64,000 nucleotides of DNA from Ostrea edulis (lineage: Eukaryota), in assembly GCF_947568905.1 (NCBI RefSeq), contig NC_079164.1:29698001-29762000 (forward strand), read 5' to 3'. Both the position numbers and the translations under genes were made by a program. Under the pieces are notes generated by a model, which saw nothing but the letters and a program-made list of their open reading frames with translations, was not told where the DNA came from and ran no database searches. Of this stretch, positions 1-64,000 are shown piece after piece; position 1 is the stretch's first letter, and every line of letters starts with the position of its first letter.

Positions 1-865
1 GCTGTACATTACGGCCACCCCACCCCCTCCAATACTAAGCCTCAAGGGCTACCTAATGTGATAGTGAGTGAATCATCCAGCCCATCATCAATACACCCCC
101 CCCCCCTAAAAGATTCCGCATTTCAACTTACTCCAAAATGAACATAGATTACCCGGAAACTCTAGATAAACCTGTTAGGAAACACCAAAGCAAAAATCTA
201 CAACTAAACCAATTCCAGGTGGATCTTCTGATGTCCTAAAAATATTCGAAGAAAAAACACCTAACTAGCCACAATTCCTACCTCAATACATAAACAAGAG
301 GAACAAACAGAATCTCAGATGGCAAGAAGAAAACACAATTTAAAAAAAACAACAGCAAATTCAACCCCTGAAAAATGTACGGAAAACTTCTTAAATTTCA
401 CTACAAGATACAATATCCATCACTTTATAGCAGAATGAAACTATTCACATAGTGGAGATACATGGTACTTCCTTCTCTTGGACGAGTTTTAGCGGGGGGC
501 CTACATGCTTTCCCATCTCATCTGAACGAATGTACTATCGTACAATATCATTCAACAGAAGAAATCAATTTTCTTGACATTACAATGTGTCACAACTAAA
601 CACGTCCGACACAGTTAAAAAAACAACCCACAATCTGCTTCCAACAACAAAACAGAACTGTATCATTTCACAGACTATTCTTTTAATGCATTATATAATA
701 TGAAATTTCTTGATTGTATTCAATTTGATGCACTATATCTTTTATATAAAAACCTGAGAAACAATTTAAACAAATAACATCATGTGTATTTGTGTTGTTA
801 AGCAATATTGTTTGTAGCAACGTCAGCTGCATTTTTTTTTACTTCACTAAATTCATTTCATGTAT

Positions 866-916
866 AATTGTTCTGATGACGACTGCCCCAAGGTCGAAAC
901 TGGTCAACCAAATAAA
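866..916 (+). ncRNA. Minimal type I hammerhead ribozyme (Penelope-type)
   Basis: CTGATGA (873-879), extra C, stem II GAC/GTC, GAAAC-TG-GTC (896-905), stem I TTGTT/AAC(C)AA, then AATAAA (911-916). Confidence 0.65.
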
Positions 917-1307
917 TTAAACATTGCATTCTCACGATGTGTTGGTGATCTGTTTTATTTCTTAAACTTCAAAAATCGTTCTAGGAAATTAAATTTTTTG
1001 GGTCAAAAATCTATTTGTACCATTTTCTATAATGCAAATGACCAGGTTGATGTGTTCAATCATTTCCTAATTATATAATTCATGTTTACATAACATAAAT
1101 CAAATCACATCCAACTGTGTATTGACTATTTACATCAATCAACAAGTAAACAAATCATGACATGTGCAAGATGACAGGAGGATATAATTTATATTAACGG
1201 AGTGTATGTCTAGGATGTGACGCAATATGAACAGTCTATATATACACACACACGGCATGGTAATGATCAGGGTTATGAAATTGGATTGAATGAGTGACAT
1301 TACAAAC

Positions 1308-1446
1308 CTGCTGCAGCTGTAGCAGCAGACGCTTTTTCCCTGCCCAGATGAATTCTCCGAACAGCTGTGCTTGTCTGTAAACCTCGTGGAACTAGGATAA
1401 AGCATCTTCGAAAGACAACAGGGAAAATCTTTGACGTATGCGCCAT
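1308..1446 (-). CDS. First coding exon of an unidentified mitochondrial-targeted protein, divergent from PDP
   Basis: ATG 1446, MAHTSKIFPVVFRRCFILVPRGLQTSTAVRRIHLGREKASAATAAA (Arg/Ser/Thr-rich, only one acidic residue), ends G|GTTTGT donor at 1307; downstream exons not resolved. Confidence 0.6.
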
Positions 1447-1479
1447 TTCTGGAGATTTGTTTTGCAAACTACCGGAAGT
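1441..1479. promoter_or_regulatory. Bidirectional housekeeping promoter motifs (ETS/GABP, YY1)
   Basis: CCGGAAGT at 1472-1479 and AAATGGCG (minus) over the ATG; the two start codons are 225 bp apart. Confidence 0.5.
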
Positions 1480-1671
1480 AATGATATTCAGGATAATACA
1501 TGACAACTCGTTCTTGAAAAATGTTTGTATTACGAATCATTTGGAGAAAAGGTTGATGAGTTGCATTTACTTGTTTCTACTTTCATTCACCAAAAAGCTC
1601 CTTTTTGTGTATTATTTCATGGATTCTAAAATGCTACACAACTAAACAACGGGTAACTCTTGAAGGGAACT

Positions 1672-3189
1672 ATGATAAGAGCGTGTGCCTTTCTGAGGCG
1701 AAACGTTTCTCTTTCCCCATTGCAAACGATAACCTTGGATAAAACTCGGCATCATGTTTCGCAGTGGCTCCGGCGTCATGCCAGCTCGAAAAACTTCAAA
1801 CGAAACAGAAGCCGAGTACTGGTATCGTTCAAGTCGATGACAAAAATTCCAGACTTGGATTCGTCTGCAAAATTATCCCCACAGCAAGTGACATCCATTT
1901 TAGAGCTTGAACAGAGAAGATTTGACATTCAGGATGGTGCAGTTAAAAGTGTAGACATTAACAGGTTAGCTGCAAACGATCCGATCGAGGACAGGGATGG
2001 ATACGCTAAACTGGCTCCATCAAAGTTTTTGTTTGGTGTTTATGATGGACATGGTGGCTGTTGGTGCTCGAGTGCGGTCAGCGAACGTCTTTTCCACTAC
2101 ATCGCCATCTCCTTAGCCTCATATGACATTCTTGAGGATGTGATGTCTGGAAATTGGGGAATAAACAATCTAGTAAACTGGTTCCAAAAAGAGACTTACT
2201 CTGAAATTTCCCATCGTTTGTATCAACGTGCAATTCTGAGATATGCTCAAGAGTCTTTAGCAGCACATGAGCCTAGTAGTGTTGAGCAGCATCTTAAGGA
2301 TGCGTTTCTGAGGCTGGACCATGACATCATACAGGAGGCCATTCCCTCTGGACAAAATAAAGAGTTCAATACGGACTCCCTTCTCTCGGCCATGGCGGGC
2401 TCTTGTGCAACTCTATCTTACATAGATGATACGGCTCTTTACGTGGCAAATCTAGGCGACTGTCGCGCAGTACTTGGAGTTAATATACAGGACTCGGAGT
2501 ATATTGCTGTGCCACTTTCAAATACACATGATGCTCAGAATGCATCTGAAATTCGTCGAATTTTAGATAAACACAAAAACGAATCGAGTAACATCATAAA
2601 GAATAATCGTCTTTTTGGAGAACTAGCCCCATTACGAGCATTTGGTGATATTAGATACAAAGTGTCATTGACTGAATCAAAGGATTTGGAAAGGTATTTC
2701 AATTCTCCCACTGCTGAAATTCGTGGATACTATGACAATAAAGTTGTACCCCCAAATTATAAAACTCCACCATATTTGATATCTGAGCCAGAGGTGATCC
2801 GTCATAATCTCACTCCAAAAGACAAATTCCTGGTCATTGCTTCAGATGGACTCTTTGATATGTTGTCTCCAGACAAAGTGGTGAAACTTGTGGCTGGTCA
2901 TATCAATGGAAAACAAATCCTGATTGATCCCCAAATAGACACCAGTATGAATCTGAGGGAAATGAATCAATATCTTGTGGAAAGGAAGACCAAGTTGGCC
3001 AACAGGAGTATAGATGACAATGCAGCAACTCATCTGATTCGTAATGCATTAGGCCCGGAGCACAGACAGATCTCATACTACCTCTCTTTACCAGATCAAG
3101 TGTGCCGAACTCAGAGGGACGATATGACAGTAGCAGTTATTTTCTTTGACGGTGATTACATTAGAAACAAAAGCTCTGTAAGAGCATGA
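1672..3189 (+). CDS. PDP1: [Pyruvate dehydrogenase] phosphatase catalytic subunit, mitochondrial (PP2C family), intronless, 505 aa
   Basis: PP2C motifs FGVYDGHGG, AGSCA, LYVANLGDCRAVLG, LAPLRAFGD, TPPYL..EP, FLVIASDGLFD, DDNAATHLIRNALG, RDDMTV; basic presequence; first ATG at 1672 (track starts at TTG 1660); PDP1 versus PDP2 orthology not resolvable. Confidence 0.93.
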   Translation: MIRACAFLRRNVSLSPLQTITLDKTRHHVSQWLRRHASSKNFKRNRSRVLVSFKSMTKIPDLDSSAKLSPQQVTSILELEQRRFDIQDGAVKSVDINRLAANDPIEDRDGYAKLAPSKFLFGVYDGHGGCWCSSAVSERLFHYIAISLASYDILEDVMSGNWGINNLVNWFQKETYSEISHRLYQRAILRYAQESLAAHEPSSVEQHLKDAFLRLDHDIIQEAIPSGQNKEFNTDSLLSAMAGSCATLSYIDDTALYVANLGDCRAVLGVNIQDSEYIAVPLSNTHDAQNASEIRRILDKHKNESSNIIKNNRLFGELAPLRAFGDIRYKVSLTESKDLERYFNSPTAEIRGYYDNKVVPPNYKTPPYLISEPEVIRHNLTPKDKFLVIASDGLFDMLSPDKVVKLVAGHINGKQILIDPQIDTSMNLREMNQYLVERKTKLANRSIDDNAATHLIRNALGPEHRQISYYLSLPDQVCRTQRDDMTVAVIFFDGDYIRNKSSVRA

Positions 3190-3556
3190 TGGGAAACTAC
3201 AGATTTCGCTTTTTTTTTCAACCTGAACTCCGAGTGATCACTAACTCCAGATACTGCAGTTTTGGAATCATCCATGTGTAGTAACCATGTACTGTTGTTC
3301 TGTCATTAAATTGAATTTGTTGTTTAAGTGCTCCACATCTTTTGGCTTGTTGAAGACTATGATATTTCTTCCGATATCTTAGGTATGCTACAGATTTGGT
3401 AACCGTAAAATGTTGTTTCAAACAACTGTTAACTTTGTATGTTTTCATTAAATTTGTATTTTGAACTCAGAATTATTAAAAATGTTCCACATATAAAGCT
3501 ATTGGCTTCTACACTGCATCAACCCTTGAGGAATTAAACAAACTATGCTTTGAGGG

Positions 3557-3730
3557 TTTTTTATGCCCCAGGGGCCTGTAACCAGAGATTTGGGGGCATA
3601 TAGTTTTTTATCTGTCCGTCTGTTTGTCCACAAACTAACCTTGGTCGTAACCTTTAAATGGTTAGTACTAGGGCTTTCATATTTCACAAAGATGTGTATT
3701 TTTTGTGACTAGATTTGTTTTTGGTACCAG
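3557..3730 (+). mobile_element. Helentron-associated element (HINE) 5' fragment
   Basis: TTTTATGCCCC...GGGGGCATA subterminal palindrome followed by tctgtccgtctgt microsatellite. Confidence 0.5.
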
Positions 3731-3909
3731 GATTCTTAAAAATTAATAGGTATCCAGTTTGGTAGATATATTAAGAAACCATTCCTGCAAGTTCGATAAA
3801 AATCGAGAACTATGTCGTCCACACACACACACAATTTCTGTTTTGAAGGGGATACTAAATAATGATTAATGATAGGAATTTAACTTTTAAAGATATTGGT
3901 TGTGGACAT

Positions 3910-3978
3910 CAGCCTATAGGCGAGTGGTTGGAGCACCAGATTAGTAATGCAGGGGGGTCCTGGGTTTGATTCCTGGTC
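3910..3978 (+). repeat. tRNA-derived (Thr-like) SINE head or tRNA pseudogene
   Basis: A-box-like AGGGCGAGTGGTT, loop TTAGTAA, B-box-like GGGTTTGATTCC; no complete cloverleaf. Confidence 0.45.
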
Positions 3979-5439
3979 AATATCTTGTTTGATATACAGG
4001 GTAATTTTCTTCTGTCTAGCATTTATACACAAAAGCTAAAACTGTTATCTTCAATATCTGCATGTTCAAATAAAATTTTAGTATTCCATGGAAAGCAAGA
4101 AAAAATTTTCCTTCAAAAGGAAGTGGGCTGACAAAAGCAAGATATTACAGGAATTGTGGGAAGTTTTAAACTACATTTCACATAATTGTTTTGATATATA
4201 GTTGAATGTACTGCTAACATATGGAAACTGCTGTAAACGCACTGGGAACTTACTACTAGTATTGCAGCACAATCATAATGTTTTGTTGATATCAATTAAA
4301 CAAGATGGTTATAATAAGAAACAAATACATTTACAAAAATTTAACTAAAAACTATGATTGATTTCTTATATCGTAGCTTTATAAGCAAATTTAGAGTACA
4401 GTGAACTATTCTAAACTTTCATTACGCCAGGATATTCCAACATCCACTCCCTCTCAATGTCACAAAGTCCTAACTGTTTTCCTTTAATTCATATTCAGGT
4501 AGTTAGATAATTATATCCCAAAGTTTCACCCGTACATCTAAATCAGGTTTTAAATTGCTCACTGAGCAAGGTCTGTGTATTTGAACTGGTTTGCATTGGT
4601 CAGGTTGGGCGTAGCAGACACAAAGTAGCGGGAAATTCTCAACATTGATATTGCTTCAGACAGATTCTACGATAGCACTTCTGAGGGACAGCGTATTTAC
4701 TTCATTATTGATATTAATTTCAGTTTATTCATAAAACTTCCAAATTTCTTCACTGCAGTTTATTGTTGAATTTGTTGTGTAAAGTTGGTTCAAGTTTGCA
4801 TAATTATTGTTATTTTTGCAAGTACTGCATATAGTTTTTAAGTTTAGAGTATGTGTAAAACTCTATAAATGAGTATACAAGTGACAAGTATTGGTAACAA
4901 TGTTAAAGGAAACAATTGTGTCATACATCAATATATTATGTAGTCAGTAAAGTACATGCACAAGTATATACACCGAGTATATGGAGTAATGAGTAAAGTA
5001 AAAAGTACCTATATTAACAGTGTATCATGTTTGTAGTACAAAAATGCAGTGTAATGATTATGCCTACATATGCACACTAGGTTAAGGTACAATGTCAGAT
5101 AATATTTTGAAATAGTGGAACTTGATATTTATAGATCCCTAACGGGCGGATCCAGGAATTGCGGTTAGGGGGGGGGGGGAACTTCATGAGGCAGGGGGTC
5201 TGGGGGCTGCCTTGAGGCCCCCATTGGGTCCAGGGCAGGAAGCTCCTGGATTTTATAGGGCTTAATATGTGTCTCCTATATTCAGTCATTTGTACTATTT
5301 TCTATCATTTTTTTATACGGTGAAATTAATACAAGAGGCCCATGGGCCTAGAATCACTCTTCTGATACATTGTAGAACAGGCAAAAATTCTCACTAACCA
5401 AGATTCATCAATTAACAAAGTTTGATGATGTTAAGTCAA

Positions 5440-6370
5440 ATAGTACCTGAAAATTTAAATGTAACTGTCCAAAAGTAGGTCACGGTGACCTACTTTTGGT
5501 CGACACACTGAAGACTCAAGATGCATCAACTGACAAAGTTTGATAATTGAAGTCAAATAGTATCTGAAATATTCAGATATAAATGTCAAATTCCAAAAGT
5601 AGGTCACAGTGACCTACTTTTTTGTCGACACACTCTGAAGACTCAAGACCCATCAACTGACAAAGTTTGATTATTGTAAGTCAAATAGTATCTGAAATAT
5701 TCAAATATAGCCGTCAAAATCCAAAAATAGGTCACGGTGACCTACTTTTTAGTCAACACACTCTGAAGACTCAACATGCATCAACTGACAAAGTTTGATA
5801 ATTGTAAGTGAAATAGTATCTGAAATATTAAAATATAGCCGTGAAATTCCAAAAGTAGGTCACGGTGACTATTTTTTGGTCAACAAACTATGAAGGCTCA
5901 AGATGTATCAAATGACAAAGTTTGATGATCCTAGCTTTCATAGTGTCCAAAATATGCATCTAAAATTGAAAATGTGAAATTTGAATGTCTGCAAAATTCA
6001 AAAAGTAGGTCACTGTGACCTTCTGTTCTTTAAATAAATGTTTTCAGGCCTCTAGACGCATCAACTTACAAGGTTTGATGATTCTAAACCTCTCGGTATC
6101 TGAAATAACAACCTAAAATGTATTCATAAATGATTAGCCATAAAATTCAGAAAGTAGGCCATGGTGACATACTTTTCACATGACATACTTTAGGGTCCCA
6201 TGATCCATCAACTGACAACTTTTGATGATCATAGGCTCAAAAGTGTCCAAGATATGCATCAAAATCCATTTAATAATAATTACCTGCGAAATTCAAAAAG
6301 TAGGTCACCATGACCTACTTTTGAGACAACATGACATCAAGTCCTAAGATGCATCAACTGACAAAATTTG
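5440..6370. repeat. Tandem array, about 7 monomers of 124-150 bp, each with AGTAGGTCACNGTGACCTACT palindrome
   Basis: AGGTCA half-sites at 5477, 5601, 5729, 5857, 6007, about 6156 (degenerate), 6302. Confidence 0.9.
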
Positions 6371-6758
6371 ATGATCCTAGTCCTTATACTAAGCAAAATA
6401 TCAAAGTTTTAACAAAACAAAAGTTAAGGTCAACTTTGAAGTGACCTTGAGACCACACCCTTTGCCCCAGGATGATGCCTTGAACAATTTTTTTTTTTTT
6501 ATCTACAACCTATCCTAATCCTTATGCACAAGTTTGGTGATAATTTGCCCAGTGGTTCTTGAAAAGATTTTTTAGCAACCACTACTTTTTTGTTTGCATT
6601 TTCCTAATTATCTCCCCTTGTTAAAGGGTCACAACCCTAGTTTTAGTACAAATGAAAGCCCTTGGGCCAAGGATACCCTGTGACAAATTTGACAAAAATT
6701 GGCCAAGAGGTTCTTGAGATTTAGCCCTTTTTCCAAAAAGTTGATGCACACCGCACGC

Positions 6759-6847
6759 CAATCTCTACCCAGAGTTATCGTTCCCGCTACGCTCCACTAA
6801 ATACATGTGTTGTAGCGCAGCGTAATGCGCCCTCTGGTGAGAGATTG
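6759..6847. mobile_element. 89-bp MITE with 9-bp TSD
   Basis: TIR CAATCTCTACCCAGAG / CTCTGGTGAGAGATTG; TSD ACCGCACGC on both sides. Confidence 0.85.
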
Positions 6848-6928
6848 ACCGCACGCCAGACATATGGCCATATGATTAGCTCTTTGAGCCTTCGGCTCAG
6901 AAGAGCTAAAAATGACGCAAATTTTAAT

Positions 6929-8316
6929 GGCCCTGTCACACTACATCACGACCTCACTACGTTCTATAATTTTTTTTAGATCTTGGTGAGATCGTAGTGC
7001 GAACGGCATGAATTTGTAATTTTGTCTGTCTTCACGATGTTACGGCGTCCTCACTACGCTCTTATCACGACTCCACTACGATTAAACTACGGCCTTGTTA
7101 CGATTCCACCACGTTCTCACTACGTTCATCAAGTTCTTACTACGCTCCCACTATGTCCATCACGTTCTAACTACACGACTCCCACGACTGCAACACGAGT
7201 TTCCTACGCTTCTGCCACGATTGTATTCTCTTTCTTTTTCACACTAGGCCACGTTCGCACTACGACCATGTAAAAATTGATGATCGTAGTGCGATCGGGT
7301 GCGTCGTAGTAAGGTCTTTATGGTCGTGGAGCAAACAAACGTAGTGCGGTCGTGGTCAAATTTGATCGTAGTGGAAGCGTAGAAAGGACGTACTAAGGTC
7401 GTATTTAGATCGGCATGGTCGTAGTAGCATCGTGATGCAGAAGAAAACGACTGCACTGCGATTCCACTACGCTCTCTATACGACCATCCCGTTTTCACTA
7501 CGTTCTCATTACCAGGGCCGTAAGTAGGGTTCTAAATCAGGGGAGGCAGGGGATTGGGGGCCGCCGATTGACTTTACGACTGAAAATGACACTTTTTAAA
7601 TCCCAATTTATCATGTTTGTGTTTCATTTGTACTATGTAAAGAATCGTAATATGGTGTCAAAGACAAAGGTGCTTGTCTTCATTTTAAACATATATCCTA
7701 TAATATAACATTTATATAATTTTATTTTCTTTTTTGCCAAAAAATCAGACGAGGCAGTTGCCTCGTCTGCCTCATCGGCAGTTACGGCCCTGATTACGAT
7801 CATCCCGTTTGCACTACGTTTTCTTCACGCTTCCGCTACGATCACGGCACGTCCATACTATGTTGTTGAAGACTGTAGTACGTTTCTACCAAGCTCATCC
7901 CGTCCTTAATACGATTTCACTGCGCGCAAGCCACGATCGAATCACGTTCTGTTCTCCCCCACACACTGGTATAAAAACTGAACAAAGGTTGCACATGACC
8001 ATTGCTTCTTTGGAATCATGGAAAGGCCAGACCAAGAAATATTGATGGAGATGTTGATGCATATTCAGTATATGGCACTTAACGACCAAGCTGCTATATT
8101 GTTACTTAGGCGAAGGAGGAGGAGTAAAATCGTGGTGGAATCGTTGTAAGATCGTGGTACAATCGTGGCAGAAGCGTAGGAAACTCGTGTTGCAGTCGTG
8201 GTGAGAGCGTAGTTAGAACGTGATGGACGTAGTGGGAGCGTAGTAAGAACTTGATGAACGTAGTCAGGCGCGTAGACAGAAAGAAAATGATGTGTATGCA
8301 AAGTATGACAAGGGGT
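6929..8316. mobile_element. CpG-rich foldback-type non-autonomous DNA element
   Basis: About 7100-7225 is an inverted copy of about 8150-8270; GGCCCTGTCACACT start with degenerate reverse end. Confidence 0.6.
7513..7792. mobile_element. CAGGG-terminal (hAT-like) MITE nested in the foldback element
   Basis: TIR CAGGGCCGTAA / TTACGGCCCTG. Confidence 0.7.
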
Positions 8317-8478
8317 CTGGGATTGCCATCCTGGGTTTTACCAATACAATCATCTAATTTTGTTCATAGAAACAGGGATTCTTGTCAATTTCCAAACCCC
8401 CAAAAATATACAAAATTATTTTAAAAAGTGTTTTATTATGCCAACTCACCGTGTGTACCTGGACTGAATTTGCATTCG

Positions 8479-8558
8479 TTTTTAGCTCACCTGAACCGAA
8501 AGTTCAAGTGAGCTTTTGTCCGTCGTCTGTCTGTCTGTTAAACTTTTCACATTTTCGA

Positions 8559-8596
<38 letters not shown>

Positions 8597-9373
8597 GTGG
8601 CCAAAAGCATCCTTGGATGAAGGGCTTTCAAGTTTGTTCAAATGAAGGGCCATGTCCCTTTCAAAGGGGAGATAATCACAAAAATGCAAAAATAGGGTGG
8701 GGTCATTTAAAAATCTTCTTCTCAAGAACCACTGGGCCAGAAGAGCTGAACTTTACCTGAAAGCTTTCTGACACATTGCAGATTCAAGTTTGTTCAAATC
8801 ATGGCCCCCGGTGGTAGGATGGGGCCACAAGGGGGGATCAAAATTTTACATACAAATATATAGGGAAAAACTTTAAAAATCTTCTGATGAAGAACCACTA
8901 AGCCAGGAAAGCTGAGATTTACATGAAAGCTTCCTGACATAATGCAGATTCAAGTTTGTTCAAATCATGGGCCCCTGGGGTTGGATGGGGCCACAATAGG
9001 GGATCAAAGTTTTACATACAAATATATAGGAAAAATCTTTAAAAATCTTCTTCTCAAGAACCACTGAGCCAGAAAAGCTGATATTTACATGAAAACTTTC
9101 TGACATAGTGCAGATTCAAGTTTGTTCAAATCATGGCCCCCGGGGATAAGATGGGGCCCCAAGGGGGGATCAAAGTTTTACACACAAATATATAGGGAAA
9201 AACTTTAAAAATCTTCTTCTCAAGAACCATTGGGCCAAAGAAGTTGACATTTACATGAAAGCTTTCTGACATTGTGTAGATTCAAGTTTGCAAAGGGTAG
9301 TTTGGGCCATAATAGGGACTAAGGTTTTACATGCAAATATAAATGGAAAGTCTTCAGATATGGGCCAAGGTGA

Positions 9374-9407
<34 letters not shown>
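8479..9407 (+). mobile_element. HINE with Cg170-type satellite array (about 166-bp monomers)
   Basis: TTTTAGCTCACCTGAACC...GTGAGCTTTT 5' end, monomers at about 8709/8876/9041/9208, GGCCCATGGGCCTCTTGT 3' end. Confidence 0.85.
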
Positions 9408-9410
<3 letters not shown>

Positions 9411-9750
9411 TTGTTGTTTTCGACTGGTATATATGGTAAATGCTACTGATAGCAAAGAATATCCTAATCCGTCTACTACTCGCGTTGCGAGTCTATGTAC
9501 CCCCCCCACCCCCCCTTGAAAAATCCTGCCTATGGGCCTGTTAATGTAAATGTATCCTATGTGCAAAAATAGAAAAGAAATTCATTGTCTTGGTAAATTC
9601 ACGATAATCCCTTGGACCATAACGGACCGTCAACTGGCCATGAGCTTCCGTTGTTGCTACATGCAAACCTTCTGTCCAGTAGCTATGCGATTCTATTATT
9701 GCCAAAAGCAACCTTACTGTTGAGTAGCTATGAATTTCTGCTCTTTAAAA

Positions 9751-10992
9751 AGGGAAAGGCAACCCTAACCATATTGTTGCCTATATGAATAAAGTATTAC
9801 TTACTGATATCGTAAATGACAGTCTTTAACAACAAAAATCCTTGCTTCACAATGAAATCAAAATTAATCTATCATATATTTCAAATTACCCGCTGCTAAG
9901 AGAGCGGACATTGAAGTTTAATTCATTACGGCACACCGTCGGTTCCGGTTTATTTCATCAGCAGCACTGTAAATATAAAAAATCACGAACTGTTAAGTTT
10001 GGAGTCGTATAGATTTGAGCCCGTTCTTTCGCAAGAGGAATTCAAGAAAAGACGTTCAGTCAAGTCGCAGACTAGGCAGATGGTACTAGTTTCTTCATAC
10101 ATGTACATGTCTCAAACCTCAACTTGCCATTACGCAAATGATGGATCCACAGTTTACATAGTATTTTCTTTTCAAATAACTTTTTTGGGTCAGGAATTTC
10201 GGGGGGAAAAAAACTTTTTTCACATCTTCCCTTCACATTAGTGTAATTAACTGCTTGACAAGAAGGCATCCACCTATTTACACATCTTCGGTTTACAATG
10301 CATTTTTAAAATCTACCACATGCACATCTTTGAATCTCATCAAAACCAAATAGATGGTGTGATGTCAAAATTATTGATTTTTGTGGTCTTGAATACAAAA
10401 GAGTTCCGTTTCATGGCAGCCTCTATAGCAATCTCTCACCAGAGGGCGTTACGCTACGCTCCACAACACCTGTTATCGTCTGATTTACAAGAATTTTGTA
10501 AAACAGAGCGTCTTTGAAAATAAAATAAATCTGCATCATTTTCATAAATAAAACATAAATTTATGAGTTAAAAACGCATTGGTAGGTATCGAAACGCTGT
10601 ATTACGTTAGTGTAACCTCCATATTTATGGAACTATTTTGTCTTGTCAAATGTATTAATTTCACTTACACTTCGTAACTATGGACTCTACATAAAAGTAC
10701 ATTAGAAAAACTAGCAAGATTATAATGATGAAAATCTGACATTACACAAAGAACAGAAACATGTCTTTCTGTTGGAGTCAAAGACGCTATTTTGTCCGTG
10801 CGAGACCATGTGAAAGTGAAGCTTGCGTAGCGTGCCCTTTGGTGAGAGAATGCCTCTATAGATGGCGGGAATTTCACAATTTTGAACGTTCTAAAATTAG
10901 GCCCTGTATCAATAGAATAGTATGACAAACCTTTATCATATAATTAATCTTATCATTTATCATGTAAAAAAAATTTTGGGTTGCCTTTCCCT
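9751..10992. mobile_element. Kolobok-type non-autonomous DNA transposon (internal deletion derivative)
   Basis: TIR AGGGAAAGGCAACCC with TTAA flanks; THAP-start remnant MPSCQAVNxTN..SFF on minus (from 10269) and SYRFEP remnant on plus (about 10000). Confidence 0.65.
10429..10852. mobile_element. MITE with 9-bp TSD (same family as 6759) nested in the Kolobok element
   Basis: TIR CAATCTCTCACCAGAGGGC / GCCCTTTGGTGAGAGAATG; TSD CCTCTATAG. Confidence 0.85.
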
Positions 10993-11574
10993 TTAAAGCA
11001 ACTTTTCTGTCAAGTTGGAAAGCACCATCTTTTCATTGTTGAATCTTGATCATTGACATCTACTGAACACAGAAAGAAGTGCAAATTTCTTTTTATTACA
11101 CTTAAGTCATTTGTATTGTATTCATCCACAATTAAGGGAAATTTTGCTGCTGCATGTTAAAATTTACAAACCATCTACATTGTAAATCTCTGATAATCAA
11201 TTAAGATGGATGATTCTCAAAGTAAACTTGGGTTACAACATGAGCATACACATGTATTTACATATTCAGTCAAAACTCTTGCCATTTAAACAAATCATCA
11301 GCGACTCAATTAAAATACATGCAAATATAGACGATTCACATTCTTCAAATGATCATCAGCTTTTGTTAAAAATAAGTTTGGTAAAATCACATTTCACCTC
11401 TTCTAAAATACCAACGCGAATGTCCAATGTTACACTTCTTGCACACAATAATGCGCATCTCTGATTATCAGCTGTAATATGAAAGTTTTTTCCCACATGA
11501 AGAATGACCTAGTTTCCCATTTGTCACAGCGATTCACATGCTGCTGATAATGTCTACAGACTGGCCTTGGAAGG

Positions 11575-11732
11575 TTATCTCATCACGGGCTGCACGTTTG
11601 AGAACATGGAGGTTGGGTATCCTGCCTGGAGGGCCTGTGTGGAAGGGAGCAGTAACTGATTGGCTCTCACTGCATCCGGAAACAGGGAGTGGTAATTAGG
11701 AAGGGGTACGTAAGCCGCGGTTATCATCTTAC
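11575..11732 (-). CDS. RBM39: RBM39 last coding exon
   Basis: GKMITAAYVPLPNYHSLFPD...VMR, TAA at 11577-11575. Confidence 0.93.
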
Positions 11733-14700
11733 CTGGAAACATCAAATATATCTATACTAACACATAAAGCACACAGCATTAAGGTCATCACCTATTCCTT
11801 GACTGGTAATATTACACAAATCTATCTTTACATCTCTGTATATATAGCCTAGGTGACAGAACCCACTGCATACATACACTATAAAACTCTGAATTTTAAA
11901 ACACCATGTTTGGATGAGCCGAAACTTTCAAAGTGATGATGTGGACCATTTGTTTTAACACTACTTTAAATTTTTCTGATGCAATTATTTGAATATCAAA
12001 ATGCAAATCAAAAATGTTACAAAACCCCACCACACTTTAAAATTTCTTTATTTTCATATAAAACATCAATATTCACGGACTATTTTCTCATGCCTGTATG
12101 CCATCAATGTGAAGGTAATTAATATGGTGAACTAATCACATGATCTGTCTTACCTCCAAAGTATCGCCCATGGAGGGCCCTGACAGATGCTACGGCTGCA
12201 GATATCGTTGGACACTTGACGTACACATTCCCTTGGGGTGAGGCCTTGTCTACATACAGGTGAAGGACTCCCCCATGCTTGTTGCATTCCTCTATAACAT
12301 CATCTCTGATCTCCTGGTCCCAGGTCGTCCTGGATTCCCTGTAAAGCCAGTCGGACATAATTAAAGGAAACTGTTCAGAGGATGATGGAGTTGTCACATC
12401 TTCTCAACTCCATTTAAAACTGCTTGCATGAAACACCTAAGTTACCAACCTACCACAGCATGTTTTTACTACAACATACAAGTAACTTAGTCAGTGAGCA
12501 ATATATTGCAAGCTATATTGTTATTGGGCTTGTTTCTTTAAAGTAAAAAATAATGGTCTATTTCCTGTTAAAGGGCTTTTGGATTTAAACAAAAGCTGTA
12601 TCTTCTAATAATATTATAATCCTAAATCAATCACAGTTCTTTGATATCTTAGCAATTTGAATTGATCAGAAATACAGAAAGAGAAGCTGGATACATGCAG
12701 TCTTGACTGTCATATATACGACCACTTGGTGGACTAATGCAAAAAAGTCACACAGGACACCAAATACAGTCTGGGATGCCTTAGAGATTTTCAATATACA
12801 ACATATTCAAAGTACTAATGAATCCTGATGTACACCTCTACAGAACCCACCGGTGCAAAACAATTCGCTTCCTCTTTTTAAAGGGGGCACAATAACATAG
12901 TTGAGACAGATATTTCTCATCCTATGGGAATATTTCTATTGCACTTACGAAGTAGGATCAAACATGTTTGAGAGCATAAAACACTGGGTGGCTATAGGTG
13001 GCGCTGTACTGTCTTGTCCTTGTCCCTGGCTTCCCATAATGGCCGAGACATTAGGGGGTCCCCCTGCTGCTGGTACTGAAGCCACACCTGGTGCCTGTTG
13101 GCTGATATTTAGTGCTGAGGCAGCATACTCAGGAATCTGGAATCCTGTGCCTGAAAATCATACAAATGTAAACCTTAAAATTTATGTTGATATCTTTGGA
13201 AGAAAGTGGTGCAACATTAAATCAAATGACAGTGAAGACTTTTTACAGGATCTAACTTGTTCAACTATATCGGAAAAAACAAGCAGCCCATGAGCCAGAT
13301 CGCTCACCTGAGTCACCTTGGCTCATATTTAAAGATTTTTCCTACATATTTGCATGTAAAACTTTGATCCCCATTGTGGCCCCGGGGCAACCTACTCCCG
13401 GGGGCCATGATTTTTTCAAAATTGAATCTGCACTATGTCAGGAAGCTTTCATGTAAATGTAAACTTTTCTGGCCCAGTGATTTTTCAGAAGAAGATTTTT
13501 AAAGATTTTCCCTAGATATTTGTAAGTGAAACTTTGATCCCCTGTTGTCACCTCATCTTACCCCTGGGGGACATGATAACTTGAATCTGTACTATGTTAG
13601 GAAGCTTTCATGTAAATTTCCATTTTCCTGGCCCAGTAATTTTTGAGAAGAAGATTTTTCCTATATATTTGTATGTAAAACTTGGATCCCCAATTGTGGC
13701 CCCATCCTATCCTCAGGGGCCATGATTTTAACAAACTATGTCAGAAAGCTTTCATGTAAATTTCAGCTTTTCTGGCCCAGTGGTTCTTGAGAAGATTTTA
13801 AAAGATTTTCCCTATATATTTGTATGTAAAACTTTGATCCCCTATTGAGGCCCCATCCTATCCCCAGGGGCCATGATTTTAGCAAACTTTAATCTACACT
13901 ATGTTAGGAAGCTTTCATGTTAATTTCAGCTCTTCTAGCCCTGTGGTTCTTGAGAAGAAGATTTTAAAATGAAATCACCCTATTTTTGCATTTTTGTGAT
14001 TATCTCCCCTTTGAAGGGGACATAGCCCTTCATTTGAACAAACTTAAAAGCCCTTCATCCAAGGATGTTTTTGGCCAAGTTTGGTAATAATTGGCCCAGT
14101 GGTTCTGGAGAAGAAGTCGAAAATGTAAAAAGTTTACAGACAGACAGACAACATGCGATCAGAAAAACTCACTTGGTGAGCTAAAAATCATTGATTAACC
14201 TTGAATTACAAACTAAAACAAGACTAATCAAAATATAAATTTGCTTAAAAATTACCCTCTGCCAATTTGGCCATAAGCTGTAGACGACCTGTGGCCCCAA
14301 GGTCTATCCCTGCCCTATCCATCTCATCGCTATCCAACATAGAGGCCCCCTGGATCTCTCCCTGTCTCTCAGTCACATGACCAACCTTCATTGGTCGACC
14401 AGCCAGTTCAAATCCATTTAATTGTTCCAAAGCTTTCTTGGCATCTTCAGAATCATGGAACTGCAAGTACAAAGGTAACTTATTACCTAAGACAAATCTA
14501 TTTTCTCCCCTCTCCTTCATTACATTTTTGTATCAATATGGAACAGTCTTGTTGCTTTTAGCCTTATACTGAATGTGTTTTAATACCATACATACAGTAT
14601 AAGCCTGGAATTCACTCCTGGTTGTTTAAACATTTTACATACAAAATTTTGTTTTCAATAAATCTAATTTCATGATTATGCAGAAATTCAGGGTCATCAA

Positions 14701-17700
14701 AAATACAGAAAATAACGAAATATTCCTGCAGTCAAAATGATATTTCAAACTCACTTATTTTTGTGAGGCATTAAGTTGTATGTGCAGTATTTCAATCTAT
14801 CTTCTTCATAGCCAACACGAGTACCTCAAACGGTACATAATACGCCTGTGAAAATCCTTACATAGGGCATTTTTCTTAAGCCATAATTTGTAGAACTTTG
14901 CTCCAGGTAATAACAGCCATCATTGGGCTGTGACATACTTTCTTTGCATTGTATGAATAAAGAGTCTCAGCTTAAAGGCATATTGTCACTCATTTTGATG
15001 AAATTTTTTGGTCACCCCAAATTATTTCATTTCTTTCTTATATTATTTAAAAAAGATAAAGGAATAATATGTATCAACTTTAAAATGAGATAACACTTAT
15101 CAAAAGTCATATTACAAGTCAATTATGTAGCAGATTGAATTTTTGTCTAGGATGACAAAAATTCAAGGGAGGTAATTTTAAGATTATAATTCTTTCGAAC
15201 TTAGAAATAAATGCAGATATAGGTATAAAAATTGTTTCTCTCTGCTGGGAATTACTTGTAAAATTCATTTCGACTAATTTTGCATTTTTTTCAGAATTTG
15301 AACAAAATGAGTGACAATATGCCTTTAAAACTGTGACAGGAGGTAGATACACAAATCAAGAGTTCTGTGTGTAAAATATTTCCCCAAATTTGACCAAGAT
15401 TAACAACCTGTAACTATTCAAAACAAAGAAAATTAAAAGTCCTTGCACTATGCACATCTTCAAGTTATTTACAAAGACCATCGCTTCTAAACTTTGAAAG
15501 GATTTAAAGGACAAACCATGCCCTTTATTTAATATAATACTTCCTCAAAACAGACCAAGTCCAACTACCTGTAATTATCTCAAAAATAACAGAAAATCAA
15601 AATCCTTGCCACACACACATCTTCTATACCCATACAAATACTCTATAAAATAAAAAGGTTCTCAATTGAAAACTGTAGAAGGCAAAACAGAAAAACCATG
15701 TATTCTCACTCTAACCTGTAATTTTCTCAAAAAATTGAAGAAAATCACCATCCTTGCCTCACGGACACCTTCAATACTCATGTAAACACAAGATACAGAA
15801 AACACATGTAAAATAAAAGGGAGGATTTCACCGAATCATGTATTCTCTTCGTCAAAACGGACAAAGTTCAATATTGAGCAAACTAATTTTCTCACAAAAA
15901 TTGAAGAAAATCAAAATCTTTGCCACATGCACATCATCAATATCCATACAAACACTCTGTAAAACAAGATGATCCTCATTTGAAAATTGTGGGAGGAGTT
16001 TGCCAGATAAATTACGTACCCTCTCTATAACAGTAATTTTCAAACAAGAGGTACTGTGAGCAATGCTCACTAAGAATATCCCCCGCTTACCCCAATCTCC
16101 CAAAGGGTGTTCCATGCGATGAAAAAAGCCGTTAAAGAATTTAAATGGAAACCATATTGCTACTTCGATGTCCAGTGCGCTTGACCTTTGGATCCCAAAA
16201 TCGATAGGGAACATCTTCATCCCATGGGTAGTCCATATGTATGATATGGTGACTGTAGGTGGAAAGGATAACGCTTTAGAGCCCGGAAACCATATTGCTA
16301 CTTCGATGTCCAGTGCGCTTGACTTTTGGACCCCAAAATCGATAGGGAACATCTTCATCCCATGGGTAGTCCATATGTATGATATGGTGACTGTATGTGG
16401 AAAGGATAACACTTTAGAGCCCAGAAACCATATTGCTACTTCAATGTCCAGTGCGCTTGACCTTTGGACCCCAAAATCGATAGGGAACATCTTCATCCCA
16501 TGGGTAGTCCATATATATGATATGGTGATGGTAGGTGGAAAGGATAATGCTTTAGAGCCCGGAAACCATTGCGTCTACAGACGGACAACCCGATTCCAGT
16601 ATACCCCCCCACAACTTGTTGTGGGGTGTGTGTGTGTGTGTGTAAGGGGGTATAATAAAGGGGAAAAACTCCTGCATGAGAGTTCAAAATGGATCAAAAT
16701 TGCATCATGATCTAGAGTGATCCACAAAGAAGCTACATAGCAAGTTTCAGCTTGATATGTGACAGAGAAACGGAATTAGAAACAGAAAACCCAAAATGGA
16801 TGGACATACAGACCTTGCTGTACCATAATACATCCCGTCTAAAGACGGGCATATAAATACAAATCACACAAAAATAAGTAAATCTATAGTATTCATTATA
16901 TCCTTACTAATAATGATTACTTACTGATATGAATCCATAGCCTTGGGATCTGTTGGTTTCATGGTCTCTTATTAATTTAATGTCATCAATCTACAGATGA
17001 AAAAATGGAACTTGATTATTTGGGCATCAATATGCACAAAACTGTTTCATTTACATAATGCATGATCATAATCTAATATACAATATAATTTTACCTTTCC
17101 AAATGGCTCAAATATTCCTCTAAGCATTTCCTCTGTGATGTTGAAATGAAGGGAACCGACATATAGCCTCATTGGTCCAATGGTTCCCTTTGTCAAGATG
17201 CTGCTGGGGTTTCCTACTCTATTTTTCTCGGCCTGAGAGGGCTGAACTATAATGGGCACACCGAGTAATTTCTGGTTGGTAAGTCCTATCGCTAATGGCA
17301 CAGAATCAGTGTCTTGAAATTCCACATAGGAGATGCCTTTTGATCTCCTGGTTTTGTTGTCCATGATTAAACGAACATCTCTCACCTAAAAGTAAAAATT
17401 AATCAAACTACATTCATCCTTATTTCATACTTACAGAATATTTAACAATCAAAGAAATTCATTAAAATTGTGATTTCCACTTAAAAATAAAAAGTTTGAC
17501 TACAAACTGCATAAAAATTGACAGCAGACCTGAGACATAAAGTTATAGACATCAATAAATGAAAATCTATGGTACCTTTCCCACTGAGGAGAAGAATTCC
17601 TCAAGGTCTCTCGGTCGGATTCTGGCTGAAAGCTGCATACAAAACACAGTTCTTGCATCTCTCTCCTCTGGAGTTAACTCTGGACCTGGTTGTCTATCAA

Positions 17701-20700
17701 TTAATAGCAATACATAAATACTGATTCACAAAGCAACTAACATTCGCGTAAGTGTCACTCAGCATATTATCAAGAAAACTTATACAATTTCTGTTCATTC
17801 TTGAATGCATAACCTGGAATTAATCAAGTTTACCTACATCATAATCAAGATAACATCCTTAAATATCTAAATTTATATCAAAATAGTAAACAAGAGGCCA
17901 TAACCACATCATTCACTGTAACAGTTACACAACATATAAAAAAAAAATAAATTCCGATCCCCTAATTGTGGCCCCACCCTAGTCAAACAAGCTTGATTCT
18001 ACATTATCTAATGACTTCCCACGGACAGAGTTTAATGTGGAAAAGATCTGTTAAGGACCTTCATCTCATTTTCACTAGATTTTGTAATTATCTTCCCTCA
18101 CATGGGGAACGATACGTTACTTGAACTAACTTGAATCCAATTTACCAAAGGATGTTTTGGGACAAGTTCAGTTAAAAATGACCCAATGGTAAGATACAGT
18201 GCTCAGTCTTCACGAAAACTCAGTGGTCCGAAGACCGAGGCCAGTGAATTTTAGGGTCGGGTCAGTGAAATTAAAAAATCAGGAAGTCCGATGGGCTTGT
18301 AGACTTTTTGTAAGTCACATGGAATATAATGTTGGATTTAGATATTCTAAACGTCATATTTACTTAAATTACCATCAAAATAAAAATAAATCAATAAATA
18401 GCGCTTAAAGTGTTTTGACATCGTGGTTTGTTTATTTCTTTAAAGTAAAGAACGATAACTATGTCTATACTTGTAATTGTCAAGATAACTTGTACGTTGC
18501 TCACGTGAATATTCAACGAACTTATTGAAACAACAAAAAATGGCCGCGTTCTGTATCGCACTGCAACACTGGTAACTGCTGCTTTATTGCATTGTCAAAT
18601 TAAAATGAACTTCGTCAATTGCAGTTATCTCTGATTTTATGCAATTTCTATAGTTTATAGAATTAATCAATCATTTACATTTGATGTTGGTAGAGAAGGC
18701 TACTATCGTTTACATTTGATGTTGGTAGAGAAGGCTACTTCCTAAGGGCTATTCCAGAAATAAATACATGGGGGGGTCGGGAGGCACCTTTTGTATATAC
18801 CAAGCACCCATAAAAAAAAATAAAAAATTACCCCATGACCCATCAAATTAATAAACTCATTTTACAATGACCCATCTAATAAAAAAAAAAAACTAACCAG
18901 ACCCACCACAAAAATATTTTTAAAAATGAAAACGGTACAAATCTCGCGAGGTTTTCGGGACAAGCATTCTAGTCAATGACGCGGTAATGCTTGTGCGACA
19001 TTGTATCACAGTAGTTCTGAAGAAACGATGTCACATCAACAATCAAAGGCATCTATGGCGGGAATGTTGGAAAGATTGGGAGTCCAAACGATGCTATTAT
19101 CATGAAATGGGTATGGATATGTTTTTCCACGAATCGTTCGTCTTCTAATGGAGCCCGCGCCCAGAGGCCTCTATATCACCATCACACCGACTGATAAATA
19201 TAACGCATCGGTATCCTCGTATAAATCAACTAAGGTTTGCCTATTTTTATTAGAAAACGGAATACCTATTGGTTTCAAAATATTCCCAAAATCGATGCAC
19301 TGTAAACTGTAATAATCTACAGAACAGAGTTCGCCGCCATCACGTCCAAAGGGACCCTATTAAACGCGCCTCTAATTTGAAGAGTGCCGTAATGGAAAGT
19401 TATGCGCTGCAAAGAGCGACAACTCGAATAGTTCTATGTTACTTTCGATTTCGAAAGCAGCATTTCGAAAGCACGTTTTCAATTTTCCCTCCGACGTTTT
19501 GTAACCAACACGACAAGAGCGACAATAAAAATATTCTGAAAACTCAACACCCACGTGGCACAAAATAAAACAATAGAAACTACCCACAATAAATATTTTA
19601 TTAACAATCCCACCACGGACCAATTAAAATATGAAAAAATACGACCACCCACACAAAAAAATATCATTTGCCGCCCGACCCCCCCATTTGATCATTTCTG
19701 GAACAGCCCTAAGGTGCACTCGGGCTGTTTTCATGTTTGTGAAAAATATGTGAATTTGTTGTTTGCGGGTGAAGAAAGAGAGAAAATACCATGTACGGTG
19801 TTGTTTTTCTGGTATCGACAGAAAGGATGCCTTAGGGTGGATATGAATATGAGTAATAATCATAGTTTCAGTAAATTAATTGTACAATTTTACAATGCAT
19901 TCCATAATGTATGTGATAAACATGTACTATGGAAATTTTGGGGGCCAGTACATTTCACCGTGGGCCAGTAAATTCAGACAGTTCACTGGTCTGACTGGCC
20001 AGCAAGTTTTAAATGTTTTCGTGAAGACTGCAGTGCTTCTTGTAATAAAAAGTCACTGATACATTTTGTAGCTTAGACTAAGATTATACAGACAATGATC
20101 CATACTTGTTGTATATGTACATATGTATCCATAAGGTGTGGTTGTTTTTGTTGGGCATGAAGAGCTGTTTTCTTCATGCAAATTTGATTTTGTTTGAGCA
20201 TTCTGAGGTTTATTAATTTGTTTGCTTAAATAACAAGTCAAAGCTATGAAAAGTCTCCACTCTTTCAAGGCAAGAAGACAGTATTTATTTCTGAATGTTT
20301 ATAGTAAAATCCAATTGTTGTTCAGAATGTTTTGTTTTACATGCCCATTCTATGAATGTAGAGTTGTTTTTCATTACTTTGAAGAAAACACACCCTGACC
20401 CCATTCTAATACATACCTAAGATATCTCATGGGACTTTTACTATTGCTCCGCTGTTTTCTCTCTCGTTCTGGTGACCGACTTTTCCTCCTTTCTTTAGAT
20501 TTACTTCTGCTCTTCTTCCGCCTGCTTTCACGACTCTTACTGCGCTTTCTTTCTCTTCTTTCTCTATCCCGGTCCCGTCCTCGGTGTCGATCATGGTCAC
20601 GATGTCTATCTCGATCTCGGTGCCGATCACGACTCCTACTCCTGCAAAACCAATGAAACACTGTCACTCTCTCTAGTTTATTAAAGCTGTCAAACACAGT

Positions 20701-23700
20701 AAAACCTGCCATAGCAGTCACCTTTGTCAAGCAATCACTTCTCTCATGTGCTAATCTTATTCCCTCGTGATTAAAAATCCTGTATAACTCTATTAAGTGG
20801 CCACCTGCATAACCCTGTCAGCGTATCATCACTTTTTCATACCAATCTGCCATATTTCCATGTGCATGGTTGCCATTTTGAATTGTCACATGACTTACAT
20901 CCGGAGTTTATCTTCTGATTGCAGCTAGGTGGTTTCTGAATGCACCGTTACTACAGTAAACAACTGATTAAGCATGGCGTGATCTCAAGAATATTATCGG
21001 TCTTATTAGATAAATTTTCAATGGTTGGATGAACAAATGAAGTTATCTATGGAACTTCACATATCATAAGATAACGAGTTGTTCTTACATGGTAAACCAA
21101 GAGTGTTCATTTCAATTAAATTGCCAGATAGTGGAAGGAAAGCGCTAAATCTGATAGAACGATATGAAGCTCTTAAATCAGGATTCAGCATTATTGGATA
21201 TATGGACTTTTACAGACTCAAAACTTTTTTCTAAAATAAATTGCACTCATAAAATAAAAATAATAAACAAAATGTGTTAGTAAATCATTAAGCTCGTGAG
21301 TAAAGCCAAATTCAACAGAGTCAAAATTGACCCTGCCATCAAAAACAATGAAAGAAAGCAAAAGTGAGCATTCTCACATACCCCACGCTCCAACATTGCT
21401 TTACAATGCCTCACATAATGATTGGTAATGCTAAGCATTACTGCAAGAACAGGACAGATGGGCTCAAAATTCTAAGTTCAAGAGGGGCACAACTCCCATA
21501 AAAATTATTGAATCAGAATTTTCTGGGAATATGCACATCTACAGTGTCATCATCATCTTGTTCTTATTAACTATAAAGTTTCACAAAATTCTGTTCAGAG
21601 GACTTGCGCTGACAAAAACAAGACAGACAGGCTCGAAATTCCAGTCTATGCGAAAGTTTTTTGGACCACACAGGACATTCAGTCCTGCGTAATCAATGAA
21701 CACACCAGAGTTCTTGAAAAGTGTCGGTAATGTCGGATTATCCGATAAAAGTAGTAAATGTCCGACACAAGTTACTTAATTGTCGGTCCTGATGGCTGAT
21801 AAAAGATCGGGATCGAAGTCCGTTTTTTACCGGGAAAAATGGCGGTCATGTGGCCCATAAATTTTCAAACCGATGCCAAATCCGGCAAGACATTGAAACA
21901 TAAACGTGAGGAATCTGTTGTGAGAACTAAGAGGAGAAAGGAAACCGGGAATCTGGGAGACAATGGCTTTTGTTTGATGCAGTTTTACCTACTGCTAGGC
22001 GACACCATCTGCTCAAAGTCGCGAGACCAACTACACCCGGGCCAAAGTGAGAGAGAGTTAATTTAAACGATTGCAGAGCAAGATGAGAAAGAAGTTGAGA
22101 GGAATAGACAGGATAGAAAGAAAAGTGGAGGGTGAGAGAGAAGTGGAGGATGGGACAGAAGTGGAGGATGAGAGAGAAATGGAGCAAAAAAGTGACTCGG
22201 TGAATTGAGGAAGATTCAGAGTGTGAGGAAGATGCAAAAGGGTATGAAAGGAGAATTTATGAACGTATAGCTGAGATGGAGATAGAATACAATAACACAT
22301 GTAGTTGATTATAAATAAAATTTATAAAAACCTCAAAAGCAATGCATTCTTTTCTGGACTGACAAAATTTTGTTTGGGCTGACACTATTTCTAACAGTAT
22401 CGGACCAAATGTCTGACACTTCAAAAGAAATTTCAAGAACTCTGCCACACCGGATCAAACCAAATTTTGTCAGACCGAAAAACCTAATGTAAAAAAGTGA
22501 AACACGTGAAAATGCAAAACCAAGGAAATCTTATTTATTATACTAGTAATACTATACCAGGAATCCCTCCCGCATAATAGTTTAGAAGGTCCATGCAGTT
22601 TTAATCACATTCATTTACGTATTTGGATTTGTGTGATATTTTTTACTTATAACATCCCGTGGAGATCCGGGTTAGAAAGGTCCTCAGTACCTCCTTGCTT
22701 GTCGTAAGAGGCGACTAAATGGGGCGGTCTTTCGGATGAGACCGTAAAAACAAAGGCCCCTCGTCACAGCATTTTTGGCACGATAAAGATCCCTCCCTGC
22801 TCAATTCAATGGCCATAAGCGCCGAGCATAGGCCAAAATTTTGCAGCCCTTCACCAGCAGTGGCGATGTCTCCATATTAGGGGTGCAACGATACAGTACT
22901 TTCTCGATTCGATTTTCGATACTTTAGTCTCAATGATTTTCGATTCAATACAATATCATGTACCAAATTCTTTATAATGCTAAGATTTTTAAGTTGCATT
23001 GTATTTATTGCTCTCTGCAAATAAATTCTACATAATGTAAAAACGTTTAACACAAAGCAACACTCTTATCACTAGTCCTAAAGCCGAAATGTTGCTATAC
23101 CCAGGATTTATACATGGGGGTGCATTTTTCAACTCGACTGCATCCATTTTGATACAGCAAACTTTGCTCGTATGTTGATTGGGCAATTTTCAATTCCAAT
23201 GGCTAATCAGAAACCGTGTTATCAAAAGCAATGCGTGCTACGATTTTAGAACCGTATCGAACCGACACAGACTCCGAGTAAATTGAACATCGAATAGAGA
23301 CCACTACATCGTGATGCATCGTTTCACCCCTACTCAATTTACTTATAACAAGCATTTAAACGACTCCGCGTCATAATAGTAAAGCTCAAAACCGGATACT
23401 GAAACATTGGACATTCCGGTCCGGTGTAAAAAAAAAAAAATGACGCATTGGACCCGAAGCACTGCACATCGGTCAGGTCGACGACATCTTTTGCATAGAC
23501 TAAAATTCTAAATTCAAAAGGGGCATAACTCCCAGGAAAAAAACCCATTATACCCTCTGTAACTTCGTTGCATGAGGTATAATTAAGCATTATCTACTGT
23601 CAGACATCAAGGAATTTTATTGACATGTCTGCCTTTTCAAGACTCTTGCTACACATATATTTGTACATTGATTTTCTTTATTTGCCTTTTCACAGTCATA

Positions 23701-26700
23701 TCTTGAACACTAGAAGAGTCATGTACATGTCTGAAATGAAATTCACTTTCTTTAGAACCTGTTCCGGCTTTTCTCTTCACTCACCTGCGTCGATCGCGAT
23801 CTCTATCCTTGTCTTTATCCCTGTCTCTATCACGACTCCTGCTTCTCTTTTTCCTACAAAGTAAATATCCTACTTCAAAAATGTTACCAAGGACACTGTA
23901 TTCATTCAACAATATAACAAATTTCAAAATTAATTTGCTAAAATTTCAAGAAAGTCAAAAATATTCCTTTAAAAAAAAAGAAGTTTCCATTTGTCATAGA
24001 TTCTGATAGAATATGAAATTAATACTAAAGTGATAAATTACAACAACAAAAAAAAAAAATGATGTTCATAAAATATGTGTAACCTCTGATTCAACCCTTC
24101 TTTACACCATTTGCACCTATTTAAAATACCTATAAGTTGACATGATCTAAGATCTGGATGTCAAGAGTGTAACTAAATCTTCCCATCGGACATACCTTAT
24201 TTAGTATGTGACAAAATTCAACAGCTTAGAATGCCGAGATTTATCCCCCTTTTGATGGGACCAACAAATTGAGAATACCTAGATGTAACATACAGAACTA
24301 GGCATTAAAAATCCCATCAGAAAACGTGTCTTCTTTTATCAAACTTAAAATTTTCTTTCACATCACCTACAAATAAATGCCTTTTCATGGGATTTCCAAA
24401 TCCTATAAAATGTTGATCTTTGCTAAGCCAAACTCTGGTTAACTCTGCATGAAATTCAAGTGAAAACAATGTTAAATTCAAGTGAAAACAAAGTTAAGTC
24501 CTGCAGACTCCTGTAAATGACAGAAATGACTCCCAGACATTAAATGATGTACTATATGTAGACAATGAACATGTATTTCTTTCCTTAAGACAGCTCATAA
24601 ACAGTGCACTGAATCATCTGCAATATACCAAGGTGCAAAACAATTAATTTGATACAACAAGAGTTGCAATTCCTGCTATTTCTTTGCCCTTAGCATAATT
24701 ATGTTTAAAATCAATTGAGTTATGATCCAGACTCTATTTTAGACACTTCAAATTAAGAGTAAAGTGGACAAATATTCAACCAAAAACTTGATTTCACAAC
24801 TCAAAGTAATAACTCAGTTTTGTGGCTGAGGAATTTTTTTTTTTTAGAAATTTAACAAGATCAGAATCCAAATATTGTTCACATGAAAGTAAACCAAAGA
24901 AAACAGAATGGTCAGTTTTGGTAATCACTCCAAATACTATGATACAGCAATAGACATGTGTCCTTATTTAGAAATAATTGATTTTTATGGATTACATGCT
25001 AATAATTCTAAGAGATGTCAACAAATTTACAGCTGTTATCCAAGAACTTTTCATTCAGTATCTAAACTGAAATTCACGTCGACTCTCCTTCAATACATCA
25101 ATAAAATTGTGCAATGTGGCAGCCTTGAGTCTGATGTGGTGGTGCCTGATAATTCAAAGATCTTATTTGGTTAGCTTAATAAAATATCAAATAAAATCAA
25201 TGATTTCAATATTGATCTCCAGACATATTGCTTTATCATTTCATACTTTATAAAGTCCATGACATATACTTGATGGTTGGTTTCACCACATTTGATAGCA
25301 GCACTAAAAATTGGAAGGGTATTGCAAGTTTGCACAGTGTTCATGTGGATAGTTTACTAAAAAATTCACAGTTAAACAATGAAATTTAGCTTACACATTT
25401 ATGATATGCAATTATTTTAAGAGCAGGAACTTACAATCTGAACATCAAGTATTCAAATTGTTTTTTCTTTTATTCATGCTTTGGCAAATCTAAACTTTGG
25501 CATTTCATAAGAAAGAAAAAAAAGAGTTCAAAGTAGAGACCTTCAACTTTTGGTCACATTAAAACTGTTTCGAGGAATTACTAGGGGCGTTGGTTTGTGT
25601 GAAATATATAGATTCATACATGATTGGTATAGTCTCTTACCTCTTTTCTCGGTCTCTGTCTGCATCTCCTCTTCCGTCATCCTGTTGTCCCAAACAAACA
25701 ATCAGTCACACACCAGGTCAAAAACAAAGGAAGGAAAGAAAAAAGACAAAACAATGCATTAGTATGCATAAAACAAATTCATATCCTACATTGATTCAAC
25801 AAGCTTTTCTACTGAACATCTGACAGCTATGATTCTAATTAGTCAACAGATGTCTCCCTTTCCAGTTGTTTCATTTGAAAAGCTTGTTATACATTACAAC
25901 ATCAAGTTTTACGTACCAATCTGAATAACAAATCTGAAAAAGTTCACCTGTAACAAAAGCCTTACATCCCATTCCTCTCACACACATCATCGCTCAAACA
26001 CCTCAAAGTCTAAAAAGACTACTGGCAAATCAGCATAATCAAATACAATTCCAGGTTTTATTCATGCTTTCCTTAGCATTCCTCAGTTTAGAAAATGTGG
26101 GAAAGTCTGAGGAATGCTATTTACTAGAAAAGCTTCTCACAATAGACACATCCTTTCTTTCATACATAAAAAGAGCTCAGATAGAGGACGCAAAATTAGT
26201 ACATCTCAGTCAGAGCCGATCTCAGTTTCTCTTCTGTCTTCCATTAGCTGGCAAGAGTCCTCTGTTGCTATGCCAACCCTATGATGAGAGGGAGGGGCAA
26301 AATTCAGTTGTCTTTCAAAAATCAATTGCATCAAAAATTTATCAAATTCATGTGAATATTTTTTTTTTCCATTTTACTTTGACATATATTTTACATTTAA
26401 ATGCAATAAATGAAATAAATGTGAACATCGGCATCATGGAGTCTGATAGGCATACAACCATCAGTACCTTTCTACTTGCATGGGAATTTCACACTTGTTG
26501 TGTACATGAAGTGGTACTATGGATATCTATGGATAGAACCAAACAAGCCTTTATTACAAAGAATCTAATTACTCTTACTATAAGAAGACTAAAGCAGGTA
26601 AAATTTACTATAACCTCATCTGCTTCGCAATGATAAATAAATATTAAGCTTTGGTTATGGATTCCTAAAGCAACATTTCGTTCCAAAAATATAACCTTTA

Positions 26701-27005
26701 CATCTTCTTTAAAAGACGTTTCTAAATTAATGAAGCAGATTATGCTAGATCAGTGAGTCAACCAATATGGTGCCACTAGAATAAGTTTCACAAACCATTT
26801 TCAACAGAGAACAAGGCTTCTCACCCCACAGGTCACACAACGAACAAACTTGACACTGAAAAAAATTCTAAACTCACAACAGCCATAACAAGGAAAGTGA
26901 TTTGGTTCATACGCTTGGTAAATATTGTAAACGCCGTCACGCGATACTGACCTCCTTTCTGTACGGAGCTTCTAGCATTGCCTCAACATCAAAATCGTCT
27001 GCCAT
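11575..27005 (-). CDS. RBM39: RNA-binding protein 39 (CAPER), 11 coding exons, 537 aa
   Basis: join complement 27005-26952, 25681-25641, 23853-23785, 20641-20417, 17693-17576, 17385-17095, 16990-16925, 14460-14256, 13150-12949, 12338-12154, 11732-11575; all GT-AG with consistent phases; MADDFDVEAMLEAPY start, RS domain, RRM1, RRM2, UHM; AATAAA at 11097-11092. Confidence 0.96.
12154..12338 (-). CDS. RBM39: RBM39 exon (UHM domain)
   Basis: WDQEIRDDVIEECNKHGG...GNVYVKC...LHGRYFG. Confidence 0.95.
12949..13150 (-). CDS. RBM39: RBM39 exon (linker and UHM start)
   Basis: TGFQIP...IATQCFMLSNMFDP. Confidence 0.93.
13278..14187 (-). mobile_element. HINE with Cg170-type array filling most of an RBM39 intron
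   Basis: Reverse complement of the 8479-9407 family, both termini present. Confidence 0.85.
14256..14460 (-). CDS. RBM39: RBM39 exon (RRM2 end)
   Basis: FHDSEDAKKALEQLNGFELAGRPMKVGHV...RLQLMAKLAE. Confidence 0.95.
14976..15324. mobile_element. Kolobok-type MITE
   Basis: 22-bp TIR AGGCATATTGTCACTCATTTTG with TTAA on both sides. Confidence 0.85.
15350..16857 (-). mobile_element. HINE with degenerate 150-170 bp tandem repeats, interrupted by a second HINE
   Basis: Repeats of cctgtaattttctcaaaaa...tccttgccac; CCCGTCTAAAGACGGGCATATAAA terminal palindrome. Confidence 0.55.
16043..16655 (-). mobile_element. Nested HINE with three 138-bp tandem repeats
   Basis: Units start at 16149, 16287, 16425, (16563); CCCCACAACTTGTTGTGGGG palindrome plus GGGGTATAATAA end. 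Confidence 0.75.
16925..16990 (-). CDS. RBM39: RBM39 exon (RRM2 RNP1), missed by the ORF track
   Basis: IDDIKLIRDHETNRSQGYGFIS, 66 nt, tag|...|gtaagt. Confidence 0.92.
17095..17385 (-). CDS. RBM39: RBM39 exon (RRM1 end, RRM2 start)
   Basis: VRDVRLI...VPLAIGL...GPMRLYVGSLHFNITEEMLRGIFEPFGK. Confidence 0.96.
17576..17693 (-). CDS. RBM39: RBM39 exon (RRM1 start)
   Basis: LTPEERDARTVFCMQLSARIRPRDLEEFFSSVGK. Confidence 0.96.
18204..20030. mobile_element. CAG-terminal non-autonomous DNA transposon
   Basis: TIR CAGTCTTCACGAAAAC; CAGTGCT (7 bp) duplicated at both flanks. Confidence 0.75.
18746..19709. mobile_element. PIF/Harbinger-like non-autonomous element nested in 18204-20030
   Basis: TIR GGGCT(A/G)TTCCAGAAAT; TAA TSD. 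Confidence 0.8.
20417..20641 (-). CDS. RBM39: RBM39 exon (RS domain)
   Basis: RSRSRDRHRDRD...RSKSRE...SKSPMRYLR, cag|...|gtatgt. Confidence 0.92.
22656..22877 (+). mobile_element. SINE with Deu/Nin-like conserved domain, 3' end cut by a MITE
   Basis: GTCGTAAGAGGCGACTAAATGGGGCGGTCTTTCGGATGAGACC core; 5 copies in the window. Confidence 0.75.
22878..23332. mobile_element. hAT-like MITE
   Basis: TIR TAGGGGTGCAACGAT / ATCGTTTCACCCCTA; imperfect 8-bp TSD ctccatat/ctcaattt. Confidence 0.7.
23785..23853 (-). CDS. RBM39: RBM39 exon (RD/RS repeats)
   Basis: KKRSRSRDRDRDKDKDRDRDRR, tag|...|gtgagt. Confidence 0.9.
25641..25681 (-). CDS. RBM39: RBM39 second coding exon
   Basis: DDGRGDADRDREKR, cag|...|gtaaga. 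Confidence 0.88.
26203..26278 (-). other. RBM39: Candidate RBM39 poison (NMD) cassette exon
   Basis: Polypyrimidine tract plus CATAG acceptor, in-frame GWHSNRGLLPANGRQKRN then TGA (26224-26222), weak GTACTA donor at 26202 (donor uncertain). Confidence 0.6.
26952..27005 (-). CDS. RBM39: RBM39 first coding exon
   Basis: MADDFDVEAMLEAPYRKE, acceptor at 27012-27013, donor gtcagt. Confidence 0.96.
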
Positions 27006-27110
27006 CTTCACCTGCTGTAATAAAAGTAACTCACTATGACAACACATTACAACTTAGTCCAAATCAGAACATATCATTAACAACATGCACGCTGGCTATT
27101 ATGCGTTCTG

Positions 27111-27283
27111 GGCTGCGTTCAAGATCGTAGCGGCTACGTAGGTCTCGGTAGTGCTATGATCTTGAACGATGTGCTAGGCTAGCCCTACATAGGGATAACA
27201 AGCGTTAATTCATACAGTGCGTTCAATATACCTAGATATCTAGCCTAGCAGCTAGGCTAGCCGCTACGATCTTGAACGTAGCC
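27111..27283. mobile_element. Harbinger-like MITE upstream of the RBM39 ATG exon
   Basis: 26-bp TIR GGCTGCGTTCAAGATCGTAGCGGCTA; CTG 3-bp TSD. Confidence 0.8.
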
Positions 27284-27829
27284 CTGTATTCGTTATTTTT
27301 ACAGGGGTCATTATAAATGATGGCTCCAAATGCTTCATCAGACATTTTCTATAGCATTAACAGTTTCTTTAAAAAAATTCTTGCCTTTATTCCGTTATCT
27401 AAACAGTTTGCCCAATAGTACAAAATGTATATTTATATTCTATGCGCCCTTCTCGGGATCTTTCTTTCTTCCACTCAAAACAATATGGCGAAGCAACGCT
27501 GGGGTGTCGTCGAACGAAATCAGGGAGTTCCGGTTTGAAAAGTCACAACTAAGTTGTACTTATAGAATTCGTGCAGTTCTGTAGAGCGAGACGACCCAGA
27601 CTTCCTCCTGGAATCCTCGCTTCCCACAAGGACTGGAAGACTTGCTTAAGGGCAATACTTTCTCCTTTCCGTCTAAGAGGTCGGTTAAAAAGAGGTCGGT
27701 TAAGTCGGTTAAAAAGCTCTACAGAGCTTGTGTTTGACATGTTGAATGTATATAGTGCCGACTTTAAATAAAATTTACTTTACTTTAGAGGTCTTTCTCT
27801 ATATATAGAGAGACAACCCCATATATGTG

Positions 27830-28092
27830 GATTGATTGAATATTGTTTTACGTCCCTCTCGAGAATATTTCACTCATATGGAGACGTCACCAATGCCGGT
27901 GAAGGGCTGCAAAATTTAGGCCTATGCTCGGCGCTTATGGCCATTGAGCAGGGAGGGATCTCTATCGTGTCACACCTGCTGTGACACAGGACCTCGGTTT
28001 TTGCGGTCTCATCCGAAGGACCACCCCATTTAGTCGCTTCTTACGACAAGCTAGGGGTACTGGGGACCTATTCTAACCCGGATCCCCACGGG
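27830..28092 (-). mobile_element. SINE (Deu/Nin-like), full unit
   Basis: Same family; (CAAT)n tail; accccata(ta)tgtgg flanking duplication. Confidence 0.8.
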
Positions 28093-28651
28093 ACACCCCA
28101 TATGTGGAAGGCTAACATAAAGTTCTGAGCGGCATGTACATCATCTTCGTAAGTGAGAGGTTATTGATTCGTTACCTCGCACTAACCCTTGACATCAGTC
28201 ACCATTCAGAACATAAGTTCGGGACAGAGGATGACGCAATAAGCTAAAATTAAATCATCCAATAAGATTCATCAATCTATTTCAATTTTAAATAAGTTGT
28301 TCAATTTGTTGAAACACAATCGACAAACACACTTAGGCAATCCATCGTTTTCATGCGGCTAACATTCTAAAACTTTCTTTAACAAGAATAGATACGGGTT
28401 ACCCCATATCCAAGATATTCGACTTTTAATTTACTTGAATTTTCACTATGCTCAGCTGATCTCTAAGAAAAGACTGCACTTGTTATGAAACTGGTGTATA
28501 GTCCTTCATGTCCGTAGCAAATGCCGTCACCAGTCTTTTGTCACTAGCAAACAGTGCACACACCGGTGCTTGCAAGACATATGAAAAAATGGATAGATGG
28601 CACAAATATGGTGCAAAGATATTTATGCATTTTTGTCGAATGATAAAGAAG

Positions 28652-29258
28652 TGTAACGTGTTTGGGTCCGTAAATTTGGATAGATCAAGACAATGATAGA
28701 TAAATGATTGTATATATAGAAAAATGGCAATCAGTAATAATTACGAAAAATGATGTGAATAAGAACGAGTCAATATATACATATAAGTCTTAGGATTATC
28801 TATCCCTAATATAAGAGCAAACAAATCTAATTAGGCATATGGTCTGTGTCCGGGCAGGTATGTATCCTCGGGACAGGTATGTATCCTATACAAGTATGGG
28901 TCTCGGATGTATCCCCAGATCTGTCCTATACCCAGACAGAACTTAAGTACAATTATATCGAAATATAACAAACAGTTTTAATTCACTGTATAACACCCTA
29001 AAACCAGTATACTAGCCACCGTATACTAAAAATAACCAGGGTTGAATTTATTCTCGCCTTACCGCTTCTGCTGCGATCTTACTCCTTTGAGCTCCGACAA
29101 TGAACTGGCGAAATATCGCTCATCACCGCCTTATATACTGATGTGCACTCGAACTACCCTCGGACGCTTTCGTAATGCACAGCAATAAAGCCCGGTTTAC
29201 GTAATAGCTAGATACATCCCGAGCCCGACTTTTCCGAGCCCGACCGTTAATCATCACA
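28652..29258 (-). repeat. Gypsy-1 3' LTR
   Basis: Near-identical to 35258-35867; purine-rich tract GAGGAATAGAGGCGTGGG immediately internal. Confidence 0.95.
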
Positions 29259-29503
29259 TTACCCACGCCTCTATTCCTCATGCGTAATAACGATAAAGGG
29301 CTAATGATAAAACGATAAAGGGCTAATGATAAATGATTTAATGAGAAGAAATCATGAGATATGGAAACAATGAAGAAATGATGAACATATCTTTAACAAA
29401 TGAAATTGTCAATTCAAGTTATGAAAACTTTTGATATACATACATATCTTAATGATAAAGAAGTTAAGGTCAACATTATAATCAAAGACTATCTGTCTGA
29501 ACA

Positions 29504-30163
29504 TTACCGCATTAAGCTTCCAACATTCAATCTTACTACATATAAAACTCCTCTCTCTACAATGTTCTCGACACTTCTGCCATTCTCATGGTACTTGGTA
29601 ATGGTAACCTCTTTAACTCGCTTTCGGTAGCCAGCTGTCTGGGTACTTTTATCCACTGTACTTCCGACACCAGCATCAGTCTGTGTCGCAACTGCCACGC
29701 CACCCTGGGCAGGATACACTGCGGTTCTACAGACCACTTTTCTAGGAGCTTGAACAGGACTAGGAGAAGTTCGTTTTCTGTACGTACGTCCAGTCAACAG
29801 GTCAATTGTATCAGCCTTATCTGCTGGGGGTTCTTTTTCCTTGGACGTCTCCTCCAATTGAACCTCAGGATCTTCATCCCAGTCACTCCCACTGTCACTA
29901 TCATCCTGCGGTGAACAACTGGGTCCTGGAATCTCTTTCTCTGTCTCTTTGGACCTATCGATCTCCACATGCTTCAACCTCATGTGTTTTGCTAGATATT
30001 CTTTCTTCTTAAAGGACACATGACATCTTTCGCACACTAACATGCTGCTGGCGCACTTTACTACATGGGCTGTCCAGGCATCCTTCCCTTCCACTTCCAT
30101 AAAGCACACTGGACAAATCTCCTTCAGTTTCTTGGGGGTCACCTTTGTGTTCACCATTGTCAT
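29504..30163 (-). CDS. Gypsy-1 accessory ORF, 219 aa: C2HC plus C2H2 zinc fingers, acidic tract, TQT motifs
   Basis: tttttcag|A ATG at 30163; CPVC-x12-H-x3-C, CERC-x12-H-x4-H; VATQT, DKSTQT; fully open. Confidence 0.85.
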   Translation of the reverse strand: MTMVNTKVTPKKLKEICPVCFMEVEGKDAWTAHVVKCASSMLVCERCHVSFKKKEYLAKHMRLKHVEIDRSKETEKEIPGPSCSPQDDSDSGSDWDEDPEVQLEETSKEKEPPADKADTIDLLTGRTYRKRTSPSPVQAPRKVVCRTAVYPAQGGVAVATQTDAGVGSTVDKSTQTAGYRKRVKEVTITKYHENGRSVENIVERGVLYVVRLNVGSLMR

Positions 30164-30312
30164 TCTGAAAAATATGTAAAACACAACAACCTTATACAAA
30201 TGATTTCAGCCTTCTTGATAAAAACAAACAATAGCAGGACTACTGGTCCTATCATAGCATAGAAAGCTCTGGGATATAGAATTTATACATATATACAACA
30301 GAAATTCAGGTT

Positions 30313-33300
30313 CTAGTCCTGAACATAATCATGTAGCCAAGTAGGAGTACGCCTTTCGCGTTGTGGTCGGTTCTCAGCAACCAACTCGTCTGTAACTTCA
30401 ACATTTTTGTTGGAGGATCTAAAGTCATCATCCTGTTCTTCGATATCTATATCAATATTTGGAGAGTCACTGAACCCTTGCTCGGTACCCTCGCCTCTGA
30501 GAACTTGAGCCTTACAGTCTTTCATCCTGTCGCAATGAACTACTTGTTCCTTTCCGTTGCGTCCACAGTTGACCTTGTATAGGACTTCGGATACTTTTGC
30601 CAGGACCTGGAATGGTCCTCGCCAATACGATGTCAACTTGGGAGAGCAACCGGTTTTCCTTTGGGGGAAATATACATACACCGAGTCCCCAGCAATGAAT
30701 TGCTCATAGGACATCTTCATGTCGTGATAATGCTTTTGCCGAAGAATTGCTCCCTCTGAATGTCGTCTAACCAAGTGGTGGACCCGTTCCATCCGATCGA
30801 GCAGAATCCAGACCCAGTCATGCTTTGGGACTTGTTTCCAGGATGAAGGCATATCATATATAATATCCAACGGGGTGGTAGATTCCCTACCCAACATAAG
30901 CATGTTTGGGGTGAATCCCGTTGATTCATGCTGCGATGCTCTGTATGCCATAATTACAAAGGGTATGCTTTCATCCCAATCCCGATGATTATCATCGACA
31001 TAATTACTTAGCATTGTAGGTAAGGTCTTGTTGAACCGTTCTACCATACCATCAGACTGAGGATGGTATGGTGTGGTTCTTGTTTTTCGGATTTGCAAAT
31101 GTTTGCATACCTCCTGGAATAAAAGACTCTCATACTGGCGGCCTTGGTCGGAATGTATGGAGACAGGGACTCCAAACCTACAGATTACTTCCTCTACAAT
31201 TAGTCTTGCTACAGTTTGAGCCTCCATGTTAGGCATTGGGAAGGCCTCTGTCCATTTGGTGAAGTAATCCGACACTACCAGTATGTAGCGATTCCCTTTA
31301 TCTGTGACTGGGAATTCCCCAAGGATATCTGTCGCTATCCTCTCCATTGGGTAACCAACTTGTAAAGGTTGCATTGGACCTCTCTTTGTCTTAAGTGGAG
31401 CTTTCCTTCGTGCACATTGGTCCCATCCAGCAACATAACTCCTAACATCACTTTGCAGACCCGGCCAGTAATAATTCTGCCGAATCTTGTTCAATGTCTT
31501 GGTCACTCCTAGATGACCAGATGTCTTTGAATCGTGCATCTGCTGCAAGATAAATCTTCGCTGTGAGAGCGGCATAACAATTTGATATGCCGTATTGTTG
31601 CTCCCCTCAACTTCCCACATGCGACACAGCAATTCATCCTTCAGCGCCAATCTACTCCACAGTGACTTGACCATGTAACTTTCAGCAGTAACTTCAGTGT
31701 ACTCTGGACGCTTCCCATCCTCCATCCAATCCTTTACAAGTCTTATATCCCGACTTTCATCCTGCATTTCTACTAGACTGCTTGATTCAGCAGTACCCAC
31801 GTCTTTAACCTCCTGGTTCAATGTTCTTGTATAGTCCTCATGCACATCTGGTTTCTCCCAGTCGTCAAAATATCCACATTGTGTGCAGGGAATTCTACTT
31901 AGCCCATCTGCATTTCCATGCAGTCGCCCAGCTCGATGCTCGATTTCCATATCATATGCCGAAATCACCTCAAGCCATCGAGCTAACTGCCCTTCAGGGT
32001 CCTTAAACTTAAGCAACCACCGAAGGGAACTGTGATCCGTCCTCACAAGAAACTGGCGTCCATACAAGAAATGCCTGAAATGTTTTATAAATGTAACTAC
32101 TGCAAAGAGTTCCTTCCTTGTCACGCAGTATCTTCTCTGAGACTTGCTGAGAACCTTACTGGCATACGCTACTACCCTCTCCTGTCCATTTTGAACCTGT
32201 GAAAGTGTTGCGCCGATCGCATTTTGGCTCGCATCTGTATCAAGGATAAATGGTTTGCTGAAATCGGGATGCGTGAGGATAGGTGCTGATGTTAGTTTTG
32301 CTTTCAACGCATCAAAAGCTATCTGGCATTCATTTGTCCATTTGAAAACAACCGATGCTTCAGTCAATCGATGTAATGGACGAGCTATATCGGCAAAGTT
32401 TGCTATGAATTTCCTATAATAGCTGCAGAGGCCAATGAAGGACCTTACTTGCGTCTTGTTCACTGACTCTGACCACTTTTTAACGGCTTCAACCTTCTCC
32501 ACATCCGTCTCGACCCCCTTTTCAGATATAACATGCCCCAGGTATTTGACGTGTTTTGCAAACAGCGTGCATTTCCTGGCCTTCAGCTTCAAACCAGCTT
32601 CTCTTAACTTTTCGAAGACCAATTCTAGGCTTTGTAACATTTCTTCATAGGTTTTCCCATACACAATAACATCATCTAAATAGATGAGGTATACTTGCCA
32701 CTGTAAACCTGACAACACCGTCTCCATAAGACGTTCGAATGTTGCCGGGGCATTGCAGAGCCCGAATGGCATTACAATGAACTCATACAAACCTTGCCGG
32801 GTCACGAATGCTGTCTTAGGCTTGTCTTTTGGGTCTAGCTCAACCTGCCAGTATCCAGCGTTAAGGTCGAGGGTACTGAACCACTTTGCACCATTCAACT
32901 GATTGAGTGATTCATCGATACGAGGTAGGGGATAGGCGTCTTTGGTAGTGACACTATTTAACAGCCTATAGTCTACACCTTTTGGATCCGTCCTTCTTTT
33001 TTACCAAGACGATTGCTGATGACCAGGCACTCTGAGAAGGTTCAATAATACCTCTTTTCAACATGTCAGACACATGTTCTTCGACTTCTTTTTGCATATG
33101 AAATGGAAGGCGCCTTGGTGCCTGTTTGATAGCTTGTTGAGTCCCGGTATCGATCTTGTGTTGAACTATTGAGGTTCGACCAACATCCTCATCAGTCACA
33201 GAAAACAGATCTGAATACCTGATAAGTAAATCTCTGGCCATGTCTTTTTCGTGACATCCGAGATTCTTAGTGCTACTATCAAACAGCTCCTGTATATGCT

Positions 33301-35095
33301 TTGGCATTTCCTGCGTATTATTTGCAGCTTTCTTCGTACATAACACAGCTACCATCTCACTGATTGGGGACAACTTACCAACCACAGTTCCTGGCTGAAA
33401 AGTCTTGTTAGAAGATGACAGATTCATCAGGCGGAGTGGTACTCTTTCTTGGCGTCGTATCAAATACCTAGCCAACATAGCAGAATCTGATTGTAAGAAC
33501 TTTTCAGATGGCTCCACCAGTCCAATTTTCACAGGGAACCCCCCATCCGGCCCTGCACAGATCTTGCCCTCAGCCATTACTTCAGACCTGGGGGGGGGGG
33601 GTATGACAACCCTGTTGACTAGTGCAATCTTGTACTCATGTGCGGTGCCTTCCAACTGAATAGGGTGTTCTATCCCAGATATGGCAACTTTGTGTGTACG
33701 TATGTTTATAATGGCCTCATGCTTGACGAGGAAATCTAAACCAAGAATTCCGTCCACAAATATATCAGCCACGATCATTTCTTGTTGAAGAGTTTTCCCA
33801 TTCAGCACAAGGCTGATCGATGTTTTACCATATATCCCTACAGAGGACCCATTGGCGGACAGTACATTTCTGTCAACCTATTCAATGAGCACATGTCTTT
33901 TCCGTGTATGTTCCCATAGCATACCTTTGATAGCAAGGAAACAGTGGCACCTGTATCAATGAGTAAGTACGCATCCATCTCATTTATTTTGGCTGTCACA
34001 TAAACTCCTGACTCCTTGATAGAATGGATGGTCCTCGAGTGTTCCTCTCCTATTTTGGGTTCGTTACCTTGAGCCCGATCACTTGGCTTATGTCCAGTTG
34101 TATTCATTTTCTTCTGTTTATAACCTGACTGATGGGTGGGGTTAAATTCGGGACAATCTCTTTTTAAGTGTTTGTCAGATCCGCACCTGTAACACTTTCG
34201 TACACTGCTTGCATAATTATTCCTACTTTCATCTTTGGCCTGCCTTGCATCGCGTCCCTTTGTTTGCATTTGAAACTTCCATTGTTTCATGTCCTTCATT
34301 TCCCTTTGGAGATATCCCATATTTTTCTCCATCGTCTCTATGAATTTATCAATCTTTGAACCGTGATCAGACTCTTGATCTACGCGTCTCACACTTTCAG
34401 TGCGACGGCTCTCGGCTCTGTAAAATGCTTCAAGTTCAACGGCTCTCTATAGCGTCGTTTAGACTGTGAGGTCTGGCCTGTTTTACCTTCAGACGCATCT
34501 CCGCGTTATGCAGTCCATCTAGAAACTGTTCTGTGGCAAGGATCTCACGAACATCGTCCGGAGCCGTAGGATAGGCTAGATTCACAAGCCTCCTTATCTC
34601 TTGGCCCATCTCCGGTAAACTCTCTGAAGGTCTCTGTCTCCTTTCTCTAAGCTGAGTCCTATATAGCTCTGTCTGGTTTAAGGAAGCAAACCTATCCTGC
34701 AAAGCCTTGACCAGTTTTGCGTAGTTTTGTCTCTCATCCCTTGGCTGATTACCCAGCACACCTTGAGCTAGCCCTCTAAGAGATGAAGCTAGATATAACC
34801 CCTTCTCTGTCTCGGTCCATTCGTTTAGCAGGCACACAGACTCAAAATGAGATAGATAGTCGTTCCACATGCCTGAACCGTCATAAGTAGCAGGTTTAAT
34901 AAAGTTCCTTGGCTTTGATCTCGCCTGATTTTGGTTTGCATCTATCCTTGTGCTGTGTGCAGGGTTCTGTCCTCCGTTTACATCCTCGTGATTCAGGCTA
35001 ACATCACCAAGAGCCCTATCCGGTCTACCTGTAAACGGTGTACTCGTCCTTGTTATTTGTCTTGGCCTTGAGCTGCCAGAGATACTTTCCTGCAT
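30313..35095 (-). pseudogene. Gypsy-1 gag-pol, broken by at least three frameshifts (about 34440, 33840, 32970)
   Basis: KPATYDG gag, CYRCGSDKHLKRDC knuckle, LIDTGA protease, YLDD RT, FILDTDAS RNase H, HHCC (one Cys to Trp) and DDE integrase. Confidence 0.93.
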
Positions 35096-35232
35096 ACCTA
35101 AAAGTCGCAAAGATTAATCTATCTCCCTACTGAGATTTTCTATTTCTCGATCTATGTATGATATGTCAGCCCGTAGACCAGACATTGTGATAGAAACAAA
35201 TTTATTATAACCCTATCAAAACGACCTAACCC

Positions 35233-35252
35233 AAATTCCGCAGCTGCCACCA
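35233..35252 (-). other. Gypsy-1 primer binding site, tRNA-Leu-like
   Basis: TGGTGGCAGCTGCGGAATTT 5 nt downstream of the 5' LTR. Confidence 0.7.
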
Positions 35253-35257
35253 ATTTA

Positions 35258-35867
35258 TGTTCCGTGTTTGGGTCCGTAAATTTGGAAAGATCAAGACAAT
35301 GATAGATAAATGATTGTATATAGAGAAAAATGGCAATCAGCAATAATTACAAAAAATGATGATGTAAATAAGAACGAGTCAATATATACATATAAGTCTT
35401 AGGATTATCTATCCCTAATATAAGAGCAAACAAATCTAATTAGGCATATGGTTTGTGTCTGGGCAGGTATGTATCCTCGGGACAGGTATGTATCCTATAC
35501 AAGTATGGGTCTCGGATGTATCCCCAAATCTGTCCTATACCCAGACAGAACTTAAGTACAATTATATCGAAATATAACAAACAGTTTTAATTCACTGTAT
35601 AACACCCTAAAACCAGTATACTAACCACCGTATACTAAAAATAACCAGGGTTGAATTTATTCTCGCCTTACCGCTTCTGCTGCGATCTTACTCCTTTGAG
35701 CTCCGACAATGAACTGGCGAAATATCGCTCATCACCGTCTTATATACTGATGTGCACTCGAACTACCCTCGGACGCTTTCGTAATGCACAGCAATAAAGC
35801 CCGGTTTACGTAATAGCTAGATACATCCCTAGCCCGACTTTTCCGAGCCCGACCGTTAATCATCACA
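35258..35867 (-). repeat. Gypsy-1 5' LTR
   Basis: TATATAAG at 35746-35739, G|GTAAGG at 35671, AATAAA at 35661-35656. Confidence 0.95.
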
Positions 35868-37095
35868 GAAGGAAATCAAGGGGATTAGCAAATTTATTAA
35901 AATACAGCAGAAAGGTATAGCTTTAAAAATACTACATGAGAATGCGTATACCTATTAATACAACTTATTGGGGCACATACTTTGTGCAGGCTTAATTATT
36001 GCTAAAAATGATCATTTTTATCACAAAATTTCCCTATCAAACCAGTCTTATTTCATCATTCTTCCCAAATTTTTCCTTTTATATCTGTATGGAAATTTTA
36101 AAGCAAAGACGTACATGAAAAAATTGAAATCTCTCGGAATAAATACAATTGTACTCTAATTTTTACCATGTAACAAATTAATGTGAACTTTAGAATAGCC
36201 AAAAACAAGAACGATTGATGTAATCTACACTTTCTCCAAATTTTGTGTATGGTATATCCTTAACAGCAAAGAAACCCTTAAAAAAATAAATAGACTTGTA
36301 TATGTCACATTGAATACATTGCAAATATCTTCAGACTGGTGACCTTCACCTTTTAATTGTGGTCCTAATCCAGGTGTTGAGTGTTGTATACGCATTCCGT
36401 CATTAAACAACGGGAAAACCCCACATAAATTAATGATTAACATTCTCTCTCAGAAGAAATTGTATGATAATTAACGAACAATATTCATCAAAGTAATATA
36501 ATTGTTGCAATAGTATAATCAATCGTGAAAAAATTTTCAATCGAAGAATGACCTATATTTCGTGAAAAGACTGAGGAGGCAGCTAGCGTAGGAATATGAA
36601 CACTTCTTATATATATTTTTGGGGGAAACGTGATTTTTCTTAAAAACATTTGACTTTAATTTTGTTTTCTCTCACGTATTACATACACATCGATATTCTA
36701 TACATTTGTTGTAATCGAACTATATTTTTTCATAGCAATTGTGTGAAGAGTACCTGAATCCAGTAATATATCTTGAATAGATAGTATGCACTGATCGAAT
36801 ATATTAAAAAATAAATTTCCGAAAATCAATCGACGGTCACAAATTCTACACCATGTTGCTGATGCGGCGCCATGTGTGTTTAGTTTCGTTTTCGACTGAT
36901 TATAAAAGCCGGTGTCTGATTGGCTCCACGATACAGGCTGCAAACCAAACATATATATGCTCCATCTTGAGCCCATGTTTTGAATGGTGACTGATGTCAA
37001 GGGTTAGTGCAAAGTAACGAATCAATAACCCTTGACTTGTGAAGATGCATGTACATGGAAGTTTTGTTTTGTTTTAAAATTGTCAAGTAGGCAAG

Positions 37096-37165
37096 CATTC
37101 TCTCACCAGAGGGCGCGTTACGCAAGCTTCACTTACGTAGTGCACGGAACTCTGGGTAGAGAATG
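37096..37165. mobile_element. 70-bp MITE, same 9-bp-TSD family
   Basis: CATTCTCTCACCAGAG / CTCTGGGTAGAGAATG; flanks gtaggcaag / agaggcaag. Confidence 0.75.
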
Positions 37166-37369
37166 AGAGGCAAGTACAGTCAATGGACAAAAGTATTCGG
37201 CATTTTCCTTGGCGTTCCATCAAATTGTGATACAATCCTCGGCTATTTTTAACTCGCGCTAAATTTAGAATGTACAAAAATGAATGAAACTTTCTACCAA
37301 GAAACTAGAGAAATTGCGTCACGAATTTGTGACATTATTCTGTCACCTGCAAGTTCGTAAACACTGAGT

Positions 37370-37651
37370 GATTGATTGTATATTGTTTAACGTTCCTCTT
37401 GAGAATATTTCACTCATAAATATGGAGACGTCACCAATGCCGGTGAAGAGTTGCAGATTTTAGGCCTATGCATGGCGCTTATAATTACATATTAAATGGC
37501 CATTGAGCTGGGAGGGATCTTAATCGTGCCACACCTGCTGTGACACGGGGCCTCGGTTTTTGCGGTCTCATCCAAAGGACCGTCCCATTTAGTCGCCTCT
37601 TACGACAAGCAAGGGGTACCGAGGACCTATTCTAAAGCGGATCTCCACGGG
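37370..37651 (-). mobile_element. SINE (Deu/Nin-like) inside Tc1
   Basis: Same family as 27830-28092. Confidence 0.8.
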
Positions 37652-37910
37652 ATCGAAAATCACTGCTAGAAAACATTTGGACGGAGATCGAAAGAGTTGA
37701 GCACAGCGGTGAAAAAATGATTATAAAATCTGCGAATCATACACCAAATAAAGCAGAATTGGCGAGGATGTTTGGTATACCTAGGTCGACAATTGAGAGT
37801 ATTTTGGATAAATTCCACAAGCAGGGTACCGTTGAAAACACCCCGAGATCGGGCCGTCGACTTTCGTAAGCAGAAGTTAAGTCGTCTCGCTGAGGCCAAC
37901 AGAAGAAACT

Positions 37911-38374
37911 GTTACATCGGAAATCATCGCTCCATCCCAAATCGTCGCCCTGCATCCGAAATCATCATTAAGGGCGACGATTTGGGATGTACTATAGTAC
38001 ACCCCAAATCGTCGCCAGTCCTAAAACGTCCCCTGCCACTATTTTATTGACGTTTTTAGGATAGATTGCACAGAAGTTATTTCATTGTACCCTCTGTTAT
38101 GGGGGGGGGGGGGGTACGTAGGTTTCACTTGGTCTGTTTGACTGTCTGTCCGCACTCATATCTCTGGTATTTGTTAATCTATTAGACTAAAATTTTGTAT
38201 GTAAATTACAAGTGACCCTCTGACATACCTCCCCAAAAATGAGATTTCTGGAATGAGAGCTAACAGGCGTAATCTAAAATAATCCGAGGTCAATAACAAA
38301 TCTGCTGTGCACAAGACCTAACAACCCCATGATCAGCAGAATGACCCTACAACAAAAGGCGAAATTTGTCGGAC

Positions 38375-38418
<44 letters not shown>

Positions 38419-39165
38419 AGGACTGCTCGAGAACAATTCATATAGAAAACAATGATACCACCACTAACAATAATAATAATAATTGTTTTTATATAGCGCT
38501 TTTCCAGCGTATGCTGCTCAAAGCGCTTTACAATACATTATTACCCCGGCAGACCTTATTATATCAATCTAGAACTTTCTCAGCTTCCTGGGAAGCATAC
38601 AGTGCAAGCTGCCGTTGCAGGTGCTAGAGCACTAACATTTTAACAATATCTTTCAATGTCTATAACCAGGTACCCCTTTTACACTTGGGTGGAGTGAGGA
38701 AATTCATGTAAAGTGCCTTTCCCAAGGACACAACGTCAGCCCTGTCGCGGCCAGGACTCGAACCCACGACCTTTCGGTCGAGAGTCTGACAGCCACCGAC
38801 GCCAAAACAACAAATACAACTTTTTCAATAGTAACAACACCACTGCCAACCAAAACAACAATAACAAATACTGTGATCATAATTAATCTTTTTAAAAACA
38901 TTATACAACAGAACAAGTAAAAGAGGAAGCAGAAGATTCAAATGATTTGCTTATTGGGTCTAGAGAACATTTTGCGGTCATAGCTGGACCACAGAAGAAG
39001 AAGAAGAAAGAGGAGGAGAGGAGAAGGAGTTAACAAACAGGACCAATTTGTATGTAAATGATGTTTCCAAATAGTTGTAGCAAAGGGGACGACAATTTGT
39101 GGTATGAGGTTATGCCCAAATCGTCGCCCGCGACGATTTGGGACGGGCGACGATTGAGGGTGTAA
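37911..39165. mobile_element. Non-autonomous DNA element with repeated CCCAAATCGTCGCC subterminal motifs, splitting the Tc1 ORF
   Basis: Motif clusters in inverted orientation at both ends; the transposase frame resumes after it. Confidence 0.6.
38468..38803 (-). mobile_element. tRNA-headed CORE-type SINE
   Basis: B-box GGTTCGAGTCC, core GTGTCCTTGGGAAAGGCACTTT, (ATT)n tail. Confidence 0.75.
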
Positions 39166-40109
39166 GAGAAACAGTTTAACCGATATAACACGCAATTTAA
39201 ACGAAGGAAGGAGAAGACAATCTAGTGAAAAGACAGTGAAAGTTACATGAAGAAGGGTACGAAAGGAAGCGTGCAAGGAAAACGAAAGTGGTGCGATGTG
39301 TAAACAGAAAAAAGCAGGTTAAATGGATGAAGAAAATATATATATTTTCTGATGAAAGTCAGATTGTGATCGGGACAGATAATCGTGTGTATATAAGGAG
39401 AAAAGACGCTGAAGCAAACAGTCCTCACCTAGTGTGCGCTCCGTCTAAGAGGAGGATATCATTAATGATCTGGGGATGCATGTGTTTTGATGGGATGGGA
39501 ACTATTGTACCTGTAGAAGGTAATATAAATGGTCTAAAATACATAGAAATAGTTGATAACAATTTATGGCCGGTAGTTGCCCGACATTTTCCAAACAAAA
39601 ATTATGTTTATCAAGACGATAATGCCCCTGTACATACATATGTATGGCCCTTGTGGTGAAAAACTACATGACTGAAAATAATATAGCCAGCTCAGTCTCT
39701 AGATCTAAATGTGATTGAAAATGTTTGGTTAAAAATCAAAAGAGAGCTGAAAGTGGTGTGCGCGACTCTAGAGACACGCGATCACGTGTTTGCAGCTATC
39801 AGACAAATATGGGAAAATATCCCCATGGAATACTCTACGCTTCTATTTCAGACAGGATTAAGGAAGTAATCAGTATGAAAGGGAATCTGACAAAATATTA
39901 GGTGAGTGTTTTCAGTTTTAATTACATGAATATCCGTTTAAATCTTCCGTTGTGAACGTAAACAACGCGACGCCATTTTGAAAATGCCGAATACTTTTGT
40001 CCATTGACTGTATATCAAAACTCGGTATAGTCCGAAATATGCAAGGTGAAGATAACGAACAGTGATCAATATGTGATGTTTTTCTGATTCTGATATTCAC
40101 CGTACCATT

Positions 40110-40590
40110 CGCATTATTACGCCTTCTTCTCGCGTTGTAACACCTTCTGAATCCGCGTTAATACGCATTTTTTCCCCTCGATTACGCCTTTGATTCGCGT
40201 TATTACGCTTGTTTCGCGTTTTATAACGCCTTTGTTATGCATTATTGCGCTTTCTTTTATATCCACGTTATTATGCCCTTTTTGTATTATTGTATTATTA
40301 AGCCTTTGTTTTGCTAAATATCACGCCTTTCTTTCTCGTTATCATGCCTTTAATCGCTTTTCTTTCGCGTTACTACTCCTTTGTTTCGGTAATTACGCCT
40401 TTCTTTCGCGTTATAATGCCTTTTTTATGCATTCCCTTTTAAATCCGCCTTATTACGCCTTTGCTTTGCATTACTGCGCCTTTGTTTCGCATTAAATGCC
40501 TTTCCTTTACGTTATTACACCTTTGCTTCGCGTTATTATGCCTTTACTTTGCCTTACAACGCCTTTGATTTGCATCAATACGCCTTTAGA
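40110..40590. repeat. Degenerate minisatellite, about 22-bp unit (ttacgcctttgtttcgcgtta)
   Basis: More than 15 imperfect copies visible. Confidence 0.8.
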
Positions 40591-40639
40591 AATATGTTTT
40601 GTTTTCTAAGGGATCCTAATCGGCTTCCGTAATGAACGC

Positions 40640-40985
40640 TTGGTAATATTTTCTTTCGAGGTAAATGATCTGGAAAAACACAATCTATAATTAAATTATA
40701 TATCCATTTTATCTCAGTTATTTACATGTATATCAAAATGATCTGAATAAAACAACGATCATTAGGCTGAATGCTGTCTGACGCGTTTAACATACTGATT
40801 TTGACTACGGATCAATCTGCTTACCTGATCTCGAGATAGGACTCACGGTGTAACTGGTCAAGAAGGGATGCTTACTCCTCCTAGACACTTGACCCCGGCT
40901 TTGGTGTGTCCAGGGTTCCGTGCTTGCTCTACTCTTAATTTTGTATTCATTATGGGATTTATCAAATTAATCACTATTCGTTATA
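40640..40985 (+). mobile_element. Non-LTR retrotransposon 3' fragment; shorter copies at 43335-43483 (-), 60436-60562 (-), 48893-48924 (+), 40048-40078 (-)
   Basis: Shared 3' sequence ending GATCACTGTTCGTTATCTTCACC, variably 5'-truncated. Confidence 0.6.
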
Positions 40986-41187
40986 AACATCAAGTAATCG
41001 TTGATATTTCAACGTTGGATTATCATTGATGTTCAATGTTGATTCAATATACATTGTATATATTGAATCACGAATTATTTGAAATTTGGCAATAATCGAA
41101 AAAGATTTAGAATTTCAATCGTTTAATTGCATCCCAATACCTATTGCTTTATAAAAATCTGGACAATTCTTTGATTTCATTTCTTGT

Positions 41188-41213
41188 TTAACTCACCTGA
41201 GCCAAAGGCTCAT

Positions 41214-41246
<33 letters not shown>

Positions 41247-41282
41247 TGTCGGTGTCGTCGTTGTAAACTTTTCACATTTTCA

Positions 41283-41326
<44 letters not shown>

Positions 41327-41977
41327 CAAAAGCATTCTTGGGTAAAGGACTTTCAAGTTTGTTCAAATGAAGGGCCATGTCCCTTTCAAAGGGGAAATAA
41401 TCATTGGGTAGAGTCATTTAAAAATCTTCTTAAGAACCAGTGGGCCAGAAGAGCTAAGATTTACATGAAAGCTTCCCGACATATAGTGCAGATTTAAATT
41501 TCTTCAAATCATGGCCCTGGGGGTAGGTTGGGGCCACAATAGGGGATCAAAGTTTTACATGGCAATATACATGTACATGTATAGGGAAAATCTTTAAAAA
41601 TCTTCTTCTCAAGAACCAATGAGCCAGAAGAGCTGAGATCTACATGAAAGCTTCCTGACATAGTGCAGATTCAAGTTCCTTCAAATGGTGGCCTCCGGGT
41701 GTAGGTTGGGGTCACAATAGGGGATCAAAGTTTTACATGAGAATAAATAGAGAAAATCTTTAAACATCTTCTTCTTAAGAACCATTGAGCCAAAGAAATT
41801 GACATTTATATGAAAGCTTTCTGACATAGTGCAGATTCAAGTTTGTAAAAATCATGACCCCCAGGGATAGTTGGGCCACAATAGGGACTAAGGTTTTACA
41901 TGCAAATATATATGAAAAGTCTTCAGATAAGGGCCAAGGTGACTCAGGTGAGTGATGTGGCCCATGGGTCTCTTGTT
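41188..41977 (+). mobile_element. HINE with Cg170-type array
   Basis: Same termini and monomer as 8479-9407. Confidence 0.85.
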
Positions 41978-42329
41978 CTTTTATATTCTATATCTAAAAG
42001 TACAATTGTATTATAATGATTAAAAGCACAGTTTTGAAAAGTGTACACACACCGTGACACTTGTTAGAGACACTTGCAGCCCATTAAAGGGATATGGACA
42101 CAATTTGAGTTGAAAATTTTAAAAATTAAGAATGAATGGAGTCACGGGTGATGGAGAGAAGCGTAATCAACCGTGGGTTTTCGACGATGGAATACAAATA
42201 GCTTATGAGCATAAAAGTTTTGTACAATGAAATTTTTTTATCAACAACGTAGTGAACATATATAAATTCATAAATCAAGATGGCTTTCCTTTAATCTCTT
42301 CATTTCTTCTTTCAGTTTTTTTGGTCTCC

Positions 42330-43037
42330 TCCTCCCACTGGCTGACGTTCCTCTTCTTGGGCTTCACTATTACTTCGACCCGTTGTTTAGCTAGTTATCA
42401 TTGGACAAGAAAACCACATACAACTCTAGCTTTCACTCTTCCTCTGGAACGGGGAGGGTCTCCTTGGGAGGGGGACACTCCGCTGCAGAGCGTCTGAACC
42501 TCCAGACTTTGTCTACCGGTGGGGTTCCCATTCGGTCATCAAAAGGTTGCCGTGAGATTGCTGGTCTGCTGGGAGCCCAATTCCTCCTGCTGAGTTCATG
42601 TTGAGAACTGATCTAACCAGCTTCCTATGAAGATTTTTTCCATTTTGATTTTCTGTGCCGCCGCGGTACTCGAAAAAAAAAAACTCAGGGTCAACGAACT
42701 TTGTGTTTCGTTTTTTTTTTTTTGTTGGTCATCTGACATTTTGCCATTATGTTCTCCCTTCCTCTAGCATCCGTCTCGTGCTTGTTCCTTATATGGGTAC
42801 GCATGTCAGCCTTTCTACCACAACTTGCTTAGCAACCCATCACCGCACACTGGTAGGATGTATTCACCTGGCGATGACGCTCGTCCCAGTGACGGAAGTA
42901 GCGAACCAAGATTCCGAGCAACCAAATATCGGACATTCCATGTTGTCAGAATAGAAAAATTCCGTCTTATTTTCTATCTCCAGAAACATGCCATCATCGT
43001 CATCGACGGAAGTGTCAATTCTGCATTCATCATTATT
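42330..43037 (-). pseudogene. Gypsy-3 accessory zinc-finger ORF remnant
   Basis: T-rich tgtag| acceptor at 43038-43039; MECPIFGC..(frameshift)RHWDERH and YQCAVMGC*ASCGRKADMRTHIRNKH (42941-42778). Confidence 0.7.
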
Positions 43038-45521
43038 CTACACTAATAAATAAATAACATTATTTTATGGATTTATTTCAATTTCTTAAATTATCTCCCC
43101 ACTACCTTTAAAAACTAATTCAAATACATATTCGGGTCATCTAGCAATAATTTAATATTAGTTATCGTAATTCCACAAACCATAACGATCTGGGTTTTTG
43201 ATTTTGTCTTCCAGATTTTGTTATTTCAGTAATTCAGAGATTACTGGCACTCTCATCTTGCTATATTTCGTTTTCTTCTACATCGTCGACGGTTAGAAAT
43301 TTACGATCAGATTTATCTAACTTCAAGTGATCAATGAAAGGTGAAGATAATGAACAGTGATCAATCTCCTAGAAGCAATACAAAATAGATAGTTGGGCAA
43401 ACACAGACCCCTGGACACACCAGAGGTGAGGTCAGGTGCCTAGGAAGAGTAATCATCCCCTGTCGACCGGTCACACCCGCCGTGATGAATGATCTATTTT
43501 TGATTTATTTCCGTCTATTTCGCGGATTTCATATGTGACGTCGGAGAAGCGCTGGACCACTTCGTAAGGTTCTGTCCATCCTAGGGACAATTTTTGTCTC
43601 GATCTTGGAATGCTCCATTTCTGAACTCCTACATTTTGATCGTGATATTTATTCTGTTTCTCAAAACCGAGATCAATGCACATTGAGATGCCGTATTCAT
43701 AGTATGTCACATCCATTCTATGTGTTCAATTGGACACTGTTTATCCATTTCATTTGATGACCTTCCTACAGGTAAATCAATTGAAACTGAAACTTCTCTG
43801 CCTAGCATCAATAAGTTCGGTGCGCATTTAGTAATTTCGGAAGTCTGTATGGTGTAGTTCTGCTCTTGATTTATCCCGAGAAGAGAACACATTTCTGAGA
43901 AAACTCAGCTTCAAACTCCCTCCAGGGATCAGTATGTGTCCTGTATGACACTCCATATCTGCAAATGTACTCAGTGACCACAATGTCCGCAACAATTTGA
44001 GCTTTCATCCATTTGGAGAAATAGTCTCCGACTACGAGAATACATTTATTTCCTTTATCTGTATATGGCAGTGGACCCAATATATCAATTGCTATGCATT
44101 CCATCGGGTAAGTGAACGTGTTGCGTTTCACTGGTTATTTCCCGGAACCAATCTTTTTCTGTTCACAAAGATTGCAGGTATCACATCATTAGTCATACCA
44201 GCTAGGCCAGTAGAAACGAGTTTGAATTTGTTTTCAATGCTTTTGTTAATCTAAGAGACAGGTATGCAGCTGTTTCATTATCTCAGAACGAACTGATGAT
44301 GGTGCAACAACCTGATTCATTACTATTCATTTTTCTTCATCATTCCAAGTTCTATAAAGCAATCCATTTTCCTTCTTTAGCTTATCCCATTGCTGTTGCA
44401 ATTGGGATACACTATTGGTGGCGATGTTTATTCTTGGTTTTTCTGTTTTGTCTATCATATATTTCATAACGCATTGAATGTTTTCGCCCCTTTCTTGCAG
44501 CTCTTACTATTCCATAGCTCAGTTCAGTTTGATTCTTCAGTGACAATAGCTGCTAGTAGATTTTGTTCAGTAGGTCCGGAAGAAACAGCTGTAGTTGTTA
44601 CGGCATTATTACCATCTTGACCATTCGTTATCAGCATACATTCAGGACAATCTGTTCGTTTGCATTTCCTAAATGGAGCTCGTGAAAATGCATTTTGGTG
44701 TGCTGTTTCTTTCCTATGATCGATCTTGAAATCATATGTGTCCAGACAACTCTCCCTGGTTCCTTAAAAATTTAAGCCAGGTTAAGGAGTAAGAAAGGTC
44801 GTCCAAATAAACGATGCCTGAATTGTTTGACAAAAGGGACTGCTGCTAAGAGTTTTTGATATGTTGTGCAATATCTACGTTGTGATTTAGACAGAGGTTT
44901 ACTCCCATAAGCTATAACCCCCTCTTTTCCATTCCGTAACTTGAAATTACGCCTCCTATTCCGTAACCATTGACACGCGTATCCAGGATGAAACGTTCAA
45001 TTTGGGTGGGGTAAGCTAAAATTGGTGCAGTTGCCAATTTATCCTTCAAGTTATTGAATGCATAATTGCAATTACCAGTTAATATGAACTTTACATTCTT
45101 TTGTGTCAGTCTAGTCAAAACATAGGGAATTGATGACAAGTTTACCTAGGAAACTTCTTAAGCTGGTTAGATCGGTAGATGTTCGCCAGTTTTTAACAGA
45201 AGCGATCTTTTTAGGGTCACAAGCAATCTCTTTCTCTGAAACAACGAATCCCAAATAACAAACTTTATTAATGAAGAGACAGTATTTCTTCGGCTTTAGT
45301 TTGAGATTTGCGGACTTGAATCTACTGAATACAAGTTTCCAGTTTTCAAGCGTTTCATGAAAAGTTTCCCCAAATACAACAACGTCATCTAGATAGACCA
45401 GGCATCCTTCCCTCTGTAGTCCATGTATATGTTGGTAAACCGTTTTTCGAGTACCAAGATATTTGGTGCTGAGCGAAGCGAGGGACCAAATCAAGTGGCG
45501 AGAGAAAAGTTAGATCACACT

Positions 45522-46426
45522 TAGTACATGTTTCACACGAGAAATGAAAACTCTATTTAATTTATTATAACCCTTTCATATTTGTTATTCTTTATTGAAG
45601 ATCATCAGCATTTATGTTGATTGGCGCAATTTTGTATTGGCTGGGGTTGATAATTTGTGCCCTCAAGGGGAGTTTACCTGTATTCAACAACCAGGTGAGG
45701 GTACGCAGTGAGTAGTTTTCAAGTATTATTTTTTTTGGTACACACTCAATAGGGTCTGCCATGTTTTTTCAAATGGATTTAAGTTAAGAACTTATCAAAA
45801 ACTATTCTTTTGGACATGTTCGGACATACTTTCATGCGTTTCCTATACATCATTTCTGAAAATGATCTTGAAAACAGACTATCTGGGTGACCAACAAAAA
45901 CGGATCACATATGCTGATAGAGTGATATAAAACTGTCCCTGTGTCTTTTAAATTTGTTTCAAATGATAGATTGCTGGATGTATCGCGTTGTGACCGACGA
46001 CCGAACACAAGATGGTGAATACACATCCTATACTATTTTCATGAAGCGTTAGTAATGGGGCATAACAGATACCTCAGTGATAGAGAGAGAAGGAAAGAGA
46101 GAGAGAGGAAGAGAGAGATGGAGAGAATAAATATATCTCAAATAGAGCATGTTTGATCTTATGTTTCTGTTGGTCGCCCAAGGCACCCAATTTTTTTTTT
46201 TTTTTTTATATTCAATGTTCCATACCAATTCTTCCCGTGGGGATCCGGGTTAGAATAAGTGCTCAGTACTCCTTGCTTGTCGTAAGAGACGACTAAATGG
46301 GGCGGTCCTTCGGATGAGACCGAAAAAACCGAGGTCCCGCGTCACAGCAGGTGTGGCACTATAAAGATCCCTCCCTGCTCAAAGGCCGTAAGCACCGAGC
46401 ATAGGCCTAAATTTTGCAGCCCTTCA

Positions 46427-46466
<40 letters not shown>

Positions 46467-46696
46467 GGAGAGACGTTAAACAATATACAATCAATCCATA
46501 CCAATTCTTGTAATTGACACACCGTATTTAGAAAGTGCGATGCCCTTATTTGATTGTTACCAATCATTGATAATTATTGGTTTAATAATTATAAAGACAA
46601 TGACACGGTTACCCAACCATGAAACTTGGACTTGGAGTATACCAAGTTATTTTGTACACGCAAAAATCTTTTGTTCAAGGTGTGAAACATGTACTA
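45522..46696. mobile_element. TAG-terminal (Academ-like) non-autonomous element inserted in Gypsy-3 RT
   Basis: TIR TAGTACATGTTTCACAC / GTGTGAAACATGTACTA. Confidence 0.6.
46234..46496 (+). mobile_element. SINE (Deu/Nin-like), full unit
   Basis: 13-bp TSD CATACCAATTCTT. Confidence 0.85.
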
Positions 46697-48939
46697 ATTA
46701 ATGTTAGTTCCATCAAACGTTCAAACTATTTGACAACCCAAAGGGCATGTCCTCCATGGCGACTTGCCAAAATCCACTCGTCAAATCTAAAGTAAAAAAA
46801 AAAAACTTAGTGCCTGAGACCGAGCTTATTGATTCGTAGATTTTTGGCAGCGGGTAAGTATCTTTTATGACTACTGAATTTAACTTACTAAAATCAACAC
46901 AAAAAGCATCTTCGCTAGCCAAGGGCCGTCATGGGGAGCGGAGTGGACCGAAAACCCTTGGCTATCGAAGATGCACAAAAAGATGTTGTTTCATTCTTGT
47001 TCTTTGCTAGCACTATCGTCAAAGCACAAGGACTGTTTCTACTCTCAGTGATACCATTATCTAGCATATTGTTGATCTCTTGTTCAGCGACTTCTTTTCG
47101 ATGTATTGGTAAATCTTCGAGGTTGTAATTTGATTGGCTTGACATTCCCAACATCAATTCGATGCTTCAAAATATCTGTTTGTTCTAGTGTATTGTTCGG
47201 ACAAACAAAAATATCCGCGTATTATAATATAGTCTCCTTGAGTTCATTTTTCTCATCGTTATTGAGTTTCTTTGACGAATTTTCAAGTAGGCGCTAAGTG
47301 TTCGGGTAAATTGGAAGTTCGTTTTACAGATAAGTGTTCCTCCTCTGATACGCAATTTACAAAGCATTCAGCCTTGTAAGTGGTCGCAACTTTGACTCTG
47401 CAGGCAACAGAATAGGGTGATTATTGGATTCAGTATGGAAATAATAACTCTGTTAGATGGACAAACTACTGACTTATGTATCAGAACAGGATGTTCCCTT
47501 TGAAAATCCTTACAAGGCTTTACATTGTATAATGCCTTCTGAACTCCAGGGAAAATGTCCTACTATTTTGCATATACATGTAGTAAGAATTTCGGTGTTG
47601 GAGGTTCTGTTATTGAATTGCTGAGACACTTGTTAATTGAAAATTTCTTTTTCTGAAGCTGCATTTCAAACAGCGATGATTTCATTTTTCCCGCACCAGT
47701 GTTTATCAATATCCTTTGTTGAGCAAGAAAATCAAGTCCAAGTATACCACCTGGAAATCCTCCTAATTCTGCCACTATCACCGAGTGTGCGAATTCTTGA
47801 TCTTTCAATGACACATGTCTTTCTGTAGCTGGTTTCCCCTTCAGCTGTCATCACTGTTGTATCAATTGAGGTCAACTGAGCTGAACTTAAAGCAACATAT
47901 CTAGTTGAATCTGTGCATGTTTGTTGGATATGAGAGTAACCACCGGTCCAGTATCCACTAACAATGTCACTTGCTTCCCATCAACTTGATTTTACTGCTG
48001 CTAGTTTGATTTTACTTGGTGACCTCAATGAAATATCTTTATTATTTACTTTCTTTTGTGCTGAACAGTTGGCCTCTTGCTCAGTCCGTTCCTGTTAAAA
48101 GGCTGATCAACTTCCTTATTAGACGCTTGGTTATCCGATATTTGTTCCTCCTTAGACCTTTCTCTCTTGAGACAGTTTGTACTGATGTGACCTTCTTGTC
48201 CACGTGAATAACAGGGTTTTTTGTCTTTTTCTTTTCAGTGTTAAATGCTTCCCTATTCGAAGTCAGTTTTTAAGTTCTACTGATATGACCTTCTTGTCCA
48301 CGTGAATAACAGGGTTTTTTGTCTTTTTCTTTTCGGTGTTAGATGCTTCCCTATTCAAAGTCAGTTTTTAAATACACCTCTGTTAATTCGATTTATCGTT
48401 CCGTTGTTTATGACGTAACATATCGTCGCTTTGTTACGAAATGTAAAACTTGAAGATTGAAAATGAAGGCGTTTACTAAACATTGCCGTGTTTCTTGACG
48501 CAAGCGTCAAACTCTTCAAATTAGACGTAACAAAATGATGTAAAGCAAACCTTCTGAAAGCTTTATGATTTTTATATCATTTAATCTTACACATTAAACG
48601 TTTTTTCATTGGTTGACAAATGAGTGGTATATCGTATCCAACGAAAAAAAAAATCCGAAACTGTTTTCTATTGAAATTTTGGGGATTTATCTGGATGCTC
48701 CATATTTATAGATCTGTTTATTGATTGAGAATCCTGAAAAGGAAAACTTAACAGTTCTATTGATCTAAATAAATTTATTCAACAACAAAAAACCAAACAA
48801 ACAAATATCAAATATAAATAATAAACAATTGATTATGCAAAATGAAATAAACATAGTTATTTGAAGACAAAAAGGAGAAAATAACACACAACAGATTGAT
48901 CACTGTTCGTTATCTTCACCTTGCATCTGCTTCTGCAAT

Positions 48940-49200
48940 TCTGAGAGTCAAATGTACTCAACCAGGGATGGCAATAGTCCAGTTCGCACCCTGTGACAAC
49001 TTCTTCATGTCACAAACCCAAATGCCAAATACATCGCACATTGCACATTGCCTCAGAACGACTACAATATTCAAGCCCTTAACGACGATGGTTTCGAAAT
49101 CCGGCATGGTATATCCATGAGTGGACACCGAAACGAGGCTTCCGTAGGACTTTACAACAGCAGTGACGCCTTAGCAATTCACTGGAAAAACTTGAAAAAC
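48940..49200 (+). pseudogene. Crypton-type tyrosine recombinase C-terminal remnant
   Basis: After removing a 7-bp duplication and a 2-bp insertion: YIAHCLRTTTIQALNDDGFEIRH..SMSGHRNEASV..Y (HxLR, GH, Y catalytic motifs). Confidence 0.65.
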
Positions 49201-49474
49201 CCTCTGTTGTCCACCTGGAAGCCGTGACAACTCTCAAGAGAACCCTGTCTATCTGGTCTCTGATCGCATCATGATCATGCAGATGTTCAACGCTTGCCGT
49301 TAGTACCGACATCGAACCATTGACTTAATTTCAGTTCCGCTCACAAAATTCCAGCAATTTTCTCTCATCCTCTTAAATCAAGAATTTTCAGTCCACAAGA
49401 ATCCTGTTTGCTCAACAGTTCGTGGAAGCCGCCATATCAATGGATATAGTTGACGTTTTAAAGATCAAATGCAA

Positions 49475-50015
49475 ATAAAGGATACTCTCTCCTCTTTCCT
49501 TTTCTCATCTCTCTACTTTACTATTCTCTGTCTTTTACTTTCTTTTTTCCCTACCTCTCCTCTTTTTATCCCCTCTACTCTCTCTGATTCTCTCCCCTCT
49601 ACTCTTTTCTTCTCACCTCTCTTCTCTACCTTCTCGTCTCCTCTCTCCTCCTCTTCTCTCTCCTCATCTCCATAGTCTGCTATTGCTCTTCTCTTCTTCT
49701 CTTTTCTCTCCTCTACTCTCCCCATTTCTCTCTCCTCTATACTCTTTCCTCTTTCCTTGTCTCTCCTTTACTCTCTACTCTCTCTTCCTCTCTGTACCCT
49801 TCTCTCTCATCTTCTTTCTCCATTACTCTCTTCTCCTTTTCCCTTTCTCTCTCTGCTTCTCTACTCTTTCTTCTACTCTCTCCTCTTCTCTTTCCCCTTC
49901 TCTTCTATTTCCTCTACTCTCTTCTCCTCTACTCTCTCCTCCTCTATTCTCTCCTCTAACCTATCATTTTCTCTCTCTACTCTTTCCTCTTCTCTTTCAT
50001 CCTCCCCCTCCCGCC
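49475..50015. repeat. About 540-bp CT-rich polypyrimidine low-complexity tract
   Basis: Almost exclusively C/T on the plus strand. Confidence 0.95.
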
Positions 50016-50038
50016 CCCTTTTTACTCTGGTCCCCTAA

Positions 50039-51235
50039 TTATAATGGAAAACATTCCTGATCAATTTTTCTTCTCTGAATATTGGGAACATCGGTAACGT
50101 TGTAGCGTGTAATGAACTCAGCACATGATGTTTTTCCTGCCGCGTAATGAAGATGTCTGTACATTTTGACTAGGAGGTTATGGTTATAGTCTTTATCCTG
50201 ATGTTTGAGTCCCTCGTAATTTCCCTGAATTGTTGTCTGATGAACAGCCAAGAGCGTCTCGGTAGCGTCAATCACATTCCCACGCTTTCTAGCGTCCAGT
50301 ACGAGCCAATTGTCGTATGCTCGTCTACCAACAATAACTTCTGGAATATCTTTCCAAGGAAAGTTTTTCATTGTTATGAAATAGTCCTCACCCCACGCGG
50401 TAAACAAAGATCCTCTAGCGTCCGTTGTTTCAATTAATGTTGATTGGTTCTCAGCGTCAGTTGACGTCACATTGTCCACGTTTGTTCGCCTGCCGATAAT
50501 CATCAATGGGTGTGATTTGTTTACACTAGAATTCAGTATTGCCATCAGCGTTATAAGAAGAGTATCAGTAAAAAGAATATCTCCATTTGCGTAGGCATAA
50601 AAAGTAGAATTGTAAACACTGATAGTATCTAAATACATATGTTTGAGAACTGGTACTCCTTTTCGTGTCTTAGAGATGGGTAAAACTTTCCATCCCATAC
50701 TTGCTACCCTGCCAGATAAATCAGCCTCGTTAGTGAACATGATCGGTTGGACAAATGGTTTCAAAAGATTCCAGTTTTTCACTGTATTGTTATGACACGT
50801 GTATTTTTCGGTGGATACTTTCCACGTTGTAAACAACGTCAGTAAAGTTTTATTTGCATTCAACAGTTCCAGTGCTAGGTTTTCTACATACTTGGGAATG
50901 TTGGAAAAATTAGATTCCACATAAAGTGCAGATCTGGGTACAAGAGTACTGGAGTAATTCTGGATTATATTTCTCTCATTATCCATAAATTCCTCATCAT
51001 TTATTAACCATTTGCTGGTATAAGCCCACCAATCTAGCAGATTCTCTTTCCATGACCGAAAGTCATTAAGCGCCCCCTCTATCAGGTCGCGGTTGGCTAG
51101 GGCTTGTAGACTGACCTTAGAGTAAAGGTGCATATAGATAAGCATGCAGAGAGCGCACAACGCTATGATTTTAAGGTGAACTGTTTTCCTTGCAAATATT
51201 CTTTGTACCCGGATGTCGCTTCTACTTTGAACCAT
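50039..51235 (-). CDS. Type II membrane glycosyltransferase-like protein, 398 aa, single coding exon
   Basis: N-terminal TM (IIALCALCMLIYMHLY), GVPVLKHM, YAYANGDILF, IIGRRTNV, PEVIVGRRAYDNWLV; acceptor tttcag| at 51248-51249. Confidence 0.75.
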   Translation of the reverse strand: MVQSRSDIRVQRIFARKTVHLKIIALCALCMLIYMHLYSKVSLQALANRDLIEGALNDFRSWKENLLDWWAYTSKWLINDEEFMDNERNIIQNYSSTLVPRSALYVESNFSNIPKYVENLALELLNANKTLLTLFTTWKVSTEKYTCHNNTVKNWNLLKPFVQPIMFTNEADLSGRVASMGWKVLPISKTRKGVPVLKHMYLDTISVYNSTFYAYANGDILFTDTLLITLMAILNSSVNKSHPLMIIGRRTNVDNVTSTDAENQSTLIETTDARGSLFTAWGEDYFITMKNFPWKDIPEVIVGRRAYDNWLVLDARKRGNVIDATETLLAVHQTTIQGNYEGLKHQDKDYNHNLLVKMYRHLHYAAGKTSCAEFITRYNVTDVPNIQRRKIDQECFPL

Positions 51236-51476
51236 TTCTCCATATCCTGAAAAAAAATATACCTAAATGAATTTGAATGGGTATTGTCATGATGTAATAT
51301 TTATATTTGTTGGAATTTAGTTGATAGGAAATTAAACATGTAATATCTATAATGATAGGGTAAAGATGGTTTGAATTCAGTGAAGAAGAAATGTATCAAT
51401 TTAAAACATGGCATGATACAAAGTATCCACTATTTTTATCCCTTTTAGTACTTTTATGGAAATGTCAATGGTCACC

Positions 51477-52192
51477 AGGCCTGGTGTGTAATATGTAATG
51501 GTAATGTAATGACAGCCAATTTCAGTATAATGGTGGTGTAATGTGTAATGGGCATTACAAGTAATGGTAATATAATGCATTACTTGTAGAAAATATACTT
51601 TAATGTACATTACATTCCATTACATTTACATTACTTCAAATACTCGATGATATTTTGAATGGTTAGATTAATTCATTATATTAGTGAATTACTTTTAGAC
51701 CTTGAACAAAAAGATCAACTTCATGTATATTGTCTTTTAAGAGTAAATAGTATTTAATGAACAAGGTATAGTAAGTCACCACTTTATTTATTGAATGTTT
51801 CCCTAGGGCTGTTTGTAAAGTTTCAAAGTAGACTGTTGTGAACTGTTTTCAGATATTGTTCTTTCTTTCAGAAATATGTTCTCTGAAAGATTAAACATTG
51901 GTGATAATCAAATGCAATGAATACCTTAGATGCATTTCCTAACATTGATGAATAATTTGTGTGCTTATGTTACTGTGTACATGTATTTAAAATTCATCAA
52001 TCATTATAAAGAAATAATTTTTCTATTTCTTTAATATCAGTATGTTATGTAATGTGTAATGTAATGTAATGTACTCTCAAGTAATGTGTAATGTAATGCA
52101 TTACATTTCAAAATAGGTGTAATGGTAATGATAATGTCAAATTTTTAAAGTAATGTAATGCATTACATTGCTATGTAATTGACCCCAGTCCT
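51477..52192. mobile_element. MITE with (GTAAT)n subterminal repeats
   Basis: AGGCCTGG.. / ..CCAGTCCT ends; near-duplicated flank caat(t)ggtcac. Confidence 0.6.
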
Positions 52193-52373
52193 CAATTGGT
52201 CACATACCTTTCATGTCCAATTGCACCGGGTATTAGGACATTCACTGTCGTTGATCCGCTCCTTTTAATACAAAATGAAACGAATGATCAATGTTACCTG
52301 TAAGCGCGTGCATGATATGTCTGCTGTATTTAGCGTTCTACCAATGCCAATGTCTTTTATCGCTTTTATCAAA

Positions 52374-52501
52374 NNNNNNNNNNNNNNNNNNNNNNNNNNN
52401 NNNNNNNNNNNNNNNNNNNNNNNNNNNNNNNNNNNNNNNNNNNNNNNNNNNNNNNNNNNNNNNNNNNNNNNNNNNNNNNNNNNNNNNNNNNNNNNNNNNN
52501 N
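52374..52501. other. Assembly gap (128 N)
   Basis: Run of N. Confidence 1.
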
Positions 52502-52502
52502 A

Positions 52503-52900
52503 ATGGGGCTTTAATACATGTTCTGATGGCAGATGCCTGATGTGCAGACACAGCGCGAGCACAGAGAGTTTTTAAGAGCCCAGTCACCGGCCGATGCTAC
52601 CGAATTTTTGGGGACACATCCTGTTGCACGGACAACTGCATCTATTTCATAAGCTGCAAGGTATGTGACCAACAATACGTAAGTGAAACTGGAGACCTTT
52701 GTAGAAGGATCAATAACCATCGGTCTATTCCATTGAAACCAAAAGGATCAAAGAACCCGTTACTGAGCATTTCAATATCGCAGTACACAAATGGGAAGAC
52801 ATGACAGTAGTGGTTATCGACCATAATACTCACTGGACCAATATGGAGAGGAAAAACAAGGATAAATTCTTGATGCATAGACTGAAGTCATTTCGCCCCA
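52503..52900 (+). pseudogene. Penelope-like element GIY-YIG endonuclease remnant
   Basis: C..GRCLMC, NCIYFISCKVCDQQYVSETG, RINNHR, EPVTEHF, LKSFRP across frameshifts. Confidence 0.8.
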
Positions 52901-53294
52901 ATGTCAAGGACAAAACGTATGACTTCACCAGAATGAATGTGGCGTAGCTTCCCCTAGTTATTCTCAGTGTTGTCATGTCTGTTTTACACTTTCTTTTGCA
53001 GTTTACTTTCTGTAACAGCATCAACATTAGCAGTCAATTTCTTAAACAAATTACATGTACATTTGTATATCGTATTATTTATTCATTGTTTTATTTTTAT
53101 TAATTAAATCCATATTTAGTCCCCTAATTATTTCTTTCACGTTATTTATATACTCCAATACCAGATTTTATTGCATTATTCTTCTATTTGATGTTTTATT
53201 TAATTTTTCAGTACAGTTCAACACTAGTTATAGAGCTTCACACCTCTAGGTACGAATTACTTTTTATAACCCTTTATTAGAACGAGTTATCATA

Positions 53295-53878
53295 GGTGGC
53301 AGGGGACAGAGTTGTTTTTGTTTTTTGGTTCTGTAACATTTGGGTAGGGGTTATACATCAAAGTCAGATTATGACAGACTAATGAAAAATCTATTTCCCT
53401 TTTATGTCAATACTTGTAATCTATGCATACTGGTACTGGTGCACAAAACATGCTCTGAGCAGCCCCGTTCTCACTTTGATGTTTTCTTCTTTGGGCTAAT
53501 CCGCACCACCCACACACCGTCAAAGTATCGTGTTAGAGGATTTAGACAGTGTGTACTTTCAAGAACCCTGTCTGCCCTTCTTAAAAATGTACCTTTCATA
53601 TGGGGTTATCCACGTTCCCTCTCAACTACAGACCTTTTGTTGGGCCATGCATGTTTTTCACCTGAATATCTTCAGCAACTGGCCATATATTTTTGTTTCG
53701 TATTTGCACGCATCTATATGCTAGGAATCATGGTGACACTTTTTCATTAAGCACTACGCTACTCTTGACATGCATTCTAAAATTATTTTTATACATTTCT
53801 AGACATGTAATATCACTCTAAATATGGAATATTTCCATTTTTTAAGTTGACCGGGTATATAATCTGTCCCCTGCTACC
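53295..53878. mobile_element. Possible MITE
   Basis: GGTGGCAGGGGACAGA / TCTGTCCCCTGCTACC inverted ends. Confidence 0.4.
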
Positions 53879-54614
53879 ACACCACTTATCTTACTGATCA
53901 GTTACCATCTTCTTTCTGAACAAAAACTTTAAAAATCTTAATTTCACTAAATAAATAAATAATAATAATAATAAAAAAAAGAAATCTTTTTCACTGACCA
54001 ACTCATGAATTGAATTCTATCAATTTTCGTAGATAATTTACTAGCATACTCAAAGTTTACTTTTATGTTGATCTAAAATCAACTGAAAAGACATTTTTGA
54101 TTTAAAGTTAGCAAATTCTAAATTAGTATATCAACATGCATTTTTCTATGATTTTCAAAGCCATGAATACTCCTCCCCCCCTCCCTTAACGCAGAAATTT
54201 ATAAGTAGTTAATAATGAAAATATTAATTAATTTGAATTAATGAATGAAATTACTGAGTATATGTATATGATTAATTGAAACTGAAATAACGAGGGATTT
54301 ATATTTACTTTGCATCAGGTATCTGCTTTTTGATTGAAAAATGCCTTTTCTCAGATTTTCAAGGCAATAACGATCATTTGAAAAAAAAAATATGGTGATT
54401 TTGATAAGAATTGTTAAAAAGGACATTTGTAAATAAAATATTCTACCAAAACTCAAATCGCTCAAACCACTTGATTATATGCACATTGTTTTAATGAACA
54501 TTACGTAATTTTTCAAAAGTGAAAAATTAATAACTTGCAGAAGAAGTACAAAATTGAATTCAAATGAAGAATAATCTTTTTTTTTAAAAATTGTTTTAAA
54601 CAACCGTATTCATT

Positions 54615-54653
<39 letters not shown>

Positions 54654-55580
54654 AAATTCTAGATTGATAATGTTAAACCTGTAGGAGTAAAAGAGAAATA
54701 ATGAACAGCAGACGACAGACAAGAACAGAGCGCTAAACATTGTCAGCGCATTAGCGATGGGTCCATACAAACTATCTAAATTCAAGTAATGCATGTTTCA
54801 CATTAACTTAATCTGATTCTTCATCACAGTAACATAGATGTGAATTTTCCAGGAATTCTCCCCTTCAGTTGTTACGTACCTTTCAGTATTGTGAACTTGA
54901 TGCGGAAGAAGGGGACACGGAAAATGGATATCTTATTGAAATATATCACGACATCAATCGTTCCTCCTCTGGCGAAACATCTCCCATTTTATGAGGCGAT
55001 AATGATTGAGTGGAATATTATCACTTCGTTACAATATACGATAATTTTAGGACTGTTGAAAGCGAATTGCTCAGTATGCAATTATTAGCAGATATTATGA
55101 CAGAGATAAACAACTTGACATCTAAAGAAAAGAAATCCTACTAAATAAGCAAAAACTACACAGAAATGAAAATATGCACGTACATGTTCGTATCATTTAC
55201 GCAATCAAGCGTCATTTTCTATAACATATATTGTGCTAATAAAACAGTGCAATGTGAGAATAAATTGAATTACATCTGGTGCATGAAAATTGGTACCGTA
55301 TAAGTTTTGCATGCAATATGAAAACAGTCTACAGATAAATTGAATAATGTGCATGCTGATAACACGATCTAACCGTTACACTGGAGAAGGATCTGACAGT
55401 TTGAGGTCATGTTATTTCACCTTTCACCCTTAACCAATCAGATGACGGCTTTCGCTAACATGAAAATAATCGGCGAAGATGGCGGAGGCCATGAGCGATG
55501 CTAAAATGCCACAGAAAAAATATAATGGATGTATAGTATCTAAGATCCTTTAACGCTGATATTTGGAATTCGTTTAAACT

Positions 55581-55840
55581 GGGATCCGGGTTTGAATAGA
55601 TCCTCAGTAACCCTTGCTTGTCGTAAGAGGCAACTAAATGGGGCGGTCCTTCGGATGAGACCGCAAAAACCGAGGTCCCGTGCCACAGCAGGTGTGGCAC
55701 GATAAAGATCCCTCCCTGTTCAATGGCCATAAGCGCCGAGCATAGGCCTAAATTTTGCAGTCCTTCTCCGGCATTGGTGACATCTCCATATGAGTGAAAT
55801 ATTCTCGAGAGAGACGTTAAACAATATTCAATCAATCAAT
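55581..55840 (+). mobile_element. SINE (Deu/Nin-like)
   Basis: Flank duplication cgt(t/g)taaact; (CAAT)n tail. Confidence 0.8.
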
Positions 55841-58675
55841 CGTGTAAACTTTTCATGGATCGACGCCCGAATTCACTTCAGTAAAGCGATTCCTGATTGG
55901 TCCTTGATTCTTTGTCAAGCTATTGTTATTGGTCGACTATTTATTGAATTATTCATGAGACTGTGGTCAATAACATGACCTCAAATGCAATGCGGTCAGA
56001 TCCTTCTCCATTGTAAAGGTTAGAGAAGAATGAGATTGGCACAGTGTGTAGGTAAATTAAACAGCGTGCATTCTAATAGTAATGTGCAGATAAATTGAAT
56101 ATAGTGCATTCTGATAATACAGCATAGATTCCGCCCATCACAGTTACGACATACGTGTCGCAAAAACGCAGATTCGCACGATAAAGTAAACAATGGCGAC
56201 TACTGCAAATATTCTCGAGATTTTTCCAGTCGATATTTCATTAGATTACGTTAAGAATATCTTCCCCGTTGCTACGCGCCTGATAAATATATAGCAGGGT
56301 CTAACAGAGCAGAATGAAAATACATTTATATTTATAAATCGTTTCGATATTTTTAAATTTACAAAAAATGCCCTCGTGAAACAAAATTTCAAAGCGACAA
56401 TTTTAGAGAAAAACTCGAAGAACATGTTCATGCTAAATTTATTTTGTTTCACGGCGGCAGTTTTTCTGAAATTCGGGGATACCCCTCCATTTTAACGCTA
56501 AAATCATATAAATCGCTTATTGCTTGGTTTAAACTCGAAATACTTTGGCCAATTTTGTCAATACACGTCTTTTAAACTTATTTTTAAAAAAAATATTGAA
56601 TCAAGATATACAAGTTCTAATTGGTTTTATCATACATTTGAATAACTTAATTTTTTCAATCTTCAATGCAACACCTTGTAACACCAATGTAAAGCGTCTT
56701 ATTGTTTATGAATTAGATATTGTGATAGTCAAATTAGAATACTTATTTTTATCCATATCTTCCAACGAACTATTCCTAGCGGCGAAATGTTACGAACTAA
56801 TGTAGTTCGGATTAAAGTAAACGAAGGGAAATATTTTAAATGCAAATCAGATAGTTTGTAAGGATAAAGTATGATGGTTTGTAGTTGGATATGAAGGTTC
56901 GGCAATAGAAAACACACAATTCTTCCTTATATAATGATAATGAGATAATCCCCAGTAGCAAAAAGACAAACATAGTCAGTATACTTGTTCTGATAAAATC
57001 CAGCCGAACTGAACTAAGCCGGCGACGCGCTAAGAATCAAGTGACCCGGCTACAGTACAGTAATGAAAATGTTGACCTTGTATTGTATAAACATTATTCG
57101 GCATAGAAATGACCAACATATTTACAAATCAGGTTTATTTCACCCGTGTAAAATTTAAAAAGATTATATCTTAGAATAAGCAACTCTCGATACCACTGTT
57201 TCCAAGGACGCCAGCTGAAGCCGCCTTCGCCCGTCAAAATTTTCCTGCTCAATCGGCTTACCTGGCGGAATGTGTGCGCAATTCCGGCTCACAATCAAGT
57301 GTGCCGCCGGTCATCGCCGGGTAACCCGAGTACGTCGGATCGTTAGAATCAAGTATGCTAAAGGTGAAATTATTTTGTGTGTGTATGTGTACACAGCGTT
57401 TGCTGCGACGCAGTTGATTCCTTTCCACACGCATTGTGACGTCATCAGTCTGATAAAATGAGATAACACTAAAAATCAAATGCATCTACCAACGAGGAAA
57501 AATGATGCATATACGAAGGCTGTTCGATATGTAATGTGTATTGTACCACAGCGCGATAACGTTTTGCACGATTTCGTGGATGATACTGTAACATGGTTGT
57601 CAGGGTAAACAAATCTCAGACTTTGGTAGCGAGTAGCATACGATTCTGGTATTGAATCGAGTTATAAAACTCTGGTAGCGAGTGAATTTCAAGTAAATAA
57701 GACAAGGCGGTATCAGTTTTGATCAAATAATATTACGATTTCAGTAGCATAGAAATGATATTTACAATGAAAACAATGTGTTTTTTTAAGACAAGATGGG
57801 GAATTCTGTAGTCCAAAACGGAAATGGTTAAAACGAAAGTGAAAATGAAACTAAAGATGATTTATAAACAAGTCGAGATGGATTGGCACATCTCCCTGGG
57901 ATTGGCAGTAATTTAAATGGGGGATAGCTTACCGACAGCTAAAACACGTCCGTCTCGGATCTGTCCAGGATGAGATCTTTAACTTAAACGATGGGAGTTG
58001 GAGCGACTCCCATAACGACATAAGTAGTCGCACGTGTGACAACAGTAACGAAGCATCTTCGCCCAAACAATGGCGTCTTCGTAGATGGTCACGACCATGT
58101 AAACATTGGACTACAGTAAAGGCTAAAGAATTCCATCTCAGCTTATTACAATATATAGTAAATATATACATAAATATATACAAATCAACAAAGCCATTCC
58201 TGAAATGTAAAACAGGACAATATGAATTAATGAAGCTCTAGAAGACGTCTTCCCTTCTATATGGCTCACATTAAATGTATGTACAAATTGAATGACCACA
58301 TATGTGTATATACAAATATGGAAAGATGAAACTAAATGAACATGACTATTATGAATGAATAATAAATAGATTAAATGGATCTCAAATTATCCACATGCAA
58401 TTACCTAGTGATTCAAGTATTAAACACCACACAACTACAGTCATGATATATGATACATATATAAAGTCCAACCCCCACTCACACTATTTGCCTTTACTTA
58501 CCCAAATCCGTTACAATTCCCGCCAACTTAATAAAATTTCGTCCCGAAATGTAATGTTAAAATGAATTTCAAAATGTCTGGGTATCCTTCTCTCTTGTCT
58601 GTAATGCACGGGGATCCCTGGTCCAAGTCTCGGAAAGTAAGTACGTTCTTCCATCAGGAAAGTAAACTGATTCAT

Positions 58676-59512
58676 CTATCTGGACCTGCTAGTATCCGGA
58701 GGGAATGATCCTACGTTTGTAGTTCTGAGTGTGTTGTTTGGCTGCTGTACGCTCGGCCCGTAGAAGTGTGCCTTCATGAGCAAACAGGGAGCGTTGGCAA
58801 AGAGAAACCGGGGGTCGGCCGCGAAACAACTAGGATCCCATGGATTTGTGTCCATAGCAGTGTTCGTGGTAGATACCTCCATGGTTTCAGTATGGGCGTC
58901 AACCATGGTGACTGGTTGAGGGATCCGGTCATTTGTCTGGACTCCAGAATCCACCATGGTAACTGGTGGCATACAGGATGACTCCTCCCATGGTTCCGTC
59001 TGGATGTTGTTAGCTTCCATGGGAGTTGGCTGGTCCTGTACGTCTGGCACCATGGCTTCTTCTGAGTCCAGGAATGAAAGAGACGGATAATCTGGCTCCA
59101 TCTACCCAGTCGCTGGCATATGTAGGTCGTTCCACAGGGCCTCAAATTCTGGATCGTACTGCATACCTCCTTCTGTAGATGAAATCACCGAAGAGGAACA
59201 TCAGGAATCCTGAGTCGTTGCCATTGGCTTTGATGGTGGTGGTCGGATGTTCACAGACTTGACCCGTGGTTGCCGGGTGGAGCGTCTTCTATGCATCTCC
59301 TCGTGCTTCCGAAAGGCGTATGCTCTCGTCTTCGGACACTCATAGCCACATCCTGGTACTTTGCATATTAGTTATTCTCCATGGCTGGTTCTTATATGCC
59401 GGAGGAGTTAAGCTTTCTCGGGAAACCTTCTCCCACATTCATGACATTGGAATTGGTATTCCGGGGGCAAGGTACAAGCATAAGTGAAGTCTTTGTATTG
59501 GAATCTTGACAT
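58676..59512 (-). pseudogene. Gypsy-2 accessory ORF (279 codons, one frame, 4 point-mutation stops): two C2H2 fingers plus VQT motif
   Basis: ttctcttttcgtctttccag|TC ATG at 59512; FQCHEC-x12-H-x4-H; LICKVPGC-x14-H-x3-H; VDSGVQT. Confidence 0.8.
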
Positions 59513-59829
59513 GACTGGAAAGACGAAAAGAGAACATATCATAGTAAATCATCTTCATCTATATAAAATCTACATTTTCCCTGGCAATGGGAAAATGAAA
59601 TGTCTACTAGATCAAAGGGAACATTTATCATTCCTGAATCAATAGTTTCTATAAAAAATGGACTTCACAATAACAAAATAGGTCTAAATAAGTCTATCCA
59701 GGTCCCTCCCATATTTATCAAATTTAATTTTAAAAAATATAGATCCTGGTCATGGATCTACTTCTGCTGTGAACGAGTCTGGGCTGGGACAGTGGGCACA
59801 AACCACCTTCTAACATTCCCCACGTAAGG

Positions 59830-62800
59830 CTTTAACCTATTCATGTTGACTACTTTAGACTTAGATTTGGGCCCTTTCTGAATCTGATAAACTAAATCAG
59901 ACAGTTTCCTAATCACTGTATAGGGTCCGTCTCATTTACATTTCAATTTGGGAGACTTCCCTTTCCCATAAAAAGGGGTTAAACAACCAAACAGCTTCTC
60001 CCACAGAAAATGTGTTACTGGTAGATCTAAGGCCATACTGTCTTTTCTGCTTGTCACTAGATTTAGTCATTTGTTCACGTGCTAAGTCATGAATTTTCCA
60101 CATCTTCTCCAAGAAAGTCTCTAAGTAAGTACATACGTCTTGGTCACAAGTGTGATTTCTGAACATGTCAATGGGTAAATCTAATTCTCGTCCGAACATC
60201 ATCATAGCAGGTGTTTCACATGTACTTTCGTGAACAGATGATCTGTACGCATACATTACTAAAGGAAGGAACTCATCCCAGTCTTTGCATAGATTCGATG
60301 GTACGATTTAACTGTTCTACCAATCTGTCCCCTTGCGGATGATAGGCTGTGGTTCTTGTCTTATCTATATTAAGAAGTTTACATATATTTTGAAAGAGGG
60401 ATGACTCGCATTGTCTCCCCTGGTCTGTGTGGATGCAAGATAACGAACAGTGATCAATCTCATAACTCCTATAAGCAATACAAATAGATAGTTGGGCAAA
60501 CACGGACCCCTGGACACACCAGAGGTGGGATCAGGTGCCTAGGAAGAGTAAGCATCCCCTGTTGGATCTGATGTGGTATTCCGAACCTACTAATAAATTC
60601 ATTCAACAGTAAATCAGCAATTGTTTTTGTTTCCTGGTTTTTCATTGGATAAGCCTCTACCCATCGCGTAAAATAATCTGTAATCACAAGAATGTATTTA
60701 TTTTCAAAGTTGGACACAGGTAGATGTCTCATGACATCCAGTGCAATTCGTTCCAGTGGTACTCCCACCTTATATTGCTGTAACGTCCTCTTATACTTCT
60801 CATGGGTCTCTTTTGAGCTTGACACTGGTGGCATCTTGCAATCCACCGTCTTACAACGGCATGGTAATCATTCCAGTAGAAACTACTTCGGACCCTGGCT
60901 ATTGTCCGGCTAATCCCTAAGTGTCCAGCCACAGTTCTATTATGCAATAGCCGTAGCACTTCTTTTCGCCAACATTTTGGCAACAACAATTGCCAGGTTA
61001 CAGAGTTTGAATCTGTGTTAATCCATCTCTTATTTCGAGTCTATCCCATTGAGACCAATAGGTTTTCAATACATAAGGTAAGTGTGATATGTTTTTCCAT
61101 GGAGGGCGTCCAATTGTACTCTCTTTCCATAAAAGGATATGTTTTATTGTGTTGTCTTCCAGTTGAACAATCCGTAATTCAGCCATAATTTTTCCAGTTA
61201 TCCAAGTATTTGCTTCTGATGTTTGTTCAATTTCAGCATGTTCTTGAATATTTCTTACGAACTGAGGTTAATAGTGACCATTAGTGTTTTCTTGTTTTGT
61301 AGGTAAGCTCATAACAGGTGGGTGATTATTGGAAAAGCTTATTTCTTTTGTTTCCTGTCTATCGCAGTATCTACAATCATCACATGGGCGTCTGGACAAA
61401 CCATCTGCGTTTTGGTGTTGACGTCCAGGTCGATGATGAATGGTCATATTATACGTGTCAAGTACTTCTATCCAACGTGCTAGTTGATCTTCTGGGTTTT
61501 TAAAAAATCTTTTCAACCAAGTCAGGGCTCCATGGTCAGTACGTATTGTAAAATGGGTACCATATATGTAGTGATGAAAGTGCTTCACAGAATCGACAAC
61601 TGCAAGGAGTTCTTTTCTTGTTACACAGTATTGTCTTTCGTTTTTGGATAACGTACGACTAAAATAAGACACCGGGTGTTCACCATCACCATGAAGTTGG
61701 GATAAGACGCTACCAATTCCAAATCCACTGGCATCTGTATCAAGGATGAATGGTTTGCTCATATCAGGATAAACTAGAATTGGTGAAGTAGCAAGTGCAT
61801 TTTTCAGTTTTTTGAAAAACGTCTTCAAATTCAGAGGTCCAGGCAAATGAGCTATCTTTTTCTGTTAATTTACTGAGTGGTTTAGCAATTATAGAAAATC
61901 CTCTGATAAAGCGTCTGTAGTAAGAGACTGTTCCAAGAAAACTACGCAGCTCTTTGACAGTTTTTGGTTGGGGCCATGTTTTAATGGACACTGTTTTTGA
62001 AGGGTCTGGAGCAATTCCACTCTCTGATACTGTGACCTAAAATTTGACCTGTTTTTTTAAAGACTTTACATGTTTTTGGGGGATATTTTCAAACCGGCAT
62101 CTCCTATTCTTTGTAAAACTTTTCTAAGTCGTTCGAGGTGAGTATCAAAACCTTTTGAAAATATAATGATATCATTTATGTAAATCGAACAAGTCTGCCA
62201 TTGGAGTCCTCTGAGGATGCACTCCATTAATCTTTCAAAGATTTCAGGACTGTTGCAAAGACCAAAGGGCATAGTTTGGAACTCGTAAAGACCACTAGTT
62301 GTTACAAAGGCTGTTTTTTCACTATCTGATGGGTGCATATCAACTTGCCAAAATCCACTTTGAAGGTCCAATACCAAAAACTATTTTGATCCTTGGAGGG
62401 CATCTAAAGAATCATCAATCCTTGGGAGTGAATACGAGTCTTTAATAGTTACACTATTTAGTTTCCGGTAATCAATACAAAAGCGAATTGAGTTGTTAGG
62501 TTTTTGAACTAACACTATCGGTGAGGCCCATGGTGATTTTGATGGTTTGATAACTCCTGTTTTGAGCATATGTTGTTATGCAGCTTCAGTCCCAGACTGG
62601 TGTACTGCAGGGTGGGGAAATAACCTCGAAGCCAAGTAGTAATTCAATACTTTATTATGGTTATGGCTTCACAAGAGGTAAAAGACTGAAATTAAATATA
62701 AATCACAAATAAACTCCTACACAGAAAATTCCTGATTTAGAAAAAAAACACTTATTACTCATATAATTTCACCTAACTGACTTTGGCAACAATATGATTT

Positions 62801-63908
62801 GACAAATCTAAAGAGTATAAAAGATTCCTAGGAATATCTGCTATATTTTCAAAGTAAACAATCGTTTAACACCAAACCCGAATTTTCTCACCTATGTTTC
62901 AAGAATTATCGAACACGTGCTTGGTATTACTAAATTATACAAAAACATATATTAATGCATTTAGATCAGTGTTCTAATGAAAACTTACATCGGTGTGGCA
63001 TCTCAAAGGATTGAAAAAGAAGAAATTTTCAGTAAATGTAGCAGCCCCGCTGCATTGACGAAGTCCCGGACATAAAGTGCTAATCCCGTATGAACGGAAT
63101 TGAGTTTTCCGGAAAACGCGGCAGCACAGTTGTACTTCGGCTTCAGTTATTGGTTTTGATTGTCCAGTGATTATTTTGTGGGTGATGATATCAGTTCTAC
63201 CGAGATCCTCTTTTGATTTAGCAAAGACTTTGCTATAGTCTGTTAAAAGTTTTCGTATCGGTTCTAATTGGTTGTTATCTACAATTCCACATGTATCAAG
63301 GATTGGTAGAATATGTGGTGGAATATTCCCGTTGAGTACTGTTTTGTTTGCAGAAGTTGCATTATGTTGATGATCTTCAGTCTTCATTGGCTGCTCATAA
63401 AAGGTTTCGACAACAATGTTTTCCGAAATGGATATTTTGAAGACAGACTGTATCTGACTTTCTAGTCGACATGGTATGGATTTCCATTCAAGGTCAGGGT
63501 TCCATCACCTAACCTTAGTTCATATTTATTTGTTATCAAAAAATCATATCCAAGGACTGCAGGAACATCAATGTCTGCTACGATCATTCGAGTCGGGTAA
63601 ATTTCATTGTTGATACAAAGAGGAAATATTGCTACACCTAAGGGAGTGACAAATTCTCCATCTGCCATACGAAGTTCTCCACAATTACAATCTAGTACTG
63701 GTTGCAATGCATTTGGTATTTTGGTAAACACTCTACTATGAAGAACAGATGTAGATGCACCAGTATCTACTAAACAATTAAGCTGCTGATCATGCAAGGT
63801 TGCAAGTACTAACAATTCATCATTGTTGGTTCCCTTAACTTCAAAAATATTAATGGGTCGGGATGTTTCCACACTACTGGCTGAGGCATGACCCGCTGTC
63901 TCGGCCAC
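59830..63908 (-). pseudogene. Gypsy-2 pol, multiply frameshifted, with insertions at 60436-60562 and 62591-63139
   Basis: ORF-track fragments give PR, RT, RH, IN in order; the 62591-63139 insert is flanked by GCTTCAGT. Confidence 0.9.
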
Positions 63909-63920
63909 TACTCGTTTAAA
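63855..63920 (-). promoter_or_regulatory. gag-pol -1 programmed ribosomal frameshift signal
   Basis: T TTA AAC slippery heptamer, gag stop TAG, stem TGGCCGAG/CTCAGCCA, loop GGGTC pairing with downstream GACCC. Confidence 0.7.
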
Positions 63921-64000
63921 GGTTTCGATGCAACACGGTCTCTCTGATGATCTGTATCAGCATAGGAATTTGCCAACCAACGTATGTTGACGCAGGGATT

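What the first reader, a model, noticed from the sequence alone, without database searches (positions are those of the whole stretch)
29636..29692. LC8/dynein light chain-binding TQT motifs in the retrotransposon accessory proteins
Seen: Gypsy-1 ORF has VATQT (29692-29678) and DKSTQT (29653-29636) within 19 residues; Gypsy-2 ORF has VDSGVQT (58954-58934) next to a related repeat VDAHTET; Gypsy-3 has only a weak EVQT (42503-42492, frame uncertain). Established: DKSTQT is the LC8 (DYNLL)-binding motif of Bim and of rabies virus P protein, and the transcription factor ASCIZ/ATMIN combines N-terminal C2H2 fingers with multiple C-terminal TQT sites. Inference: the accessory proteins recruit LC8 as a dimerisation hub or for transport, an ASCIZ-like architecture in a transposon.
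Basis: partly seen in the sequence, partly recalled or inferred. Interest (0 to 1): 0.75.

Follow-up and report, generated by a model that had tools for sequence, protein, structure and literature searches.

The report
Bivalve retrotransposon proteins with LC8 clamp
A large group of bivalve jumping genes carries an extra small zinc-finger protein whose tail keeps, across very distant relatives, a short motif matching the docking site of the cell's common dimer clamp LC8, so the protein likely borrows LC8 to pair up and would then regulate its own element; binding is predicted, not tested in the lab.

Summary
The two motifs lie in a third gene (ORF3) between pol and the 3' LTR of a Gypsy element: two zinc fingers, a predicted disordered linker, QT site(s), then a beta-hairpin. 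The gene is under purifying selection. 26 of 27 full-length relatives (median 27% identity; oysters, pearl oyster, scallops) keep a QT site near the C-end, with unselected flanks matching LC8's published preferences (Asp at -4 in 18 of 25, Asp/Glu at +2 in 20 of 25). A fold with the host's LC8 puts the proximal site in the LC8 groove (0.67, best control 0.27; textbook likeness). Gypsy-2 and Gypsy-3 carry different, broken ORF3 types. The 'weak' Gypsy-3 site marks a conserved site before a long helix (QT in 13 of 14 relatives); another ORF3 type has a BTB domain instead. Best reading: LC8 clamps ORF3 into dimers. Transport is unlikely, and with one site in 18 of 27 the protein is not ASCIZ-like in valency. 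What ORF3 regulates is inferred only. No paper describing this was found in 10 searches.

The parts
35258..35867 (-). 5' LTR of Gypsy-1
   Evidence: 97.7% identical to the 3' LTR over 605 nt; TG...CA ends; 4-bp target duplication CTTC
30313..35113 (-). gag-pol of Gypsy-1, in four frames (broken at about 34440, 33860 and 32980)
   Evidence: Pfam gag, zinc knuckle, protease, RT, RNase H, integrase; related families have single frames of 1600-1700 aa
30164..30185 (-). Splice-acceptor-like pyrimidine run and AG just before the ORF3 ATG (inferred)
   Evidence: AG 0-9 nt before the ATG in 13 of 13 families, pyrimidine share 0.57 or more in 12 of 13; no background control
29504..30163 (-). ORF3 type 1 of Gypsy-1 (219 aa; departs from sister copies after about residue 205)
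   Evidence: purifying selection between families pN 0.27-0.36, pS 0.79-0.90 in 7 pairs
29969..30115 (-). Tandem zinc fingers: C2HC (30115-30053) and C2H2 (30034-29969)
   Evidence: Pfam zf-C2H2 E 9e-5, below its cut-off; ligands near-invariant; folded with pLDDT about 90
29867..29887 (-). Acidic W-x-x-D-P motif in the linker
   Evidence: W, D, P nearly invariant in 48 sequences; role unknown
29762..29791 (-). Basic G-R-x-x-R-K-x-T-x-P motif (possible nuclear signal or nucleic-acid contact, inferred)
   Evidence: R and K invariant in 48 sequences
29675..29698 (-). Proximal LC8-type site VAVATQTD (residues 156-163)
   Evidence: placed in the LC8 groove by the complex model; a second site is present in 8 of 27 relatives
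29633..29656 (-). Distal LC8-type site VDKSTQTA (residues 170-177), the family-wide conserved one
   Evidence: Q and T invariant in 19 of 19; a site in 26 of 27; DKSTQT equals the Bim binder in Table 1 of PMC6607443
29555..29620 (-). C-terminal beta-hairpin, candidate self-association module
   Evidence: strands 180-193 and 196-209, pLDDT about 90 in a sister copy; no fold match at E<=0.001
28652..29258 (-). 3' LTR of Gypsy-1
58575..59560 (-). Broken ORF3 type 2 of Gypsy-2 (start approximate): fingers, VDSGVQT 58954-58934, VDAHTET 58903-58883, FPDGR domain, and REKDTQT 58595-58575
42300..42935 (-). Broken ORF3 type 3 of Gypsy-3 (end approximate): fingers, SLEVQT 42508-42491, then the remnant of a long helix

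Best explanation
These Gypsy retrotransposons encode a third, selected gene for a small two-zinc-finger protein whose predicted disordered tail carries a conserved LC8-type motif, which likely binds the host LC8 dimer and would clamp two ORF3 chains side by side so that the module next to it pairs up, giving a dimeric regulator that likely acts on the element's own DNA or RNA. Shown: the gene, its place, its selection, the motif's conservation and flank pattern, a host LC8 with an unchanged groove. Predicted: disorder around the motif, the hairpin (type 1) or long helix (type 3) behind it, LC8 binding (my odds about 0.85-0.9). Inferred: spliced expression, dimerisation as the purpose (about 0.7), a nuclear role on the element's LTR or RNA (about 0.55; activator, RNA export factor and feedback repressor cannot be told apart).
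For: Site in 26 of 27 full-length cluster representatives at 18-59% pairwise identity, 29-46 residues from the C-end in 25 of them. Flanks not used to pick sites: -4 Asp 18 of 25, -2 Gly/Ala/Ser 21 of 25, +2 Asp/Glu 20 of 25, as in the published binder rules and the phage-display optimum VSRGTQTE. All synonymous codons are used at Q and T in 17 families, so the constraint is on the protein. Selection bias checked: all 27 stay at E<1e-3 with the QT region cut from the profile, 21 of 27 with the fingers cut too; 5 of 5 non-truncated type-1 ORFs found through pol alone have the site (of 40 loci). Complex model: 0.67 against best control 0.27; mark reached by 51 of 78 solved and 2 of 108 mismatched pairs; runs share at least 79% of contacts; partner pLDDT 47; Thr160 sits against LC8 62-64, 75, 82, 84. 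Host LC8 is 86 of 89 identical to a solved DLC2. Type 3 has QT in 13 of 14 spanning sequences just before a 67-residue helix, the layout of LC8-promoted self-association in Swallow and dynein IC. Type 4 has a BTB domain at the C-end, which fits oligomerisation as the shared need.
Against: No binding was measured. Many TQT peptides do not bind: 31 of 53 peptides in one test, and the predictor is 78% accurate; I could not run LC8Pred. The model's pass may come from memory of solved LC8-TQT complexes; its controls were unrelated proteins, not motif mutants, and folding programs also score some non-binders and AAA mutants well. It was given one LC8 dimer and used the proximal site, so the more conserved distal site was not modelled, and no hairpin pairing appeared among its confident contacts. 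P0118 has no site; in type 3, P0206 has TKT and P0210 KQT; type-2 L084 has only THT. Types 5, 6 and 8 and some families without ORF3 show neither a clear site nor BTB. Nothing here shows what the fingers bind: fold hits include DNA-binding fingers and the ubiquitin-binding TAX1BP1 UBZ pair, all at E>0.04.
Confidence: 0.62

Rival explanations
1. The motif links ORF3, or particles that carry it, to dynein for transport to the nucleus.
For: The same motif evidence as above. LC8 was first found as a dynein subunit and was proposed as a cargo adaptor.
Against: Cargo and the dynein intermediate chain use the same grooves, and LC8 is now taken to be a dimerisation hub. The motif is in a separate small finger protein, not in Gag or integrase, where TQT is at background rate. 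BTB stands at the C-end of type 4.
Confidence: 0.08
2. ORF3 is a counter-silencing factor that uses LC8, or competes for it, against an LC8-dependent host silencing complex.
For: In Drosophila LC8 dimerises the PICTS/SFiNX transposon-silencing complex through Panoramix (abstract; listing). The rapid swapping of ORF3 cargo (BTB, TatD, helix, hairpin) looks like conflict.
Against: One or two sites on a small protein make a poor sink for an abundant hub (inference). Panoramix is, as I recall, confined to flies; I did not search the host for an equivalent. The fingers and the W and RK motifs are as conserved as the QT site, so the protein does more than bind LC8.
Confidence: 0.12
3. The TQ is not for LC8: it is an ATM/ATR-type S/T-Q phosphorylation or FHA-docking site, or a strand that joins the protein's own hairpin.
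For: T-Q-T-D reads as pT-x-x-D (recalled motif). The site lies a few residues before the hairpin.
Against: The residue before Q is Val, Ile, Met or Cys in 12 of 25 distal sites, while Thr after Q (21 of 25) and Asp at -4 are better kept. The same motif precedes a helix in type 3, so it is not part of the hairpin; the model leaves it disordered.
Confidence: 0.08
4. Chance TQT in a Thr-rich linker of a decayed ORF.
For: This copy's gag-pol is broken, and the Gypsy-2 and Gypsy-3 ORFs are dead.
Against: Conservation at saturated synonymous distance, shuffle controls and the fixed distance from the C-end.
Confidence: 0.02

Closest known systems
LC8 (DYNLL) clients with a site beside a self-association domain: Swallow, dynein intermediate chain (PMC3995210, abstract and passages)
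   Same: QT-anchored 8-residue site in disorder next to a module that can pair; type 3 has site plus long helix
   Different: Encoded by a retrotransposon; type 1 has a beta-hairpin in place of a coiled coil; binding untested
ASCIZ/ATMIN (PMC5963919, abstract and passages)
   Same: N-terminal zinc fingers, disordered C-terminal part with TQT sites
   Different: 7-11 sites against mostly one (up to three); ORF3 has two fingers, the first C2HC, and a folded C-terminal module; no homology shown
CERV of C. elegans Cer1 (PMC10309623, title, listing and passages)
   Same: Extra Gypsy-encoded nuclear protein with a candidate zinc site that oligomerises and acts on the element's RNA; a functional model for ORF3
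   Different: Different domains; LC8 and dynein are not mentioned in that paper; self-assembles without a host clamp
ORF3 diversity of bdelloid rotifer LTR elements (PMC5408684, abstract and passages)
   Same: Family-specific non-env ORF3s behind pol, said to be expressed from spliced messages, including nuclease cargo
   Different: Those are env-like, GDSL, DEDDy, coiled-coil or TM; 'zinc' and 'C2H2' do not occur in that text
Panoramix-LC8 in PICTS/SFiNX (PMC7861614, abstract and outline)
   Same: Motif-driven LC8 dimerisation in transposon biology
   Different: Host silencing side in flies; here the element itself carries the motif

Membership tests
LC8 client (TQT-anchored) | Anchor T/V/I-Q-T | tested here: met
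   both window sites; 26 of 27 relatives
LC8 client (TQT-anchored) | Favourable flanks: polar -4, large -3, no aromatic -2, no Pro, D/E/P at +2 | tested here: met
   my own coding of the text rules of PMC6607443: 23 of 26 tails pass against a shuffle mean of 2.7, max 9. Window: distal site has Ala at +2, proximal Ala at -4; both allowed, neither optimal
LC8 client (TQT-anchored) | Site in a disordered region | tested here: met
   no secondary structure and pLDDT 50-76 over residues 70-179; type 3 site in a stretch under 50
LC8 client (TQT-anchored) | Beta-strand addition in the LC8 groove | tested here: inconclusive
   model passes (0.67 against 0.27) for the proximal site but may be from memory; distal site not modelled
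LC8 client (TQT-anchored) | LC8Pred score above threshold | not testable with these tools
   matrices are in a figure and on a web server
LC8 client (TQT-anchored) | Measured binding and LC8-dependent dimerisation | not testable with these tools
   needs ITC, SEC-MALS
ASCIZ/ATMIN | Many (7-11) LC8 sites | tested here: not met
   1 site in 18, 2 in 7, 3 in 1, 0 in 1 of 27
ASCIZ/ATMIN | N-terminal zinc fingers and disordered C-terminal part | tested here: met
   two fingers, plus a folded C-end
ASCIZ/ATMIN | Sequence homology to ASCIZ; control of the LC8 gene | not tested
   no ASCIZ sequence was compared
Ty3/Gypsy LTR retrotransposon | LTR pair, target duplication, gag-PR-RT-RH-IN order | tested here: met
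Env-like ORF3 | Signal peptide, transmembrane helix, fusion-protein fold | tested here: not met
   model shows fingers, disorder and a hairpin only; no env family in Pfam
Named mollusc Gypsy clade (C-clade, MolGy1-16) | RT/RH placement among reference elements | not tested
   no reference sequences in hand; PMC6238403 passages only

The most novel reading that the evidence does not exclude
A radiation of bivalve Gypsy elements encodes its own dimeric zinc-finger regulators, and LC8 clamping is their recurring design: four ORF3 types on separate integrase branches (hairpin, two helix types, FPDG-domain type) use an LC8 site where a fifth uses BTB. These would be the first retrotransposon-encoded LC8 clients, Tat/Rev-like or anti-silencing factors that tie transposition to the level of the hub that flies use for piRNA silencing.
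Probability: 0.35. Interest if true: 0.85.

Novelty: new variant of a known kind. Interest (0 to 1): 0.64.

Why it matters
Accessory genes of animal LTR retrotransposons are mostly uncharacterised, and these ones are filed as host 'uncharacterized' or zinc-finger genes in bivalve annotations. A conserved host-binding motif gives a cheap, sharp handle: one peptide, one mutant, one ITC run. If it holds, mobile elements use the LC8 hub as viruses and the fly silencing machinery do, and the family offers dozens of naturally varied sites for refining LC8 motif rules.

Tried and rejected
Expression: no RNA holder listed; four runs of unrecorded kind, held as contigs, cover the element evenly and show no joint with splice-site ends: no verdict. 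Fold searches of both models: nothing at E<=0.001, weak zinc-finger hits only; VIA-align searches were not run. Atlas search with homologue P0006: generic zinc-finger clusters. Profile search of 1.84 billion proteins was crowded by multi-finger proteins (117 of the 150 rows are over 600 aa and not family members); I kept the 27 single-stretch hits that reach the C-end and left out 6 partial ones. L048 and L049, 2 of 20 distant genome hits, are unrelated finger proteins without pol or motif; L036 and L046 are family members joined to protease in deleted elements. Homology of Gypsy-2/3 ORF3 to type 1 beyond the fingers: rejected. Integrase tree: 44 rows, 144 columns; 9 loci left out as too short or unmatched; deep branches are open, so common origin against repeated gain of the motif is undecided, and type 2 does not group. 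Literature: 10 searches gave no paper on LC8 sites or zinc-finger ORF3s in these elements; the one hit was an accession number. Subscription journals and Repbase were not searchable, and no supplements were read; Repbase may already list these ORFs. Scan notes: nothing on this family. DKSTQT in rabies P is recalled only; the Bim motif was seen.

Full report
1. Observation. The Gypsy-2 motifs are exact; the Gypsy-3 EVQT is at 42502-42491.

2. Setting. The ORF lies 150 nt behind pol and 245 nt before the 3' LTR of a 7.2-kb Gypsy element with LTRs at 35867-35258 and 29258-28652 (97.7% identical, 4-bp target duplication). This copy's gag-pol is in four frames, and its ORF3 departs from sister copies after about residue 205, so the copy is probably inactive; both motifs lie before that point. 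A search of the window's genome gave 130 matches among 150 scored candidates, a lower bound that includes some unrelated fingers. Of 20 distant matches fetched, 16 have pol directly upstream, 2 are joined to protease in deleted elements and 2 are unrelated; by eye all 18 family members have a QT site in the tail. Named homologues are from Ostrea, Saccostrea, Pinctada, Mizuhopecten and Argopecten. Between families synonymous sites are saturated (pS 0.79-0.90) while pN is 0.27-0.36 in 7 pairs: a real, selected gene. An AG stands 0-9 nt before the ATG in 13 of 13 families, mostly after a pyrimidine run (no background control), which suggests a spliced message; this is inference.

3. Anatomy. A model from 48 sequences shows a folded C2HC plus C2H2 finger pair (14-64), a disordered linker (70-179) holding an acidic W-x-x-D-P motif, a basic G-R-x-x-R-K-x-T-x-P motif and the QT sites, and a confident beta-hairpin (180-209).

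4. Is the motif conserved and LC8-like? In 19 sequences at 24-76% identity to the window protein, Q175 and T176 are invariant alongside the zinc ligands. Of 27 full-length cluster representatives (pairwise identity 18-59%, median 27%), 26 have an anchor in the last 65 residues: 18 one, 7 two, 1 three, and P0118 none. Among 25 distal sites (P0183 dropped because my tail pattern missed it), the flanks, which were not used for picking, read Asp at -4 in 18, Val/Ile/Lys/Arg and other large residues at -3, Gly/Ala/Ser at -2 in 21 and Asp/Glu at +2 in 20. That is the pattern reported for tight binders, and close to the phage-display optimum VSRGTQTE (PMC6607443, parts 1-4 of 8 read). The window's DKSTQT equals the core of the Bim peptide listed there with Kd 0.16 uM. 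Shuffled tails give 0.94 TQT hits against 14 seen, and 2.7 rule-passing hits against 23; TQT is 18 times denser than in multi-finger proteins or gag/pol. Kinship makes these counts non-independent. The hits do not depend on the motif being in the profile, and 5 of 5 non-truncated type-1 ORFs reached through pol alone have it. Codon use at the motif varies freely.

5. Complex. The genome holds an LC8 gene 86 of 89 identical to a solved DLC2. Two LC8 plus two copies of residues 148-204 scored 0.67 against a best control of 0.27 (mark reached by 51 of 78 solved and 2 of 108 mismatched pairs; runs agree in at least 79% of contacts; partner pLDDT 47), with residues 154-163 in both grooves. LC8-TQT complexes are textbook, so this shows likeness, not binding; the calibration did not cover peptides, and such programs also pass some non-binders (PMC12057147, abstract and one section). 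The distal site was not modelled.

6. The other two elements. Their ORF3s match the type-1 profile only in the fingers and are broken. Loci chosen by pol alone show a set of ORF3 types, most with fingers. Type 3, that of Gypsy-3, has QT in 13 of 14 sequences that span the place (12 with a full anchor; some are close kin), right before a 67-residue helix, so the 'weak' EVQT marks a real site. Type 2, that of Gypsy-2: VDSGVQT is kept as VQT or VQI in 3 of 5 decayed sister loci read but not in three distant relatives, two of which carry QT sites after the C-terminal FPDG domain instead; Gypsy-2 has REKDTQT there, and L084 only THT. Type 7 has QT or TNT before a likely coiled coil (L147, L140; read by eye). 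Type 4 ends in a BTB domain and type 6 in a TatD nuclease domain. In an integrase tree types 1, 3, 4, 5, 6 and 7 each sit on their own supported branch; deep order is unresolved.

7. Mechanism. LC8 is a dimer with two identical grooves and promotes self-association of neighbouring domains (PMC3995210, abstract and passages). A site fixed just before a hairpin or helix, and BTB at the C-end of another type, point to dimerisation. A pair of two-finger modules would gain the avidity that two fingers lack (inference). The likeliest target is the element's own LTR or RNA, by analogy with CERV of Cer1; nothing here shows it. Rivals: counter-silencing (LC8 dimerises fly PICTS), transport, and a kinase or FHA site, the last weakened by non-phosphorylatable residues before Q in 12 of 25 sites.

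8. Known or new. Extra ORF3s in LTR elements are known, and so are LC8 clients with fingers. It works like a Swallow-type client more than like ASCIZ and is not an ASCIZ family member by valency. Ten searches of the held library found no description of LC8 sites or zinc-finger ORF3s in these elements; the mollusc LTR survey does not contain the words 'ORF' or 'zinc'. Repbase and subscription journals were not covered.

9. Verdict. Observation confirmed; interpretation partly supported; new variant of a known kind; interest 0.64.

Noticed in passing
L152:742-2859 (-), L153:774-2819 (-), L141, L142, L178: Gypsy ORF3 of about 700 aa: acidic N-part, a finger-like stretch and a C-terminal TatD DNase domain (PF01026, E 5e-33), in at least two families.
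   Followed up: partly
L088:2135-3265 (+), L108:2099-3244 (+), L134, L174: Gypsy ORF3 with two fingers and a C-terminal KCTD-type BTB domain (PF02214, E 1e-12 to 1e-17).
   Followed up: partly
L147:838-1800 (+), L140:1828-2958 (-), L155: ORF3 type 7: fingers, then two adjacent QT sites (L147) or a TNT variant (L140) before a likely coiled coil; L155 shows neither.
   Followed up: partly
L159:1183-3096 (+), L175, L162, L090: Long ORF3 type 5 (up to 638 aa) with fingers and a conserved C-terminal domain without Pfam match.
   Followed up: no
L149, L148, L165, L154: Short acidic plus finger ORF3 (type 8, about 160-190 aa) without a QT site; L154 groups with type 3 in the integrase tree, on a long branch.
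   Followed up: no
L036, L046, P0030, P0032-P0034: Deleted elements that have lost RT to integrase but keep ORF3 in frame behind the protease.
   Followed up: no
window 43383-43463 and 60482-60562: The same 81-nt repeat (95% alike) interrupts the integrase regions of Gypsy-3 and Gypsy-2: likely a small inserted element.
   Followed up: no
window 1657-3189 (+): Uninterrupted 510-aa frame with a PP2C domain (E 1e-37), resembling pyruvate dehydrogenase phosphatase (recalled).
   Followed up: no
window 50039-51262 (-): 407-aa frame with an N-terminal hydrophobic stretch and no Pfam match; looks like a membrane-anchored glycosyltransferase-type protein (impression only).
   Followed up: no
L051:1498-1764 (-), G000:C34: The only full LC8 match is an intronless gene on a small contig; a second, divergent spliced paralogue lies on C4.
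   Followed up: partly
P0040: Distant relative with the same N-terminus, a QT site and two further fingers at the C-end in place of the hairpin.
   Followed up: no

What the first reader, a model, noticed from the sequence alone, without database searches (positions are those of the whole stretch)
29504..59516. Three different Gypsy elements each carry a splice-acceptor-led tandem C2H2 zinc-finger gene in the env position
Seen: downstream of integrase and on the same strand as pol, Gypsy-1 (30163-29504), Gypsy-2 (59512-58676) and Gypsy-3 (43037 to about 42330) each have a T/pyrimidine-rich tract plus AG acceptor followed by two adjacent zinc fingers and a low-complexity tail. The three proteins show no obvious alignment outside the finger pattern, and Gypsy-1 and -2 differ in gag-pol expression mode, so this is not one family copied three times. 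Established: a third ORF at this position, expressed from a spliced subgenomic RNA, is the env arrangement of errantiviruses and retroviruses; these ORFs have no signal peptide or TM segment. Inference: a clade of oyster Gypsy elements encodes its own nuclear zinc-finger accessory protein (trans-activator, silencing suppressor or targeting factor), like complex-retrovirus accessory genes. I am not aware of a description of this, but cannot check the literature.
Basis: partly seen in the sequence, partly recalled or inferred. Interest (0 to 1): 0.92.

Follow-up and report, generated by a model that had tools for sequence, protein, structure and literature searches.

The report
Zinc-finger gene inside oyster Gypsy retrotransposons
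One family of oyster Gypsy retrotransposons carries, where retroviruses carry env, a small two-zinc-finger gene that is as strongly conserved as the element's own polymerase. A second Gypsy lineage in the window probably has a similar gene, and the third cannot be judged.

Summary
An open 219-codon ORF (30163-29504, minus strand) lies between the integrase stop and the polypurine tract and 3' LTR of a complete element (28657-35867). It encodes two tandem zinc fingers. It is not a captured host exon or a single copy. Full-length relatives (25-97% identity) occur in Saccostrea, Ostrea and Magallana, and in every untruncated locus examined they sit just after integrase on the same strand. These loci include one copy with LTRs 99% alike and one with an unbroken 1629-residue gag-pol frame. 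dN/dS is about 0.10, the same as RT-IN. The tail is not low-complexity filler: it holds conserved blocks, and the extreme N-terminus is invariant. Gypsy-2 and Gypsy-3 are dead copies, and their finger regions are broken. A relative of Gypsy-2 with 51% integrase identity also starts a finger ORF right after integrase, so that lineage is probably real. Gypsy-3 cannot be judged. Splicing is only inferred, from conserved pyrimidine-tract/AG acceptors and a donor-like motif in the LTR; no spliced contig was seen. I found no published description. The nearest known case is CERV of C. elegans Cer1. The assembly gap (52374-52501) lies outside all three elements.

The parts
28657..35867 (-). Gypsy-1, a complete LTR retrotransposon of 7.2 kb, flanked by the 4-bp target-site duplication CTTC (35871-35868 and 28656-28653)
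   Evidence: LTR pair found by self-BLAST, 605 bp, 97.9% identical. TG..CA ends and flanks read directly. Domain order is gag, CCHC knuckle, PR, RT, RNase H, IN.
35263..35867 (-). Gypsy-1 5' LTR. It holds a TATA box (35746-35740), a donor-like GGTAAGG (35672-35666) about 74 nt downstream of it, and an AATAAA (35661-35656).
   Evidence: A donor-like GTRAG motif lies at a similar distance after the TATA box in the LTRs of L008 and L015.
30313..35176 (-). Gypsy-1 gag-pol, broken. Against the uninterrupted 1629-residue frame of relative L022 it shows 3 frame changes and 2 in-frame stops.
30165..30184 (-). Acceptor-like pyrimidine tract plus CAG, ending 1 nt before the ORF3 ATG
   Evidence: 11 of the 15 preceding bases are pyrimidines.
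29504..30163 (-). Gypsy-1 ORF3, 219 codons, no stop. It holds fingers at 30115-30053 and 30034-29969, an acidic stretch, a basic and Ser/Pro stretch, and a C-terminal hairpin block. The last ~15 residues depart from all relatives: there are 3 gap openings against L013 over the 717-nt stretch compared.
29262..29279 (-). Gypsy-1 polypurine tract, 3 nt upstream of the 3' LTR
28657..29258 (-). Gypsy-1 3' LTR
59758..63839 (-). Gypsy-2 gag-pol remnant, with its 5' part near or beyond the window end. It is broken: at least 7 frame changes and 7 stops against L022, and it holds a nested ~125-bp repeat.
59515..59534 (-). Acceptor-like pyrimidine tract plus CAG, ending 2 nt before the Gypsy-2 ORF3 ATG
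   Evidence: 14 of 15 bases are pyrimidines.
58676..59512 (-). Gypsy-2 ORF3 remnant of 279 codons, broken by 4 internal stops with no frameshift needed. It has one strict C2H2 pattern, one non-canonical finger, and an acidic, Ser/Thr/Pro-rich tail.
43471..48240 (-). Gypsy-3 gag-pol remnant. It is broken: at least 6 frame changes and 23 stops against L022, and it holds a nested ~260-bp interspersed repeat. No LTR pair was found.
42330..43037 (-). Gypsy-3 post-integrase interval with finger remnants. It is broken: at least 2 frame changes and 1 stop in the finger part, and 9 stops in the nominal frame. A T-rich tract plus TAG lies 9 nt before the ATG at 43033.
52374..52501 (.). Assembly gap, outside all three elements. 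Not filled.

Best explanation
The Gypsy-1 clade of oyster Ty3/Gypsy retrotransposons encodes a third gene, ORF3, between integrase and the 3' LTR. Its product is a soluble protein of about 205-225 residues. It has an invariant N-terminal motif, two classical beta-beta-alpha zinc fingers, a disordered acidic stretch, a basic Ser/Pro stretch that looks like a nuclear localisation signal, and a small C-terminal beta-hairpin.

Shown: the gene belongs to the element, travels with it across oyster genera, and is under purifying selection as strong as that on RT-IN. It therefore serves the element.

Inferred: it is translated from a subgenomic mRNA. A short leader exon would end at a donor in the LTR's R region and be spliced to the acceptor just before the ORF3 ATG, which is the env mode of expression.

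Most likely function (inferred from architecture only): a nuclear nucleic-acid-binding regulator of the element's own expression. Fingers, an acidic region and a basic stretch are the layout of a transcriptional activator acting on the LTR. This is analogous to complex-retrovirus trans-activators and, in gene position and mode of expression, to CERV of Cer1.

Gypsy-2 represents a second, distant lineage (about 39% gag-pol identity) with an independent or unrecognisably diverged two-finger ORF3. The window's Gypsy-2 and Gypsy-3 copies are dead.
For: Position and element membership:
- ORF3 lies inside LTRs and target-site duplication in the window.
- It lies inside LTRs 99.2% alike in L015.
- It lies 34-165 nt after the IN stop, on the same strand, in L002, L003-L014, L015, L016 and L022-L027.
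- L022 carries an uninterrupted 1629-residue gag-pol frame plus an open ORF3.

Distribution:
- 18 single-sequence hits and 28 profile hits. All are unnamed or 'uncharacterized protein', from Saccostrea cucullata, S. echinata, Ostrea edulis and Magallana gigas.
- One exact protein was seen on 23 contigs.

Selection:
- ORF3 dN/dS is 0.10 (window vs L003: dN 0.115, dS 1.13) and 0.10 (L003 vs L013). RT-IN gives 0.11-0.12 for the same pairs.
- Zinc ligands, the N-terminal T, K and T, and several tail positions are invariant across 16 proteins down to 25-31% identity. The N-terminal codons differ at synonymous sites between lineages.

Fold:
- Pfam zf-C2H2 E = 9e-5.
- The family profile hits tandem C2H2 pairs in the PDB (INSM1, ZNF524, TZAP, ZBTB7A, CTCF) at E = 1e-9 to 1e-8 over both fingers.
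- The AlphaFold model has two beta-beta-alpha units at pLDDT 80-89. Foldseek's best matches are two-finger DNA-binding domains.
- There is no hydrophobic segment.

Splicing signals:
- A YAG preceded by at least 10 of 15 pyrimidines lies 0-14 nt before the ORF3 ATG at all ten sites scored (taking ATG 43033 for Gypsy-3); L022, read by eye, also has a pyrimidine-rich tract plus TAG 1 nt before its ATG. The same holds for 9.1% of all ATGs in the window.
- A donor-like GTRAG lies about 70 nt after the TATA box in the LTRs of G1, L008 and L015, although these LTRs are diverged.

Gypsy-2 lineage: L020 (51% IN identity) opens an ORF 94 nt after the IN stop. It has a similar N-terminus, one canonical finger and the start of a second, and it remains open to the contig end.
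Against: - No transcript evidence. All 14 Logan contigs of the P0003 and P0001 subfamilies (L003-L014) are collinear with the unspliced element, and I could not tell which runs are RNA.
- The donor-like motif sits inside the LTR, so it is present at both ends. In G1 it lies only a few bases upstream of an AATAAA, which fits awkwardly with use as a donor.
- Two fingers alone give little sequence specificity, and C2H2 fingers can also bind RNA or protein. The activator reading is architecture only.
- In the window copy, Pfam scores finger 2 just below the gathering threshold, and finger 1 is C2HC rather than C2H2.
- The window's own ORF3 has an altered C-terminal end, and its gag-pol is broken, so this particular copy is not functional.
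- Gypsy-2: there is no stop depletion in its frame (5, 6 and 10 stops in the three frames). The only tail relative (P0029/L017) is itself broken and is similar at the DNA level (68-76%).
- L018 shows only finger-like remnants that fail the strict pattern.
- Gypsy-3 has no support beyond the motif.
Confidence: 0.6

Rival explanations
1. Only Gypsy-1 has a real gene. The finger-like stretches after the Gypsy-2 and Gypsy-3 integrases are decayed non-coding or chance sequence, or fragments of something else that landed there. On this view there is one ZF-ORF3 family, not a recurrent feature of several Gypsy lineages.
For: - Neither the Gypsy-2 nor the Gypsy-3 frame is depleted of stops.
- Their pieces do not reach Pfam significance.
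- The Gypsy-2 tail has only one broken relative among 1.8 billion representatives.
- Nothing was found in the JGI metagenomes.
- There is no LTR pair for either element in the window, so membership of the ORF3 region in the element is inferred from position only.
- A nested repeat separates the Gypsy-3 IN remnant from its finger region.
Against: - All four strict finger hits in 128 kb of six-frame sequence fall in the three post-IN intervals, on the pol strand.
- L020, with 51% IN identity to Gypsy-2, has an open finger ORF at the same place, with a matching N-terminal layout and an acceptor-like site.
- Gypsy-2 has a PPT-like run and a TG start right after the ORF3 stop.
Confidence: 0.3
2. 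ORF3 is expressed from its own internal promoter in the IN-ORF3 spacer or the 3' part of pol, or by some non-splicing route, rather than from a spliced LTR transcript. The pyrimidine tract before the ATG would then be incidental or part of a promoter or initiator region.
For: - No spliced contig was seen.
- The 5'-truncated O. edulis copy (L001: about the last 10 IN residues, ORF3 and the 3' LTR) keeps an open ORF3 and is annotated as a gene, although it has no 5' LTR.
- Precedents exist: the maize Grande accessory gene is described as transcribed from its own promoter (title of reference 16 in PMC8220671).
Against: - The YAG plus pyrimidine tract is kept within 0-14 nt of the ATG in lineages whose spacers are otherwise unalignable.
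- A donor-like motif recurs in the LTRs.
- ORF3s of LTR retrotransposons are typically expressed from spliced messages (PMC5408684; Cer1 CERV in PMC10309623).
Confidence: 0.2
3. ORF3 is not a transcription factor. It is an RNA-handling factor that works like Cer1 CERV or a retroviral Rev-type protein, binding the element's unspliced RNA and promoting its export or packaging. Alternatively, it is an integration-targeting tether.
For: - CERV is a nuclear protein encoded by a spliced mRNA from the env position of a Gypsy/Ty3 element and is needed for export of genomic RNA (PMC10309623).
- An element that splices must also get its unspliced RNA out of the nucleus.
- C2H2 fingers can bind RNA.
- The basic stretch could be either an NLS or an RNA-binding patch.
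Against: - No sequence relation to CERV or to any nematode protein came back from any search.
- The best PDB and fold matches are DNA-bound tandem fingers.
- The acidic stretch fits an activation domain better than an export signal.
- Only two insertion sites were seen, which is too few to judge targeting.
Confidence: 0.2

Closest known systems
CERV of Cer1 (C. elegans Gypsy/Ty3 element; PMC10309623)
   Same: [quoted passage not shown] A consensus acceptor lies just before the coding exon. The protein is nuclear, has an NLS-like basic motif and a possible zinc-binding region, is lineage-restricted and diverges fast.
   Different: CERV has 517 residues, comes from a five-exon mRNA, and shares exons and peptides with gag. 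Its cysteine-rich region is a possible C4 finger. Here the protein has about 210 residues, a single coding exon and two classical C2H2-type fingers. No sequence similarity was detected. Its function and splicing are untested.
env of errantiviruses and retroviruses (third ORF from a spliced subgenomic RNA)
   Same: The gene position, the strand and the acceptor-before-ORF arrangement are the same.
   Different: There is no signal peptide, TM segment or fusion-protein family match. This is not an envelope protein.
Trans-activators of complex retroviruses (for example foamy-virus Tas/Bel1 and deltaretrovirus Tax). This comparison is from general knowledge, not tested here.
   Same: A small nuclear regulatory protein is encoded 3' of pol and made from spliced mRNA. 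A nucleic-acid-binding part plus an acidic part is the suggested layout.
   Different: No such viral protein came back from any search here. Those proteins do not use C2H2 fingers. This is analogy only.
Non-env ORF3s of bdelloid rotifer LTR retrotransposons (PMC5408684) and additional ORFs of plant LTR retrotransposons (PMC7264820)
   Same: They show that LTR retrotransposons capture and keep diverse third ORFs, which are usually separate spliced units.
   Different: The rotifer ORF3 types are GDSL esterase, DEDDy exonuclease, coiled-coil, TM and env-like. That paper mentions no zinc-finger type (0 occurrences of 'zinc' or 'C2H2').
Two-finger C2H2 DNA-binding domains (Tramtrack 2drp, ZBTB7A, CTCF, INSM1, ZNF524)
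   Same: The tandem beta-beta-alpha fingers have canonical ligand spacing. These are the best sequence and fold matches.
   Different: Finger 1 ends in Cys (C2HC). The similarity is confined to about 55 residues. The rest of the protein matches nothing.

Membership tests
Ty3/Gypsy LTR retrotransposon (Metaviridae) | LTR pair with TG..CA ends, target-site duplication, PBS and PPT | tested here: met
   Gypsy-1: 605-bp LTRs 97.9% alike, TSD CTTC, PPT 29279-29262, and a PBS-like TGG 5 nt after the 5' LTR. This was not shown for Gypsy-2 or Gypsy-3, which have no LTR pair in the window.
Ty3/Gypsy LTR retrotransposon (Metaviridae) | Domain order gag (CCHC) - PR - RT - RNase H - IN, with IN after RT | tested here: met
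   Pfam hits for Retrotrans_gag, zf-CCHC, an aspartic protease, RVT_1, RT_RNaseH, Integrase_H2C2, rve and Integrase_p58_C, in that order. The Gypsy-2 and Gypsy-3 remnants are collinear with it.
Errantivirus-type (env-carrying) Gypsy | The third ORF encodes a membrane fusion glycoprotein with a signal peptide and a TM anchor | tested here: not met
   The maximum Kyte-Doolittle mean over 19 residues is 0.36-0.97. No envelope family hit is significant.
Classical C2H2 zinc-finger proteins | C-x2-4-C-x12-H-x3-5-H ligand spacing and a beta-beta-alpha fold | tested here: met
   Gypsy-1 finger 2 matches Pfam zf-C2H2 at E = 9e-5, which is 23.2 bits against a cutoff of 25.2. Relative P0023 scores 30.3 bits, above the cutoff. 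PDB profile hits are at E = 1e-9. The model has two beta-beta-alpha units at pLDDT 80-89. Finger 1 is the C2HC variant.
Classical C2H2 zinc-finger proteins (Gypsy-2 and Gypsy-3 remnants) | The same ligand spacing, in an open frame | tested here: inconclusive
   Each has one strict pattern, plus a second that is non-canonical or split. The pieces are below Pfam significance.
Cer1 CERV family | Detectable sequence homology to CERV | tested here: not met
   No nematode protein or protein named CERV was among the hits. The likeness is positional and functional only.
Spliced subgenomic (env-type) expression | A donor in the leader or LTR and an acceptor before ORF3 in the sequence | tested here: inconclusive
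   Acceptor-like sites are present at all ten sites scored, against a background of 9.1%. A donor-like GTRAG follows the TATA box in 3 LTRs. These are motifs only.
Spliced subgenomic (env-type) expression | Exon-junction reads or cDNAs | not testable with these tools
   No read-level RNA data are available. All contigs compared base by base are unspliced.
Histone H3 N-terminal tail mimic | The N-terminus aligns with the histone H3 N-terminus from residue 1 | tested here: inconclusive
   A profile of the first 20 residues (A4) was searched against all PDB chains. 'Histone H3' (7uqj_G) is one of only two hits at E <= 10. Profile positions 1-11 align to chain positions 1-11, but at 12.5 bits and E = 1, which is not significant. 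The single-sequence search did not return it.

The most novel reading that the evidence does not exclude
The invariant extreme N-terminus of the Gypsy-1-clade ORF3 protein imitates the histone H3 tail. Fused to a two-finger DNA anchor and carried by a retrotransposon, it would decoy or recruit host readers and writers of H3 lysine marks at or away from the element. That would make it a transposon-encoded histone mimic that counters chromatin silencing. A recurrent two-finger ORF3 in at least two distant Gypsy lineages would then mark a general, undescribed accessory-gene strategy of bivalve retrotransposons.
Probability: 0.1. Interest if true: 0.85.

Novelty: new variant of a known kind. Interest (0 to 1): 0.62.

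Why it matters
Accessory genes are what separate 'complex' retroviruses from simple ones. In animal LTR retrotransposons they are rare, and only one (CERV of Cer1) has a demonstrated role.

Here a small zinc-finger gene is kept under polymerase-grade purifying selection in a retrotransposon clade that spans at least three oyster genera. A possible second lineage has a similar gene. This gives a tractable, sequence-defined case of a retrotransposon that carries its own nucleic-acid-binding regulator.

There is also a practical point for annotation. Several NCBI 'uncharacterized protein LOC...' gene models in Saccostrea and Ostrea are this transposon ORF, not host genes.

Tried and rejected
Ideas tested and rejected:
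- Host-exon capture or a single-copy accident (Gypsy-1). Relatives in three genera are always attached to the same Gypsy family. The one apparently solo copy (L001, O. edulis) is a 5'-truncated element: DNA homology runs from the last ~10 IN codons through ORF3 into the 3' LTR.
- Homology among the three ORF3s. Pairwise BLASTP of the open pieces gave nothing below E = 0.09. Profile-profile comparison of the Gypsy-1 family with the L020 ORF3 start aligns only one finger (probability 75%).

Searches that found little or nothing:
- Spliced contigs: none among L003-L014.
- Gypsy-2 tail against 1.84 billion representatives: one 80-residue fragment (P0029) and one spurious repeat protein.
- JGI metagenome scans with the Gypsy-2 tail and with the Gypsy-3 IN piece: nothing.
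- L019 and L021 (Gypsy-2-like IN fragments): the contigs end before any ORF3.
- L018: only finger-like remnants.
- Foldseek: no match at E <= 0.001. Only finger domains came back.
- Literature: no paper in the library combines Crassostrea, Gypsy and ORF3. The mollusc LTR survey (PMC6238403), the metazoan env survey (PMC13524379) and the rotifer ORF3 paper do not mention zinc-finger ORF3s.

Not tested: 'different gag-pol expression modes' could not be tested, because the frames are broken.

Slips, declared as required:
1. Before I wrote the histone H3 tail from memory in my reasoning.
3. The script outputs label open pieces by their bounds or show translations with stops, which implicitly shows where frames are interrupted. 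None of this is carried into the report.

All related loci were oyster, environmental or unidentified-organism contigs reached by protein look-up.

Full report
**Assembly gap.** The only run of N is 52374-52501. All Gypsy protein matches in the window lie in three blocks on the minus strand: 35176-30316, 48240-43471 and 63839-59806. The gap is therefore more than 4 kb from any element or ORF3, and nothing below depends on continuity across it. I did not fill it.

**Anatomy of Gypsy-1.**
- Self-BLAST finds a 605-bp direct repeat pair, 28657-29258 and 35263-35867, 97.9% identical.
- The ends read TG..CA. The flanks carry the 4-bp duplication CTTC. A polypurine tract (29279-29262) lies 3 nt upstream of the 3' LTR, and a TGG-led primer-binding-like site follows the 5' LTR.
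- Pfam gives Retrotrans_gag, a CCHC knuckle, an aspartic protease, RVT_1, RNase H, Integrase_H2C2, rve and the p58 C-terminal domain, in that order.
- Against an uninterrupted 1629-residue gag-pol frame in a relative (L022), the window copy shows 3 frame changes and 2 in-frame stops. It is a fairly recent but dead copy.

**The Gypsy-1 ORF3.**
- Between the IN stop (30313) and the polypurine tract lies an open frame of 219 codons, 30163-29504.
- It has two finger patterns: 30115-30053 ending in Cys, and 30034-29969 ending in His.
- Pfam scores the second at E = 9e-5, just under the gathering score.
- A profile of the family hits tandem C2H2 pairs of solved structures (INSM1, ZNF524, TZAP, ZBTB7A, CTCF) at E about 1e-9 over both fingers.
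- An AlphaFold model of a relative (alignment A3) shows two beta-beta-alpha units at pLDDT 80-89, a disordered middle and a C-terminal beta-hairpin at pLDDT 62-67.
- Foldseek's best matches are two-finger DNA-binding domains, none of them significant.
- There is no hydrophobic segment.

**ORF3 is a gene of the element, not a capture.**
- A protein search found 18 relatives, and a profile search found 28. They are unnamed or 'uncharacterized protein', from Saccostrea cucullata, S. echinata, Ostrea edulis and Magallana gigas.
- In every untruncated locus I could read, the ORF lies 34-165 nt after the integrase stop on the same strand. These are S. echinata L002 (pol 81-85% identical, ORF3 62%), Logan contigs L003-L014, L016, L022-L027, and S. 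echinata L015.
- In L015, pol is 50-59% identical and ORF3 only 25%. The ORF lies inside LTRs that are 99.2% alike.
- L022 has an unbroken 1629-residue gag-pol frame followed by an open ORF3.
- The one copy without pol (L001, O. edulis, annotated LOC125683886) is a 5'-truncated element. DNA homology to Gypsy-1 runs from the last ~10 IN codons through ORF3 into the 3' LTR.

**Selection.**
- For window vs L003, ORF3 has dN 0.115 and dS 1.13, a ratio of 0.10. For L003 vs L013 the ratio is also 0.10.
- RT-IN in the same pairs gives 0.11 and 0.12.
- Across 16 proteins, down to 27-31% identity, the invariant columns are the zinc ligands, M1, T4, K5 and T7 at the N-terminus, and several tail positions. 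The tail is therefore not filler.
- The N-terminal codons differ at synonymous sites between lineages, so the constraint acts on the protein.
- The last ~15 residues of the window copy depart from all relatives. There are 3 gap openings against L013 over the 717-nt stretch compared.

**Expression signals (inferred only).**
- A YAG preceded by at least 10 of 15 pyrimidines lies 0-14 nt before the ORF3 ATG in window G1, G2 and G3 (ATG 43033) and in L001, L002, L003, L013, L015, L016 and L020; L022 shows a similar pyrimidine-rich tract plus TAG 1 nt before its ATG. The same holds for only 9.1% of all ATGs in the window. The surrounding spacers are otherwise unalignable between distant lineages.
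- In the LTRs of G1, L008 and L015, a GTRAG donor-like motif lies about 70 nt after the TATA box.
- Together these fit a short leader exon spliced to ORF3.
- Against this: no spliced contig exists among L003-L014, the donor-like motif is inside the LTR and so present at both ends, and in G1 it lies next to an AATAAA.

**Gypsy-2.**
- Pol is badly decayed: at least 7 frame changes and 7 stops.
- The frame 59512-58676 has 4 internal stops and needs no frameshift. It contains one strict finger pattern and a second with non-canonical spacing.
- Stops are not depleted in this frame: 5, 6 and 10 in the three frames.
- The tail has a single relative among 1.84 billion representatives. It is an 80-residue fragment on a 658-bp contig that is 68-76% identical at the DNA level. 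Protein identity is 54% in the ORF3 frame and 40% in another frame.
- The best outside support comes from an integrase-based search. L020 (51% IN identity) opens an ORF 94 nt after its IN stop. It has an acceptor-like site, a similar N-terminal layout, one canonical finger and the start of a second, and it remains open to the contig end.
- L018 (47% IN identity) shows only broken finger-like remnants and an acidic, Ser-rich ORF.
- I rate a genuine ZF-ORF3 in this lineage as probable, not shown.

**Gypsy-3.**
- Pol has at least 6 frame changes and 23 stops. No LTR pair was found.
- A nested 120-bp repeat lies between the IN remnant and the finger region.
- The fingers can be read only across at least 2 frame changes and a stop, and the frame has no stop depletion.
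It cannot be judged.

**Chance.** The strict finger pattern hits 4 places in all six frames of the window. All 4 are in these three intervals, on the pol strand. Shuffles give a mean of 1.0 and no adjacent pairs. The three ORF3s share nothing detectable beyond the fingers.

**What it most likely does.**
- Shown: a soluble, element-encoded two-finger protein under strong purifying selection.
- Inferred: it is nuclear (a basic stretch followed by Ser/Pro), binds nucleic acid, and has an acidic stretch. This is the layout of an activator acting on the element's own LTR.
- Alternatives are an RNA-export or packaging role like CERV, or integration targeting.

**A lead on the N-terminus.** A profile of the first 20 residues, searched against all PDB chains, returns only two hits at E <= 10. 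One is histone H3, aligned N-terminus to N-terminus over 11 positions, but at E = 1. The single-sequence search did not return it. This is a lead, not a result.

**Comparison with what is known.**
- The nearest case is CERV of Cer1, a spliced nuclear protein from the env position that is needed for genomic-RNA export (PMC10309623). No homology to it was detected.
- Rotifer and plant LTR elements show that third ORFs of many kinds exist (PMC5408684, PMC7264820).
- No paper in the searchable library describes a zinc-finger ORF3 in bivalve Gypsy elements. Repbase and subscription journals could not be checked.
- Verdict: a new variant of a known kind, namely accessory ORF3s of LTR retrotransposons.

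1. I wrote the histone H3 tail from memory in my reasoning.
3. Script outputs label open pieces by their bounds or show translations with stops.

Noticed in passing
window 22655-22880, 27828-28093, 37370-37652, 46233-46498, 55580-55845: A ~260-bp interspersed repeat (82-93% identity) occurs in both orientations. One copy sits inside the Gypsy-3 pol remnant, and two bracket Gypsy-1 at about 0.6 and 1.5 kb. It looks like a SINE or MITE family.
   Followed up: partly
window 43344-43463, 60437-60562, 40847-40964 (inverted): A ~120-bp repeat (78-89% identity) is nested in the Gypsy-2 integrase region and in the spacer between the Gypsy-3 integrase remnant and its finger region.
   Followed up: no
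window 8515-9412, 13274-14150 (inverted), 41234-41982: Three copies of a ~0.9-kb repeat are built around a 151-166-bp tandem unit.
   Followed up: no
window 1660-3189 (+): A long open frame (508 residues) has a PP2C protein phosphatase domain at E = 1e-37. It is probably a large host exon.
   Followed up: no
window 50039-51235 (-): A 398-residue ATG ORF has an N-terminal hydrophobic stretch and several N-x-S/T sites but no Pfam family. It could be a single-exon type-II membrane protein gene of the host.
   Followed up: no
window 49482-49998: A CT-rich degenerate tandem array with an 86-98-bp period gives the strongest GC skew in the window (-0.35).
   Followed up: no
window 30163-29504 versus L003:2647-3264; pol 32775-30316 versus L003:4-2472: For the same pair of copies, the synonymous divergence of ORF3 (dS 1.13) is more than twice that of RT-IN (dS 0.46). 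This suggests recombination or exchange of the ORF3 module between subfamilies.
   Followed up: partly
L001:9788-11353 (Ostrea edulis OX387706.1), L002, L015 (Saccostrea echinata): The NCBI gene models LOC125683886, LOC133178302, LOC133195163 and LOC134237990 ('uncharacterized protein') are this retrotransposon ORF3, not host genes. The O. edulis one is a 5'-truncated copy next to a Tmp39 gene.
   Followed up: yes
A3/A4 alignments; window 30157-30128: The extreme N-terminus of the Gypsy-1-clade ORF3 is invariant at three positions across proteins only 25-30% identical. It weakly matches the histone H3 N-terminus in a PDB profile search (E = 1).
   Followed up: partly
L019:509-721 (-): A Myb_DNA-bind_5 ORF lies on the opposite strand, about 300 nt upstream of a Gypsy-2-like integrase fragment in a Logan contig.
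   Followed up: no
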